NCBI RefSeq assembly: GCF_964204645.1 | Contig: NC_134031.1 | Coordinates: 11,720,088-11,784,087 of the forward strand | Direction: 5' to 3' | Length of the DNA stretch: 64,000 nt | Origin: Tubulanus polymorphus | Lineage: Eukaryota; Animalia; Nemertea | Shown: one piece after another, positions 1 through 64,000 of the stretch | Numbering within the stretch: the first letter of the stretch is position 1 | How the letters are laid out: each line of letters opens with the position of its first letter | The notes under the pieces: generated by a model | The model's input: only the letters and a program-made list of their open reading frames with translations | Database searches by the model: none | Told to the model about the DNA's origin: nothing | Program-made: the position numbers and the translations under genes

Positions 1-690
1 TAGTATAAGAAATGAAGCTGATAAAATTGCGCATGATAAAAGTATAAAAGATTTAAAAATTAGAACTTTAGAAAAAGAATTAACTGATAAAAATAAAGAA
101 ATAGAACAATCAAAATTAGATAGAGATAATAAAGTTATTGAAGAAATTGAATTTAAAAAAAGAAATGCATATTTAGAAAAAGAAATTGATGATTTAGAAT
201 ATAACATAGAATTACAAAAAGAAGAAATTAAATTATTATTAAAATCATATGATTATAATATTAATAGATTAAAAGTTATTTTTAAAGATTTGTTGATAAA
301 ACCAGATTCTAAAATATCATTGAAAGATGGAATGAAATTATTATTTAAGTTAGAAGGAATAACAATTCTTTCAATTCTAAGAGCTGTAATTATGTTATTT
401 ACAACAATTGGTTTAGCAATATCAAATGCTTTAAAATCTACTCCTACTCCAAATAAACCAGATAAACCCCCAGGTAATAATTCTATACAAGATAAAGTTA
501 AAGATGGTTTAAAGAAATTAGCAAAATATTTATGGGAACTATCTAAAAAAATCTGCTGCAGCATTGCCAGGAGTTATTGCATCAATTGTTGGTTTTATAT
601 TGAAATCTGCAGGAAACATTATTACTTTGCTGCTGAACATATTATTTTATTTTTAATTACAGTTGTAAGTGCTATTATTTTGGGTTAGTG
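1..690 (+). pseudogene. Coiled-coil protein with hydrophobic/amphipathic C-terminus (putative membrane-active virion protein), 3' part
   Basis: K/E-rich coiled coil, then LFKLEGITILSIL...FAAEHIILFLITVVSAIILG; near-identical to 11960-12400 (minus); frameshifted. Confidence 0.65.
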
Positions 691-731
691 AATATGATTA
701 AAAATAGATAATTAATTTTTTTGTTAAATAA

Positions 732-1986
732 ATGAGTGGGAGTTATATAAGTCCTTCTAAGATTTCTAGAATATCTAATGCTATTAAAGCAGAAAGATCA
801 CATCATATAATTACTCATAATCCTTCAAATATTAATCCCGATGAAACTTTATATGTTAGAATTCCTCGATTAACACAAAATACTTTTTATGTTCCAAATA
901 GTATTTATTTATCAGCCAATATAAAAGTTACGATAATGATGGTCATGATAATAATTATGTTGTTGATGATCTTAGGAGATATTTGATTAAAAAATTAACT
1001 ATAAAGATTGGTCCAGAAACAGTTTTCTCATTAGATGATTATAATTCATTTATGCATTATAAAGATTTATGGTTTACTAAAGAAAATAGAAATAATATGA
1101 TATTTCAGGGTATTCAATCGGAAAACCATAATAAATTAAGATCAGGAGCTAATGACGCAATAGTAACTCGTGCCACAGATAATTTGATTAAAAAGATTTA
1201 TGGGAGCAAATATAAAATTCCATTAGACTTTGAATTGATAAATAATAATGCACCTTTATATAAATACGCAATTCAAGAAGATATTATATTTGAGATAACA
1301 TTTGCTCTTGTAAATGAAATTGTATTATCTAGCGTTGTTAAAGATATGGGTTATAAATTATCGAATATATGTTTAGAATATGACACAGTAACTAATGAAA
1401 ATATTGCTAGCACAATTCAAAGTCAATACAATCAAGGATTTTCATTATTATATGATTATATTGATAAATTTAAAACTGTAACTATTAATGCAAATGGTGA
1501 AATAATTAATGAGAATATTAACTCCCCTAGAAGATCTATTAAAGGTATATTAATATTTTTTACAATTGCAACATATTCTAATGGCGCAATAAATGTTGAT
1601 AATTATCATAATCCTGAAATATCAAAAGTAGAAATAACTATTGAATGTATAGCAAATAAATTATTTTGTCAAGGAATGAGAATGATAGATCAGTGGCCAG
1701 AAATTAGAAAACATTTTATGAATAAAAAAAAAAATTATCTGAAAATTTTAATATTAATCAAATTGATTATTATACCGGTAATAAATACGCATAATGGTTA
1801 GATTTTAGAACAACTAAAGATAATTTATTACATGGTTCTGGTAAAAAACTACAGAACACTAAAGATGGAATACAATTATTCATGACAAAGAAAAAAGGAA
1901 GCTTAAATTTCAAAATGCACATTTATATTATATCTGACGCGCAATTAAATATTGTAAATTCTCAATTGAATAGTGTTATGCATTAG
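732..1986 (+). pseudogene. Major capsid protein (double jelly-roll, adintovirus-like), frameshifted
   Basis: ORFs 732-986 and 983-1801 plus tail to TAG near 1986; motifs ITHNPSNI..ETLYVRIPRL, IKKLTIKI, YKDLW..FQGI, NICLEYD, RRSIKGIL, NPEI.KVEITIE, ISDAQLNI recognised as animal Maverick/adintovirus MCP. Confidence 0.8.
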
Positions 1987-2018
1987 AATTTTAATTTTAA
2001 TAAAAATTTATATATTAA

Positions 2019-2830
2019 ATGGATGAAGGTAAAGTATATAAACATATTCCATACATTGATAAACATGAAAATAATGATGGCTTATATTATGTAAAACCTT
2101 GTAATATAGCTTTGATATTTGATCCTATTTTCAAAAATTATAAAACTAAACTAATAGAAATCGATAATAATAAAAGTGGAGTTGTTGATAATTTAAGTTA
2201 TGAAATTGATAATAATGTTTTAACTTCTACATCAAATAATGTTTTACCTTCTACGCCTAATAATGAAATAATATTAAATTATAGTGAAAATAGAAATTAT
2301 TGTGGTTACTGTAAAGGCGAGTTTTCAAACGCTCCAACAAATTGGAATAACCATATGAACACAGTTTACATATCAAAAATGTTATAAAACGTGTTGGTAT
2401 AAGAGCATTTATAGAACACCCATTTAGATATGTTACATACAAAGTTTGTTTCAAATAAAAAGTAAATGGTAAAGATTTATATAAAGATTTTTTATCTAAG
2501 GAACCTAGTTAAGGTAAATTAGATTAATCTGATGCTAAAGAAATATTAGGATGAAACATTGTAAATTAAATGTTGGAGTCAAACACTAAGAAAGAGGATA
2601 AGGAAAATATAGTTACTGGAAAGCATATTGATAATGAAGATTATATAGATACAGATTGGACGTAACGTAAAGTAGTTAAAAAAAAATTAATGATGCGGTA
2701 GATAGGTTGAAAAAGGATTATAATGAAGAAACTAATGATGATCCGGTAGATAGGTTGAATAAAATGTTAGAGTCTGATGATGAATTGGAGAATGATGATG
2801 AAAATGATGTTAATTATCTCACATAATATA
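2019..2830 (+). pseudogene. Unknown Maverick accessory ORF with CxxC motif and acidic tail, decayed
   Basis: ORF 2019-2387 (NYCGYCKGEF) starts in a TAAATG context; broken acidic coding-like sequence follows. Confidence 0.4.
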
Positions 2831-3167
2831 TTGGTTGAAAATTGTATAAAATAATAGTTAATAAAAAAGGGGTTTTAAGTATTTATGCATCTAATACGTA
2901 TTTAATGCGTATCTAATACGCGCCTAATACGTATCTAATATGTATTATTTGAAAATACCTTAAATTATAATTTTTTTAAAAATTTATATTGAAACCTCAG
3001 TAATAATAAATAACCTTTATTATTTTCAAACTTATTCATATATTAGTTGAAAAAATAAAAATAAATTGGTTGAAAATTGTATAAATAATATTTATTTTAA
3101 AAAGGGGGGTATTAAGGTATCTAATACATATCTAATACGTATCTAATACATAAATACTTAAAATACC
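2830..3167. repeat. Duplicated blocks with ~11-bp TATCTAATACG-type repeats downstream of the copy A ATPase
   Basis: Repeats at about 2885-2945 and 3115-3150; block TTGGTTGAAAATTGTATAAA...AAAGGGGG occurs twice; 2990-3045 duplicates the ATPase 3' end (3198-3253). Confidence 0.75.
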
Positions 3168-3729
3168 TTATTTTGTAAATTTATATTCATAGGGAAATTG
3201 AAGCCTCAGTAATAATTTTGAACCTTTATTACTTTTTAATTTTTTCATATATTCATCATGTAATTCAGTAGGTATAATTTGATTTACTTCCAATGATTGT
3301 TGCATAGATTTTCTATCTTTATTGTAGAATAAAACTAAAAATCTTATATTCTCCCTAAAATCTTTAACAATTGAATTATACTTTTGATTTAAAACCCATG
3401 TTGTTATCCCAAAATGTCTCCCGGAGGAAGCTAAATAGCATAACTCACTTTCTCTAACTTTTGAATCATGTAAATTTGCACAATCATCCACAATAAATAA
3501 TGTATTTGATCCTTCATAAATATCAATTGCTATTTTTATACAATTATCTAAATTTTCTTTCACTGTTTTAGGGTCTAATATAATAAGTAGGGCAGAATAA
3601 TATTATATTATCAAAATGATTTTTATAAATAGTTTCTAACAAATCTAATACAAAATGTGTTTCACCACAGTTGGTTACCTCAGTAACTAACATATTATGC
3701 GGTTCAAATATAAATAAATCTTTATTAAT
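3168..3729 (-). pseudogene. FtsK/A32-like packaging ATPase (copy A)
   Basis: Walker B LFIVDDC and SGRHFGITTWVLNQKY; Walker A mutated (EVTNCGET versus GVTNCGKT in copy B); start codon mutated. Confidence 0.88.
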
Positions 3730-4406
3730 TTATTCTTTTAATTTTACGAGATAAAATCCATTCATTGAACTTGTCATCGTACCCTTTATATTTCACCAGA
3801 CAATACTTTTTTCCTTTAAGAGTTTTTGTTTTCAATACTTTTTCTATTTTGTATTCTATTTCATCTGGATTTGGTACAAGTGATAATTCTTGTTCGTAGA
3901 AATAACCTAATATTTCTTCATCTTTTAAATCTTCTTATTTATAAACAAATGGTTTAGTAAGTATTATCTTTTTAATCTTAAATATTTCTGCAGTGAAATT
4001 TGGAGTATAACCTTTATAAAATGTTTTTCGACATTTAGATATTCTTACATGTTATCCTTTTTTAAATTCAGGTTCTCCAAAATCATGTGTAACAAACGCA
4101 CCATATAAATTATTCCAAACTATTTCTGAATTATCTTCTTTTCTAGCTTGTATAGGTTTCATATTTATAGAACTATGTTTAGAATTATTATAACCTTTCA
4201 CTAAATCATCTAACACATCGATATATTTACATGTTTCATTAGCAGTAAAATATTTCCACATTCTAGTTTTCAATGTTTTATTAAACCTTTCTATAATAGA
4301 TGCTTTTTTATCTGAGTGTGTTGAAAAATACTCTACATCGTTATCAGATAACAGTTTTTTGATGGGTTTCGTCGTCAGACGAACCCATCTATGGCATCGT
4401 CGTCAT

Positions 4407-4441
<35 letters not shown>

Positions 4442-6054
4442 GATGTTTCTTTATGACACGATTTAAGCTGTTTGTGTGGACCGACAATTCTGTAATTTCA
4501 CACAGGTATTCTCTACTTGATGTAGATGGTGCAGCTTGGTTTATATTTGATTCCGATGGTTATAAGTGCTCTAATTTGGTTAAAAGATAATTAACGTTAC
4601 TCGCTAGTTCAAGCCGCTGTATAGCGCGTTGCTACGACGACGCTCGATCAACATACTGGTACTCGCTGTGTAATACTGAACACGTATATACCTGTAGATA
4701 TTGATCGTACTAGCACCGGTTTCAGATAGCGCGCGCGCTGATCGGTCTTAACACTTCTCGGAACTGCTGTGCTAAATGCTGAGAGGCCGAATCTATGCGC
4801 AATCATTTATTGGGCTCGTCACATTTGATAGTGAATGGATAAATAACCGGTGTCAATGACGGTCGCTACTCCCCATCAGTATAACTCATCAGTATAAGAA
4901 ATAATTCTTTCGAGTTTTTTTTTCAATCCCCGAAGTTGTTGTTACTATGTTGACCTCGCCGTTTTATTTAAGCTTACTGATGATTCTTCTAGTATTTTTC
5001 AGGGTCACAAGACATGACGAAGTCGCAAAGTTTTGTACAAATTTCACGAAACAAACAATTATTTAGGCGGCACCTGATCTATTGATTAATTATGATAAAT
5101 AATGTTTATTTCATTAAAAATTTGTTTTATTCAAACACTACTTTCGTCGCACATAGCGTGATCGGTAGGCCCTACTATTCTACGGTAGGCCATGGACTCT
5201 TTCATGTGGTAGGCCTATTACAAATGATACAATCCGCGTGTCCGTGAATAAGTGACACGTGGTGGGGCGGGTTGTGAGGAGCATCGAAACTAATCCGTCA
5301 CAAATAATAGATAGAAAACAATACCTTAAGAGGTTAACTTTTATTAACATCATTACCAAATCAAAACCTGCACATCCTATCATAAATAGAAATTCTAAGA
5401 ATTTATTTCAAAGAATAATAAATTACGTCTTAATATTGGGATTCGAACTCGTAGCATCGATTCAGGTGCCTTTCCCAAAGCGGGTATCCCGCGGGGAAAA
5501 CCCATTACTATTTATATCGAGAATCGCCTTTTTGACAGCGAGTTCGGTGAATGAAACAGAAACAATTACACAGAAACCCATCATGGGAAGTTTCTTTCTG
5601 GTTAAAATGTTTATTATAAAATTCCCTACCATCATCAAATTGTATCTTACCTGGAATAGCTTCTTTAAATATATTTTTAAAAGCATTTGTTACTTCAATC
5701 TATACCAGTTTTATTTTTCATTGGAATTGACCATGCGTATCTACTGAATATATCTATGACATTTAATATCCAGAAATATCCTTTGTTGTATTCTTCTAAG
5801 TTCTTCATGTCAATTAAATCTGCTTGCCATTGTTGATCGATATATGACACCATTACTTTTCTTGCTAAATAATTCTTATCCATTTTCTTATGAATTTGAT
5901 ATGTTGGTTGATTTTGTAACCATAATTTTAATTCACTATATTTTATATTTTTTTTATCAGATTTAATTTGATCCCATAATTCTGAAACACTAGAATATGA
6001 TACTTCACTCTCTGGGTTGTAATATAAATCTCTTAAATATTGTCCTTTTTTCAT
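3730..6054 (-). pseudogene. Retroviral-like (rve) integrase with C-terminal chromodomain (copy A), split by an insertion at 4361-5603
   Basis: LYYNP, QWQADL, IDIFSRYAW, QFDDGREF, IIERFNKTLKTRMW, YN..KHSSI.MKP, YKIEKVLK; removing 4361-5603 rejoins KHF|KKLL. Confidence 0.9.
4361..5603 (+). mobile_element. Non-autonomous Helentron/HINE (DINE-1-like) element inserted in the Maverick integrase
   Basis: subTIR GATGGGTTTC 4361-4370 and GAAACCCATC 5573-5582; 5' hairpin 4361-4389; (GTCT)n microsatellite 4407-4440; weak 3' stem; inserted after a T-run with no TSD. Confidence 0.8.
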
Positions 6055-6060
6055 CTTATT

Positions 6061-6350
6061 TTAATCCATTAATAATAATTTAGATTTAGTTTCAATGATT
6101 TTATCATTTGATTTATTTTCTGGTATAATAGGTTTATCATCTTCATCATTATTATCATCAGATTTATACTTAGATTTATATATTACACCAGAGAATATAA
6201 TTACTGTGATTAACCCAATTGTAATATATAAGTAATTATTTCTTCCAGTATTAGAAGAATTAGATGGATTATCATTCGAATCAATATCAGATAATTTCTG
6301 TGATTCATTTATATCAGTTAATTTCATTTTCTTAGCTCTTTTTAATTCTG
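6061..6350 (-). pseudogene. Small single-TM Maverick protein (copy A), 5'-truncated
   Basis: TM segment YLYITIGLITVIIFSGVIY; same layout as the ORF starting at 8296. Confidence 0.55.
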
Positions 6351-6618
6351 AAATATATAAATCGGGTCGGTAGATTCGAATTACCTATTGCGTATAGAGG
6401 AAAAAAGACGTCGATTACTTGTGAGATAGTACAGGAAATGTTCCCAATATCCTAAGTCTGAAAGACTCGATAAGACTAAATTTGATCAGAAGAGTAGATA
6501 CTGTATCAAAGGCTGAGCCAATCGTTAATAATAATAAACAACATGTAGATACAGGTAGTAAACGGAGTAGTGTTAAAGATTGTATACTAATAAGTATGGA
6601 ATATTCAATAAATGTCTC

Positions 6619-6736
6619 TAACATCCTCCAACCCAAAAATAATTAACATCAAGTTTAACACCAATATTTACAAAATTAACATCCTCCAACCCAAAAATAA
6701 TTAACATCAAGTTTAATACCAATATTTACAAAATTT
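6619..6736. repeat. ~58-bp tandem duplication
   Basis: TAACATCCTCCAACCCAAAAATAATTAACATCAAGTTTAA(C/T)ACCAATATTTACAAAAT twice. Confidence 0.85.
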
Positions 6737-7119
6737 TCGTGGAACACACCGCAAGTGATATCTGCCACCGACGGCTCGGTTCCTGAACTTCGCTGAAAAA
6801 GCTGAAACACTGAAATAAAAACGCTGAAATTTCAGGGAATTTCTGAAAAACGCCGAAATTTCAGGGAATTCCCGAAAAACACTGAAATCGTGGTACCGAC
6901 AATACACGTTTTGAAATATTTTCCGGGCCGGTGTCCGCTGCCGAGTCCTGAACCGTGTTTTAGTCTCTACCTTCGGTTACAGAGACATGCCTTAAGGTCG
7001 TCGTCATGTTCGACTTGATCGATTGCGGATTGCGTGGATTGTTAAATGTGTTGTTTGTTTTATGTGCATATACCGGTACGATCTAACAATGAAGTTATTA
7101 CTTCATTTGAATAAATTCT

Positions 7120-7450
7120 AGTAATTAGGAAATGGCGTTTTCATACCAGAGGTCGAGAGGTCGAGACACCACTCATCACAGCTAGGCTCTAGCGAGAACG
7201 GACGATTGCTCTGTGATACACATATACAGTGAGTGCGCGTAACAACAACTGCGCGTGGATAGATAGATACAGTGAGTCGCCACTGAGAACGGTTATTAAC
7301 GCGTGTGCTATAGTGCAGTGATTGCGTGTCAACTGTGCCCGGATAAATAGATGCTGTGAGGCTTGGGTGAGAACGGTTAATAGCGTGCTTGTTATATACA
7401 AGGGGAAGTAATCCCCACTCATCACTACAAGTAATTTTTTTTCCTTATAA
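7120..7450 (+). repeat. Left terminal (TIR-like) region of copy B
   Basis: AGTAAT start; CCACTCATCAC at 7169-7179 and 7415-7425; three GAGAACGG motifs; ends in ACAAGTAATTTTTT..CCT.ATAAATGGG, shared with 23046-23135 (minus). Confidence 0.65.
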
Positions 7451-7777
7451 ATGGGAGATAGAAAAGCATTCTTAGCAACAATAAATAACAGAATAAAACC
7501 AGCAAAAAAACAATTTGAAATAAAAAAGTTAGTTGATGTTACAAAAGAAATTGAACATAAAATATTGAAATTAGAAAAGATAAAAACTAAATATGGAGAG
7601 AAAGTATCAGCTAATTTAAGCTATTGCGATGTTAGTACATCGCGAGAATTTAAAGTATTTTTACCTGATAAATGGGTTTCATTGAGTACAGAGGAATTAA
7701 AAGATTTAGAAGGATTTAAAATAATCTATTATGGAAAAAATGAAGATGGCCATCATGATTTAGAAATTGTTGATTAA
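7451..7777 (+). CDS. Small conserved Maverick protein, possibly an OB-fold ssDNA-binding protein
   Basis: Intact 108-aa ORF; homologous to 26516-26869 (KKL, KYG.K, FLPD/YLPD, Y.GKNE.GHHD); fold assignment is inference. Confidence 0.6.
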   Translation: MGDRKAFLATINNRIKPAKKQFEIKKLVDVTKEIEHKILKLEKIKTKYGEKVSANLSYCDVSTSREFKVFLPDKWVSLSTEELKDLEGFKIIYYGKNEDGHHDLEIVD

Positions 7778-7939
7778 ATTTAAAAAAAATAAATTAATAA
7801 AAATAATGAATATCTAGAATCCGAAATGACTTATCTGGACAATTTAATTGCTCCGCATAGATAGACAAAAGAAGTGAGATGGTGCCGTACGGCACCCAGA
7901 TGGTGATATTCAATTAATTAAAAAAAATTATTTTTTTGC

Positions 7940-8296
7940 TTTTTTTCTAAAATATTAATCCATTTTTTTTATTATCAATTTTGGAATTTCAGAAGTATTT
8001 TCATTTTTAATAGCAGTTGTTTTAGAATTATTAATATCATGAATTTTATTTGATTTCTTATACCAATTACACCCAATCAAAATGAGTACAATTACAAATC
8101 CAACTGTAAAATATAGTCATTTATCAAATATTCTATTATTAGAAGGAGTAGAAATAACAATATTTTCACCATTTTTATTACTTATTTTTTCTTTTACAGC
8201 TTTTTTATATTCTTGTGATTTAATTCCTAATTGCCGAGACCATTCAATTTGTTTCTGTGATCTCGGTTTTTTCTTCACTTCTTCCACCTTGTTCAT
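7940..8296 (-). pseudogene. Small basic single-TM protein (copy B)
   Basis: MNKVEEVKKKPRSQKQIEWSRQLG...*LYFTVGFVIVLILIG; TAAATG start; internal stop. Confidence 0.55.
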
Positions 8297-8312
8297 TTAT
8301 TATAGAAATATT

Positions 8313-8853
8313 TTAACTTTCAATATTTGAAAATGTTATAACTCCAGTTGATAATAATGTCATAAATCCACCTAATTGAAATGATAAATATCCAATCCAT
8401 TTATTTAATTCGGTCATAACTAAATAATCATTTTTTAAATCAGCATATAATCTATTTTCATCTTGAATTGGCAGCATATAATTACATATTTTACTATAAC
8501 CTTTTACTACATTTTCTGATATCGCATCATTAATTCTAGCTGTTCTCGCGGTTTCATAAATCTTAAATAATCTAATAATTTCATCTGATTTTATTGTATC
8601 CAATTCATTATAAGTTAAATTTTTACCGATAAAATTTTTACATTTTCCAGATGCTATATAATTTCTAATTGATGTTTACAATAAAGAAAATATTCATAAT
8701 TATTATTTGTTGTAACATTATTTAAAGCACCATCATCTGGAATTAATTTGTTTTCTGTTATTCCTAAATCATCTAAATTTATTCCTAATAATCTAAAGTT
8801 TTTTCAATTGGAACATCACCATTTTTAGATTTTATTTTCATTTCACCTACCAT
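8313..8853 (-). pseudogene. Conserved Maverick accessory protein of unknown function
   Basis: TAAATG start at 8853; C-terminal ORF 8313-8603 (LFKIYE...LPI.DEN.L..DL); frameshifts in the 5' half. Confidence 0.55.
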
Positions 8854-8884
8854 TTATATAACAAAAAAATTAGTTGTGATGTTG

Positions 8885-9145
8885 CAACTAGAATTTAACT
8901 AGAATGTAACTAGAATTCAACTAGATTAACAAGCTAGTTGAAATATTGTTTTTTTTATATATTTTTTGTTAAATCTGGTTGATTTTTGTTCCAACTACCA
9001 ATAACTAGAATTCAACTAGAATGTAACTAAAAATATACTAGATTAACAAGCTAGTTAAAATATTGTTGAATTTTATTTGATTTTTGTTTCAAATACCAAT
9101 AACTAGAATTCAACTAGAATGTAACTAAATATGTAATAGATTAAC
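8885..9145. repeat. ~10-bp AACTAGAATN tandem repeats in three blocks downstream of the copy B ATPase
   Basis: AACTAGAATTT/AACTAGAATGT/AACTAGAATTC/AACTAGATTAACAAG blocks at about 8886, 9003 and 9101. Confidence 0.85.
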
Positions 9146-9159
9146 AAACCTGTTGAATT

Positions 9160-9767
9160 TAAATAAATTCATTTTTAAATGGGTGTTGTAATCTAAATAG
9201 TAATTTTGTTCTTTTAATATTTTTCAATTTATCCATATATTCATTATGTAAATCATGTGGAATAATATCGTTTTCCTCAAGTGCATTTTTCATCGATTTT
9301 CTATCTTTATTGTAGAATAAAACTAGAAATCTAATGTTTTCTCTAAAGTCTTTAACAATGGAATTATATTTTTGATTTTAAACCCATGTTGTTATCCCGA
9401 AATGTCTCCCAGAGAAAGCCAGATAACATAACTCACTTTCTCTCACTTTTGAATCATGTAAATTTGCGCAATCATCTATAATGAATAATGTATTTGATCC
9501 TTTATAAATATCTATTGCTATTTTAATACAATTATCTAAATTTTCTTTTACTGTTTTAGGATCTAATATAATAAATTTATTATTTCTAGTAATATTTCTA
9601 TCATAAGTTTGAATAAATTCATATGTTGCACAAAATAATACTATATTATCAAAATAGTTTTTATAAACAGTTTCTAATAAATTTAATATAAAATAAGTTT
9701 TTCCACAATTTGTTACGCCAGAAATTAACATATTATGAGGCTCAAATATAAATGATTCCTTATTCAT
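9160..9767 (-). pseudogene. FtsK/A32-like packaging ATPase (copy B)
   Basis: Walker A ISGVTNCGKT, Walker B LFIIDDC, FSGRHFGITTWV; premature stop at 9378, homology to copy A continues to about 9190. Confidence 0.9.
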
Positions 9768-10892
9768 TTATATATTTTTAATTTTACTTGATAATATCCA
9801 GTCATTGAATTTATCTGGCTACCAACCCATTTTACTAAAGAATATTTTTTTCTTTTAATAGTTTTTGTTTTTAATACTTTTTCAATTTTATATTCTTGTT
9901 CTAGATTTTCAGTAGTTAAACTCAATTCTTCTTCGTAAAAGTAGCCATCAACTTCTTCACCATCTAAATCTTCTAATTTATAGACATATGGTTTTGTTGT
10001 TATAACCTTTTTTATTTTATATATTTCTCTAGTAAAATTTCGATCGTATCCTTTATCAAATATCTTTTTATACTTAGAAATTCTAACATTTTGACCAACT
10101 TTAAATTTAGGTTCGCCAAAATCATCTACAAGAAATGCTCCATATAAATTATTCCAAACAATTTCAGAATTTTCAGGTTTTCTAGCATCAATAGGTTTCA
10201 TTCCAATAGAAGAATGATAAGAATTATTATATCCTTCTATCAATTTTGGCAAAACATCAATCCATTTAAAAGTTATTTGCTGTAAGATATTTCCACATTC
10301 TTGTTCTTAATGTTCTATTAAATCGTTCAACAACTGCCGCTTGTTTATCCGATTTTGTTGAAAAATATTTAATATTATGATTGTCTAAGAGTTCATGAAC
10401 AAGTGAATTATCAAACTCTTTTCCATCATCAAATTGTATTTTTTCTGGTTTTAGTTTATCATCCGAAAGAAATTTTCTTAAAACATTTGATGTTTGTACA
10501 GCATCTTTTCTATAAATTGGGAAACTCCATACATAACGACTAAAAATATCAATTATATTCAATATCCATCAATAATCATCATTATATTTCTTAACATTTT
10601 TCATATCAATTAAATCTCTTTGCCACTGTTGATCTACATAACTTACCATAGTTTTACGAGTTTTATATTTTCTAACAATTTTTTTATGTGTTGTATATGT
10701 TGGTTGTTCTAACGTAAATTCATTTATATCTATATATTTAACTAAATTTTGTGGGATTATCTTATCTAATTTATCTTCTTTTACTTGACGCCATATATTT
10801 TTGGTAGAAGAATAAGCAACCGAACTCTCAGGGTTGTAATATAAATTTCTTAAATATTGTTCTTTAGTATTAGGAGTTTTTTTACCACCCAT
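9764..10892 (-). pseudogene. rve integrase with chromodomain (copy B), three fragments
   Basis: ORFs 10569-10892, 10266-10562 and 9764-10252; D-D-E in QWQRDL, IQFDDGKEF, VVERFNRT; chromo-like YKIEKVLK...LVKWVG. Confidence 0.92.
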
Positions 10893-10922
10893 TTATATAT
10901 CCTTAATTTTAACTTTATATTT

Positions 10923-11950
10923 CTAATATTGAATACTATCTAATTGTGAATTTACAATATTTAATTGTGCGTCAGATATAATATAAATGTGCATTTTAAA
11001 ATTTAAGCTTCCTTTTTTCTTTTTCATGAATAATTATATTCCATCTTTAGTGTTCTGTAGTTATTTTCTAGAACCATGTAATGAATTATTTATCCTCTGT
11101 TGTTCTAAAATCTAACCATAATGCATATTTATTGCCGGTATAATAATCAATTTGATTAATATTACAATTTTCAGATGATTTTACTTTTTCATTCATAAAA
11201 TGTTTTCTAATTTCTGGCCATTGATCAATCATTCTCATTCCTTGACAAAATATTTTATTTGCTATTCCTTCGATAGTTATTTCTACTTTTGTTATTTCAG
11301 GATTATAATAATTATCAACCTTTATTGCGCCATTAGAATATGTTGCAATGGTAAAAAATATTAATATACCTTTAATAGATCTTCTTGGGAAGTTAATATT
11401 CTCATTAATTATTTCATCATTTGCATTAATAGTTACAGTTTTAAATTTATCAATATAATCATATAATAATGAAAATACTTGATTGTATCGAGTTTGAATT
11501 GTGCTAGCAATATTTTCATTAGTTACTGTATTATATTCTAAACATATATTCGATAATTTATATCCCATATCTTTAACAACGCTAGATAATACAATTTCAT
11601 TTACAGGAGCAAATGTTATCTCAAATATAATATCTTCTTGAATTACATATTTATATAAAGGTGCATTATTATTTATCAATTCAAAGTCTAATGGAATTTT
11701 ACATTTGCTTCCATAAATCTTTTTAATCAAATTATCTGCGGCACGAGTTACTATTGCGTCATTAGCTCCTGATCTTAATTTATTATGGTTTTCCGATTGA
11801 ATGCCTTGAAATATCATATTATTTCTATTTTCTTTAGTTAACCATAAATCTTTATAATGCATAAATAAATTATAATCATCTAATGAGAAAATTGTTTCTG
11901 GACCAATCTTTATAGTTAATTTTTTAATCAAATATCTCCCAACATTGTTG
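10923..11950 (-). pseudogene. Major capsid protein (copy B), N-terminus deleted
   Basis: ORF 11086-11931 near-identical to 983-1801; joined at about 11950 to the upstream coiled-coil gene; premature stop at 11086. Confidence 0.85.
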
Positions 11951-13073
11951 TAAATAACATAGTTACAGCTGTTAGAATTGAAAGAATTGTTATTCCTTCA
12001 AACTTAAATAATAACTTTATTCTATCTTTTAATGATATTTCAGAATTTGGTTTAATCAACAAATCTTTAAAAATAACTTTTAATCTATTAATATTATAAT
12101 CATATGATTTTAATAATAATTTAATTTCTTCTTTCCGTACTTCTAAATTATCTTTTAAATTATTAATTTCTTTTTCTAATCGTAATTCTTTTTGCCTATA
12201 TTCTATTTCATCAATTACTTGATGATCTAAATCAGACTTTAATTGTTCTATTTCTTTATTTTTATCAGTTAATTCTTTTTCTAAAAATCTGATTCTAAAA
12301 TCTCTTATACTTTTATTATGTGCAATTTTATCAGCTTCATTTCTTATACTAATAATTTCTCTAATTGCTTCATCAGAAAATATATTTAAATCTTCTAATT
12401 GTTGATCTGTTGCATCAATTAATCCATTCGGTAAAAGTTTTTCAATTGGAACTTTATTTGATTTAAGTTTACTAGTTTTGGAAGTTATATTCTGTTCAGA
12501 AGTTGTTTTTGTTTCTGATTTCTTTTTGATTATTTCAAATAATTCATTAATTCTTTATTTAAATACGTCTATATCATTACCAGTTAATTCTTGTTTTATA
12601 ACATCAGTTATTACATTACTATTACTAATTCTTTTAATTCTATCTGGATCTAAATCACTCAAAGTTGATTTTGTTAATATCTTATTTTTATTATTTTTAT
12701 AAGTGATATCAATATAATAATCACCTTTCAAATGATAATAACATTTACCATTATCAAAAAATTTTAATTGATCTGCTAAAAGTCCAACGTCTTCATCATT
12801 TATGTTAAGTTTAGAATTTTCAATTATACGTTCTAATTTAGGTATTTTGTTTAAATTATCTAAATCTTGTTTTACTAAATCTGGGTCTAAATTTTCAGGA
12901 TTTAATTGTGATTCTGCATTTTTAATATAATCAGGCATATTTAAATTATTATTATATTCTGGCTCATTACCGTCATTAAAACTTGTTTCACTAAAATCAG
13001 GTTGTTGTTCATCAGTTATGCCAGGTTCATCAAAATTATCCATTCCAATATCTTCTCCACCTTCTACATCCAT
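11951..13073 (-). pseudogene. Acidic N-terminal/coiled-coil protein (copy B), C-terminus deleted
   Basis: ORF 12555-13073 (..FSETSFNDG..) continues past a stop into sequence matching 1-405. Confidence 0.65.
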
Positions 13074-13089
13074 TTATATAATAAAAAAA

Positions 13090-14376
13090 TTAAAATTTAA
13101 AATATGATATTCCTCCTATTACAATTCCTATACAAGTTAAAGCTAATTTAGTATTTTCATGGGATTTATTATCATTATCAGTTTTGATTATATCATGTTG
13201 AATATTATCAGTTTTAATATTTTCTGATGTATTGTAATCTTTTATTTTAGAATCATACTTTATTTAATATTATTAGTTTTAGTTTCTGTTGATTGAATAT
13301 GTTTTTTATTTTTTTCGCCTTCCATTAATTTTGGAGCAGTCATAATCTTTTTATTTATATCATTTAATCCAAATGAATTATTTATTGTTGCAGTTTTAAT
13401 TAGATTATTATAACCAATTATGTTTCCCATCTTTAATACTAAATCATTAGAAATAATTAATATAATAATTTAATCTAATATGTGATTTATCTAAATAATT
13501 TTGATATCTTACAATGTTTTCTGGAATCGATCTATTTTTATCATTATGAATAGAATCTTCAAATAACACTTTGAATTGTTTCTGCGCATCAAATGAAGTA
13601 CTATCATTTCCAACTATTGGTGATCTTGTTTCAACTTGTGCACCTAAAATACAAATTAAATAAGTTCTAATTGATTGATTTATTCTTTGTATACCAGGTT
13701 TTGTAAAACCTTCACCATTATCTATAATCAAATTATTCCAACCATCATCAATATCGATTTTATAATTATGATAAGCTCCAATTCTATGCATATAATCAAT
13801 TCTTTTTATTTCATACTCTTCACCAATACCTTGCAATTTACCATGCGCTCTAAAATCGGAATTAATATTTATATTAAATTCATTACATATTTTATAAAAC
13901 TTAGATAGATTAATATAATTATCCAATTCTTTAAAATATTTCGATCCAGGTAAAGGACATTCAAATTCATTTAATATAATTCTAATTTGAAAGTATGCAT
14001 GAAATCTAAATATTGTATGAATGAATTTTAAATCTGAATAAGACAAATTGTTATATAAATTATTCAAGTGATCATTCCAACTTATACCACACCCTGTTGT
14101 TGCACAATAAACAGCAAAATTTAATTGATTCTGCCAATATTTCATATTAGATTTTATTTTATATATATTATATTCATCTCGAGTAAAAGTAACTTCATAT
14201 GTATTAAATATATTTTCCATTCTAGAAATGAAAAACTTTGTTTCAGTAACATAAATTTCTAAATTAATTAATGAAGGTAAAACTACATTTTTATATGTTA
14301 TAATACTATTAAAATCTATAGGTGGAATTAAATATCTATATGATTTATTATATTGGAAAGCTTTTGGAAACCCCAT
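13090..14376 (-). pseudogene. Conserved Maverick protein (WQNQLNFAVYCATTGCGIS family) with C-terminal TM segment
   Basis: 309-aa ORF 13447-14376 then frameshifted tail (GNIIGYNNLI...KLALTCIGIVIGGISYF); paralogue at 23136-24138. Confidence 0.7.
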
Positions 14377-14392
14377 TTATATAATTAAAAAA

Positions 14393-14842
14393 TTAATAAT
14401 TTATTAATTCTTTTAATAATTTATCTTGTTCTTCAACTGTTATATGGCCATTTAAACTTATTATATAATCTAGTGTATTCTTTAATTTATTAATTTCTTT
14501 TGTATTAGTTTTAATTTTTTCTTTATTACTTTTTATATTTAATTTTGAACTTATACCAGTTAAAACACTTGAACTTAATCCTAATGCATCATCAACTGAT
14601 TGAAAATCTCTATGTGAAATCTTCTGATCATATAATTCCTTGTTAATATAATCCATATAGTTTTGCCTCTTTTCTCTATATTCTTCTGCTGCTTTATTAT
14701 ATTTCTCTAATGCTAAGTTATGTCTTTTTTGTTCTTCTAATGAACTATTTTTATCTATATGTCTAAATAAATAACTACCACCAGTAAATGCTAAAGCGTT
14801 AACAATTGCAGATCCTATAATAGTTATAATTGCAGAAGCCAT
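14393..14842 (-). pseudogene. Deletion-fused pair of small Maverick genes
   Basis: MASAIITIIGSAIVNALAF...KRHNLALEK...SVDDA fused to LGLSSSVLTGISSK; the two halves are separate genes in copy C (24608-25141 and 24155-24589). Confidence 0.7.
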
Positions 14843-14857
14843 TTATTTAGTAAAATA

Positions 14858-15087
14858 ATTACGTATTTATATGGGAGCAATATATTTTTGTTTTTCTAAA
14901 TAATCAATTGTTAAATTAGATAAAGTTTCTGCTAATGTTAATTTTAAAATATCATTTATATCAAATCTATCAACATTAACACTTCCCATTTTGAATACTT
15001 TTTTAATACCATTGAATAGCCAACAGTTCCAACTGATAGTAATGCGCCATTATATAATCCAGTTATTATCCACTTATTATCACTCAT
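14858..15087 (-). pseudogene. Small hydrophobic Maverick protein (copy B)
   Basis: MSDNKWIITGLYNGALLSVGTVG...DYLEKQKYI; paralogue at 25157-25385. Confidence 0.55.
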
Positions 15088-15125
15088 TTATTAATCAAAA
15101 AATTACTATCTTCAAAATATTTAGT

Positions 15126-15443
15126 TTACTTATTTATGATTAATTCAACATTTATTTCATTACTAGTTTCATTTGTATATATTTCAATTATTATTTTTTT
15201 TATATCATCGATGATAAAATCTTCATCTAATTCATAAAATCTTAAAGATTCTCTAATTAAATTAGTAATCTTTTCTACATTTAAAGTTTCTTTATCTATT
15301 GTTGTTTCATACTCAAATGTTGTTTCATTAAAAAATGTAATATTTTTGATATGAGTTATTACATCATTAATGTTAAATTTCATTTCTTTCTCACGTTTAA
15401 AATCAAATCCAAAACATATACTCGGTCCAACAGTTATATTCAT
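15126..15443 (-). CDS. Hypothetical Maverick protein
   Basis: 105-aa ORF MNITVGPSICFGFDFK; paralogue at 25389-25727. Confidence 0.6.
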   Translation of the reverse strand: MNITVGPSICFGFDFKREKEMKFNINDVITHIKNITFFNETTFEYETTIDKETLNVEKITNLIRESLRFYELDEDFIIDDIKKIIIEIYTNETSNEINVELIINK

Positions 15444-15459
15444 TTATATAATGAAGAAA

Positions 15460-16165
15460 TTACTCTTTACATCTTATAACTAATTCATAAATTACAGGAA
15501 AGTTATTCAAATCAATTAAGTATCCATTGTGATTTCTTACTTCTAATTTGAAATTATTGAAATGTGGTATACAAGGTTTAAAATTATATTCTGTTAAATT
15601 ATAATTTATTTGAGTTCCAAATTGATTAACATTATTTAATGGTAAAATATTTAGTATACTAGAATTACATGTTGTATCTTTAGTTGCTTCAAATGTTTTT
15701 GTAGGATCAATTAAATTACAATAAATATAGAAATGTGTGTAAGGTATTAAGTTTGATCTACCTGCTGCGTTTACTGTAACAATATTTTTGTTCATGAGCT
15801 AACCTAATCTTTATTTTATTAGAACTATCACTTTTTGAAAATCTAATACTAAATCCGGAATCACTTCCTAATTTAGCTCGAGCTTTTCTATTAATTTCTT
15901 GTGCTAATGTATCTAAATTATATAATCCTGGTTTTAAATATATAAAAAACCATTTATTCCTTTTTTTGTAAAAGATTGAAAAAATTAAATGTTCTAGACT
16001 TTTATCCGATATATTGTAAAATGAGTTACATAAACTTATATTTACTAATTTTAAATCAACACAATGCATAAATTCTCTATCTAATTGTATTAGTAAATTA
16101 TGTGATTTATAATTTGTTAGTTTTCTAGAATCAACAAATATTCTGTATTCTTTTAATTCTACCAT
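15460..16165 (-). pseudogene. Minor capsid protein (penton, single jelly-roll), frameshifted (copy B)
   Basis: IFVDSR, ISLCNSFYNIS, LKPGLYN, THFYIYCNLID, ILNILP..FG, NGYLIDLNNFPV.YEL recognised as Polinton mCP motifs. Confidence 0.75.
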
Positions 16166-16232
16166 TATTTATAACATAAAAAATTACCGCTCATCACTAA
16201 AAATTAATTTTGATAAAATTTTTCCTAAATAA

Positions 16233-17303
16233 ATGGATGAGAAGATAGGATGTGAAATTTGTGGTGAACTTTTAAGAAAAAGTAATATGGCTCGACATAT
16301 GAAAAAACATGATGAAAATTATAAACCCCCTAAAATAAACTGCCCAAAATGTAATAAATTATTCTCAAGAAATTATGTTAAAAAACATTCAGAGAAGTGT
16401 AAAATTAATGGCGCAACGGCTAATGTTGATAGTAACGAAAGTAATAGTAATTCTGTTGAAGTTGAACCTGAAATTATTTGGAAAAGACCTTTCTTATTCT
16501 ATGACAAGGATAATATAAAAGATCATATCTGTGAGCCTTGTCGAATGAAATTTAGTCCTGAAAATATAGAAGATTGGGAGAATCATCAATTTCGTAAAAT
16601 ACATATAGATAAAATTTCTAATAAATTTGAAGCAGAATTCAATGAAAGAAAAAATAGTTTATTAGAAAAAATAAAATATGAGAAAACGTTACCAGATAAT
16701 AAAGAAACAGTTGAAAAGTTAGAAAAACAATATAATGAATTAACAAGAAAAACATATTATTGTAAATATTGTAAATTGATTATTACAACAAGTAATTCAA
16801 ATCTACATAATAGAACAATAAAACATAAAGAAAACGTAAGAAAATACCAGGAGCTTAATGAAGATCTATTACCAATAAATTATAAACAAAAATGCCCACA
16901 ATGTAATTATGCGACCTTAAGACAAGAAGGCACTGTGTTATTTTGTAATGAATGTGGATGGCAAAAGAATTTATGGGGTGAAGAAAAAACTAGAGATTTT
17001 CTCATAGAACCAAAATTAAATTATCTAGATGAAATTTTTAAAATATTTTCTATAGAAGATCATACACCAGAATATATGCAATGGCTTGAAAAAATGAAAA
17101 TAATAGAAAATAAAAATGGTGAAATAACTAAAAAAGGTATTATAAAAACAATTATTCCATCAACATTTAACACAAAACAAAAGAAAATGTATTTATATTT
17201 ATTATTTAACGATTATTATGAAAAACCTAAATTAACAGAAGAAGATATGGAAAATATTAAAAAAAACATTCAAACAAATATTAATGTATCATTTGGAAAA
17301 TAG
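16233..17303 (+). CDS. Multi-zinc-finger protein (C2H2/U1-like plus C4 ribbon)
   Basis: Intact 356-aa ORF: CEIC..RHMKKH, CPKC..KH..KC, CEPC..H...H, CKYC..HNRTIKH, CPQC..CNEC. Confidence 0.7.
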   Translation: MDEKIGCEICGELLRKSNMARHMKKHDENYKPPKINCPKCNKLFSRNYVKKHSEKCKINGATANVDSNESNSNSVEVEPEIIWKRPFLFYDKDNIKDHICEPCRMKFSPENIEDWENHQFRKIHIDKISNKFEAEFNERKNSLLEKIKYEKTLPDNKETVEKLEKQYNELTRKTYYCKYCKLIITTSNSNLHNRTIKHKENVRKYQELNEDLLPINYKQKCPQCNYATLRQEGTVLFCNECGWQKNLWGEEKTRDFLIEPKLNYLDEIFKIFSIEDHTPEYMQWLEKMKIIENKNGEITKKGIIKTIIPSTFNTKQKKMYLYLLFNDYYEKPKLTEEDMENIKKNIQTNINVSFGK

Positions 17304-17562
17304 AATAACAGATTCAATTAATTATGATTTCTTTTTAAATAAGATTGTAAATTATTTAAACATCGATATTATAATTCCATTTGACGAATTAACAAACAAA
17401 AAGAAACAAAGAGAGCGATATGAAATGTGGTACAAGATAGAACTTTATTTAAATGAGAAAAATGAAATGGAAGAACCTAAACAAATTATACAAGAACAAT
17501 TAAATGAAAATGAAGAAGCCAATAGTGATTTCGAGTATGATGATATTGATTTTCTGTTTTAA
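17284..17562 (+). CDS. Hypothetical protein with acidic C-terminus
   Basis: 92-aa ORF overlapping the end of the zinc-finger gene, convergent with pPolB. Confidence 0.4.
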   Translation: MYHLENRITDSINYDFFLNKIVNYLNIDIIIPFDELTNKKKQRERYEMWYKIELYLNEKNEMEEPKQIIQEQLNENEEANSDFEYDDIDFLF

Positions 17563-18013
17563 TGGCCATAAGGTAATGTTTTTATACCATCATCTAAAAT
17601 ATGCCTTTTATCATCAAATGGATTCAAACTAGTTTTTTCAACTTCATTAATGTACATCTCGTGATTTTCTGATCTTAAACAATTCATTTTATGTTTCATT
17701 ACAATTGAGTTATATAAACACTTTATATAATCTTGAAATTCTATATGTTTATCAACCACATGTTTTGTTATTCCTTTTAACTTTTTATTTCATGATCTTT
17801 TATTCTGTACCTATACATTTTACTTCTTATCCCAACAAATTCAATCATTTCATCACCCCCTAATTCATCTTTAAATTTACCAGAAATCTTTTTATTATCA
17901 TTGTTAAATAGTTCATGATCTTTGGGATAATTGCTAAAATCAAAATGATGTTTTAATGTTTTTAAGTCTTTTGTTATGTCATTTGTCTTGATTTTTAGTA
18001 TGTACGCATCCGT

Positions 18014-19510
18014 ATTGAAGCAAATTAATGGAAATCCACAGTTGAATGTGCCATCTTCAGTTGATAAATCATAAACATTATCTGTTGGGTTATATATTTC
18101 AAATAAATCTTTAACTTCTTCAGTTAAATCTTTTTCTGTGTGGCTTAAATTAAAGCAATTTGGTTTAGATTTAATCAATCCAATATTCATATTGAAGCCT
18201 AATGAATTACATAATATATTTAACCCTGTGTTGTCTACTGTTATGTACTAACTCATACTATGGTCAAGTTTCAGGTTCGCGCTTCATGCACAACGTATTC
18301 CTGGCTTCTTTTATTCCAGATTTCCGGTTTGTAACTGTTTCTGTGTATGGGTATTGTCCCTATTGTAGTTACCTCTCTATATAATCGCATAACATTTAGT
18401 TTTCTGGGCATTTGCCATTTGAGTTTAGACCATGTGAATTTAGCCGGATAAAGAGCTGTAAGTTGTATGCAATGTATTACTTCAAATTTTGCCTGAAATT
18501 CTGAAATTCTTATTTATTGAATATGTATTTAGCTGTTATTCTATTTTTTGTAGTTAACTCGTTATCGTTTTTCGCTACCGCTCTGCCGGTCATTAAACCG
18601 TTTGACGTTAAAGCGTTGTCCGTTGTTAGTCCTTTTGTCGCTCAGTCTCCGACACCCTGATATAGCAACTTTTCCTTTCTGTGCAAAGGTTATCTTTTTA
18701 TCTTTTGTAAATTTTTTAGCACCATCTGCTGCGTAGAATCCAATGAAGAACCATTTTCTTAAATTATTTTTTGCATTTAATACATAATCTGGAACTATCT
18801 TTTCTTTAGTTGAAGTATTACTTTTCACTATTGCATGAATATAGAATTCATCATTATATTTTATAGCAAAATCTTTAGGATTATTTACAAGTATTCTATA
18901 AACTGCTGATGATTTCATTACATCCATGATTCTAAATGTTGTATGTGAATAAACTTCTTCACAGAATTTCTTAATTCTTTCTAATAATTTCAAGTCTTGA
19001 TTGCATAAATACTAACAATATTTATTACCCCAAACATAATTATACACACCTGCTGAACCATCACCCATGAAAAATCCTTTGATAAAATATTCTTTTTCTT
19101 CTAATGTTTCGGGTTCTATATTATAAATATTATCAATAATTTCATCGAATGACATATGATTCATTCTTTGGAAAAATCTTTTATGTAATAATTCATCTCC
19201 AATTTTTATATCAGTTGGTTTTATTTCATCGCCATTTCGTTTAATTAAACTATGGTCTTCTGTAACATCTACAAACCCTAATTTAGTTCTAAACTCTATA
19301 GATTTTCTTATTTGTTTTATGTCTAATAATATTCTTTAATTTTTTCCATCCATTTCTTGTCCAAACATCTATTAATTCATTTATTTGTATTAATTCTTTT
19401 TCACCATATGAAATATAACATTCATTTTGTTTTGGAATTATTTCTGAAATTCTTCTTATCAATATTTTATCATTACATTTTAATAATATTGGGGTGTCAG
19501 CTGTTACAGA
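18014..19510 (-). mobile_element. Intein with LAGLIDADG homing endonuclease in pPolB motif C (decayed)
   Basis: After YFD: block A SVTADTPILL, block B VDVTEDHSL, LAGLIDADG helices IKGFFMGDGS and FIGFYAADGA, blocks F/G VYDLSTEDGTFNCGFPLICFN|T; one +1 frameshift (~19290), one stop (~19013), one LTR insertion. Confidence 0.93.
18229..18654 (-). mobile_element. Solo LTR (426 bp) inside the intein endonuclease
   Basis: TG...CA ends; 5-bp TSD CCCTG at 18224-18228 and 18655-18659; removal restores KVAISG|LNILCNSLG; TATA-like then AATAAA on the minus strand. Confidence 0.9.
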
Positions 19511-22500
19511 ATCAAAATATAATATTTCAATATGCTTTTCCCCAAAAAGTGGTCGTAAAACATTATAATAAAAATCATACATTAATAATTTTGATACTTC
19601 TAAAACAGTTGAACCAATGAATATAGGTTTATTAAATTTCATTGACGTTCTTTTTAATTTAACTGCTTTTAAATAATCTTCAAATCTTTTATTTCCTAAA
19701 TGTCTAGGACTTGATTGTGAATGTCTTAATCTTTCAGAATTATTTACTAATTCAATATCATTTCTATTTCTAATATTTTCGCATGTTTTACCATAAAAAC
19801 TATTATTCATTAATTTGAAGAAATCTTTTTCAAAATCTGTTTTTGATATGGTTCTCTGTTGAGTATTGAAATCTATATATTTTTCTAACCACTTCGATTG
19901 ATTAAATTCAATATATCTATGTACTTTCTTTAATTTCATTCCTTGTTTTAGATAAAATGTTAACATTCTATAATGAACAATATAATTGTATTTATTATTT
20001 TGAGTAAGTATTAACTTCTCTGTAAAAACATGATCTTTCGGTTTTATTTTCTTTTGGTATTCACTTAAATAACTATCATCTACAGTTAAATGTTCTGGGC
20101 AATAAGCTAAGTTTCTTGTTTTAAACTTTATATTTTCAGGATATTCTAAATCAACTACAAAGAAATAACCAATTGGTGCTTCATCTTTTAAACTCGCAAT
20201 TGCGCTTTCCCAATCAGTTTTATCATCATTTTCAACTTCTGTTAATATAAAATCTTTATATGGTTGAGGTTGCATCATTGCCCAACCATATACATTATTG
20301 GCGTCAATATATAATAATTTATATTCATCATTTGCTTTAAAATATCTATCTCCCATAACACCACTAATTCCACCTCTAATTGATTTTTCAAATAATAAAA
20401 CCATGTCTGGTTCTTTTAATAAATCTAATTCTACATTTGTATATTTTAAACCACATTGCCAGGTTAAACCAGGACTAGAGTAGCAATAACAAGGATCAAC
20501 ATTAAAATGATTCAAATTAACTTCTCTAAATTTTTCAAATATGTCAGCCAATATCATAACATCTGATTTTAAATATAAATCAACTAATTCACCATGATTT
20601 TTCATCTTAAAATGGTTCCAAATATTTAATGTTCTATTAAACACTTCGTCTTTCACATACTCCTCTTTTAATTGATCATAAAATTGATCTTTTAATAATT
20701 CTGTTACATTAAAATCATTGTGTGTTTTATAAAATGAATAAGGAATTGCGCCTTTATATCTCAATAATTTAAAATCTTGTTCATTTGGATAATAATATCG
20801 AGTCATAACAAAATCATTATCAACTAAACTTTTTGATAAATTATCTAATGAACTTGCTAGAAATCTATAAGAATCTAAAAATCTAATGCAACCAAATTGA
20901 AATGAAATATAATTTTCAGATGTTTTAGCTAATAGTTTAAAATCATATTTTCTTACATTTACACCATTCATAGCATTATATTCTTCTATTTCTTGATTAA
21001 TTGCGCCCAATTTTCCCGATAATTGTTTTATTAATAGATGGGTATCATAGCCTGATAAATTATGAAATAATATTGGTACGAAATTAACTTTCTTAGCTTG
21101 TAAATTGCAATCTTCATGAGCAGCTCCACGATATTTTGAATTTAAATGATCATGATCTCTAACTTTTTTATCAAATGAATAAAAACGTTTTTCACAATAA
21201 CAACAATGAGTTGCATAATTAAAATCAATTTCATCTTCTTTTGTCATAACTATTCTTTTATTTTTGTTTAATAATTTTGCAAAATCACTTTCTAATTCAA
21301 TCATTTTGTCACAAAAATCATTAACTACATTTTCACCTCTAAAAGAAATATATCGACTTTCATATAATTCAGGATAATTTGATTTTATATAAATTCCATA
21401 AGCAGCAGCTCTTTGATGAACTTTTTTAATTGTATTTATAATTGGCGGGTCTTGTATTGTGTCTTCATTTAATTCATTTCCTTTATCCATTGATTTTAAT
21501 AATTGCTTTTTGTTATATATTTCTTTTCTATCTTGATCAGTTAATTCTTTATTCAACGATTCAAAATCCCCATACAAATGGAACAATATTCTTAAATTTA
21601 TGATTAGTAAATTTCAATTCATAATCTTTTTCTGTTGGCATTATTAATTTACAAAAATCTTTATTATCACATAATTCTTTATGTTTTAATAATGTTTTCT
21701 TAGTCATAAATTTAGATAAACATTTTCTACATAGATAAATTTTATGATGATGATCACTTTCTGTTCTAAAGAATAAATCAATTTGTTTTAACCACATATA
21801 ATGTTCATTTTCATCTTTTTTGTAATATAACAAATCTATAGCATTTTCATCATCGTAATATTCTGTTAAATATAAAGTTTCCAATGTATAATCTTTAATA
21901 TTTTCACCTTTTGTCTTTGGTAATTGCATTAATTCAAATACATTTATTTTTAAATTATTAACTTTTTCTATTTTAGAAATCATTTTTATAGTTACTGGAT
22001 ATTGATCAATTTTATATAATGTTTCATATTTCCGATAATCTGTTATTCTACAAACATTTTCCTGTGTTGGATGTAAGCAACTAATAATTGACCCTAGAAA
22101 ACATTTATTATCTTCATTTTGAATACTTATTACTGCTTTTGTTGTAAATGGTAATTTAATATAAGATGATGCTTTAATATCCTTTTCTGTTGTAAAGTTT
22201 GAATCATTTTTAAACATTTTATTACTTTTTGATGTTTTATTTCTTTTTGTATTATAAACATTTAAATCTAAATATATCATTTCATTCAATGTTAAGCCAG
22301 AACCCTCAAAATATCTTTCTTCAATATGACGTTTAAATTCATTAAATATTTTTTCTAACTTCTCTTTTATTTGTGTTTTTGAAATTATTTCTTCAGAGTG
22401 TGTTTGAATATTATAATCCATTTTTTTTCTTCTGACTTTATAAAACTTACTTTCCCAGAGATACTAATTTTTGGATATTCAACATCTGTTATCAAATCTA

Positions 22501-23135
22501 GTATTTTTTCTATTATTTCATTAAATGTACTATAATCTTCTATTGTTGTACCTTTAAAAAATCTAAATATAATAGCTGCAGGACCAATTTTACTATGTAA
22601 TGTTTCTAAAATTTCAATTGTATCTTTTATTTCTAGTGAATCAATATAATTTCTAACATTTTCCATGTAAGGTTTATTTGAAATGGATTTAGTTTTTGAA
22701 GTTGGTTTTTTTACTTTTTGAGGTTTATCATCAAAATAATCTTTTCCTAAAACATTATTACTCAAATTTTGATGGTGTTTTTGTGATTCGAGATGTCTAT
22801 TATAATTCCTTTTTACTATAAATTCATTACAAACTTCACATTTTATTTCATCCACATTCATATTTTCTAATCTTCCTTTTCTTTCATTGGAATTTTCTGG
22901 AGTTTCAAAATCTATTACATTTTTTATATGATTTGTAGTTTTTTCATGTCGTGTTTTATTAGATGTATCGACGTATTTTTTACAATATGTGCAATAATAT
23001 TGATTTTTATTAACATTATTGTTTTCTGGCTGGTGTTCATTCTTCCCCATTTATTAGGAAAAAAAATTACTTGTGGTGATGAGTGGTGTCTCGTCCTCGG
23101 GTCCTCTGATCTGAAGGCCCACTTTTCCAATTACT

Positions 23136-24138
23136 GATATAACTAATAAATTAGGACCTATACAATAATTTAATCTTACATGAGATTTATCTAAATAATT
23201 TTGGTACCTAACTATATATTCTCGATCTATTTTTATCATTGTGAATTGAATCTTCAAATAAAACTTTAAATTGTTTCTGTGTATCAAATGATGTATTTAA
23301 ATTTCCAATTATTGGGGATCTTGTTCCAACTTGCAATCCTAGAATACAAATCAAATAAGTTCTAATTGATTGATTTATTCTTTGTATACCTGATTTAGTA
23401 AAACCTTCACTATTATCTAAAATAAAATAAACCAAACCATTATTGTTTTCTTGTTTTAAATGATCATAACATTTCGGTAATTTATTGAAATCTAATGTTT
23501 CTAAATCCTTAGTTTCTATTTTACCATAACCTAATTTATTATTATAGATATTATAAAAACTATTAGATGGTATGGGAAGCAATCTTTTTAGGGCAAGGAA
23601 GTGATCTTATTGTTCCAAGTTTTGTTCTAAAATCAGAATTATTTATATCTATATTAAATTCATTACAAATCTTATAAAACTTTGATAAATTAATATTATT
23701 ATCTAATTCTTTGAAATATCTAGATCCTGGTAAAGGACACTCTAATTCATTTGATTCATCACTCTAATTATTATGGAATCTAAAAAAACTTTGAATTAAT
23801 TGATATTTAGAATTATTCAAATAATCATTCCAACTTATTCCACAACCTGTTGTTGCACAATAAACTGCAAAATTTAATTGGTTCTGCCAATACTTCATAT
23901 CGGATTTTAATGACTATTGTTTTTCATCTTTCAATTTTTTACAATTAATTAAATATACATGAAATATATTTTCCATCTTTGCATAAAAATCATTAGTTTC
24001 AGTAACATAAATATCTAAATTAATTGATGAATCTAAAACTTCATTTCTATATGAAATATCTTTATTAAAATCTATTGCAGGAATATTATATTTAATTGAT
24101 TTATTATATTGGAAAGCTTTTGGAAAACTATCTGTCAT
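23136..24138 (-). pseudogene. Paralogue of 13090-14376, cut at 23135/23136 by the copy B terminus
   Basis: FPKAFQYNKS, GIQRINQSIRTYLICILG, YLDKSHVRLNYCIGPNLLVIS then an abrupt switch to AGTAATT. Confidence 0.8.
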
Positions 24139-24154
24139 TTTTATAATAAAAAAA

Positions 24155-25727
24155 TTAATAATTAATTAATTCTTTTAATAATCTATCTAGTTCTTCAATT
24201 TTTATATTACCATTTAAACTTATAATATAATCTAGTGTATTTTTTAATTCATTAATTTCTTTTATATTAGATTTTATTTTTTCTTTATTACTTTTTATAT
24301 TCAATTTTGAACTTATTCCGGTTAAAACACTTGAACTTAATCCTAACACACCAATTGATATAGCTAAAGGTGTTTATGGTGAGAATATTGCTAAAAATGT
24401 TATTACAGAACTAATTGTAACTGAACCACTAATAATAAAACAATATATAATTTTCCTTTTTAAATATTTTTTCTTTTAAACTTTTAAATCATTTTCAAAT
24501 TTTAATATTTGTTTTTCCAAATATAATTTTAATTTAGTTTTATTTATATCATGAGGAATAATATTAACACCATCAACTTTATCATCCATTTATTTAGCAA
24601 AAAAATTACTAATTTGTAAATTTATAAGCAACAAATATAACAATAACTGTTCCACCTAAAATCCAAATTATTTCATATTTCTTCTGTTCTTTACTTGGGG
24701 TATAATAATCTGATAATTTAGGTTTGTATAGATGTAATTTTCACGATTTTTTACTGCATTATATAAACTCATAGCTTCATCGACTGATTGAAAATCTGTA
24801 TGTGTAATTTTCTGATTATATAATTCTTTATTAATGTAATCCATGGCCCAGGTCCACAGTTCTGAGTTACGATTTGACTCTGGGTTAAAACATTGAAAAT
24901 GAACTAACTTAAACTCAGAGTTAACTCTAACTCACGACTGTGGAACTGGGTCCATATAGTTTTACCTCTTTTCTCTATATTCTTCTGCAGCTTTATTATA
25001 TTTCTCTAATGCTAAATTATGTCTTCTTTGTTCTCCTTATGAATTATTTTTATCAATATGCTTAAACAAATATCCGCCACCAGTAAATGCTAAAGCGTTA
25101 ACAATTGCCGACCCTATAATAGTTATAATTGCAGAAGCCATTTATTTAGTAAAAAAATTATGCATTTATAAAGGAGGATTATATTTTTGTTTTTCTAAAT
25201 AATCAATCGTTAAATTAGATAAAGTAACTGCTAATGTTAATTTTAAAATATCATTGATATCAAATCTATCAACATTAACACTTCCCACTTTAAATAATTG
25301 TTTTAATACCATTTAATAACCAACAGTTCCAGCTGACAGTTGCTCCATTATATAAACCAGTTATTATCCACTTATTATCACTCATTTATTAATCAAAAAA
25401 ATCACCTTCTTCAAAATATTTAGTTATCTTATTTATGATTATTTCAACATTTATTTCATTACTACTTTTATGATTGTCATATATTTTAGATAATATATTT
25501 TTAATATCATCGATAATTCCATCTTCATTTAATTCATAATATTCTAAAGGTGTTTTGATTAAATCAATTACTTTTTCTATATTATAATTTCCTTTATTAA
25601 TCATGGATGCATTGTTAAATGATTTACCATTAATATCAGTAATTACATCATTTAGTTTAATTCTCATTTCTTTACCATGTTTAAAATCAAACCCAAAACA
25701 TATACTCGGTCCAACAGTTATATTCAT
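24155..25727 (-). pseudogene. Four small accessory genes of copy C (starts at 24589, 25141, 25385, 25727)
   Basis: Each homologous to genes in 14393-15443; three have TAAATG starts. Confidence 0.7.
24845..24952. mobile_element. 108-bp MITE (PIF/Harbinger-like) in a copy C gene
   Basis: TIR GGCCCAGGTCCACAGT / ACTGTGGAACTGGGTC; CAT duplicated on both sides; empty site ATCCATATAG in copy B (~14651). Confidence 0.85.
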
Positions 25728-25742
25728 TTGTATATCAAAAAA

Positions 25743-26501
25743 TTACTCTTTACATCTTATAACTAATTCATAAATTACAGGAAAGTTATTCAAATCAATT
25801 AGATATCCATTATAATTTCTAATTTCTAATCTAAAATTATTAAATTGAGGGATGCATGGTTTGAAATCACACTCAGCTAAACTATAATTTATTTGCGTTC
25901 CAAATTCTTTAACATTCTTCAATTGTAAAATATTCAATTAACCAGAATTACAAATTGTATCTTTAGTTGCTTCAAATGTTTTTGTAGGATCAATTAAATT
26001 GCAATAAATATAAAAGTGTGTAAAAGGCATTAAGTTTGGTGTAGCATCAGCATTACGTATCCTTACATCCGGGGTTATTCCTAAAATTTTAGCTAAAGGT
26101 TTTTTAACTAGAAATTGATGCTGATCTTCATTGCCTACTTTTATTCTTACTTTATCAAAGCTATCACTTTTAATAAGTCTTAATCCAAATCCAGCAGATG
26201 CACCCATTTTTGAGCGTGCTCTTTTATCAATTTCTTGAGCTAATGTTTCTAAATTATATAATCCTGGTTTAAGATAAAGATGAAACCATCTATTCTTATT
26301 TCTGTCATGAATTAAAAAGACTCTATGTTCAATAGATTTATCCGATATATTGTAAAATGAGTTACATAAACTAATATTTACTCATTTTAAATCTACGCAA
26401 TTTTTAAATTCTCTATCTAATTGTACCAGTAAATTATGTGATTTATAATTTTTTAGTCTTCTTGAATCAACAAATATTCTATAATCTTTTAATTCTACCA
26501 T
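25743..26501 (-). pseudogene. Minor capsid protein (penton), copy C
   Basis: Paralogue of 15460-16165 with in-frame stops. Confidence 0.75.
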
Positions 26502-26515
26502 TTATTTTACATATT

Positions 26516-26869
26516 TTATTCGAAATCTATATCATGGTGCCCTTTTTCATTCTTACCTTTATATATGAAATAGAAATCTCCAGAACATAATTCTTCTAAA
26601 TCTTCACTAGATAATCTATGAAATCTATCTGGTAAATATGTTCTGAATTTATATTTATTTCCTTTTAATCCTTCTTATTCAAAGTGGATAACTAATTTAT
26701 CTCCATATTTGTTAATAACTGTATCAATATTTGTAATTAGATATTTCTTATGAATTGTTAATTCTGTTAACTTCTTAAATTTATAATCTGCTGATATAGC
26801 ATTTGTGATATCTTTTATTCTAGCTAGGAATGATTTGTTGTTCTCACTGTGTATTTGTTTACTCTCCAT
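26516..26869 (-). pseudogene. Paralogue of the 7451-7777 protein (possible OB-fold)
   Basis: ..FKKLTEL..KYGDKL..*..YLPDRF..YKGKNEKGHHDIDFE; one internal stop at 26675. Confidence 0.65.
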
Positions 26870-26899
26870 TTTAATAACAATTTTTTAATTAAAATTTGA

Positions 26900-29800
26900 T
26901 TAACATGCTAGAATTCTTTTAATAATCTCATTCTCTTTTGTTTCTTCTCTTTTAAACTTTAAGTATTCATCTAAATTACAACCATAAGCAACTGTGTGTA
27001 TACCATCATCTAAAATATATCTTTTATCGTCAAATGGGTTTAGACTTATCTTCTCTATCTCTTCAAAAAACATTTCATGATCTTCTGATCTTAAATATTT
27101 CATCTTATGTTTTCTAACTTCTTCATTGAATATACAATTGATGTAATCTTTGAAATGAATATTCTTTTCAACAGCGCTTTTGGTAATTCCTTTTAACTTT
27201 TTAGATTCATGAGTTTTGGTTTCATATGAATCTATTTTAGATCGAATTCCAATGAACTCTCATTCTCAGTCATTTCTTCACCACCTAATTCATCTTAGAA
27301 TTTACCGGGTCGCTTTTTATTTTCAGTATTATATAATTCATGAGCTTTTGGATAATTACTGAAATCAAAATGGTGTTTTAATGTTTTTAAATCATCTGTT
27401 ATGTTATTAGTTTTTATCTTAAATATGTAACTGTCAGTATCAAAATATAAGATTTCTATATGCTTTTCTCCAAAATGAGGTTGTAATACATTATAATAGA
27501 ATTCATACATTAATAATTTTGATATTTCTAAAACTGATGCTCCAACATAAATTGGTTTATTGAATTTCATAGAAGTTCTTCTCATTTTAACTGCAGCTAA
27601 ATTTTTATCAAATATTCTGTTACCTATGAACTTAGGATATGTTTGTAAATGCCTTATCCTTTTACCATTACTAACTAACTCAATATCATTTCTATTTCTA
27701 ATATTTTCACAAGTCTTACCATAGAATGCATTATTCATTAACTTGAAGAAATCTTTCTCAAAATCAGTTTTAGCTTTAGTTCTCTGTTGAAATCTATATA
27801 TTTTTCTAACCATTTAGATTGACTGAATGAAATATATCTATGTACTTTTTTTAGAACCATTCCTTGATTCAAATAAAACTTCAACATTCTATAATGTACT
27901 ACATAATTATATTTATCTTCCTGAGTTACCATTAACTTTTCAGTATGAATATGATTTTCGGGTTTAATTCTTTTTTGGTAATTTGATAATTCTTCATGTG
28001 TTACAGTTTTATGTTCGGGGCAGTATGCTGCATTCCTTGATTTAAATTTAATGTTTTCAGGATATTCCAAATCTACAACAAAGAAGTAACCAGTATCTGA
28101 ATCATCTGCAATATCTAGAATTCTTTTCTTCCAATCAAATTTATCATTATTTTCATGTTGTAAAACTTCAGTTATTTCAAATACTCCATAAGGTTGTGGT
28201 TCCATCATTGCCAAACCATATAGATTATTTGCGTCTATATATAATAATTTATATCCAGGGTGGGTTATCATTTACATTGAAATATATATCGCCTAATACA
28301 CCCGAAACTCCTCCTCTTATAGATTTTTCCAATAATAATAATTGATTTATATTTGTTAACAAATCCATTTTTATATCTGTAAATTTCAAACCACAGTCCC
28401 AAGTTAAACCTGGACTAGAATAACAATGACATGGATCAATATTGAAATATTTTAGATTTACATCTCTAAACCATTCAAATATATCAGTTAATAATAATAC
28501 ATCTGATTTTAGATATAAATCTACTAATTGTCCATGATTTTTCATTCCAAAATGATTCCAAATATTCAATGTTCTATGGTAGACTTCATCTTTAACATAT
28601 TCATTTTTTAATTCATCATAGAATTGTTCTTTTAATAATTCAGTTATATTGAAATCATTATGTGATTTATAAAATGAATATGGAATTGCTCCTTTATATC
28701 TCATTAATTGAAAATCATCATTATTTGGATAGTGTTGCTTTAATATGTTTAATTCATCATCAACTAATGATTTTGATAAATTATCTAATGAACTACTTAA
28801 AAATCTATATGAATCTATAAATCTTAGACACCCAAATTGGAAAGATATATAGTTCTCAGATGTTTTAGCTTACATTTTAAATTTATATGTTGGTATTTAA
28901 TCTTTGATCTATTTGGATTTAATCTTTCTATTTCATTATTGATTTCTTCTATTTTATGGCATAGCTGTTTGATAAATAAATGAGCATCATACCCTGATAA
29001 ATTATGAAATATAACTGGAACAAAATTGATTTTCTTAGCTTGTAAGTTACAAATCTCATTCGCCGCACCTCTAAACTTTCCATTCAAATGATCATGGTCT
29101 CTAACTTTTTTATCTTTTAGATTAAATGTCTTTTCACAATAAAAACATTTATCAGCAAACTCAAATTCTTCTTTATCTTCGTCTGTCATAATTATTTCTA
29201 TATTTGTATCTAATAGTTTACTAAATTTTATTTCATATTCAATTAATAAGTCACAAAAATGATTTATAACATTTTCATTTCTATAATTATAATATTCACT
29301 TGAAATTAGTTCTGGATAATCAGATTTTATATATAATCCAAAAGCTGTAGCTGATTGATGAATCTTTTTAATAGTATTTGTTTCTGGTGGTTCTTCTGAA
29401 AAATCATTTTCATAGTTTAGTTTCTTTCTTTTATAATATATTTCTTTTCTATCGTGATCAGTTAATTCTTTATTGAGTGACTCGAAGTCACCATATATTA
29501 CAAATGGTACTTTGTTTTTGTAATCATATTTTTAAAATTCTAATATTTTATCCTTTTCATTTGGTAAAAATAATTAACAATAATCATGATTTTCACATAA
29601 TTGTTTATGATTTGATAATGCAGTTTCAGTTCTAAATTTATGTAAACATTTTCTACATAGATATATTTTATTATCAAAATCATTTTCTGATTTAAAAAAT
29701 AAATCGATTTGTTTAATCCACATATAATGATTTTCATAATATAGTATATCTATAACATCATTTGAATCATAATTTTGATAGGTATAAAGTTTCTAATGTA

Positions 29801-30947
29801 TAATGTTTTATATTGTTACCTTTCGTATTTGGTAATTTGATTAAATCGAATACATTTATTTTTAGATTATTATCCCTTTCAATTTTTGGAATATTTTTAA
29901 TTCTAACTGGATAATTATCTATCTTATAATTATTTTCAAATTGTTTATAATTTGTTAATCTAAAACTATGTGTTATATCTTCTGTTGGATGTAAGCAACT
30001 TATAACTGTCCATAGAAAACATTTATCATCAGAATTGTGTACATTTATTACAGCATTAGTTGTAAATGGTTATTTGATATAACTTGATCCATTTATAATA
30101 TCATCATTATAATATGATAAATTATTTTCATCAATTGGTTTTGATTTAGTTAACTTATTATATTTTGTGTTATAAACATGTAAAGTCATAAATATTATTT
30201 CATCAAATATTAACCCAGATCCTTCAAAATATTTCTCTTCTATTTTAGTTTTTACTTCATTATAACATTTATCTAATTTTTCATCTATATGTTGTTTCAT
30301 CTATATATTGTTGAAATAATATGTTGTGAATGGGAATTTATATTATATATTGGTTTATCTTCAGATTTTATAAACTTAACTTTAACTGATATGCTAATTT
30401 TAGGGTATTCAATATTTTCACAATATTTTTCATATTTTCTAAATGTTTTTTTATTTTCTTCTAATGTTTTTCCTTTATGAAATTTAAACTCAATAGCAGC
30501 TGGACCAACATCACTTTTAAATGCTTCAGTTATCTCTACTTCTTTTTTATTATCTAATGAATTGATATAATTTCTAATATCTTCCATGTATGGTCTTTTA
30601 CTGTTTAATTCATTTTTTATTCTTTTAATTGTCTTCTGTTTCTTATCATTATCTTTATCAAAATAATCTTCACCTATAATATCATCATTATTAATATTTC
30701 TAATATGACTTATAGATTTTAAATGTTCTTTATAATATCTTTTATCACTGAATGATTGATTACATGTATCACATTTATATATTTCTTTTTCATTCTTCAA
30801 TTCATCTTATTTAGTTTCTAATTTATCATCTTTATATTCTAATTTCAATTTATTTTCTAAATGTGTTCTAGTTTTATTATGTCTTGCTTTTTGAGATTTA
30901 TCTATATTAATTTTACATGTCGGACAGTAGTACTTATTTGCTTCCAT
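26900..30947 (-). pseudogene. polB: Protein-primed family B DNA polymerase (copy C), intein-free allele
   Basis: Many frameshifted fragments; YIDANNLYG, KLMNNAFYGK, uninterrupted ILYFDTDSY (27427-27453). Confidence 0.95.
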
Positions 30948-31017
30948 TTTAATATCAAATTTTTTATTGAAATTGATTTTAGAAGTTATTCATATTCATA
31001 TATATGAATATTATAAG

Positions 31018-31169
31018 AGTAATAGGGAATATGTTGTTTCATATCAAAGGTTGAAGGGGCGAGTGAGTAAAAAATGAAAAATAAATTCGAGCGTGCGAGA
31101 ATTTATTTTTCATTTTTTATGAGCTCGACCCTTCGACCTTTGGTATGAAACAACATATTCCCTATTACT
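31018..31169. repeat. 152-bp near-perfect palindrome whose arms match the Maverick terminal motif
   Basis: ~70-bp arms AGTAATAGGGAATATG...AAATTC around a ~10-nt loop; right arm (reverse complement) matches 7120-7165 at 35/46 ungapped positions. Confidence 0.9.
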
Positions 31170-32622
31170 AACGATAAAGTCGCCATTTGTATAATACCCT
31201 AGTTCATTCACAGGTGGCGCTTAAGTAGGCCTACAGTACATCATAATACATAAGAGGGGCCATATGCAGTTGACACCAAAAGTGGTCTTGATTCTTAAGA
31301 CCTGTATCAAGTTGTTTGATTGGCTAGAGAACTATGGTGTAAGACTGATCCCTATATTGCGATGAACAAAAAATGAAGTGAGATATATATGCCTACATAA
31401 TTCCCAAGACTGCACAGAGTCAAACGAGTCGATTAAAACCCCGATAAATGAATGTTGGTGCACAAAATATATTTATTACAATAACGGCCGGATGAATACA
31501 TAGTTCTGTTCAGGCCAGTACAGTATCATCATCAGAACCAGTGTTACGGTACGTCCGGAAACTATATTCTGAATTAGTGCATACTGCAGATGATCTTTGA
31601 AGACGCATAGGCGATTAGTGAAACCGATAATATGATGATATTAAAGTGAAACCTGACGTACCGGGTAGACGTTTTTAAGTTTTTTTCTTTAAATTCCCTT
31701 TGAGGCCAAATTGTTTGTGTTTGAGATCCTCATGTGGTTGTAGTCCTCAAAATCGATTAAGTCGGCAAACAATATTGGGCCCAATTTTGTTTTACACTTT
31801 GAGATTTTTTTTTCTAAAAACCTCTTAAAATCGGTGGCAGGCGCAAGCAAAAGACATGAATAAAATAATTTGAAACGATACCAAGAATTATAACAACATA
31901 ATTTTATTGTAATATGATTTTTGAAAACGATTTGTACCAGTCGATTCCTCATACAAAAATAAATATAAAACGACGAGAGTTTCATAGACTTGGATACACT
32001 ACGGTGCAAAAGTAAAGGAATACTCAAATCGACAGTTCACGACGTATTGCATGTAGCGTCGACCTGCCGACCCTGAAAAATACCAATTCTAATTCTATTT
32101 TCTTATATATTTCAGCAAAAATTCATATTTTCATTTTAGTTGTAACGGGTTCCGCATGAAACTTTTGTTTCCCTATCGTCTTGACTTTTAACCTGTTTAG
32201 CTTAATATGATTAAAAGCATTAGTATTTCTTAATTTATTTCTATAGAATACAGCGTAGTCTTCTATTGTATGATCGAAAACTAGTTTGAATCTGAACATC
32301 CCGATCACCTTGCCACCGTTTCAGCTCAATCTGTTGAATGGGTTTTCATTTTGCATTGATTCAAACGACTGGCCACTCAGGGCAGGTTCTGGAAAATCTG
32401 CAGAATGATTCATATGCAATTACAGGTAAACAGCCGATTTACTCACAGAGGCTCGTATCAGAGTTGTAGGTAATGTAAAAACGATAATCTGTTAATCAAA
32501 TTTAATATGTAATAGATGAAATCTAAGTGACGGACGCTTCGTCACTGCAGCTTGATTTAATTTTTACGACTAAGATTAAGAAATCATAACGATTCGAAAT
32601 CAACCTCGTTCACGTAGGCCTA

Positions 32623-34736
32623 TAGTCAGTAACCTGACTGTGGTTTAGTTTCACGATCGGATATTTTCACAAACCACAGTCAGGAATGGGAAGGTCATTT
32701 TTGTATGAAATCTTCGTCAGCCAATTTGACTGACGAGTAATTTGCCTGGCATTTCATTGTCTCTTAAGATATCTGTCTCATTTTTGTTGTAATCGACGCA
32801 CAACAGATTCGTAGTTTGTCTGATACCTATAACACCTCACCTGACGATCTTAATCCATGTGCAAATCGGCCGTAAAGTGAGAGTAAATTTCCGTCCAGTC
32901 AACAGCTGCCATTTTGAAAATTACTGGAGGTGCTGGCACCTGTAGACTGAGGCCAGGACAACAGCACAAACTAACAAAGCGAAACGACGAAATTTAAAAA
33001 AATTAAAAAATCAACACTTATTCACATTTTTCTTTTACCAGAAATTTATAATTTCATTATTTATTAAGGAAAACACGAAGACTTGAAATAAAAGTTGGAA
33101 AACCATCAAAAATAAAAATTGTCGTTTCGTCTTGGAAGTTTTATATAAATCCTTGTAGGTCCCCTTGTCTTATCATGCCACATGTACAATACAGAGAAAT
33201 GGCGGCCAATGGCGAAATTTGTGGAGAAATTAATTAATTTCTCAAAATAATGTTGATTAATCACTCGAAACATACATAAAATTGGATTATTTCGAAAGGT
33301 ACCTGTGTTAGTTTGTGAATTAAGCCATTAATTGTGGACTGAAGTGAATTGAAAGTATATTTTTGAAGTGTTACTTTTTTCAACCGTGTTTTGGTCCTTG
33401 TCATCCCTAACGTTGGTATAAGCCCATCCGATTATAAAAAGCTTACCACCAACGATTAGGTAACTAACTAGTAGGCCTATGGAGTGTAAGTAACAAAAAC
33501 ACTCAAAATAATGTCAGTGACTAAAACACCGAGAAAATTAATTTGTTGTCAATGAAACTGGAAAGAAACTCTTACTAAGTCTTAAAGTCTATCAATTTTA
33601 TTTCGATGTTGAAATTGTTCTGTAGATTTGGGCCCCGAGCATTAAATTATTGAAGAAATTAAATCAATTCTTACTGTTAAGCTTGGAAAAATGAAAACTA
33701 ATGCCATTTAGTTAAGTGGTGGGGGAAAGAAAGATGAAACTTCAACTTTAAGGTTCGATTAATTTCTGGTTATTAAAAATTTTGGCTTAAATTTTGATTA
33801 GGAAAATTATAATGAACCTGTTCATTTCATCTGTAGATCAAATGAAATTCAATTTTCTATGAAAATAACTTGACCAATTTCTTAACTAAACATAAAATGG
33901 TCTTTGGCTACCCGGGGTAGGTCGGTTTACCACTGCTTAAAAGATTACTATTTCGATTTGTATCAGGAATTTTTCAATGGTTTATAAACCATACTTTGTA
34001 ATACCCGAAATGTAAAAACACCAACATTATGGTGAAACTTAATTCACAAACTAACACAGGTACCTTTCGAAATAATCCAATTTTATGTATGTTTCGAGCG
34101 ATTAATCAACATTATTTTGATAAATTAATTAATTTCTCCACAAATTTCGCCATTGGCCGCCATTTCTGTGTATTGCATACATGTGGCATGATAGACAAGA
34201 TGACCTACAAGGATTTATATATTACTTCCAAGACGAAACGACTTTTTTTATTTTTTAGATGGTTTTCCAACATATATTTCAAATCTTCGTGTTTTCCATA
34301 ATAAATAATGAAATTATAAATTCTGGTAAAAGAAAAATGTGAATAAGTGTTGATTTCTTAATTTTTTCAACTTCGTTGTTTCGTTAGTTTGTGTTGTGGT
34401 CCTGGCCTCAGTCCACAGGTGCCAGCACCCTCCACACGTTTTCAAAATGGCCGCCGTCGAATCCACGGAAATTTACTCTCACTTGACGGCCGATTTGCAC
34501 ATGGATTAAGATTGTCGGGTGAGATTTTATGGGGATCAAACAAACTACGAATCTGTTGTGCGTTGATTACAACAAAAATTAGACGGATGTCTTAAGAGGC
34601 AATGAAATGCCAGGCAAATTACTCGTAAATCAAATTGACTCACGAAAATTTCATTGAAAAATGACCTTCCCATTCCTGACTGTGGTTTGTGAAAATATCC
34701 GATCGTGAAACTAAACCACAGTCAGATTACTGACTA
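32623..34736. mobile_element. 2.1-kb non-coding foldback element with ~700-bp TIRs (Academ-like TAGTC ends)
   Basis: 32623-33324 is an inverted repeat of 34039-34736; each TIR has an internal hairpin CTGACTGTGGTTT...AAACCACAGTCAG; no clear TSD; superfamily tentative. Confidence 0.75.
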
Positions 34737-34830
34737 GCTTCTAACGAAACTAATCCCGTCAACTTCCAATGAATAGTTCGTGAATTATAGGCCTATGTCT
34801 TTGAACGCGAAATTAGGGCCGAAATCGCCT

Positions 34831-36963
34831 GGACCGAAAATGATATGACGCCGGTTTTTGCCGATTTCGAAATTTAAAACGTTGAGTTCGACACGAAATC
34901 TTTCACCGATTTTGATGATCGAGGGCTTCAAATGCGCAAAACTTTCTATATTTTCTGGATATTGCGGTTGTTTCGTTAATCCATACGATCTTCCAGCTTT
35001 GCAAACACGAATTTTTCGATTTTACGTCAATACACGCACTCGATACGCGATCGCAAGATGTCGACCTTGAACTTGAACTAGCAACAGGTCCGCAGTGAAT
35101 CTTAATTCGTAACAATTCAATCAAATAATGTTTAATCTTATTTAAGCTAGAATGAACACGATCAGGTTATAATAGATTCTGAATTTCACATAAATATACA
35201 CAGAAAATAAATTGGAAATAAAATTCATTTCGGTTCAGCATTGCGCTAAGCATTGTGGGAGATGACAGTTGCCATTTTTATATATGAGGATTCCCCCACC
35301 CACTTAGACCTTTTCGCTAGTGTCTACACGGTACTTTTTTTCGGAATAAAATAATTAATTTGCTGAGGTGAACAGATGTGTAAATATTATATGTTTAAAA
35401 TAAAAATAAAATTATTAGGCTATTATAATTATCATTCTCATAAGACAAATCAATCATGGATGTATAAACTAGTGTATCAAAAATCTAGTTTTAAGTTTTG
35501 CCCATGGTCTTATCTTGCCTAATAAAGCATAGAATGGTTGAGGGATATATTGGACTGCATATGATGTTGGTTAATTGAAGGTATTTAACATCTTCCATGC
35601 CTCCCAGCTAATTGGACTTTTGATGGGTAGTGATTGAATGAATTGGTGGCTGATGACGTTAAAACACTCAAAATCAATACAGCTGTATCTAGACTCATTT
35701 CAAAATACAACAAACATTTTCGAAACAATTTGGGATACATGTATGTATATATTTATTACATAGAATACAGGTATACAGAAAGAACAGAATTCAAATTCAT
35801 TTGCCATCGGAAACCCGTACATTTATATTTAATTCTTTCTTGAATGAGATAAATTTTTCGGCGCAAATATACAAATGTATGCCAGCAGAAAAGCGATGAT
35901 GTCATAATAGGGACTCCCATCGAACTTAGCACTATAGATAGCACCTGTAAAACTATCTAAGCTAAAAATGCCATTTCTGGCGATGTAGTTTAAAAAACTG
36001 TAACAGCTGAAAACAGCGGAAATGGCATTTTTTTAAAACATGCCAAAAATGTCAGAAAACACCGATTTCCGCTAAATTGGCAGAAGCAGTTTAAAACTGA
36101 GTAATCCATAAATGGCTGATTCTGCCGATATTGGTGGAAAACGCCGAAATTGGCAGAATAAGCCGTTTTTGGAAAGTGTTCCTGACTGGTACCTAGCCGT
36201 TGTTCCTCAAACAACGTCTAGGGCGTAAGTGCTCATATAAGGTTAATTTTCGTCCCTCATTTTGAGGGACGAGGCTTTGAGTGTCTATTTCACCCCTTAT
36301 AACACCATCAACTTACCTCAAACTGACTTTTCTGTAATCAGATGGAAGTTAACTATTGTTTGCATGAAATTTGTAATCCTAAGTAGCTATTGACGATCGT
36401 AGTAGCTCAAAACTTTTGACTAGTCGCTTCAAAAAACAGTTGAAGTGAAGCAACATAACAAATATGGCGGCTTTTAGTGTTGCATGAGGGGATCTCATTT
36501 ATCTACCAAAATTAACATTTAGAGTAATTTTAGAGAGACATATTGAATTTGCACATTTTATTAATTTAGTCCATATTGGAAAACCAGATTGTGGCAATCA
36601 ATTCAAATCAAATCAATAGATTCTCCGATTCGCGATTTAAATCATCAAAAATATTATTATAAAACACGTTTTCAAAGTCAACAAGGTAACTTATTAATTT
36701 ATTTTAGTACAAAGGGTTGATTTGACACTAAAATCAGTTGTTGCATTGCAATTAACTGGAGTTAACCTCTATATGATACTTAAGCATCAGACGTTGTCGG
36801 GAACCGTAACAACGACTGGTATTCCGACTAGGACCGAAAATGCTATGACGCCGGTTTTTGCCGATTTCGAAATTTGAAACGTTGAGTTCGACGCGAAATC
36901 CTTCACCGATTTTGATGATCGAGTGCTTCAAATGCGCAAAACATTCTATATTTTCTGGATATT
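34831..36963 (+). repeat. Two dispersed ~133-bp direct repeats (34831-34963 and 36831-36963), probable transposon-end fragments
   Basis: GGACCGAAAATG.TATGACGCCGG...TTTTCTGGATATT with few substitutions. Confidence 0.8.
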
Positions 36964-37984
36964 CCAGTAATAATTCCAGTTTAGATACATTTTTTCGGAA
37001 TATTTTTTGTAGTCTTCGTCCAGATCATGAGATAAATAGGACATAATTCATCTTATTAACATATGATTTTATTTGTATATTCCTTTTTCATATATGAGTC
37101 AAAATATGGTGTCCTAAAATTCCTGTTACGTCCGGGAAATGCCAAAATTACAAATTTAATCATGAACAAAATTGAATCCAACAGTATTATTCTGTAGTTA
37201 AGAGTATACCTAAGTATAAGTAAAATGGAAAAGATAGTTCATCAGTCCTAACAACCTTAATTATGTAATTAATGAAAATTCCTGGACGTAACTTGGGACA
37301 CAAAATGTAAATCAAAAATTTGATTTATCGGCATGATGTTCTATTTTTTTTATAATTTTATCAATGTCACTGTAAAAATTAATAATCATAGACATCCCTT
37401 CACATGAAACTATGAAGTTGAAACATTATTTTCAGAGATTATCTCCAAAAATATTACTGGATGTAACAGGACGCGATAAGGATATTCCAAAGTGTTACAT
37501 TTTTCAAATTTTCGCAGGTTTAGTTTGTGCAAACGAGTTAAATAAGTTAAATATCATTTAATAAGACTTTTGGGAGACATTTGGAACTCCCTAATTTTCC
37601 AGAGAATAGGATTGGCAAGAAATTTAAATGCAAGATGTAAGAATGTTGAAAAAATATTGCAGCCGGAATTAAATTAATTTTTTTTAGTTTAATTGCATTT
37701 TATTTATTTGTTTACTAACACTTTGTATTCAAGTTTATTGTTGTGAGTATCCGAGTTAACCTGTACTGATGAACATGTTGTATATGCTTTCCATTTTGCT
37801 TTAGCATGTACAGCAGGCCCACGGCTCGGTGATGCACCTTAACAACTAACCCAAGAAACATGGAACAATAAATATTATCATCAAATCTAATAAAAAATTA
37901 GGTATAATGAAATGAAACAGTCAAGGAAGATTTTGTTCCATCTCTCTTAATAAAGGGCCGAAACACAGAGGCTGGAATTGACAA

Positions 37985-39029
37985 TTACGCTTTGAATATT
38001 TGTTGTTCACTTCCTTAGTTACGTCAGCCAACTGGTTTGTGCTCCATCGTGACAAAACACGTTCACCCATGAAACATACTTCGGGAGGCGGCATACGAAT
38101 GACTTTCTTCACAGACACCCAAGATTGGTCAGGATTTCTGGCCATATGAACGATCTTGAATCTAAAAAATATCAATGATTGTGCTTATAATAAAGCAACC
38201 TTGGATGATTCCTAGTCCAATACTATGACTTGGACCCAGGTTTAGTTTGCCTACAATAACATGTCAGACACTGAGTTAAAGATAAAAATCTGACTGTTCG
38301 AAAGATAATGTGCAACTGTACCTGTGGCTTGACGCATAAAATCGACTTCGATTTCGCTCGTGTCAATGGAAAGTACTTTTGCGGCATACCACTTTGACTT
38401 GCCACATTTGATTGCCACATAGTCTCCTATACAAATGGCCTGAAAAACAACAAGTTTGCTTCTTTATGACAGTTTTGATTGGAAACATACTTCGTACATT
38501 GAATGCAATCATAGGTTAGATTTGCATGCATAATGATGCCGGTATTCAAATGTCGGCATAATATGTCTCACAAACTCTTATGGATTAGAAGTTTGAATCC
38601 CCTTTATTGCATGATATTATTACGACCATCAAAGATTCAAATTCATTATTGCCTACCCCTCTATCATTTTCAACGAATCGCTCTCTTTCAGGTAATGTGT
38701 TGGCATACAAACTTCCATCCCTAAATATACTGGTATCTAAACAGATGTTCTCATTCCTGCAATAAAAATCGAGATTTAAATAAATGGAGTTGGCGTTGCA
38801 CAGTTGAAACATACAATCATTTCATAAGAAAACTTAGCCACTATGCAATACTGGATGACAGTTCACTTACTTCTTGGATGTTGGTGATGATGTATTATCC
38901 AAGTTGATCTCATCTAGAGTGCTATCATTCTCCAGTGCCACTGTACTGTCAAGGAAGTTACCAAGTTCTTCAGTAGTATCTAAACTGCCACCTAGTTGCT
39001 GCGTGCTATCAAAACTCAGATTTTCACCG
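37985..39029 (-). CDS. Predicted 3' exons of the Sola transposase (about 38871-39029, 38625-38756, 38322-38439, 37985-38161), including a Tudor-like domain
   Basis: Canonical AG/GT sites; IGDYVAIKCGKSKWYAAKVLSIDTSEIEVDFM and FIWPE..PDQSWV; last exon appears frameshifted. Confidence 0.55.
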
Positions 39030-39072
39030 CTAGAAATAAAATGTTTTTAAGTCAAATACAAATAGATACCCG

Positions 39073-39170
39073 GGACCAAGTTCCACAGTTCTGAGTTGAA
39101 TTTAGCTTAGGGACTTAAACATGGAAATGGGGTTGATTCTAACTCCAACTCACACCTGTGGAACTGGAAT
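39073..39170. mobile_element. MITE related to 24845-24952, in a Sola intron
   Basis: AGTTCCACAGTTCTGAGTT...AACTCAC..CTGTGGAACT. Confidence 0.7.
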
Positions 39171-39193
39171 CTGGACTACACTTTTCAACTTAC

Positions 39194-42097
39194 ATTTCAT
39201 CCAGGAACTCAAGGCAGTCACTTGCCAACAGGTTACTGATATCACCACTTCCACTCATATCTATGACCTCGACTGTATCTTGCATTTTGTGAGTTTTAAC
39301 CAAAACTGTGAAATGGTTTGGTTTCCAATTATTCGTAATCGCGCTTTTGCTGGTGTGTGTCCACATAATATACGCTGGTGGCTTATTTTCAGTGTCAGGT
39401 ATCCTTGGGTATATAATTTTGTGAAAGTCTTCACGCATGACCGAATCATCATATTTCACCTTCGGGTAAACTGAAACAACGGAACGTTTCAACACAGTTG
39501 CGAGCGCAGCCAAATGCCAGAGACTGCACCAAGTACCAGGAGAAACTGTCTCAACACACTCTTCTTGCAACCATTTTTTTAGATCACTTCGCTTTAATTT
39601 CTTCATGGTTGTTTCACACTTATCTACATAGAAGTCAAGATTCAATACAAGCTCACGAATAATGTGTGATCGAATATCATCGTGGTAATCCTGATTTCCG
39701 TACAAAACTAACGACCCACATCGTGGGAGACAGTTTCCATCCCCATAAATTCGTACCGGATAGAGTAATTGACCTTCTTCCCCTGGAATGTCATCCGGTT
39801 TCAGCTTTAAACTTATTTTGTCAACTTCCAGTTTATGAGTTGCAATGTATACAGGTGTAGTATAATCTGGTACTTCCTTGATGCGGATTTTTGTCATCTT
39901 GTTTTTCAGAGAGGAGAAGGGTTTACACTTCGTCACTTCTACGCCGGTTTCCTTGGATCTTTTCTTTGAATTAGTTCCAAATGATTTATATGTTTTGTGT
40001 TCCTTCCAACTTTCGTCAACATACTTGATGTTTTCACAGATCTTCTCTGCTCCAGAGGTACGGCAGTATGAGCAGGTCAAGTTTTTTGTTGCCACATTTC
40101 TACAACCTAATGACCGAACTGCATGAAGTTTTCTAGTGCCCTTTACAGTTTGGGGGTCTTGCAATTTCTCTGGTCTTGGAATATTTTTCACATAGAAAAA
40201 TACACGCTTGCGGTGTTCACAGTTTTTCGATACACCAGAGTCATTTGTCAAGTTTTCTTTACCAAATTTGTACAATCCTTCCGCATCGCGAATGATACCA
40301 TTTCTACTTTTCACAAAACGATCAACTGCATTTTTAATGACACCGCCTGCAGAGTCACAAAGACTTTTTCCGTGCCGTGAGCCAAAAAAGCATCTATCTA
40401 GTGTGTAATCTTTCACATCTGACATTAAGTAGAATAGGTTTTTCCCTTTATATTGATTCGCACATCCATCTGAAAAATGGACTTCGTGTTCTATTTTAAC
40501 ACCACGTGTTTTTAGATGATCATGTACCTTTCTTGTAAACCAATCAACGGCATATTCATCATGTTTCAAGTCATCTGATACAAAGAAAATATTTTCTTCT
40601 ACAAAATCTTGGCAGTTTGGACACCTATAGACAGCAACAGTTGGATGCAGCGTTGCCTGTTTATATTGGTAATACACTGATTGTATTTCATCTTGGTATG
40701 TTGTCCTATAGTTTTGGCTGAAATCCTGCACAGTCAACACCCATCCTGGTGGTAGGTTTTCTTTCAACAATTTATACTGATCGTTTTGCCATCTGGCATT
40801 GAACAGATGTTCAGCGAATGGTACCAATTCCACCAACAATTCTTCAATGCACTCATTCAATGATCCATTTTTCTCCATCAAAACCTTCACCTTCTTATCT
40901 TTATCATCCTTGGTTTTTTCATTACCATCCACCCATTTTTTCCATTGAAGGGGCAGCTTTCCATCCAGTTTTCTTTCATTCAAGATACTTCTTGTAAGCT
41001 TAGGACCGCACTTGTTACAGGTCCGCTTAATGCATGCAGGTTCATGATATGCCGAGGTCCTTATTTTAGGACACATACTGGTATTGACCAATTGAAACTT
41101 GTTACCAACATCAGCTGTTTTTACTCCTTTTCTGTGAGCTAAATTATTGATGGCATCTAATTTGAACTCAATGTTGATGCAGTATTCACACAAACAGCGA
41201 TTATATTTGTTCCTATCCATAGTCAGGCATTCTTTAGGACGAAGCTTCGCGAATGTTGACAATCCTACTTTAAAATCCCCGAATTCTGAATGGATCATCT
41301 TAATCGGGGCACTCAGAACACATTTCTGAATACCATTTCGGGAGACGGTTTTCTTAGTTGGCAAAATCGTCGATTTTTCTAAGTAGTACTTTCTGATCAA
41401 ATTTCGTTTTTCTTCGGACAATTTGTCACATCGATAAGGTTTCTCTTCTAATAGTGAGGCATACTTCCAGTGCTGATATGATATGTCAAGTTTGGCTCTA
41501 GCTGCGCAACTGTTTTTATACTTTCCACACACAAGTGTTACTAATGTTCTGTATTTGCTGTACTTCTTTGATACCTTATGTGCTCTTAAATTTTTCTTGA
41601 TATTATTGACAATTTCTTTTTCAGTGTCAACTGTGGAACTTGATTCAGACTTAACAGGTTCTTTTTTCGATTCATTTTGTGTTTTCTTCAATTGGTTATT
41701 CATTCTTCTTTTTTCGAGTTCACGTCGTTTCGATTGTGGAGTTTGTTTCTCTCGAAGTCTTTTTTTGGACTCCCGCCAAGATTTTCTCAAATTCTCACGA
41801 GCCATTCTTGTTGTAACTGGCCGCCCATTATTTTCTTTCAATCTTTGCCGATAATCTTGCATTCTTAATTTGCTCTTTTCTGCGAGCTCTTTTTTTTTCT
41901 CACTGGAAATTTGTTGGCGGTAATGGCGTTTACGTTCGGCATCTTTTCGTAAAAATTCTTTATAAGCCTCCTTATCTTCTTTTCGTCTTTCTTTCTCTAA
42001 GAGGTAGTACATCTGTCTCTTCTCTTGACGGCTCTTCGGTCTTTCAGGGCTGAATTGACGAACTCTTAATTTATATCGTACGGATCTCTTATTTTCT
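39194..42097 (-). CDS. Main exon of Sola2-like DDD transposase fused to a vertnin-like OTU protease domain
   Basis: Open 975-aa frame: CLCEYC, QDFSQNY..QDEIQS, SDDLKHD, FSDGCANQYK, SRHGKSLCD..GG; then GDGNCLPR..W.SLWHL.AL..SVYP..IMWT..PNHF; bounded by TTTTTCAG acceptor and GTAAGT donor. Confidence 0.85.
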
Positions 42098-42168
42098 CTG
42101 AAAAAGTTAAGACACATTGAGTCAATGAGATGAAAAGAGATATGGTTCCATTGCAGCGGATATTATAT

Positions 42169-42811
42169 CCTAGTTGTCTACCAAGTTTGGAAAAAATCGG
42201 CCATCAATTGCGGCCTCTAGGCCGTTAATGTCCATTTTCATATCGGCCCCCGTGGTGGCCATAATTTGAATCGAAGCAACCCAATTTTAAATAGGGTTCT
42301 GCCCCATGTGATACCCTAGTTGTCTACCAAGTTTGAAAAAAATCGGCCATGAATTGCGGCCTCTAGGCCGTTAACGTCCATTTTCATATCGGCCCCCTGG
42401 TGGCCATAATTTGAATCGAATCGACCCAATTTTAAATAGGGTTCTGCCCCATGTGATACCCTAGTTGTCTACCAAGTTTGAAAAAAATGGTCAACAATTG
42501 CGGCCTCTAGGCCGTTAACGTCCATTTTCATATCGGCCCCAATGGTGGCCATAATTTGAATCGAAGCGACCCAATTTTAAATAGGGTTCTGCCCCATGTG
42601 ATACCCTAGTTGTCTACCAAGTTTGAAAAAAACTGGCCATCAATTGCGGCCTCTAGGCCGTTAACGTCCATTTTCATGTCGGCCCCCCTGGTGGCCATAA
42701 TTTGAATCGAATCGACCCAATTTTAAATAGGGTTCTGCCCCAGGTGATACCCTAGTTGTCTACCAAGTTTGAAAAAAATCGGCCATCAATTGCGGCCTCT
42801 AGGCCGTTAAC
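42169..42811. repeat. ~146-bp tandem repeat, about 4.4 copies, inside the Sola element
   Basis: CCTAGTTGTCTACCAAGTTTG at 42169, 42315, 42460, 42605 and 42751. Confidence 0.95.
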
Positions 42812-44357
42812 ATCACTTGCTTCTATACCGCAAATCAGTAAACATTTGGTTCGTTACAGATTATTCTTTATAAGTTCAGGATGCACGAAGACACAAAAAT
42901 TTAGCGTCTTTGTTACATCCTTGCTATTGTTGCCATAAAATCACCCAAAAAAATATCTAGGTCTGTTGTGACGAGTATAATGCCATGCAGATTCTCATTT
43001 ATGGTCTAAATCAAAGGTCTAAATAGCATTCTCTGGGCGAATCTTATAGTTTCCAACAAGGACGTAACAGTGACTCTAAATTTTGAAAAGGAATTTCTTC
43101 ATTATTAGTGTCTTTGTTACATCCAATGCATTGAGAATTAGGCCTAGGCAATGCAAATATGGAAATATGTTCCAAATTGAAATTGAGCAACTCATTAGTG
43201 ATTTTCTTCAAATCAAAGGCAGTAACCTGTAAAAATACCTTCCAGTTGTTAGCAGAAGTTATTTTTACAACTGGACGTAAATAGGACACGACCCGAAATA
43301 ACAGTAAAAGCAGCGCCGTCTCATTTCAAGCGCTTGTTGCTGACGCTAGTTGACGTGAAATAACTCAATTTATTTGCCCCCTGCTACTTTATGAGAGAAA
43401 GTTTCATGGTACGAGTCATTTCTAGGTATGCAGGCAATAATAAATACTCATTTCAATACTAAACGAACCATACATACAATTTGTCAAGGACGTAACTAAA
43501 GTTTTTTTTATACGTACTTTCCATCGACCGCGACATCGTCTGCCATCTTGAAACAAACTCAGTTTGGGGTGGCGCTACTGTACGGATACATTGTAGAGGC
43601 TAATCTTGCGCGGTGTAAGGTATCGTCTGCCGGCTTATAGCTCCATACGTAAACAACTTTTTTATTTCGGAACGCACGTTTTTTGACACCAAAATAATTC
43701 TTCAACGATTTATATGCAGAATAAAGAAAGATCCTCTGAACAATGCAAATATTATCTACGATTGATGATTCTGGAAGGTCAAGCTTATTTTAGCGGCAAA
43801 ATTTTAAGTACTATCCGGAATCGTTCTTATTTATAGGAATTTTCCTGGACGTAACAAATAGGACTCCATATGTTACGTCCGGATCAAATTTGTTTCGCCA
43901 TCAATTCCACATTTTATTATTTTAACAATTGTACTACATACGTCTTAATAAAAAGCAAAAGTTATAGCAATTTTCAATGGAGTAAAGATATCAGTCTTGT
44001 GTGCAACCCAAAGTATGAAAAAATATCGATGATTTTATCTGCTAAAAAAAGACACCAAAAATTTTTGAAATGAAATTAGGACAAACTACTTTTAAAAAGT
44101 GTTCATTTAATTGTATTCAGTAGTCATCACTTCAAATTCTTGCTGTTGTATGGCCATTCCTCGCACCTTCTCTTGAGATATTTTACAAGAGTGATCCTAC
44201 AATATAAATGGGTTGAATTTAGAATTGTTCAGGACGTAATGAAATTTTAGGACATCATATTTTGACTCATATCCTTAAAAAACAAATTATGCCTAAAAGA
44301 CAAATTTATTTTTTGTCTTTCTTTTCTATAAAATCAAAGAGTTACGAATGCACCAGA

Positions 44358-46399
44358 ATGTTTTATAATTGCAAATGGTAAAAAAACCTTAAAATTCTAT
44401 ATTAGGACTGGCAGTATATTAGTATTAATGGATTTAATCTATGATGATGTTATATAAATCAATAGTTTTCCGATTGGATATTGATATTTTGTTAAGCGTA
44501 ATATAATTAAGGGGATTCTTAGCAACTCAAAAATTTTGATTTTGTATTCACAGAACTGTATTCAAAGCATAGAGAGTTCTGTATACAAAGCATATAGGCC
44601 TAGGGTTTAACAGTTATTTTAAACCTGTCACGTATCACTGCAAATCTTTAACAGATGCTGCTATTTTGAACAGAAAATTACCATGCCATCTCAAAATGGT
44701 CACTTTTCAATTGTTGACTTTTAGAAACGATGTGTTTTGAGAGTAGCTGTTATAGGAGGAGTTACTATCACAAAGTCACTGTTTACAGGCGGGTGGTTTT
44801 ACAGTCACCTCTACTGCTAGTGTGCACTATCGAAACCAGATGTTTTATAATGGTCACTTTTCAATAGTAGACTCTTCGAAACAGCCACTATAGAAAACCA
44901 ACCGAATTGAAAGGAATACAATTTCAGAGTGACTGTTTGGAAATGTACACTACTGGAAAAGTAGCTGATATCGTTAATTGCTTATTGTTCTCAAGTGGCT
45001 AAGTAAAAGTAGACATATGGGCTCAAAAGTGCGATAGATATGTTCTTGGATTCAGCCTTTCATCTATGCTTTATTGAATGATATTAACTTTCACCCAGGG
45101 GATGACTCAATTCATTTAAATCAATTTTCAACTGAGTTGCAGGGTTATAGTTAATACCAGTCTATAAATCCCCACTAATAAGAGGTTTTTAATATTCCAA
45201 AAAAGTGGCAGATATTCTGTCTTAAACCTCAGCTCCAAAATATTTTTAGGCCAGCCGTAGGCTGAGCCTATTACTATACAAATGGAGCGAATTTAAATGA
45301 CATGGTTCCCAGAGTAAAGGCTCTTTGACCGTGCAACTGAGCAACTTTTCATGCAAATCATTCACTAGTGCATTATCCATGTTTTATAATTGCAAATGGT
45401 AAAAAAACCTTAAAATTCTATATTAGGACTGGCAGTATATTAGTATTAATGGATTTAATCTATGATGATGTTATATAAATCAATAGTTTTCCGATTGGAT
45501 ATTGATATTTTGTTAAGCGTAATATAATTAAGGGGATTCTTAGCAACTCAAAAATTTTGATTTTGTATTCACAGAACTGTATTCAAAGCATAGAGAGTTC
45601 TGTATACAAAGCATATAGGCCTAGGGTTTAACAGTTATTTTAAACCTGTCACGTATCACTGCAAATCTTTAACAGATGCTGCTATTTTGAACAGAAAATT
45701 ACCATGCCATCTCAAAATGGTCACTTTTCAATTGTTGACTTTTAGAAACGATGTGTTTTGAGAGTAGCTGTTATAGGAGGAGTTACTATCACAAAGTCAC
45801 TGTTTACAGGCGGGTGGTTTTACAGTCACCTCTACTGCTAGTGTGCACTATCGAAACCAGATGTTTTATAATGGTCACTTTTCAATAGTAGACTCTTCGA
45901 AACAGCCACTATAGAAAACCAACCGAATTGAAAGGAATACAATTTCAGAGTGACTGTTTGGAAATGTACACTACTGGAAAAGTAGCTGATATCGTTAATT
46001 GCTTATTGTTCTCAAGTGGCTAAGTAAAAGTAGACATATGGGCTCAAAAGTGCGATAGATATGTTCTTGGATTCAGCCTTTCATCTATGCTTTATTGAAT
46101 GATATTAACTTTCACCCAGGGGATGACTCAATTCATTTAAATCAATTTTCAACTGAGTTGCAGGGTTATAGTTAATACCAGTCTATAAATCCCCACTAAT
46201 AAGAGGTTTTTAATATTCCAAAAAAGTGGCAGATATTCTGTCTTAAACCTCAGCTCCAAAATATTTTTAGGCCAGCCGTAGGCTGAGCCTATTACTATAC
46301 AAATGGAGCGAATTTAAATGACATGGTTCCCAGAGTAAAGGCTCTTTGACCGTGCAACTGAGCAACTTTTCATGCAAATCATTCACTAGTGCATTATCC
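44358..46399. repeat. 1021-bp tandem duplication (44358-45378 / 45379-46399)
   Basis: Copies appear identical by eye; 2-bp AT microhomology at the junction. Confidence 0.95.
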
Positions 46400-47130
46400 A
46401 TTCTCAAGCACCTATGAAGCTGAATTTTGAAAGAGGGCCTCCAAAAAATCCAATTCAATTTTTTTTTATTGGGCAAATTTCAGAAAATTCTATTCTATTC
46501 CGCATTCAAATCAATAAGACGAAGGGAAAAGATTTATCTGTGGTATTTGTTCCTGCCAGCTCGAGTCGCTGTCCATGACTGTGCTACTTATGAAAACACG
46601 ATTGAATTGTGTAAATTATTAGCCTGGGATTGACTAGTCTATGAGCTGGGAGTGTAGGGCAATTTTAACCCACAGAATGCATAATTTGCCATTTTATGCA
46701 AAGCTGACAGGCTGGCCATAGTGTCCCTTGGGGCTCTTGTTAGTAGTAACCATAACTGACCATGTTTGCTACTGTTTCTTCCCAGTCACTACTATGAGTC
46801 ACTACTATCTCATTGGCAATAGAGCTGTCACATAGATATTGTTCACAATTCAGCAATGAGCATAGAGAATGAATTTTGAATGAGTTGGAATGGCTATAAT
46901 GGATCAGCAGAAACTATAACATATTTTCTAGTCAGCAGTGAATGTGTTAACACATGTTTTTGGGTTTAGATACTGGGTCAGTGCTTTCGTTTTGGATTCT
47001 TAGCTTTTTAGCCTGTTTAATTAATGAGCCCTTTAATCTCATTTTAGGTAACCAGTTTGATCGTGTTGTTCTAGTAATTAGACTATCCTTATAACGTGGA
47101 TAATTTTGCTGCTTAAGGCTGAGGACGGGT

Positions 47131-47406
47131 ATGATATCTAAAAGGATTTTTGCTTCATTGCCATTTTTAAGAAATCCTTCAAATTGGAAGGTATTTGGTT
47201 TGAATTCACAAATCAAAAGGAATGTATCGCAATCTAAAATTCCGAAAATATCCATAAATTCAAAAGTATCCAGAATTTGCGCAATGATGGGTGGAGGGCT
47301 TGCCCTCGGTTATGGAGTTGTCTACTGTTCTAAGAAAGTAATTCAGAGCAAATCAACATTGTTAGCAGATTCAATTGAGAGACCAAAATTCAAGATTTCA
47401 CGTGAG
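47131..47406 (+). CDS. Possible first coding exon of a host gene (mitochondrial-presequence-like N-terminus plus TM helix)
   Basis: Basic, acid-free first ~50 aa, then ICAMMGGGLALGYGVVYC; ends at GAG|GTAAAT donor; no downstream exon identified. Confidence 0.4.
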
Positions 47407-47466
47407 GTAAATTCATACTTTTAATAACTGTCTTAACCTGGGATCGCAATTGACTTTGTTTGCCTA

Positions 47467-48058
47467 TTTTTAGCCTACAGCAGGCTATTGCGTTCATTTC
47501 CCTTGGTCCGTCCTTTTGTCTGTAGACGGAATCCAGTTATTTTGGTAAGTTTTGAAGACGCTAACCAATACATATTTTGTTACCACAATCAATTGCAAAG
47601 TTGTAGCTCATGACATTGTCTATGATTCTGGTTAGTTTTAAGGAAATATGTTATTCTATATGGTCACCAGGGGGGGTTGAATAGTAGAATAACCTAGTAT
47701 TTCCTTATTATATTGGTACCTAGGCATATATTGTTACCATGATTGCAATGTTGTAGTTCATGACATGTTCTATGATTGTGGGGAGTTTCAAGGATATTGG
47801 GTTTTGAATATGGTCACCAGGGGGCGGTGAATAGTAGAATAACTTAGTATTTCCATATTTAATTCGTAACAAGGCATATTTTGTTATCATCATCAATTAC
47901 AAAATCGTAGCTGCTGACATGTACTTTGATTGTGGTGAGTTTCAAGGTCATTGGTATTTGTATATGGTCACCGGGGGGCGTTGAATATTTAAATCTTTAG
48001 ATTGTTGAGCATTTGAAACCACTTCCCAAGTGGGCATAGTGTCCCTGGACCCCTAGTT
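47467..48058 (+). mobile_element. Helentron/HINE-like non-autonomous element with degenerate internal tandem repeats
   Basis: Starts in a T-run with hairpin TAGCCT..AGGCTA and GTCC/GTCT motifs; three TATGGTCACC(A)GGGGG units; ends CATAGTGTCCCTGGACCCCTAGTT; a similar 3' end occurs at 46717-46741. Confidence 0.55.
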
Positions 48059-50003
48059 ACACATATTTCAAGTTTTCGAGGGAAATTTTGAAGACTCTTT
48101 GATCTTTCATATGTATTTTTGTTCCCATGGGCCCATCAGCGTAAGGAAAATCGGGTCGATCAGACACAAGCTGGCCATCCTGTGACCTTTTCAGGGGAGG
48201 CTCTAGGGGGTGAATGGTGGCTAGCCACCCCCTCAAATGCCTTTGACATTGGCACTCTAGGTCATGCTTGACTTGGATGATCAGGTATCAAATTCCCCCT
48301 CGTAAAAGCACGCCAGTTTTTCATGATAAAGCATGTTAAAGCGGGGGTTTAGAAATCTTTTCACATCGACTTATGTAGCGTTTCTTGTAACTCCCACCAT
48401 TTTGTTGAATTAGAAGATGAAATATGAATGTTACCCAGCCATTCCACTAGGCCGTGTATCCGGTAAACGGTCATTTTCCTGATCAAAATTATCTGACTTT
48501 TTTCCCAATGTGTCAAAAAATTCCCAAAACCAGTACCACGACAAATTGTAAAATATGATGACATATGTTTGAGAAATGACCAGCTAAGCTTCCCCAAATT
48601 ATCTCATTAAAATTATCAACACCTTATCCTGGCCACGGCTCAGCAGGTTGTCATAATTTTCACTGAAACCATCGCTCAAATGCTGTAAAATTCTACCATT
48701 TTTGTGGTCGGGTTGTGAAGCAACGCCAAGATAGCCTTGTAACTTGCTCAGTCAGTCTGAAATTTGTTGCGCTTTCCTGAGTTTGTTAAAAGAAAGAATG
48801 AATTTATTTCTGAAAAAAGAAATTGAAGGAATTCTGTAAAAAAAATTATAATGTTCCCACCTGATGTCATATCGGGATATCTCTTGACTTTTGCACACCG
48901 ATATGGCTGTGGTGACTGGCCTTTCTAAAAAAAGAATTCTTACTATTTGTGATATTCCGCTACTTGTTAAATTGTATATCGTAGGCCTTAAAAAGATTTT
49001 GTTGAAATTTAAATTAACAATGTATATTTGGTTATAATATGAGGCCTGCGCGGCAAGGACAAAAAATCAGCACTTCTCATGCGCGTAAGCAGCTAAGATT
49101 TGTGTGTTCCGAAAACCGGTTCATCATGTTTCACGTGACTAATACAGTTTCCGATCCTCACTTCAAAAGTTAAGAACTAAATGAAATTGATTGTTATCAT
49201 CCGATTTACTCTAATTAAGATTCAGAGAAAGATGAGACAAATTAATAAGCATCTTGTACTGTGCAGAAAATTCCATGTTAATGCGCAGCGTAGTTTGCAA
49301 TATTTACTGCGGAGCTGTGATGATAGCGCCATCGTTTTAGTAACACGTTAAGCTCCCCAAAATCAATGAAGCAGTTGGGCAATTCCAGATGAGAAACTCA
49401 ATTTCAGTAAATCATTAAATTTCACGAAATGCTTCTGAATTGTGATTTTCAAGCAGAAAACATCATAGGCTTTCAGAATTTTAGCACATTAAAGCAGATT
49501 ATAAGGCATTTCATTATTTGTTTCAACATGGCAAGATGGGGTATTTCATGGGAAATTTCATACGACTAATAGCTGACTAATTTGAGCTTGGTTTACTTGT
49601 CAAAACAATCACTCTATATAGAGTTTTCCAAATAATAATTTCTGTAATATAATCACTGGATGTATTTATTTCAATATTCCATTCTCACAAATTAAGTCAC
49701 CGTTAATGGAGAATAAAAAATCCCTATGCCACAATACTGAGTTCTCCCGAAATTCCGTTAACATAAAAACATGGTTTTCTTTCACTGCGAGGCAAGTAAT
49801 CACCAGATTTTTAGGAAAACTAGATTTTTCTTTATTCATACTTATAGGCTACTAAGAACAATGTGTACTTTTAAAGAAAATGCTCTAGTTAGCTTCAGTT
49901 TTTCAATAAGATGGTAACGGAATTATGAAAGTAGTCTGGTAACGGAATTACAAATATACATTCTTTTCAGAAATATGAATTTCTTTGCAAATTATTAAAT
50001 CTA

Positions 50004-52850
50004 TGTAACCAGCTGGTTGTTGTATCGGCAGGCTGGCTGGGGAACTAGCATCTACACCAGCGGTACAGGATTCCATCCATCAGGAACAACACGGCAGTTA
50101 AACCTTATATGTACAATCTTTATTGCATCCCGGAATGAGAATGATAATCATAACTTTACATAGTCTTTATATACAGAATCATGAATATAATTTGAGAACT
50201 AGGTGTCAGACAATTTGTAGATATCAGTACTCACAAACTAACACCTAGTGACATGTTTGAGAGACATAAATTAATTAATGATGAGCACTGACTAGAGCTG
50301 AATACCCTGAATACATATTGAGTAGTCTGACATGTTGATTACCGTATTTTCCGGTGTACAAGTCGACCCGGTGTATAAGTCGAGGTCAAATTTTCAGTTT
50401 AAAAAGTTGTGCTAGGGCTATAGTCGGTGTATAAGTCGAGTCGCTTCTTCATGTGTTTACATATGTCACATTGAAAACAGTGCCGATGTCATTCTCATAG
50501 TAGTTGAGAGTCTTTACCACTGTTTGTATTATTAGATCATTGGGATCTGTTGTTTCTGATATTAAATAACCGGATTAGTGCTCATTGTTTGTATCCACTG
50601 TTGGATGTATAGTGTATACGTTGAATGCCGCGCGCCTGTAGTCTAGTATTAGACTGACTGTGTATTGATTACTGGCACGCTGCCACAGCATCGCGGCTTA
50701 TTTAATCACTGTACAATGAATATACAAGGTTTTCTTTCTCTTTGATTTTTAACATTAGTTTATTTTGAAACATTTCCAAACTATAAAAAACTATTTTTAT
50801 CAACATCCTAAATTCTAATTGGTATATGAGTGTAGCCTAACATAAATTAATATTCCATTTCATCATGGCGACCTTGAACATCGTCAGTTTAAAACGATAT
50901 CGAAAGTGTAGCCGGTGTATAAGTCGACCTATGATTTTTTGTCTCGACTTATACACCGGAAAATACGGTACGATAAAGCACTAATTGATACTATATTCAT
51001 AAGTTATATTACATTATAAATACTATTATTATTAAGCATTTCATTAAGTAAGAGATACGAAATATTATGAACCATTCGATATGAAATTGTAGATATGAAA
51101 TATGTGACTTATGTCAGGGTGACATATGCCCCCTTGTCCAATTAAATTTGGTCCTCCAAATTTGCGGAAAACGTAGATGCTGAAAGCTATCAAAACTCCT
51201 TCCACTGTGAAAAACGTGTAAAATTGAGTTCCACCGTGCAAAAATGTGCAAACGCTGTGTAGTAACGGCCGGATTCTCAGTCATTCACGAAAGAGTCACA
51301 TGTTGTCGTTATATACGGACGATGCGACGATACGTTAACTGTGATTTTGAATGATCTGCAGAGGATCCCCGAATTCTGATTGATTCTGCGACGAACAAAA
51401 CTAGCGATGTGTTGTGTAGTTACAGCGTCCCGACGATCAGTTGGTGATAGCAAGTAGTACGCATTTCTCTGTTTCGAAGATCTTTCGAATACTGACTGGA
51501 AATAGCTTTGTGACGGAATTTTGTGATACAATTATAGTAACGTGCAACTTCTGACATCAGAGCAGCGTTCAGGCAATGACACAACACAAATACAGTTACC
51601 CTTGTCAACCAAAAGAAAAAAACTGATCATCATCCAAAAAGTGGTCAGGTGTAACTGAGATTATATATTTGTCCACATAAAAATTTAACCAATTATTCTT
51701 CACTTATCAGTTATACTAACAAACAAAAGATATGAACCTGTGGAAATTAAATTTGCCGATTAAACCTTCAGTATAGTCGAAATAGTTTGTTGCGAAAAAA
51801 GTATATTTACGCACTGTACTGTAAGTAGATGAATTTGACTAATTAACCTTAGACATATTCTCTGAGAAGTGTACCGTATTCTAATACTTATAGTACAAAA
51901 ATGAAACTAAAATTGATTTACGCTGATCGGAACTAGATGCCTAGAAAAAAGAATTGTGAATCATACTATTTAAACCGGCGATAACTTCTTGATCATACGG
52001 TAGTATCTTATATACAAATTCCTATAATTTTCTATCATGTTCATCTGACCACTAATTCGAGACAAAGAAGCAACTATATTACCTTCGGCTGACAAAAAGT
52101 TACCATTATGCATTGTATCCACTGAAACAGCAGCGATGTTCACAATCTGTACGGCCAACTTGTCACAGGTGGAGTTGAATACGCTCTTCTCATGAGGTCC
52201 ACGTTCCAGTCACAATCAATAGTTTAACAGCTTCATCTGTACTTGTGTAAATCACGAGGACTTAAATTCGGGTTCTCCCCATCTGTAACCGTCGATCTGT
52301 GAAGGTAAATCCGGTTCTCCGCCATCTTTAACCGGCTGGTTGTTGTATCGGCGGGCTGGCTGGGGAACTAGCATCCACACCAGGGGTACAGGATTCCATC
52401 CATCAGGAACAACAAGGTAGTTAAACCTTATAGCCTATGTACAATCTTCATTGCATCCCGGAATGAGAATGATTATCTTATCTTTACATAGTCTTTATAT
52501 ACAGAATCATGAGTATAATGTGAGAACTAGGTGTCAGACAAGTTTTAGACATCAGTAGGCCTACTCACAAACTAACACCTAGTGACATGTTTTAGAGGCG
52601 TTAATTAATTAATGATGAGCACTGACTAGAGCTAATTACTTTGAATACATATTGAGAAGTCTGACATGTTGATTACGATAAAGCACATATTGATACTATA
52701 TTCATAAGTAATATTACATTATTAATACTATTATTATTATTATTATTAAGCATTTCATATAGTAAGAGATATGAAATATTATGAACCATTCGGTATGAAA
52801 TTGTATATATATATATGATTATGAAATATGTGACTTATATCAGGGTGACA
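50004..52850 (-). mobile_element. Non-autonomous LTR retroelement (TRIM-like), copy 1
   Basis: TG..CA LTRs 50004-51124 and about 52327-52850; 4-bp TSD TCTA; PPT GGACAAGGGGGCA and TGG-initiated PBS on the minus strand; no gag/pol. Confidence 0.9.
50342..50968. mobile_element. Tc1/mariner (pogo-like) MITE in an LTR
   Basis: TIR CCGTATTTTCCGGTGTA.AAGTCGA; TA duplication; empty site GATTACGA in the other LTRs. Confidence 0.92.
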
Positions 52851-53057
52851 TCTAATTCACTAAAATAAGATGCTGAGTACATCTCCTAGGTCACCTGCAT
52901 TGAAACAACATAAAATTGTATATCTGTTCAACTATATTTTATTGATGTACAGAATCATCTGCAATAGCCCGGAATTATTTCACAATATGCAAACAATCAG
53001 TGGGAAAATAATGCTGAATCAGCATTAGAGGATGAAGAGTCATCATTAGAGAGTCGT

Positions 53058-53335
53058 CATTAAATTAATTAATGATGAGCACTGACTAGCGCTAATTACT
53101 TTGAATACATATTGAGTAGTCTGACATGTTGATTACGATAAAGCACATATTAATACTATAATTCATAAGTTATATTACATTATTAATACTATCATTATTA
53201 TTATTAAGCATTTCATATAGTGTTCAACTATATTTTATTGATGTACAGAATCATCTGCAATAGCCCGGAATTGTTTCACAATATGCAAACAATCAGTGGG
53301 AAAATAATGCTGAATCAGCATTAGAGGATGAAGAG
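53058..53335. repeat. Rearranged duplicate of an LTR fragment plus flanking DNA
   Basis: 53058-53221 matches the LTR interior (~52600-52763); 53221-53335 repeats 52925-53039. Confidence 0.75.
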
Positions 53336-54469
53336 GAAACATCAGGCGAACCTCAGTTCAAATCTTATTAAAAATCTAAAATGATAACTTGCCCTGGGAA
53401 TGGGGTGAAGTGAAATACACTGAGGCAAAATATGTTCGAAAATTATCAGGTCATAAATATTGAAGGCGAAATGATAAGCATAAGATACCTGAAAAGAGAT
53501 GAAATTTTCTAAATTGAACTGGCATGCTGTTGATGACATTGACAGGGTTCGTCGCGGGCAGTGAAAGCAGTGAATAGCAGCGAATTGAAAAAAATCTATT
53601 CACAGCTGTTAATAGCAGTGAATTTTTTAGAAAGGCAGTGGAAATGGGAAAGGGGGCAGTGAATTCGGAAATGTGTTCAATTTTGTCTGAGATTGGCAAT
53701 TTTAAAATGTCACGAGAAATTTCGAACAAAAAGTATACCGACGATGTCATGCCGACGGTAATTCAATTTCATTTTATTCATTGGTATTGTGACCATCGAC
53801 GTGTCAACCAATTCAATTCAATTTTATTCACGAGTTTTAATTTTTATGGTTGCCATGGCTACCAGGTTCAGGCAGCTGTTTCACAAAATTGCAAATGGCG
53901 GTGGTTTGCGTTCGGATTTTAAAAAAATCTCTGGCCCGTTACACTGTGGAAAAGTGGGAAAATGTACATTTCAAGATTCGTGGCATTATCATCCGGAGTA
54001 CCGTAGCTGGATTGAACGTGTTCCGAATTGTATTCATAAGTTTAGATGCAGAATTTGCATGAAATCGAACGAACTTGGAGCCGGTGGTTTGGGAGCTTTG
54101 AAGTCTCACATGAAAAGTACCCTACACCTATCTGGTGGTTTGATAGTCTCTCAAACAGTTGAATTAGATGATATGTTTGGCAAAAAAAGATCTCAACAAC
54201 AATCGCTGTGGGAAGTAAGTGTGTGCTTTTGAAATAATCGTTTCTTCTAAATAATGATTAATGTTTTCATTTGTGTTCAATTATACTTAAGTGGCTACCC
54301 ATACGTGACTACATACGCACATCATGCATGAAAGAATAGGGTTAGGGTTAGGTGAGGCTATATATAAATTAACTTTCATTGACTATATAAATTATATATA
54401 TAAATTAATTTTTTAAACATATATATAAATTAATTTTCATTGCTGTTTTCTATGGACTACTGCCATATA

Positions 54470-54752
54470 AATGAAGAAATCCCACACTTCGAATTTGAAA
54501 TTATACGATCAAATTTATTATTACGAATATCTATTTATCTTTAGTTTTGACACACCGCTTCTATTTTAGATCCTGTGAGTTTATATGCTTTGTTACTTGT
54601 TTTTCTGGTCATTCCACCTGATGATGGCTGTGAGTCAACAGCTGAAACGTTGTGGTTTCGTAATAATAAATTTGATTGTATAATTTCAAATTCGAAGTGT
54701 GGGATTTCTTCATTTATTTACAGTTTACACGGATTATAGTGTTTATTCGACA
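54470..54752 (+). mobile_element. Short Penelope-like insertion (inverted pLTR fragment) in the hAT intron
   Basis: ~60-bp inverted repeats 54467-54527 / 54657-54717; 14-bp flanking duplication ACTACTGCCATATA; hammerhead-like core. Confidence 0.65.
54614..54655 (+). ncRNA. Minimal type I hammerhead ribozyme-like motif
   Basis: CCAC-CTGATGA-T-GGCTGT(GAGTCA)ACAGCT-GAAAC-GTT-GTGG; palindromic AACGTT in place of helix III. Confidence 0.6.
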
Positions 54753-57230
54753 ACTACTGCCATATATTTTTTTATTTGGTTTCGAATCCCAATCCGGCAA
54801 TAAGTCAGAATTTTATAATAAGTATTGTGCATGTGGTAACCTACTCACTACATGGCTAACCTGTGGAGATCACTGTCAGTCACGTACGGGTAGGCTGATT
54901 GATAATTATAATACAATGTCAATGAACAAAAATTGATTTATTTAGGACCATTTATTTATCACTGGTTAAAATTTTTCTATTTTATTTTTTAGAGTACAGT
55001 CTGTTGTCGATAACAGGCCTACAACCAGTACCGGGAGTAGCAAAACCATTATTGATGATTTTGTTTCAAAAGACTCGGTCAGAAAAGCTGAAATTCTTTG
55101 GACTCTGAAGACTGTAACAAGTCATTTTTCTTTCAAATCTTGTGAGGACGTGCGTGATTTGTTTAAGCTAATGTTTGCAGACTCTGTTATCGCAGACCGA
55201 ATTACATTTAGTGAACATAAATGTAAATACCTCGCTTCGTTTGGAATTAATCCGTACTTTCGTAAAAAGTTCTGGTCGAAACTTAGTGGTACCCCATATG
55301 GTATGCTCTTTGACGAGTCGCTGAATAATCACAACCAAAAAAAACAATTGGATGTACATTTGCGATACTGGGACAACAACATGGTAGTGACAAAGTACTA
55401 TGATTCAACTTTCATCGGTCATGCTAGAGCATCTGACATGCTGCAACATTTTACTGAATTCAAATTGAATTATGGCGATCTTTTTCAAATATCTATGGAC
55501 GGTCCGAATGTCAACTGGTCATTCTATGACAAATTCAGTGAATATGTGAAAACAGAATTCAACAAAGAGTCTACCTTGCTCAATATAGGAAGCTGTGGGC
55601 TCCATATTGTGCATAATTCGTTCAAGGCTGGCTCAACTAAATCTGGATGGGACATCGAAACACTATTGCGAAGTCTGTATAGTCTGTTTAAAGATTCCCC
55701 TGCTGGAAGGGAAGATTATGAAACCGTAACCGGTAGTTCCATATTTCCGATGTAGTTCTGCGCTCATCTGTTCATAATAATCCATTATACAGAAATACTT
55801 GATTGACAGTTTTTATTATTTCAATTATTGTTTGCTTTTTCACAGGTGGCAGGATAATATTCCTGCAGTGGAAAGAGCAGTTGAAATTTGGACATCTATT
55901 CAGAAATACGTTTTGTATGTGGAAACGAAATTGAAGAATAGTGAAAAGCCAACATGTAAGGCGTACATTGATGTGAAGAATGCTGCATCAGATTATGTTG
56001 TGATTCCACGTTTTTATGCAATCTTATCAATAGCTAAGATACTCAGACCTTTTCTAGTTGATTTTCAAAGTGATCGACCTCTTATGCCTTTTATGGCATC
56101 TCAGTTCTTCATTATATTAAGAAGTTTAATGATAATATTTATTAAAGGCGATCTCATGAAAGACGCTGATAATCTGTCAAAGCTTTTGGCAATTGATGTT
56201 GAGAGCTCTAACAATTACCGTATTCATACTGATATAGATGTAGGGCACATTGCAGAGAAAAAACTGAAAGAATTACTTGCTTTGAAGAAAATTTAAGAAA
56301 GAATGGCAATGGACTTTAGAATGCGAGTGAGATCTTTTCTAGTTGCTGTAGTGGTCAAAATTAAAGCTAAGTCACCTGTTAGATATACTGTAGTGCAAAA
56401 TATGAAGTGTCTAGACCCCGTATACCTAGCTTCCCATCCGGACATTTGTAAATCAAAATTCAAAAGAATACTCGCATCGCTAAATCACTAGAATTGTTCC
56501 CGATAAAGATTGCGATGATTTGAGAAATGAATTTGAAGATTTTGTAGATATGAAAGTGGCACAACATAAATCTGTTTTTGTGGATTTTGATTGGAAAAAG
56601 GACAGGTTCGATTGTCTGTATTATGATTACACGGGTACTGATGCCTTCTGTAATTTGTGGCCGGTAGTGAAGAACTTACTTATGTTATCTCATGGCCAAG
56701 CTGCCGTTGAACGAGTCTTTTCTGTAAACCGCCAAATTGAGGAAGATAACTTATCTGAACTGTCATATTGTGCTATGCGATTCATTTGTGATTGTGTGAA
56801 AAGTGTTGGTGGTGTAAGAAATATTGAAATTAATACTGAGCTCATATCGTATTGTGGCTCTGCACATAGTTGTTACAAAGCTTATATTGATAAAAATAGA
56901 AAGCAAAACGAAGATTCCGCTAGAGCTCAAAAACGTAAACTTGAAGTGACGAAATTAGATGAATTTAAAAGTAAGAAAAGGGCGATGGAGATAGACATTA
57001 GTTCATTGCAAGATCAAGCAGATTTGTTTGCAGAGCAGGCATTGTGTACCAAGAAGCAATCTGAAACTCATAGTCTAGTAGTGAAATCAGTCGAAATGAG
57101 AAAAAGCGTGAAGAGTAAAAAAACTGAACTGGAAACTGTTGAAACAGAAATACAGACACAGTCAAAGGTCATTGATAGCGTGTAGAATTTTTACCAAAAT
57201 TTTAGTTTCGTTTCATGTGCTTATTGTATT

Positions 57231-57469
57231 ATTGAACATGTACGAATCAAGATGATACACAATATCCGTGTAACATGAATATACAAGAGAAATCCCACAA
57301 TAAATGAGCAAAAGATGAAAAGTTCTTGATTAGACTAGTACATATTGAGCAACATTAAGACTTTAGCCATCATTAGTACGCTTGACGCCTCGACATATAC
57401 TCGTATATTCAAGAACTTTTCATCTTTGGCTCATTTATTGTTGGATTTCTCTTGTATATTGAACATGTA
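57231..57469. mobile_element. Small palindromic element flanked by 12-bp direct repeats
   Basis: ~50-bp arms AATATACAAGAGAAATCC...GTTCTTGA; ATTGAACATGTA at both ends. Confidence 0.55.
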
Positions 57470-58339
57470 TTATTTTACTGTAGAAATGTGGTTGTTATGG
57501 CTTTTTATGGCTTTGTCATTTAGATTTTAATTGGCTTTTTAAGCCTTATAATGAGAAGACAATCAAAAGCAGTTCATGTTTAATAAATGAAGTATTATGC
57601 GAATATACCCAGTTGGTGCTTTTTGGTTCTTCAGCGGGTGTTTGATTGTTTTGGCTCTATCCGTAGTCTTTTGGTAACATGTCTTTACTAGGTAGCCAAA
57701 TGGCAGTGAATTTGACTTTTCATCGGCAGTGAATAGCAGTGAATTTTTGTCAGCAGTGACACAATGAACCCTGCATTGATTCGCTTGACAAATCCTGTAT
57801 CACTAGGAGTTTCCCAGAACTGCAGATATGACTGGAGTGAATGCTTGATTATTTAAGTTAATTTTTCATTTGAGGTCTCAAAACAGACTCAGAAAAAATG
57901 TTCTCAGCGTATGAACTTATTTGATTCATAATTGAAACATGTTTTTTAGGTTTTAGAGTTTATTTGTTTACTTTTTCTTAATATAAGCATCACTGAAAAT
58001 GTGCATTTGAAATGTCCTGCATTGTTTAATTCCGTTACCATGTTATATATCCCTATACATGGTTTGATAAGATTTTCACTTTGTTAGGAAAGATATGACC
58101 ACTTGCATCCCTAAAAATATGATTGGAATGGATTCTGCTTTTCAATAATTTCAAATTACTCTCTCTGGATGTGATTTGGCTATTCTTTGCATCTAGTTTA
58201 TAAAGGTGATCAATTTCCTTCTATAAATTCTTCCCTCAACTTTTTCTGAATGTTTTTGGGTTTCCAGGTAATAGTATATACACTAAACACTTCAGAATAA
58301 ACCTAATGTAGACAAAGAAAGCCATTGAATTACCAATGA

Positions 58340-59880
58340 AGATGATTATTTCGCACAAGTAATTCCATCCAACTACATGCTTTCGAGTACCTGGGAATTT
58401 TTGGATAAACTCAAAACATTCTTATTCAAGCCTTCAGACCTTTTGATTAGTTTCAATGTAGTTTCACTTTTCACCTATGTACATCTCAAAAAAACTATAG
58501 ATATTATTTCTGATTATGTCTATAATTCAGATTCCAAACCATTATATAGTAAAGCGGTATTTAGAGAACTTTTAAAATTTGCCTCTTCTGGTATTTTTAT
58601 GTATAACAATCGTTTGTTCCGTCAAGTGGATGGCATCACCATAGGCAGCCCTCTAGGTCTCACGTTTGCAAATTTCTGCCTGGCACACTTAGAAAACCGC
58701 TTATTGACTGAATCAAAATTCAAGCTAGCCCTATACTTGAGATATGATGTATTTTGTGTATTTAGAGATCATTCCACATATCTAAAGTTCTTCCAACAAT
58801 TAAACGATTTACATTCTTGTTTAGAATTCATTTTCGAATTTGGTCCTAACATTCTACCCTTCTTAGATACTCCTTTAGAATTAGGAACAATTTTATATCA
58901 AGTGTCTACCGAAATTCTTCAAATACTGGTCTTTTACTCAACTTTAATGCGATGTGTCCATTTAAGTGGAAAATAGGTTTAGTTAATTGTATGTTATTTA
59001 GATCTTACAATATATGTAACAGTTGGCAGGTTTTCGCTGAAGAATTAGATTGTCTCCGTGATATGTTTTGCCGTAACGGTTACCCAGGTAGGGTCTTTGA
59101 TAATTGTGTCATACGTTTTCTGGATTCTAGATTTACGCCGGGTAATAAACAGATTGAACGCGATGAAGTTTCTCAATTTATCTCTATTCCATATGTGGGC
59201 CCGTAAGATCATAAAATTTGTTCAAAAAACATTATTGCATTGATCTCAAGTGCTCATTCACTACCACAGAGATTAAGAATTTCTTCTCATTGAAATGTCC
59301 TACTCCTAAATCCCTTAAGGCTAATGTTGTATACAAATTCAATTAATTATGTAATGTAAACATCTCCTACATAGGAAAAACTAAACAACATCTAGCTACG
59401 AGAGTTAAAGAGCATCGGACAAACAAATCGCTATAGGACAACATTTAACTATCTCTTCCACTTGTAGTCAGGACTTCAATGAAAACAAATTCAAGATTTT
59501 AGACAAAACTTACTCAGACTTTGAATGTAAAATCCGAGAGGCTTTGTTTATTAGATTAGATAAGCCGTCTTAAAACTTACAATTGTTTCAAAATGGTTCC
59601 TCATTCATTTTAAATGTATTTCGTTAATCTGGCCTTTTCTGGTTGTTACCAGGTTATATTATGTAATCTTCTGCTATTTTAAGCACCACTGTTGACCTGT
59701 TTCTGTAAACTTATATCTTAACATACTGTAGTTTTGCATCATTTGTTACTTGTCTTGAGAAGTGGTATATGTTAACCCGAAAACGTTCGACTTATTCAAC
59801 ATGATTTATATATATGGAAAATGAAACTGTTTGTTCTTTTATGGATTTTTAATTATCTGAACTCTCTACTGAGGATTTGA
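58340..59880 (+). pseudogene. Penelope-like element: decayed reverse transcriptase plus GIY-YIG endonuclease, 5'-truncated
   Basis: ISFNVVSLFT, RQVDGITIGSPLG, YLRYD, LPFLD, F..NGYP, then ANVVYKF..SYIGKTKQHLATRVKEH. Confidence 0.88.
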
Positions 59881-60201
59881 AACTAGAAAGCTCCATTTCT
59901 AGAGTTCTCATTTAACGAGTTAATTCTCAAAACCTTGAATAGTCCGCCATCCAAGATCGATCTTTAAGCATTTTTGGGTAGAACTTGGCAACATACATCG
60001 ATGGATAGACCATAATGTCAGCATCCAGAATCAGGTTGTTGCCACTGTGGCAACTTCATTTTTTGCATCTAGGGGGCGCTAAAGTCTGTACCCTCTGTTT
60101 ATCCCAAATTTAAGCTAAATTTAACAAAAAATAACGCAAAAGTGAATTCATTTTATTACCTGGACGTCAAGTGAATGGTGCTGAAACATGTACTAGTGAT
60201 G

Positions 60202-62418
60202 TGTAACCGTCGATCTGTGAAGGTAAATCCGGTTCTCCGCCATCTGTTACCGGCTGGTTGTTGTATCGGCAGGCTGGCTGGGGAACTAGCATTTACACCA
60301 GCGGTACAGGATTCCATCCATCAGGAACAACAAAGCAGTTAAACCTTATATGTACAATCTTATTGCATCCCGGAATGAGAATGATTATCATAGCTTTACA
60401 GAGTCTTTATATACAGAATCATGAGTATAATGTGAGAACTAGGTGTCAGACAAGTTGTAGACATCAAGACTCACAAACAAACACCTAGTGACATGTTTGA
60501 GAGACATTAATTAATTATCGATGAGCACTATAGCTAATTATTGTGAAAACATGTTGAGTAATGTCACATGTTGATTACGACCTTAAAGCACATATTGACA
60601 CTATAGTCATAAGTTATATTATATTATTATTATTATTATTATCATTAATATGTAGTAGAGCAATGAAATATTATGAACTGTTCGATATGACATTGTAGAT
60701 CTATATGATTATGAAATATGCAAATTATATCAGGGTGACAGATGCCCCCTTGTCCAATTAAATTTGGTCCTCCAAATTTGCGGAAAATGCAGATGCTATA
60801 AGTTCATTAAAACTCCTTCCACTGCGACAACATGTAAAATTGAGTTTCACCGCGCGAAAATGTGCAAACGCTGGACAGTAACATCCGGATTATCAGTCAT
60901 TCACGAAAGAGTCACATGTTGTCGTTATATGCGGACAATGCGATGATACGTTAACTGTAATTTTGAATGATCTGCAAAGGATCCCCGAATTCTGGCTGAT
61001 TCTGTGACGAAGGAACAGAAGTAACGACGTGTTGTGTAGCTGTAGCGTCCAGAAGTCCAGTTGGTGATTGCAAGTAGTACTGGAATGCATTTCTCTGTTT
61101 TGAAGATCTTTCGATTACTGACTGGAAATAACATCGTGACACAATGATAGTAACATGCAACATCTGACATCAGAGCAGAGTTCAGGCAATGACACAACAC
61201 AAATACAGTTACCCTTGTCAACCAAAAGGAAAAAATGATCATCATCCAAAATAAGTGGCCAGGTGTAACTGAGATTATATATTTGTCCACATAAAAATTC
61301 AACCAATTCATATTCATGTTTTAGTTATACTAACAAACAAAAAATATTAACCTATGAAAATGAAAATTGCCGATTAAACCTTTTGTATAGTCGAAATAGT
61401 TTGTTGCGAAAAAAGTATAGATACGCACTGTACTGTAAGTAGATGAATTTGACTAATTAACCTTAGACATATCCCCTGAGAAGTGTTCCGTATTCTAACA
61501 CTTATAGTACGAAATGAAACTAAAATTGATTTATAATGATTGGAACTAGATGCCTAGAAAAAAAGAATTGTGAATCATACTATTTAAACCGGCGATAACT
61601 TTTTTGATCGTACGGTAGTATCTTATATCCAAATTCCTATAATTTTCTATCATGTTCATCTGACCACTAATTCGAGACAAAGAAGCAACTGTATTACCTT
61701 CGGCTGACAAAAAGTTACCGTAATGCATTGTATCCACTGAAACAGCAGCAATGTTCACGATCAGTACGGCCATCTCGTCACAGGTGTAGTTGAATACGAT
61801 CTTCTCGTGTCAGTCACAACCAATAGTTTAACAGCTTCATCTGTACTTGTGTAAGTCACGAGGACGTAAATTTGGGTTCTCCACCATCTGTAACCGTCGA
61901 TCTGTGAAGGTAAATCCGGTTCTCCGCCATCTGTAACCGGCTGGTTGTTGTATCAGCAGGCTGGCTGGGGAACTAGCATTTACACCAGCGGTACAGGAGA
62001 ACAACAAGGCAGTTAAACCTTATATGTAAAATCTTATTGCATCCCGAATTGAGAATGATTATCATAGCTCTACAGAGTCTTTATATACAGAATCATGAGT
62101 ATAATGTGAGAACTAGGTGTCAGACAAGTTGTAGACATCAGGACTCACAAACACCTAGTGACATGTTTGAGAGACATTAATTAATTATCGATGAGCACTG
62201 ACTAGCTAATTATTGTGAAAACATGTTGAGTAATGTCACATGTTGATTACGACCTTAAAGCACATATTGACACTATAGTCATAAGTTATATTATATTAAT
62301 ATTATTATTATTATTATTGTTATTAATATGTAGTAGAGCTATGAAATATTATGAACCGTTCGATATGACATTGTAGATCTATATGATTATGAAATATGCA
62401 AATTATATCAGGGTGACA
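60202..62418 (-). mobile_element. Non-autonomous LTR retroelement (TRIM-like), copy 2
   Basis: LTRs 60202-60740 and 61889-62418; TSD GATG; PBS TGGTGGAGAA and PPT on the minus strand; internal region homologous to 51125-52283. Confidence 0.92.
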
Positions 62419-63581
62419 GATGACATACCATAGTCATGCACAAATATAAATGTCAATACAATCACTTTTTTTCATTGTTGTGTGTTGCGTGTTGCCTAGC
62501 AACATAAATCTGGTGCCTACATTTACTTGAAAATATACTGAAAAAAACTTTTAAGCTCTAAAAGTAATACTTTGACATTATATTTTTTCAAACAATTTTT
62601 ACTGATAATACTTGACCATTGTTAGTTTACTTTCCTCAATCATCGGCCAATTCATTGTTGCCACACCGTTGCTATGGTTATAGGAAAACAGTACCCAATA
62701 TCTATGAATTTATCTGACAATCTTTGCATTTACGTTATCTTACTCTAAAGGTAAGTAAACAACATGTCTACAATAAATTATGGTTGCTATGGATTTTAGA
62801 ATCCCCTGATATTCAAATTAAATTGTCATTGTTGTGTTTCCATAGCAACATGCTCCCGTTATTACTGTATTGTGGATATTTCGAAATTTGCCATAACTCT
62901 GGTTCTAGTACAGAGAAAAAGCTGATATTGGTGTCATTTCCTAGGTTTCCATAGACCCGGAATCCATTTCCGATGAGATAAATCCATTTAAATAAAGATT
63001 GAACGAAATTCTGATAGTATTTTGACAAAAGAGCCCATTAATCACTTTACATAAATTCAGCTTTTAATACTTGAAATGAATTTAACTACATACATATTTG
63101 TATTTATTAAGGTCGCAACATTGTTAAATATAATATATCAGCACTTTTCACGAAGCTTTATAAAATATCTTTATAAATTATGTTCATTTTATTGTTTAGA
63201 CACTGAAAGTTTGTACCACTAACATATTCTCACTTGTACTAATTATTCAGTCACATAAAGCCTACATATAAACTGTCAACTATTACAATACGCGAAACAG
63301 ATATGATTCAACTATTAATACAATAGTATCATAAATACATGTACTGTATTACACTTATTGTTTAATTAACACTATTTTGACCTATTTCAGAAGTTTTACA
63401 GAACTATCACACATTAGAAACATTGCATCGCTATAATTACTACCATACATCATTACGATAACTATTACAATAGTATCACTACTTACATATCATAATTGTT
63501 ATACACTATTTGAACTATCACAAAAACTATTATTACAACAATATTCTTCAGAACTATTACAGGCATTATAGAACTATCCAA

Positions 63582-64000
63582 TTAGTCTGTATGTGCATGG
63601 CGGCATTCTCCTTTACAGAAACAAGATTTTATGCACTTCCCACGTTTCTTACATCTGCACCCTGCTTTGCAGCCTTTAATGCACTTGCATGAATTCAGTT
63701 CATCATAATCGGGAAAATCTGTTTTGTCCTTGTAATGTGGTACAAGTTTACCATTTTTATCTACCCAGGCTCCAGTCTCCTCAGGATTTTCCACCATGTA
63801 GATACGATTTGCATTCAACCAAATTTTACATTGGTAGTTCGCTCTGATATAATGATAATGCAATGCGTCTCTGGTTGGTAGTAGCGAGCAAAGGTTTTTG
63901 GCCTTATTTTCATATAATGAAACACGAGCTTCCTCTAAAGCTGAAAATTGTGTGTCATACATTTTACAGACAAACTCTTCAACTTTTTCAAAACTTGTAC
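63582..64000 (-). CDS. C-terminus of an Academ-type transposon protein (Cys-rich finger), continues beyond the window
   Basis: LLPTRDALHYH..RANYQ..IW..P..GAW..LVP..CKC..GC..C.C....C...C.C...C; possible TAGTC terminus at 62431. Confidence 0.6.
   Translation of the reverse strand, partial: TSFEKVEEFVCKMYDTQFSALEEARVSLYENKAKNLCSLLPTRDALHYHYIRANYQCKIWLNANRIYMVENPEETGAWVDKNGKLVPHYKDKTDFPDYDELNSCKCIKGCKAGCRCKKRGKCIKSCFCKGECRHAHTD

Follow-up and report, generated by a model that had tools for sequence, protein, structure and literature searches.

Most start codons of a nemertean Maverick/Polinton family lie at a motif resembling poxvirus late promoters

Do animal Mavericks live as nuclear viruses in their own right, or are they satellites that need a large DNA virus? 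A helper-type promoter that is kept at fixed spacing throughout a clade provides a direct test of this question, and the locus described here offers a candidate case. Bases 1-31169 of the window (the whole 64,000-nt stretch of Tubulanus polymorphus DNA that was analysed) contain three decayed, nested Maverick/Polinton copies with genes for a DNA polymerase B of the protein-primed type (pPolB), an rve integrase, an A32 ATPase and a double-jelly-roll capsid. A first-pass annotation had proposed that they belong to a virophage-like family that parasitises a cytoplasmic large DNA virus.

Three nested copies and their gene kit

The copies are inactivated members of a multicopy Maverick/Polinton with many host insertion sites. 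Only copy B retains both of its ends, and its right end sits within a gene of copy C. The features of the three copies are as follows.

1..6390, unstranded: copy A, partial Maverick, continuing beyond the start of the window; genes ordered as in the intact relatives L003 and L010
2..685, plus: copy A, frameshifted remnant (3' half) of a conserved coiled-coil ORF of 485 aa
732..1983, plus: copy A, major capsid protein gene; TAAATG start, two frame changes, one stop
3171..3729, minus: copy A, A32-like packaging ATPase, broken; start codon gone, TAAAT retained at the start
3728..6057, minus: copy A, rve integrase, interrupted by a foreign insertion of ~1.2 kb (about 4370-5610, 40% G+C)
7120..23135, unstranded: copy B, Maverick that is nearly complete and has kept its two terminal inverted repeats (TIRs); core genes all broken, two internal deletions
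7120..7455, plus: copy B, left TIR, ~90 nt plus a ~235-nt insertion, ending in the putative TAAATG promoter of the first gene
9162..9767, minus: copy B, A32-like ATPase; TAAATG start, one stop
9764..10892, minus: copy B, rve integrase with chromodomain tail (chromodomain detected in an intact relative); two frame changes, one stop
10926..11961, minus: copy B, major capsid protein, broken, 5' end deleted
11943..15443, minus: copy B, six conserved ORFs with no assigned function (485, 442, 144, 139, 75 and 126 aa in the intact relative L001); all five surviving starts are TAAATG
15463..16168, minus: copy B, frameshifted ORF that probably encodes a minor capsid protein (single jelly roll, of low confidence)
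16233..17559, plus: copy B, zinc-finger ORF; TAAATG start, frameshift near 17300, sub-threshold VLTF3-like tail
17562..23050, minus: copy B, pPolB; TAAATG start within the right TIR, three frame changes not counting the intein
23046..23135, minus: copy B, right TIR
23136..31169, minus: copy C, right part of an element from a second subfamily, with 72% DNA identity to copy B in pPolB
26900..30947, minus: copy C, pPolB without intein; six frame changes, seven stops; the start reads TAAAATG and is preceded by an A tract

Alignment to intact relatives, which come from metagenome contigs, reveals frameshifts or stops in every core gene of each copy, so that the copies are indeed pseudogenised, as had been claimed. 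The relatives are colinear with the window genes, and the only two long gaps between aligned pieces are the foreign insertion in the copy A integrase and the intein, which agrees with the earlier description of the genes as intronless. The lower G+C of the element parts (23.5-23.8%) compared with the right half of the window (35.3%) had also been described correctly. The TIRs end in AG...CT, at 7120 and 23135 in copy B and, as judged from read ends, at 31169 in copy C. No 6-bp target-site duplication is seen around copy B, but its site has been rearranged, as the left flank does not continue the gene that copy B interrupts. Read depth is 250-1800 over copy C vs 27-75 on its flank, and 440 reads depart at 31169 into dissimilar sequences, which together indicate the many host insertion sites. 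One run that may be RNA had no reads mapping to 29600-32600, a result that says nothing about expression.

The proposed kit of capsid, packaging, integrase and polymerase genes is borne out by profile searches and a folded capsid. The pPolB matches PF03175 (E 1e-17) and is 68-80% identical to intact pPolBs, the integrase matches PF00665 at the cut-off in copy B and above it in L001, and Pox_A32 (PF04665) is matched in the window. A capsid model of an intact relative, 74% identical to the window protein (pLDDT 81), best matches the major capsid proteins of iridovirus, PBCV-1 and mavirus, and this predicted fold confirms a double-jelly-roll major capsid protein. The ORF at 15463..16168 may encode a minor capsid protein, as weakly suggested by a model of pLDDT 45 that matches PBCV-1 chain 6ncl_a6 (Z 7.7, rmsd 4.2, 126 aligned) and the mavirus penton (Z 5.7, rmsd 4.5, 126 aligned). 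The VLTF3-like tail of the zinc-finger ORF stays below the cut-off in the window and in L001 (E 0.01-0.02), and homologue and Atlas searches with its central part were both empty; VLTF3 has been reported earlier in some Polintons (PMC11131425).

By pPolB, rve integrase, capsid, ATPase and TIRs, the family belongs to the Mavericks/Polintons (Polintoviricetes). Profile searches of copy B and L001 yielded no match to a maturation protease family, which fits group 2 Maverick-Polintons as described in 10.64898/2026.06.19.733378, and the family probably belongs to that group. As a taxonomic label, "virophage-like" has to be given up: the capsid (415 aa) has Polinton-type sequence relatives, it matches those of mavirus and Sputnik only at the level of fold, ranking below iridovirus and PBCV-1, and the missing protease match likewise speaks against Lavidaviridae/Maveriviricetes.

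The start-codon motif and its controls

Eighteen of the 25 gene starts in bases 1-31169, as placed by alignment to intact relatives, read TAAATG, and 96 of all 1266 ATGs in this region do so. When the first ATG of ORFs of at least 100 aa is considered, the hexamer stands at 52 of 61 ORFs in 15 close loci; as some of these loci nearly duplicate each other, the set was also reduced to 12 loci, in which 47 TAAATG starts are counted. These counts substantiate the pox-like late signals that had been noticed in the window. TAAATG starts are found at 1 of 20 ORFs in ten outer capsid relatives and, over 21 loci of distant Polintons, at 12 of 215 (pooled, 13 of 235), and 80 large-virus loci have them at 92 of 869 starts.

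The motif of the clade is composed of an A at -15, a T tract with its peak at -9, a spacer, and TAAATG fused to the start codon, and it occurs alike on replication, integration and capsid genes. In the close loci, 49 of the 52 TAAATG starts have T at -9 and 79% have A at -15. Among the TAAATG of the window, this T precedes 16 of the 18 true starts vs 23 of the 78 others (p 5e-6). Loci with the motif group with the window copies in a single capsid clade (FastTree, support 98; tree without the fragmentary L045), in which each gene keeps its own fixed-spacing motif across 45-80% capsid identity and 20-44% G+C. Intact relatives with 74-80% capsid identity have it at 14 of 15 ORFs. The distant Polinton L036 shows TAAATG at seven of seven starts, suggesting that the motif was adopted repeatedly.

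Simpler causes of TAAATG were considered and rejected. Stop-start coupling fails, as the TAA serves as upstream stop in only 1 of the 52 starts and 13 of the 52 face a divergent neighbor. An AT bias is refuted by relatives at 40-44% G+C (motif at three of four starts in L005, two of three in L006). T at -3 is the disfavored base in the Kozak context; it is present at 53 of 61 starts in the close loci vs 49 of 215 in distant Polintons, and a Kozak effect does not account for the motif.

Intein and terminal palindrome

Two further features had been taken as signs of a large DNA virus, namely an intein of giant-virus type and a tract resembling the poxvirus early core.

18014..19510, minus: LAGLIDADG-type intein at the YFD/TD site of copy B pPolB; frameshifted, with a ~400-nt foreign insertion (about 18250-18660)
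30993..31169, unstranded: copy C terminal repeat, from read ends; inner border ~30993, element end 31169
31018..31169, unstranded: palindrome of 152 nt with two TIR-like arms (71 nt); predicted hairpin of -64.8 kcal/mol, z -18
31069..31118, unstranded: AAAAAATGAAAAATAAA tract (31069-31085, plus) and its mirror image (31102-31118, minus), within the palindrome

By its TIGR01445 match (E 3e-4, below the cut-off) and 40-43% identity along an intact intein, the insert in copy B pPolB is a genuine intein (Hint plus LAGLIDADG) with an N-terminal splicing block, endonuclease motifs and Asn at the C-terminal end ahead of Thr, which is now inactivated. With the Pol-c inteins of giant-virus family B polymerases it shares the D/T insertion in the YxDTDS motif, Ser as first residue, the LAGLIDADG endonuclease and a length of ~360 aa, but it resides in a protein-primed polymerase, is inactivated and has its nearest relatives in other Mavericks, namely a sister clade; Pol-delta-like polymerases on giant-virus contigs follow. 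The earlier assignment was thus right about the intein and its giant-virus kin, but the nearest kin are Mavericks, and the giant-virus kin are non-pox and do not represent the virus that the promoters indicate, so that the intein is discarded as a pointer to a poxvirus. The site is empty in copy C and in 36 of the 120 listed homologues, and these empty sites, the capsid tree and the intein kinship rule out that the intein is ancestral to the clade. It is probably an independent and older mark left by contact with polymerases of giant-virus type, and has later moved among Mavericks.

The palindrome is not an unrelated MITE, as its arms align with the copy B TIR and reads pass through it into pPolB. 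The AAAAAATGAAAAATAAA pair is one motif mirrored in the terminal repeat of one subfamily, and the copy B TIR lacks it. The AAAANTGAAAA core is observed five times vs 1.95 expected, with shuffles giving up to five, and the mirror pair accounts for two of the five; it lies ~155 nt from the copy C pPolB ATG with three ATGs intervening, and TTTTTNT is not depleted within pPolB. The likeness to the poxvirus early core as a functional element is not supported by these counts.

Candidate helpers and known counterparts

Since most gene starts sit at a two-part signal closely like the poxvirus late promoter, the family probably depends on the RNA polymerase of a cytoplasmic nucleocytovirus, for which a poxvirus type is the most likely candidate. 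Vaccinia late and intermediate promoters likewise have TAAAT(G) across the start codon and a T tract upstream of it; in the family, however, the T peak is at -9 (published vaccinia consensus -10), an A is added at -15, and the motif, at predicted start sites, serves almost every gene, polymerase and integrase among them. Consistent with helper dependence, profile searches detected no RNA polymerase gene in the near-complete copy B or in L001. There is also a precedent: Polinton-like viruses (PLVs) proposed to be poxvirus parasites are physically present in entomopoxvirus occlusion bodies (Barth et al. 2024, PMC11296320). Besides the shifted T, it counts against this explanation that the scans of viral contigs brought up no helper sequence, that 8 of 121 large-virus loci have TAAATG at 21-43% of starts without the fixed T (51% of 45), that intein and promoter clues point to different viruses, that the VLTF3 match is sub-threshold, and that neither the early core is enriched nor TTTTTNT depleted in pPolB. 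The core of the original proposal, transcription by a large DNA virus, has gained promoter statistics with controls, but the convergence claimed for it is weaker than stated with regard to early core, intein and low G+C.

If the motif is a post-replicative promoter, the integrated element would stay silent in the nucleus until a helper brings late transcription factors. RNA would be initiated within the AAA, and polymerase slippage would add 5' poly(A) leaders, which could explain the T at the Kozak -3 position. After arrival of the helper, the element would replicate by its own pPolB, its DNA would be packaged in the virus factory into its own capsid, and re-integration could occur via its integrase, as in endogenous mavirus.

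The same mechanism would operate if the element were a satellite of a non-pox nucleocytovirus, iridovirus-like or asfarvirus-like, whose late genes start at (A)TAAATG. This holds about a third of the probability that we assign to helper dependence and is in itself doubtful. The eight TAAATG-rich large-virus loci include L087, a locus with the same intein type in its polymerase, a poxvirus too marks just part of its genes with TAAATG (PMC4542343), the Maverick consensus often includes TATATA, which is the asfarvirus late motif, and our literature search turned up no poxvirus of marine invertebrates. However, those large-virus loci fix neither T at -9 nor A at -15 (51% and 49% of 45), the number of A before their ATG varies, and the L087 intein is not among the closest (33%). 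A linear cytoplasmic plasmid like pGKL2 of yeast, which encodes an RNA polymerase, is a very improbable helper: such plasmids have Polinton ancestry, and their transcription starts at a TAAAN initiator where slippage adds poly(A) (PMC6211774; PMC11161782), but they are described from yeasts, and their essential ATNTGA element (UCS) lies upstream of just 1 of the 52 starts, which rejects it as the source of the motif.

To our knowledge, most Mavericks are assumed to be nuclear, and this family, too, inserts into nuclear DNA and has become multicopy in a host species without a known helper. It could therefore be autonomous, with TAAATG read by host RNA polymerase II or acting as a translation-start context that was fixed by descent; the clade is monophyletic, hence 52 starts are not 52 independent origins. 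We regard this as unlikely, given the disfavored T at -3 that is rare in other Polintons, the per-gene spacing kept over such divergence, and the apparent repeated adoption in L036. Moreover, at Pol II spacing, RNA synthesis from a TATA-like box joined to the ATG would begin inside the ORF (PMC5294985). Quite unlikely, finally, is a relic, in which the promoters were used by an extinct virus or by a helper living in some other host, and the family would here have spread by another route or have lost its helper. All window copies are broken and the intact relatives derive from metagenome contigs without assigned host, but at least two subfamilies, with copies 72-93% identical in DNA, multiplied here and retained the motif, as did the intact relatives.

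With helper dependence as the preferred reading, the family can be compared with known systems. It shares pPolB, rve integrase with chromodomain, A32 ATPase, double-jelly-roll capsid, AG...CT TIRs, a length of ~16 kb and the multicopy state with animal Mavericks/Polintons (Polintoviricetes; adintoviruses), but differs in the putative clade-wide pox-type promoter, the Hint/LAGLIDADG pPolB intein, the absence of a visible protease, TIRs that contain the presumed promoters of both terminal genes, and the 152-nt TIR hairpin of one subfamily. Endogenous mavirus (the CroV virophage of Cafeteria) also has pPolB and rve integrase, nuclear integration and proposed helper-triggered expression. It represents another capsid lineage in a protist host, and the CroV late motif is TCTA and not TAAATG; reactivation and protection have been demonstrated for mavirus, whereas for this family they are proposed by analogy. 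All mavirus genes carry, as far as we know, the late promoter of the helper. Promoter motifs of helper-virus type define a virophage-like satellite in the functional sense, and the genes of this family appear to carry them. The entomopoxvirus PLVs are likewise Polinton-class and proposed to parasitise poxviruses, but they are ~12 kb long, lack rve integrase and possess a protease (PMC11296320); for our family, the link is drawn from sequence only. In the main text of that report, the terms "promoter", "TAAAT" and "intein" are absent. Poxvirus-associated PLVs are thus already known, and our literature search, which covered main texts, mostly of open-access papers, found no report of a Polinton that carries an intein or promoters of poxvirus type.

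Should the helper be pox-like, one would expect a poxvirus lineage in hosts for which the literature search gave none, and virophage-type defence in animals becomes a question. As a more tentative conjecture, to which we give somewhat less than even credence, a widespread aquatic clade of Mavericks integrated in animals would comprise obligate satellites of an undiscovered member of a poxvirus-like order in non-insect invertebrates, its integrated copies would behave as endogenous mavirus does, the pox wiring would have more than one origin among Polintons, and promoter motifs would reveal the helper of every Maverick family. The promoter motif is a cheap screen that can be applied to every animal genome.

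On viral contigs, two capsid scans and one polymerase scan found no relative. The scan by promoter motif gave 108 stretches, but neither a helper nor an additional family member, as none of the 74 with at least four ORFs reached 50% TAAATG, and the scan by TIR motif gave 15 stretches, none with a capsid or intein match. Low G+C is not required for the motif, since relatives at 40-44% G+C retain TAAATG. The capsid relatives at 37-39% include the bivalve gene P0054.

Element copies and their relatives

The left part of the window holds three nested Maverick/Polinton copies, which were delimited by self-comparison and by alignment to intact relatives.

Maverick copies and the intein of copy B
1 to about 6390: copy A, Maverick
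7120-23135: copy B, Maverick, two terminal repeats present
23136-31169: copy C, Maverick
18014-19510: intein that separates the D and T residues of the catalytic motif in the protein-primed family B DNA polymerase (pPolB) of copy B, frameshifted and split

A gene of copy C is cut by the right end of copy B. The capsid, packaging, integrase and pPolB kit described in the first-pass annotation is confirmed: pieces of pPolB, rve integrase and A32 ATPase were detected by Pfam search, and the capsid is assigned through an intact relative (P0001, 75% identical) that is predicted to adopt a double jelly roll fold; the minor capsid assignment is weak. Each core gene of copies A, B and C carries frameshifts or stops, so that the copies are pseudogenised as had been stated. 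The genes were also correctly described as intronless, since they align colinearly with intact homologues and the only intron-sized gaps are foreign insertions, which lie in the integrase of copy A, the left terminal inverted repeat (TIR) of copy B and the intein of copy B. The AT-richness holds as well, with 23.5-23.8% G+C in the element parts of 1-31169 vs 35.3% to their right. No RNA polymerase gene was found in the near-complete copy B. The kit bears out a Maverick family, but taxonomically the element is a Maverick/Polinton and no virophage.

A capsid search returned 296 proteins, about 50 of them at 45-75% identity and from short metagenome contigs. A metagenome scan for relatives yielded 25 loci, and a viral-contig scan with polymerase alignment 22 more distant Polintons. 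The flank resembles transposon-rich eukaryote DNA. In raw DNA reads that carry the species label of the window, depth is 250-1800 on copy C vs 27-75 on the flank, and 440 reads leave the element at 31169 into dissimilar sequences (agreement 0.37); the family is therefore multicopy, with at least tens of ends, a lower bound since the flank may be repeated too.

In copies A and B, the ATPase gene is adjoined at its 3' end by short non-coding duplicated segments (2825-3170 and 8880-9150). Besides a deoxynucleoside kinase (PF01712), intact relatives possess an HNH-like ORF; the two (L001:10343-10981; L003:5568-6080) lie under TAAATG and are missing from the window copies.

Start motif and the possible helper virus

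TAAATG stands at 18 of the 25 window gene starts placed by alignment; of the other seven, two keep TAAAT with the ATG lost or shifted, three have TAAAA(A)TG instead and the last two deviate. Among all ATGs of the left part the motif occurs at 96/1266. An independent test took the first ATG of all non-overlapping ORFs of at least 100 aa in comparison loci, and found TAAATG at 52/61 in 15 close loci, which include near-duplicates (12 loci leave 47 starts and an unchanged profile), at 1/20 in 10 outer capsid relatives, at 12/215 in 21 distant Polinton loci and at 92/869 in 80 large-virus loci. In the capsid tree, a single clade (support 98) unites the loci that bear the motif with both capsids of the window. 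The pox-like signals noticed at first are thus borne out as a motif.

The motif is bipartite: the 52 starts have T at -9 in 49 cases and A at -15 in 79%, with a relaxed spacer from -8 to -5, and within the window the -9 position is T at 16/18 true starts vs 23/78 other TAAATG. It persists in relatives at 40-44% G+C. An upstream stop is formed in 1/52 starts, a divergent gene is faced by 13/52, and the yeast-plasmid ATNTGA lies upstream of 1/52. T at -3, a poor ribosome context, is present at 53/61 starts of close loci vs 49/215 in distant Polintons. This would be understandable if the T went untranscribed, as with the slippage described for the vaccinia initiator in passages of PMC6211774.

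Vaccinia late promoters are described with TAAAT(G) over the start codon and a T tract upstream (passages of PMC5294985, PMC11980589, PMC3741161), and a tabulated late consensus has T at -10 (PMC11423596). TAAAT(G) and the upstream T are shared, whereas the Maverick T lies at -9 and that of vaccinia one base further. The late motif is TATATA in the asfarvirus type and TCTA in CroV.

The gene kit, the multicopy integration and the clade-wide motif across all gene classes are established. The late machinery of a helper virus would transcribe the element, its own pPolB would replicate the DNA by protein priming, capsid and ATPase would package it, and the integrase would bring it back to the nucleus. 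Judged from the sequences, dependence on a nucleocytovirus is fairly probable, and roughly two thirds of that probability would fall to a pox-like virus. A non-pox helper is possible, because TAAATG is enriched at 21-43% of starts in 8/121 large-virus loci (L087, L191, L222, L083, L085, L098, L079, L135) and hence not exclusive to poxviruses, and because salmon gill poxvirus itself, in passages of PMC4542343, has the motif at part of its genes only. However, the eight loci do not show the fixed upstream T. Of the proposal of a parasite of a cytoplasmic large DNA virus, the motif in close relatives is retained as support, but not the early-core tract or the intein.

Polinton-like viruses (PLVs) are known from entomopoxvirus occlusion bodies (PMC11296320, whose main text contains no promoter or intein analysis), and coral polintoviruses carry VLTF3 (PMC11131425). 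The word "promoter" is absent from the main texts on the latter, on adintoviruses (PMC8502044), cryptophyte PLVs (PMC12220804) and egovirus (10.1101/2024.03.23.586382), and on a PLV framework (10.64898/2026.06.19.733378). A literature search that covered openly available main texts turned up no description of pox-type promoters in Polintons.

A viral contig of 9034 nt (L036) has TAAATG at 7/7 starts, four with T at -9. This Polinton is remote from the window clade on the polymerase tree, and its integrase has an N-terminal extension that we take to resemble a cysteine protease (no Pfam match).

Terminal palindrome and intein

A tract in the copy C palindrome (31018-31169), upstream of pPolB, had been likened to the poxvirus early core. 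It lies at 31069-31085, with a mirror copy at 31102-31118. Since the palindrome arms align with the copy B TIR, and since 590 reads (agreement 0.82) put the inner limit of the copy C terminal repeat at about 30993, the hairpin (z -18) is part of the subfamily TIR and no promoter module. AAAANTGAAAA occurs five times in the left part, where 1.95 would be expected and where 100 shuffles gave up to 5, and three ATGs separate the tract from the copy C pPolB start. As a mirrored TIR tract that is absent from the copy B TIR, with no TTTTTNT depletion found in the copy B and C pPolB genes (5 vs 4.9; 2 vs 4.2), it is ruled out as promoter evidence. The pPolB start is TAAATG, inside the TIR, in copy B and TAAAATG in copy C. 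At 31113 and 31150 hundreds of reads exit the terminal repeat, and their sequence is fairly uniform. Either other subfamilies share just the outer part of the end, or their terminus is a variant one; some family copies lack the hairpin.

The window intein aligns at 40-43% to an intact 360-aa intein. Its site is empty in copy C pPolB and in 36 of the 120 listed polymerase homologues, the two closest among them; the intein is visible in one, P0226, and 83 are unresolved by the search pattern, in a search that left out proteins above 1355 aa and in which full-length carriers could therefore not appear. None of the 150 listed of 409 intein matches has a pPolB score. RNA-primed family B polymerases make up 26 of the 34 intein-bearing matches scanned, and most of the relatives of these polymerases are on giant-virus MAG contigs. 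A 61-row intein tree joins the window intein, with support 99, to five short fragments that come from long contigs and resemble the intein start of P0226 via P0256; this group nests among inteins of RNA-primed family B polymerases, with a strongly Pol-delta-like sister row. Because of this nesting, and because P0226 is placed in the sister clade of the window polymerase, a single entry of the intein into Mavericks is likely, with a non-pox giant-virus-type polymerase as donor; its distribution in two clades is patchy. The giant-virus-type affinity noted at first is thus upheld through its kin, but the likely source is non-pox, and the intein is a sign of past large-virus contact and no pointer to a present helper. 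Passages of PMC11161782 suggest intein invasion of Polinton polymerases in general terms.

P0318, the nearest intein host outside the Mavericks, shows a strong likeness to Pol delta (E 1e-176) and has a cysteine-rich tail. The sister Maverick clade is found on long contigs (P0226, P0252, P0255, P0256, P0259, P0287, P0304) and shares the intein together with its insertion site, as seen directly in P0226 and by a partial flank in P0256. The large-virus contig L087 has 50% G+C, and its polymerase also carries an intein of the window type.

Right half of the window

A foldback element with long inverted arms occupies 32623-34736, and its centre contains a one-mismatch copy of the early-core tract at 33687. 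An open 990-aa frame at 39190-42814, with a weak OTU match and followed by a 145-nt tandem repeat, is presumably transposase-like by its motifs. Dispersed repeats lie in 49958-64000, where we take 53762-57185 to be a broken transposase-like region and 58329-58973 a reverse-transcriptase-like fragment (motif labels; no Pfam match for either).

Follow-up and report, generated by a model that had tools for sequence, protein, structure and literature searches.

A fixed 22-base signal at the start codons of a Polinton lineage and its likeness to the late promoters of large DNA viruses

How animal Polintons are transcribed, and whether any of them depend on a helper as protist virophages do, is a question that a stretch of 64,000 nucleotides (hereafter, the window) raises in a form that a 22-base signal makes directly testable. 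A sequence-only reading had listed 18 start codons of the form TAAATG in this DNA; all 18 coordinates are indeed an ATG directly after TAA, 4 on the forward strand (732, 2019, 7451, and 16233) and 14 on the reverse strand. Here, we ask what element carries these starts, how far the signal extends, and which polymerase might read it.

The element is a multi-copy, virus-like Polinton, present in the window as 3 decayed copies. Copy B (7120..23135; 16 kb) has both ends, with inverted arms, many broken genes, and a capsid gene whose start is deleted. Copy A (1..6360), delineated by self-alignment and tblastn, is partial and interrupted by other DNA, and carries the presumed capsid gene, integrase, and ATPase. 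Copy C (23136..30970, reverse strand), also partial, represents a sister subfamily with 72-87% DNA identity to B, and its protein-primed family B polymerase (pPolB) lacks an intein. At the left end of copy B (7120..7455, forward), inverted-repeat arms (7120-7179 and 7415-7455) flank a GC-richer stretch and pair, as terminal inverted repeats, with 23076-23135 and 23046-23086, respectively. The inner arm contains a promoter-like signal, and the signal is likewise part of the right terminal repeat (23046..23135, reverse), where the pPolB start codon sits 85 nt away from the terminus and the sequence upstream of the signal lacks a TATA-like box; a TATATA is found 58 nt upstream of the left-end gene. 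In one genomic run, 223 loose-end reads at 23135 show an agreement of 0.37, indicating many different flanks, and many reads are at 95-99% identity. The 6-bp target-site duplication is absent at copy B, where the flanking six bases differ between left and right; given the rearranged cluster at this locus, its absence tells more about copy B than about the family.

The pPolB is recognized by PF03175 (E 1e-17) and is ~80% identical to that of an intact relative (P0121); the A32-like packaging ATPase matches PF04665 over the cut-off (E 1e-8), whereas the rve integrase, matched on a fragment by PF00665 (E 0.002, below the cut-off), has strong tblastn matches to integrase-like ORFs of many pPolB loci. 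The capsid candidate is 38-41% identical to a 421-aa ORF of locus L018, itself a presumed double jelly-roll major capsid protein. No cysteine protease was matched among the 32 ORFs scanned in the window, where the copies have deletions. Judged by sequence, this gene set and the polymerase place the element with Polintons, not with lavidaviruses. The pPolB, rve integrase, A32 ATPase, presumed capsid genes, terminal inverted repeats, and many copies are all shared with Polintons/Mavericks (adintoviruses), as far as the accounts in PMC8502044 and PMC11131425 describe them. The window element differs from other Polintons in that no protease was found in the window and in an intein with a LAGLIDADG endonuclease at the YxD|TDS site of the copy B polymerase (18014..19510, reverse; broken, with a ~436-bp insertion).

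Across the 3 copies, TAAATG occurs at 18 of 24 coding-strand starts compared to 45 of 697 other coding-strand ATGs (Fisher p 7e-16) and to 8 of 215 among those other ATGs whose upstream sequence is at least 85% AT; counted once per gene family, with representatives of our choosing, it occurs in 14 of 16. The set of 24 consists of the 18 listed starts and 6 placed by homology (6054, 16165, 24138, 25727, 26869, and 30947); the TAAATG test had been set by the earlier reading before counting, whereas the upstream patterns were composed after seeing the data. The layout, with fixed spacing over 22 bases, is TAA, a 7-nt T- or A-run, 3 nt, and WWATAAATG followed by a purine (+4; 24/24 starts), the extra TAA at -19..-17 often doubling as a stop codon. 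The run lies at one fixed place, as a T-run in 15 of 24 starts and as an A-run in the other 9, so that the earlier statement that most starts are preceded by TAATTTTT holds for ~60% of them, with an A-run in the same position elsewhere; of the seven further starts that the earlier reading called near variants, the 6 homology-placed ones could be matched, 5 of them with a one-base change, whereas 6054, the integrase of copy A, is no variant. Positions -16..-10 contain 5 or more T in 13 of the 18 exact TAAATG starts versus 9 of 74 non-start TAAATG (p 1e-6), and 14 of 18 versus 25 of 74 have T at -13; the gap between T-run and TAAAT is 6 nt. About half of the starts read AATAAATG. Several intergenic gaps measure just 15-17 nt, so that a promoter and leader cannot fit outside coding DNA, and the signal is found both inside the terminal repeat and ahead of divergent genes.

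In copy A, the signal precedes the presumed major capsid gene (713..734, forward; T-run, exact; supported by homology) and a 122-aa ORF without homologue (2000..2021, forward; A-run, exact), whose start at 2019 is supported by ORF length alone; the integrase start (6052..6073, reverse), without TAAATG, is an exception, likewise in the relative L003. On the forward strand of copy B, exact signals precede a likely single-strand DNA binding protein (7432..7453; T-run; OB-fold lead, E 0.03) and a zinc-finger gene (16214..16235; A-run; PF06220), the latter divergent, with no upstream stop, from a possible minor capsid gene, a candidate with a one-base T-run variant (16163..16186, reverse; no upstream stop). 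The other copy B starts, all exact and on the reverse strand, include T-run signals ahead of a homologue of a 211-aa protein in L003 (8851..8872), an unknown ORF (13071..13092) and a conserved ~440-aa protein of unknown function (14374..14395), in both of which the upstream TAA is the stop of the previous gene, a hydrophobic conserved Polinton protein with homology from residue 1 (14840..14861), a small ORF whose T-run overlaps the end of the upstream gene (15085..15106), a 105-aa ORF with no homologue outside the window (15441..15462), and pPolB (23048..23069), the first gene after the terminus. A-run signals precede a small membrane-type ORF (8294..8315; upstream TAA again the stop of the previous gene), the A32-like packaging ATPase (9765..9786), and the integrase (10890..10911). 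In copy C, on the reverse strand throughout, exact T-run signals precede a ~150-aa ORF (24587..24608) and the homologues of 14842 (25139..25160) and 15087 (25383..25404), with one-base T-run variants at the homologues of 14376 (24136..24157) and 15443 (25725..25746); the A-run is exact at the homologue of 16165 (26499..26520) and varies by one base at an SSB-like gene (26867..26888) and at pPolB (30945..30966), where homology begins at residue 1 of L002. The split into T and A classes has exceptions, pPolB of copy B belonging to the T class and 26501 to the A class.

Beyond the window, TAAATG occurs at 10 of 12 starts in close metagenomic relatives, chosen by polymerase similarity, and at 9 of 11 starts in a separate clade with 36-39% polymerase identity and 31-35% GC. 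It is mostly missing from the remaining 85 sampled pPolB loci (8/344 starts; 2/51 in the AT-rich loci among them). The check proposed by the earlier reading, enrichment over an AT-matched null and over other Polintons, was borne out. A looser TAA(A)nATG occurs at 34 of the 344 starts and at 7 of 12 starts in L017, L018, and L039, so that the strict form may have become fixed in this lineage out of a more general preference for A-rich sequence at starts. In the pPolB tree (FastTree only; loci with <330 aligned residues left out), the signal occurs in 3 separate places, with looser forms between them.

The Polinton lineage places one fixed 22-base signal ahead of most of its genes. We moderately favor the interpretation that the signal is a leaderless promoter that a co-infecting large DNA virus reads with its late RNA polymerase, as in virophages. 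Under this proposal, the viral polymerase would read this compact promoter, initiating inside TAAAT; initiation in AAA accompanied by polymerase slippage would replace the T at -3 with a poly(A) leader. T-run starts would be late and A-run starts intermediate promoters, and the element would be a virophage-like parasite of a putative helper virus, silent without it. In the published vaccinia late consensus, TAAAT overlaps the start codon and a conserved T lies 10 nt upstream (PMC11980589), with a spacer of 5-7 bp (PMC5294985), and vaccinia and mpox promoters, as these two sources describe them, form T-preferring and A-preferring upstream classes. The Polinton starts resemble these promoters in the TAAAT followed by G over the start codon, the T at -13, the 6-nt gap, and the two run classes. 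They differ in the extra TAA and in the presence of the signal also on polymerase and integrase genes, in an element without a recognizable RNA polymerase and in which the promoter is putative.

A compact promoter for host RNA polymerase II, possibly under the control of a factor that the element encodes or that acts in trans, and with no need of a helper, is rather unlikely but has points in its favor: other polintoviruses, those of corals, are transcribed in ordinary coral samples, according to the data given in PMC11131425. In the L029 clade, a TATA-like TTTATAA lies at about -24..-17, and zinc-finger genes are present in several signal-positive lineages. However, the TATA-box spacing of Pol II promoters is established, and the TATAAA/AATAAA hexamer, which touches the ATG, is too close for such a box; moreover, the T at -3 would remain in a templated leader. 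ORF scans of the element recovered no recognizable RNA polymerase or transcription factor, and no TBP, TFIIB, or VLTF match in any scanned ORF, although the copies are incomplete and the window may lack the gene for such a factor; no fold match was obtained for the ~440-aa protein, and the 7451 family is SSB-like. We consider it improbable that the motif is a by-product of compact AT-rich design, with a stop, a 3′-end signal (T-run or AATAAA), and the next start, in an A-rich translation context, packed into ~16 nt. Consistent with such packing, the TAA at -19..-17 is the upstream stop at 8296, 13073, 14376, 15443, and 24138 and in L002, L003, and L082, AATAAATG recurs at about half of the starts, ORFs contain fewer T7 runs than expected (1 vs 12), and one convergent 3′ end in copy B is also TAA plus a T-run. 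By contrast, a T-run is lacking at the convergent ends in L001 and at 17562, the TAA within TAAATG serves as the upstream stop at one start only (in a relative, L044), and Polintons with 35% GC have the signal. Pure stop-start coupling, which the sequence-only reading had set against its own proposal, fails as a full explanation because the signal also precedes first genes, divergent genes, and others without an upstream neighbor (7451, 23050, 16165, 16233, and 8853; both genes in L001), and pure AT-richness is rejected by the equally AT-rich Polintons that mostly lack the signal. A poly(A)-signal test does not discriminate: ORFs show no depletion of AATAAA (137 vs 132 expected), and motif-free AT-rich Polintons show the same pattern (115 vs 99 expected), T-run depletion included.

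Least probable, in our assessment, is that the signal is left over from an ancestral association with a helper, or from an ancestral initiator shared by NCLDV and Polintons, with the helper tie since lost in this host. The scattered occurrence on the pPolB tree, the decay of the window copies, and the entry of the intein into pPolB, which predates several Polinton groups, are compatible with a relic. However, the DNA of copies B and C has diverged by 15-28%, and relatives differ by ~30% in the polymerase, and still the signal, although non-coding, has been retained along with its class, implying selection until the recent spread of the family.

If the preferred reading, a late promoter of a large DNA virus, is correct, the identity of the helper is a separate matter. 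The geometry makes a pox-like virus the foremost candidate, if a tentative one; an iridovirus-like helper comes next and is doubtful. Of the original pox-like proposal, the fit of the spacing to the vaccinia late consensus stands, but the poxvirus label is not secured: iridovirus-like giant viruses favor the same initiator half, and the window yielded no poxvirus-derived gene. Two iridovirus-like giant-virus bins, G001 and G002, both with VLTF3 and enriched in WWATAAATG starts, have TAAATG at 12 of 36 and 8 of 16 starts over a background of 3-4%, so that the hexamer does not name a poxvirus. Their motif is looser, with the full form rare (2 and 1 sites), and they have no link to the Polinton's host. 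The PolB of G001 has a homologous intein at the same site as the Polinton pPolB, but not the closest one, and with the full motif rare, G001 was rejected as the helper. No borrowed transcription gene emerged when the unknown ORFs were compared with Pfam, PHROG, Atlas, and PDB and searched by fold. IMG/VR scans by capsid or polymerase found no relatives of the element; the long A-class pattern gave 0 matches there and the T-class pattern 12 contigs, including 2 giant-virus bins and ~3 large-eukaryotic-virus-like contigs, the rest being phage-like.

A second and independent indication of past contact with large DNA viruses comes from the intein. That of copy B groups with other pPolB inteins (support 99), which fall among inteins of RNA-primed polymerases, mimivirus included, and its entry into pPolB is older than several Polinton groups. 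The viral relatives that could be placed are non-poxvirus polymerases, and both of the intein-bearing polymerases that were checked match Pol delta rather than poxvirus polymerases.

Known systems offer partial parallels. Virophages have late promoters in common with their helpers and, like the element described here, Sputnik and mavirus are small integrating dsDNA viruses with a late promoter motif common with a large virus, as outlined in PMC6428243; however, they infect protists, have mimivirids as helpers, and use different motifs, whereas the window element is a Polinton with a probable animal host and a putative helper. Polinton-like viruses reported from entomopoxvirus occlusion bodies were proposed to be poxvirus parasites, but are described as ~12 kb in size and without an rve integrase, whereas the window element has both pPolB and rve integrase; the word "promoter" is nowhere used in that study (Barth et al. 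2024, PMC11296320). Unlike these viruses, the window element is linked to poxviruses by promoter form only. The yeast linear plasmids pGKL1/2 are likewise pPolB elements with a TAAAN-type initiator, which causes slippage and 5′ poly(A) leaders, but pGKL2, in the description of PMC6211774, has its own RNA polymerase, capping enzyme, and early-type upstream element, none of which was found in the Polinton. We found no published report of a poxvirus-style late-promoter signal on Polintons.

It is conceivable, albeit far from assured, that several animal Polinton lineages are endogenous poxvirus virophages, with late- and intermediate-type promoters on all genes, that remain inactive in the germ line as long as no poxvirus infects; if so, aquatic invertebrates would be marked as hosts of undiscovered poxviruses, and the start-codon context would let the helper of a Polinton be read from sequence. 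More generally, if the signal is a late promoter read by a large DNA virus, the motif would point to helper viruses still to be isolated, and a parasite of such viruses would be present in many copies in some animal genomes, where it may serve as a heritable defense.

The start signal of these Polintons is real, strong and common to independent relatives. Its spacing is fixed: TAA at positions -19 to -17, a seven-base block from -16 to -10 consisting mainly of T or A, three bases that often include G or C, WWATAA, the ATG and a purine. The sequence-only reading had located 18 exact TAAATG starts, all correctly, and together with six starts placed by homology these give 18 of 24 gene starts in copies A-C, compared with 45 of 697 other ATGs on the coding strands and 8 of 215 AT-matched ones; with one start per gene family, the count is 14/16. 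Real and chance TAAATG are separated by the upstream T block, present at 13/18 of the former and 9/74 of the latter. Five of the six non-exact starts, in decayed copies, are one base off; the sixth, that of the copy A integrase, is a genuine exception which the relative L003 shares. Sorted by upstream block, 15 starts carry a T-run (the presumed virion block and both starts in the terminal repeats). The A-run class has nine members, among them integrase, ATPase, zinc finger and, in copy C, the SSB-like gene and pPolB. Orthologues in relatives mostly retain this division.

Enrichment over other Polintons, as over the AT-matched null, was likewise borne out. Among 96 loci encoding a protein-primed family B polymerase (pPolB), four close metagenomic relatives chosen by polymerase similarity (L001, L002, L003, L006) have TAAATG at 10/12 mechanically called starts, one miss being an internal ATG on a truncated contig. 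Two further positive groups, chosen after the counts were known, are the L029 clade (9/11; 31-35% GC) and L082 (5/14), and the three groups sit apart on a FastTree phylogeny of the polymerase. The remaining 85 loci have TAAATG at 8/344 starts, with 2/51 in the 21 loci of <=30% GC; looser TAA(A)nATG starts are more widespread (34/344). L082, on a contig filed in a bacterial MAG, is a near-complete Polinton whose pPolB falls in an unrelated clade; 10/14 of its starts read TAA(A)ATG, and its upstream blocks are A-rich. In L002, L003 and L006, a free-standing endonuclease VII/HNH-type gene with the same start signal lies downstream of pPolB.

The elements themselves occupy bases 1-31,000, where GC is 22-28% (inserts excepted) compared with 31-39% beyond, and where self-alignment and tblastn reveal a single Polinton group represented by three decayed copies. 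Copy B (7120-23135) retains both termini as well as genes for pPolB (PF03175), integrase, A32 ATPase (PF04665) and, presumably, the capsid protein. In one genomic run, read depth is mostly 200-350 over 5.5 kb of the element, and at 23135, 223 reads run out of it into diverse flanks (agreement 0.37), which marks this position as a genuine end of an element family with many copies. The stretch at 7180-7414 is GC-richer and contains internal repeats as well as a TATATA located 58 nt ahead of the ATG at 7451; the reads suggest that the left end of this family normally includes it, and it is possibly a host-polymerase promoter or an origin. Secondary insertions comprise ~1.2 kb within integrase A (4400-5600), a 150-bp palindrome at the end of copy C (31018-31169) and, at 32623-34736, a 2.1-kb element whose inverted arms measure 700 bp. 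In the flank of 33-39% GC, transposon-like ORFs (39190-42117, minus strand; 55171-57185 and 58377-59206, plus strand) include a 975-aa ORF with a weak OTU match and what is presumably a reverse-transcriptase-like fragment; TAAATG occurs at 0/4 of their starts. The abundance of transposons in the flank and the type of Polinton suggest an animal host. A conserved Polinton protein of ~440 aa (13100-14376, minus strand; homologue P0183; 998 relatives) has a predicted fold with pLDDT 87.5 and a C-terminal hydrophobic helix, and no match in Pfam, PDB or BFVD.

Scanning IMG/VR with the T-class pattern returned 12 contigs, two giant-virus bins (G001, G002) among them. The G001 capsid is closest to 6OJN/8HIF (E 5e-123), an iridovirus capsid, and that of G002 to the same structures; the late transcription factor VLTF3 is present in both. 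TAAATG stands at 12/36 and 8/16 sampled starts, respectively, over a background of 3-4%; the short pattern matches 43 and 26 times, its reversed control 4 and 7 times. Across L103, L106 and L109-L117, which belong to these bins, a TAAATG-type signal lies on a third to half of sampled genes. The full motif occurs at only 2 and 1 sites, so that poxviruses still fit the geometry better. The consulted portion of one review (PMC5294985) describes no general iridovirus late motif of the TAAATG type.

According to excerpts of PMC11980589, the TAAAT of late poxvirus promoters is followed by G and overlaps the start codon, and a T situated 10 nt upstream, surrounded by further Ts, is conserved; intermediate promoters combine TAAA with an A-preferring upstream block; the late spacer is 5-7 bp (PMC5294985, in part), and a fish poxvirus has TAAATG starts (PMC4542343, in part). 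The poxvirus-late-like geometry proposed in the sequence-only reading stands, with T at the equivalent place in 14/18 exact starts and a gap of 6 nt, but a pox-type helper is not singled out, as the iridovirus-like bins favour TAAATG too. T-runs would correspond to a late and A-runs to an intermediate promoter class, with exceptions. Slippage at such initiators yields non-templated A leaders in vaccinia and yeast linear plasmids (PMC6211774, in part); in this element it would do away with the unfavourable T at -3. Pfam, PHROG, Atlas, PDB and fold searches of the window ORFs found no poxvirus-derived or transcription gene; the 7451 family gave a weak OB-fold/SSB match.

The pPolB of copy B carries a homing intein (18014-19510, minus strand) with a LAGLIDADG domain at the YxD|TDS site, itself holding a secondary insertion of ~436 bp (18220-18655). 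It is missing from copy C, L001, L002 and L006; in the genomic run, most of it is covered about as deeply as the flanking gene, and hence most copies of the subfamily carry it. The best three of 29 intein matches are other pPolBs, followed by RNA-primed polymerases including that of mimivirus, and the pPolB inteins of four further records group in a single clade (support 99) amid giant-virus-type polymerase inteins, mimivirus included. Two intein-bearing polymerases compared with PDB match Pol delta, not poxvirus enzymes. The intein records past contact with large DNA viruses and is not a pointer to the present helper. The seen part of PMC11161782 mentions pPolB intein invasions in general terms only, and the search matches listed hold no description of this one.

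Could the signal be something other than a viral promoter? Stop-start coupling does not fully explain it, given that the TAA of TAAATG is an upstream stop at one start only (L044). The TAA at -19 often is such a stop, leaving intergenic gaps of 15-17 nt, but the signal also stands before the first genes within the terminal repeat and before each of the divergent genes 16165 and 16233; that it is a by-product of genome compaction appears improbable, and that it is a relic more improbable still. Transcription by host polymerase II is unlikely, albeit less so than these two, and is kept alive by coral polintoviruses expressed in ordinary samples (PMC11131425, as excerpted).

Among the papers listed by the literature searches, we found no report of TAAATG or poxvirus-type promoters in Polintons. 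Polinton-like parasites of entomopoxviruses have been proposed, the word promoter being absent from the parts seen (Barth et al., PMC11296320), and the consulted sections of PMC8502044, PMC11161782, PMC12220804, 10.64898/2026.06.19.733378 and 10.1101/2024.03.23.586382 do not mention one. Excerpts from work on a protist (10.64898/2026.07.28.741278) and on a pacmanvirus transpoviron (PMC11788076) provide precedents for using the form of promoters to deduce a helper not yet seen.

Transcription by the polymerase of a co-infecting large DNA virus is, with moderate confidence, the best explanation; the sequence features are what is shown, and we infer all of its transcription steps. Any virus-family label on the signal or its putative helper is provisional. 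An excised or incoming element would be transcribed in cells infected by the large DNA virus, whose post-replicative polymerase would recognise the W-run and start within TAAAT; the linear genome would next be replicated by pPolB and SSB and packaged by capsid and ATPase, as in virophages (PMC6428243, in part).

Follow-up and report, generated by a model that had tools for sequence, protein, structure and literature searches.

The window analysed here, a stretch of 64,000 nucleotides, contains a cluster of Polinton (Maverick) remains at positions 1-31200, with 21-26% GC and an interruption at 4-8 kb. At least four Polinton remains lie together in this region. One of them, element B, spans about 16 kb between two terminal-inverted-repeat remnants (7120-23135), a length within the 15-25 kb of Polintons. 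The left remnant (7120-7455) is formed by segments 7120-7179 and 7415-7455, which align with the reverse-complemented right remnant (23046-23135) at 78% identity (60 bp) and 95% identity (41 bp), respectively. Pfam searches show that element B carries, on the minus strand, genes for a DNA polymerase of family B that is protein-primed (pPolB), a retroviral-type integrase and an A32-type packaging ATPase. The upstream part of the polymerase gene (19511-23005), here called copy B, encodes zinc fingers, the exonuclease and the polymerase, and ends at YFD. Its frame breaks upstream of 21560, and the long minus-strand frame 21613-19289 matches protein-primed family B polymerases (PF03175, E 1.1e-17). 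The integrase gene (10266-10892; PF00665, E 9.6e-8) and the ATPase gene (9164-9767; PF04665, E 9.7e-9; extent taken from the match to 3176-4330) are both broken. A major-capsid-like gene is located at 10886-11997 on the minus strand, with a weak match to PF16903 (E 0.031), and a copy with 93% identity at 902-2025 also matches weakly (E 0.0038). No adenain-type protease was found among 40 frames run against Pfam, and no clear 6-bp target duplication at the decayed ends of element B. By its pPolB, integrase, packaging ATPase and terminal inverted repeats, element B can be assigned to the Polintons/Mavericks, the type of carrier proposed in the first-pass annotation. On the plus strand, a zinc-finger frame (16233-17303) precedes a small frame (17236-17562) with a weak match to poxvirus VLTF3 (E 0.01), and both face the polymerase.

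A second polymerase gene, copy C, is found at 26981-30941 on the minus strand. It is broken and sister to P0002, a relative that lacks any insertion, and its minus-strand translation reads uninterrupted HIEILYFDTDSYIFK at 27439/27438 (YFD/TDS; the slash marks the insertion site). Copies C and B share 72.5% DNA identity over 3.5 kb of polymerase; next to the site, they match at 14 of the 15 upstream bases and at 10 of the 15 downstream ones. The empty site of copy C had been recorded in the first-pass annotation and was recovered here. Its description of B and C as filled and empty alleles had to be abandoned, because 72.5% DNA identity places them in different families; copy C is an empty homologue. 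Element B may lie nested within C; the right end of C is located near 31170, and the integrase and ATPase homologues at 3176-6048 could belong to C.

The window also shows very high-copy short elements at 24848-24953 and 32623-33470, with thousands of loose read ends; internally deleted variants of the latter exist. An intact minus-strand frame of 990 aa (39190-42162) has low read depth, is transposase-like by eye and shows an OTU-like C-terminal match (E 1.4e-4); its atlas clusters are unnamed and all below 0.9. Tandem repeats of 146 bp (42165-42814) and 150 bp (47571-47987) were also detected, as well as two tandem 1023-bp copies with 100% identity at 44358-46401, which represent either a very recent duplication or an assembly artefact.

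The intein in the copy B polymerase

Minus-strand translation shows that the YFD/TD motif of the copy B polymerase is split by a LAGLIDADG intein of about 355 codons (1066 bp outside a later insertion and one of its repeats). The N-terminal junction is HIEILYFD/SVTADTP, with the intein starting at 19510, and the C-terminal junction is GFPLICFN/TDAYILK at 18014/18013. In tblastn with the empty relative P0002, copy B follows this protein up to YFD (68% identity over 714 aa) and matches it again after GFPLICFN at 18014, in a C-extein (17565-18013, minus strand) that begins Thr-Asp-Ala (78% and 74%).

The intein is read in four minus-strand pieces. Piece 1 (19292-19510) contains Ser1, block A and the N-terminal splicing region, shows 66% identity to the intein of P0008 and has a frame break at its end. 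Piece 2 (19012-19290) contains block B (TEDH) and the first LAGLIDADG helix (block C), and an in-frame stop codon (19009-19011) within the endonuclease domain separates it from piece 3 (18660-19008), which carries endonuclease sequence and the second LAGLIDADG helix (block E). Piece 4 (18014-18223) completes the endonuclease, includes blocks F and G, and closes with Phe-Asn. Between pieces 3 and 4 there is a 426-bp insertion (18229-18654) with TG...CA ends, flanked by 5-bp direct repeats (18224-18228 and 18655-18659) and with 37% GC versus 25%, which is probably a solo-LTR-like sequence. Blocks A (Ser1), B (VTEDH), C (GFFMGDG), E (GFYAADG), F (VYDL) and G (Phe-Asn) are followed by Thr+1; the TxxH of block B and the Asp of block F are both present, and blocks C and E are separated by 112 aa, compared with 101-110 aa in relatives. 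The first-pass annotation had reported this intein with all its splicing blocks and two LAGLIDADG helices, as well as its Ser start, Phe-Asn end, missing penultimate His and Thr+1, and translation and profile scan bear it out on each of these points.

As a chance control, a profile built exclusively from 123 inteins of RNA-primed PolB was run on the whole window. Only four of the 1246 stop-to-stop segments matched, all of them at the intein locus and in profile order: pieces 1 to 4 covered profile positions 1-74, 74-156, 160-273 and 267-336 of 343, with E-values of 6e-18, 1e-25, 3e-29 and 2e-12, respectively. A chance motif match is thereby ruled out. Piece 1 also matched TIGR01445 (intein_Nterm; E 2.3e-4) under the curated cut-off, and the window intein matched PF14528 (LAGLIDADG_3; E 1.7e-4) with 22.2 bits against a cut-off of 22.5. 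Single window pieces taken alone gave no match to the Pfam intein families. The HINT/LAGLIDADG assignment stands on the PolB-intein profile (E down to 3e-29) and on relatives that pass Pfam thresholds, while the window pieces remain under the curated cut-offs. A PDB sequence search with the window core found no match below E 0.17; with the intein alignment, the best match was PI-TkoII.

The penultimate residue is Phe in the window and His, Ser or Lys in its relatives. Since 59 of 126 related inteins lack the penultimate His (four with Phe; mimivirus has Lys), this residue is not obligatory. The 25% GC of the intein is uninformative about its origin. A Hedgehog Hog-Hint domain, which is Cys-initiated, C-terminal and without endonuclease, was rejected for this Ser-initiated, internal, LAGLIDADG-containing feature, and an assembly artefact was ruled out by reads of another study that span the intein junctions. 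The sequence evidence supports a predicted canonical LAGLIDADG class 1 intein that occupies the pol-c-type site in a Polinton pPolB. The window copy itself is dead, because it combines the frame break near 19290, the stop codon at 19009-19011, the 426-bp insertion and, near 17786, another break of the reading frame within the C-extein.

Filled and empty relatives

The best matches of the window core were the inteins of P0008 (61%), P0009 (50%) and P0010 (44%), ahead of that of mimivirus (40%), with 29 matches of 1282 candidates. These three proteins contain a PF03175-type polymerase and the intein domains in one chain. P0008 as query added P0199, P0200, P0201 and the cut P0232 among the matches listed (120 of 963), and a search of 50% cluster representatives added P0067 (76% to the window core) and P0103. 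This last search returned none of P0008, P0009 and P0010, so it undercounts Polinton inteins. In all, six distinct intact intein-bearing Polinton polymerases (P0008, P0009, P0010, P0199, P0200 and P0201) and three fragments (P0067, P0103 and P0232) were identified, with sources given as JGI, ENA, NCBI or Logan. The inteins of the six intact relatives occupy the same site, have 337-354 aa and the Ser...Asn/Thr arrangement, and are 42-50% alike between lineages. Both catalytic Asp and all splicing residues are retained in all six and in the window. The cut-off of PF14528 is passed by the six, that of Intein_splicing (PF14890) by P0009 and P0199, and that of TIGR01445 by P0199 and P0200. The structure predicted for P0009 has a mean pLDDT of 80, with values of about 90 in the intein. 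In a structure search it matched TliVMA, PI-TkoII, PI-PfuI, PI-SceI and I-DmoI (E 4e-14 to 4e-7), and in a viral library it matched intein-containing polymerases of giant viruses as well as adintovirus/MELD polymerases.

Residues preceding the insertion vary across Polinton inteins (YFD, YGD, YMD, YLD, ASD and SSD), and copy C, P0001, P0002, P0006, P0007, P0037 and six members of the P0199 cluster are empty at exactly this site. Window pieces show 61-76% identity to other Polinton inteins; with any RNA-primed intein, identity does not exceed 50% for the 73-aa N piece and 43% for the core. Among viral and metagenome contigs, P0008 as query gave no match; the intein alignment found at least 160 loci, with an RNA-primed C-extein in 142 and a pPolB in none among the matches listed, and the window extein found three distant loci, none with an intein. 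Phage records gave one weak match. The same intein group is present at several sites of type II topoisomerases (P0027-P0032, P0036, P0124, P0175, P0181 and P0186) and twice in a single PolB, P0014; the group thus moves between unrelated sites.

The P0199 cluster has 136 members, of which 15 listed members were compared: seven are filled and intact, six are empty and two are too short to reach the site. The seven filled inteins are 96-99.7% alike. Over the N-extein, the empty members share 95-99% identity with P0199, falling to 5-6 of the last ten residues before the site and 6 of the first ten after it, with 6-9 of 10 over the next forty. Three active-site sequences are found among the empty members P0298, P0300-P0302, P0304 and P0305: YTD/CDS, YFD/TDA and YGD/TDA. 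Co-conversion from a diverged donor, or escape by survivors, would leave such site-centred divergence, and either would point to an active endonuclease. Escape or recombination could account for it instead of co-conversion, and the members are not necessarily from one genome. The contigs of this cluster reach 1.0 Mb, which fits a eukaryote assembly. In the window, the residues after the intein are TDA in B, as in the filled P0067, and TDS in the nearest empty relatives of B, possibly a smaller echo of the same pattern.

The stretch is present in five public runs, four of them from one named species. Read depth was determined in about 12% of run X6, which comes from the same species and another study; run X5, with a small share and 11 short contigs, was kept out of the evidence. 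Depth in X6 was 220-250 on the intein and 240-300 on the adjoining extein, compared with 7-17 (median about 10) on 37108-41755, which corresponds to about 20 intein-bearing copies per baseline unit, provided that this baseline is single-copy. In the last third of the intein depth falls to 110-150, with divergence among copies suggested as a possible cause. The frame break of the window copy is absent from 187 of 221 reads, and the 426-bp insertion is skipped by 67 reads of X6 and one contig of run X1. Six reads of X6 cross an empty junction, and these may derive from C-like families. Family B seems to have increased in copy number while carrying the intein, which would therefore have been spliced. 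The copy C family reaches a depth of 330-500; since it is abundant, copy C is empty and its downstream flank matches at only 10 of 15 bases, the endonuclease may not cut the copy C site. As regards the survey of intein-positive and -negative elements suggested in the first-pass annotation, reads of the same species show the roughly 20-fold intein copies, and with six intact and three fragmentary relatives the window intein is not a one-off.

Origin and maintenance of the intein

Separate intein and extein trees, named in the first-pass annotation as a check, were built. The intein trees had 53, 21 and 31 rows, taken from 126 full inteins plus additions. Polinton inteins form one clade (SH-aLRT 99 in 53 rows; 100/99 in 21 rows) on a long stem. 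In the extein tree, which was built without the empty members P0300 and P0302 and with copy C as one 161-aa piece, filled and empty polymerases are interleaved, and copy B is sister to the empty P0001/P0037 (85%; 100/98). Starred branches force at least three changes, none of 200 bootstrap extein trees has a single change, and 45 of 500 label shuffles are as low in change count; such counts cannot separate gain from loss. Intein and extein identities are 66 and 66% for P0199/P0009, 77 and 81% for P0200/P0201, and 61-66 and 60% for window/P0008. These three pairs, with the same sisters and about equal distances in both parts, fit plain vertical descent and argue against frequent long jumps. The extein of P0010 is placed on a long branch and shares 21-33% identity with 11 of the 12 remaining filled rows (its 48% to P0008 is probably a short-overlap artefact), and its intein, with 42-49% identity, belongs to the clade, without a well-supported position in the 21-row tree. 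A far polymerase with an ordinary clade intein argues for at least one jump.

The nearest non-Polinton relatives are, with support from sequence comparison, RNA-primed PolB inteins, many on giant-virus-labelled contigs. Among cluster representatives, 2058 intein relatives were found at E <=0.001, and nearly all of the best 150 are in RNA-primed PolB. With three distant pol-c-type inteins as the root, the 22 ingroup rows from outside the Polintons cluster together without the Polinton inteins (93/87), and mimivirus as sister to Polinton inteins was rejected (p 0.015). Sisterhood with an RNA-primed subclade that shares the C-terminal motif FNxGxPL was not rejected (AU p 0.169); this subclade is found on giant-virus-labelled contigs (e.g., L081, L082 and L084) and in two phage-type (phrog_262) polymerases, P0050 and P0086. 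The inteins of these two are nested with the giant-virus subclade (99/99), which suggests intein exchange between phages and eukaryotic viruses. Polinton inteins thus appear related to giant-virus pol-c inteins; the 53-row tree shows no clear nesting among these, and they fall outside at 93/87 in the rooted tree. A direction from large DNA viruses to Polintons is favored by the abundance of RNA-primed relatives, not by the tree.

We give about two chances in three to the reading that the window holds a decayed copy of a LAGLIDADG intein family of the Polinton pPolB YxD/TD site, likely kept by homing between co-nuclear Polinton copies. The polymerase would be made as a precursor containing the intein, and Ser1, Thr and His of block B, Asp of block F, the terminal Asn and Thr+1 would perform class 1 splicing, by Ser1 acyl shift, transfer to Thr+1 and Asn cyclisation, as described in the available part of PMC7765530. 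Splicing would rebuild the YxD-TD motif with its metal-binding aspartates, so replication of the element would depend on splicing. Once released, the two-helix LAGLIDADG endonuclease would cut the unoccupied site in related Polintons of the same nucleus, whether integrated or replicating, and homologous repair templated by a filled copy would transfer the intein plus a short flanking stretch. Polintons may have gained the intein once, long ago, from the pol-c pool common to large DNA viruses, phages and archaea, after which it would mostly have descended with the polymerases, being repeatedly lost and regained by invasion and moving at least once into a distant polymerase group. In its strongest form, that animal genomes hold still-mobile inteins of an old Polinton-specific lineage, sister to and not derived from giant-virus pol-c inteins, with a splicing-dependent polymerase and live homing among dozens of germline copies that drives active-site escape variants and crosses distant Polinton groups, this account is tentative, and we lean slightly against it.

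One ancient gain followed solely by vertical descent and repeated precise loss, with an endonuclease that no longer homes, would explain the three pairs in which distances and sisters agree, and the near fixation of the intein in family B (six reads across the empty junction in X6). Without homing, the endonuclease of an intein is expected to decay, leaving mini-inteins; both LAGLIDADG Asp are kept, however, in all six intact inteins despite their divergence between lineages. In addition, divergence is centred on the site between near-identical filled and empty P0199-family copies, and P0010 joins a far extein to an ordinary clade intein, all of which makes this explanation unlikely. The intein and its element could also be real and the host not an animal, but a protist or alga, or a contaminant contig. 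No host exon was recognised (none of 100 short frames had a Pfam match), there was no Rfam match, and all atlas rows were below 0.9. Against this, raw reads that another study obtained from one named species extend over the Polinton cluster as well as its flank, and the atlas clusters nearest the flanking transposase-like frame and the polymerase of P0199 are eukaryotic, Arthropoda or Mollusca being the most frequent groups (a weak indication). The repeat-rich flank, with 35% GC and 146-150-bp tandem repeats, also resembles what we take to be marine invertebrate DNA. An animal host is likely, and a non-animal one improbable.

The first-pass annotation had favored direct homing from a large DNA virus into the polymerase in a co-infected cell, followed by germline entry. 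The site and the Ser/Asn/Thr chemistry are indeed those of the mimivirus intein (in the accessible part of PMC549080), nearly all of the best 150 relatives among cluster representatives are RNA-primed, and sisterhood with the FNxGxPL subclade (p 0.169) remains compatible with the data. Nevertheless, the window intein has closer relatives in other Polintons (61-76%, versus at most 43% for the core), Polinton inteins form a single clade on a long stem, the mimivirus sister is rejected and the rooted tree sets them outside the RNA-primed group. A direct giant-virus jump as the proximate route is thus largely refuted, and we regard it as very improbable. Polinton inteins likely persist by copying between Polinton copies, as opposed to recent arrival from giant viruses.

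Comparison with known systems

To our knowledge, published descriptions restrict inteins essentially to prokaryotes, unicellular eukaryotes, fungi, algae and large DNA viruses. A Polinton-borne intein lineage would be an entry route for inteins into animal chromosomes, and its inteins would directly mark the exchange of genes among Polintons and with large DNA viruses. Polinton polymerase genes with a 1-kb 'insertion' may be functional and should not be counted as broken. The natural filled and empty copies with 95-99% identity provide material for the study of splicing, target recognition and the cycle of invasion and loss.

In full-text literature searches, whose reach left out subscription journals, InBase, Repbase and the supplements of bioRxiv, no published intein turned up in the polymerase of a Polinton, Maverick or adintovirus, nor in any protein-primed polymerase, which agrees with the novelty assumed in the first-pass annotation. 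The same holds for the available parts of PMC12220804, PMC3671162 and PMC5718144, and the word intein does not appear in that of PMC8502044. A report of an intein in vertebrate Mavericks is not borne out by PMC8097293, whose accessible text and supplement gave no match. What appears new here is that Polintons have their own lineage of pol-c-type, putatively homing inteins, one dead copy of which is present in the window.

Among viral exteins, DNA polymerases are the most frequent ones in the consulted sections of a survey of eukaryotic inteins (Green et al. 2018, PMC5784728) and a review (PMC7765530), and the window intein shares this type of extein. Its closest described counterparts are the mimivirus PolB intein (APMV Pol) and the archaeal pol-c intein allele, which, according to the portion available of Ogata et al. 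2005 (PMC549080), lie at the YGD/TDS position with Ser1, a terminal Asn and Thr+1; the occurrence of such Ser-initiated inteins at this site in mimivirus and archaea, cited in the first-pass annotation, is confirmed there. The mimivirus and window inteins both have two LAGLIDADG helices and about 350 aa, with 40% identity over the core. The host of the window intein is, in contrast, the protein-primed PolB of an integrating Polinton, its site varies and it belongs to a separate clade. The nuclear-scaffold inteins of Klebsormidium, Tetrabaena and a labyrinthulid (Gallot-Lavallee et al. 2023, PMC10710043) are likewise found within an endogenous viral polymerase in a eukaryotic nuclear genome. 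Their hosts are algae and a protist, and the accessible part of that article does not mention Polinton, Maverick, animal or metazoa, whereas the carrier in the window is a multi-copy, self-replicating element that supplies its own empty targets.

Endonucleases inserted in a Polinton polymerase, as in the window, are also known from the HNH and VSR nuclease insertions of Polinton pPolB2 (Jeong et al. 2023, PMC10748475; Krupovic et al. 2024, PMC11161782). In the parts of these articles available, 'intein' and 'LAGLIDADG' are absent from Jeong et al., and one speculative sentence of Krupovic et al. presents HNH/GIY-YIG insertions as an outcome of intein invasions. A splicing domain is unreported there for the HNH/VSR insertions, whereas the window intein combines a full HINT domain with a LAGLIDADG endonuclease and is located within the catalytic motif of the polymerase.
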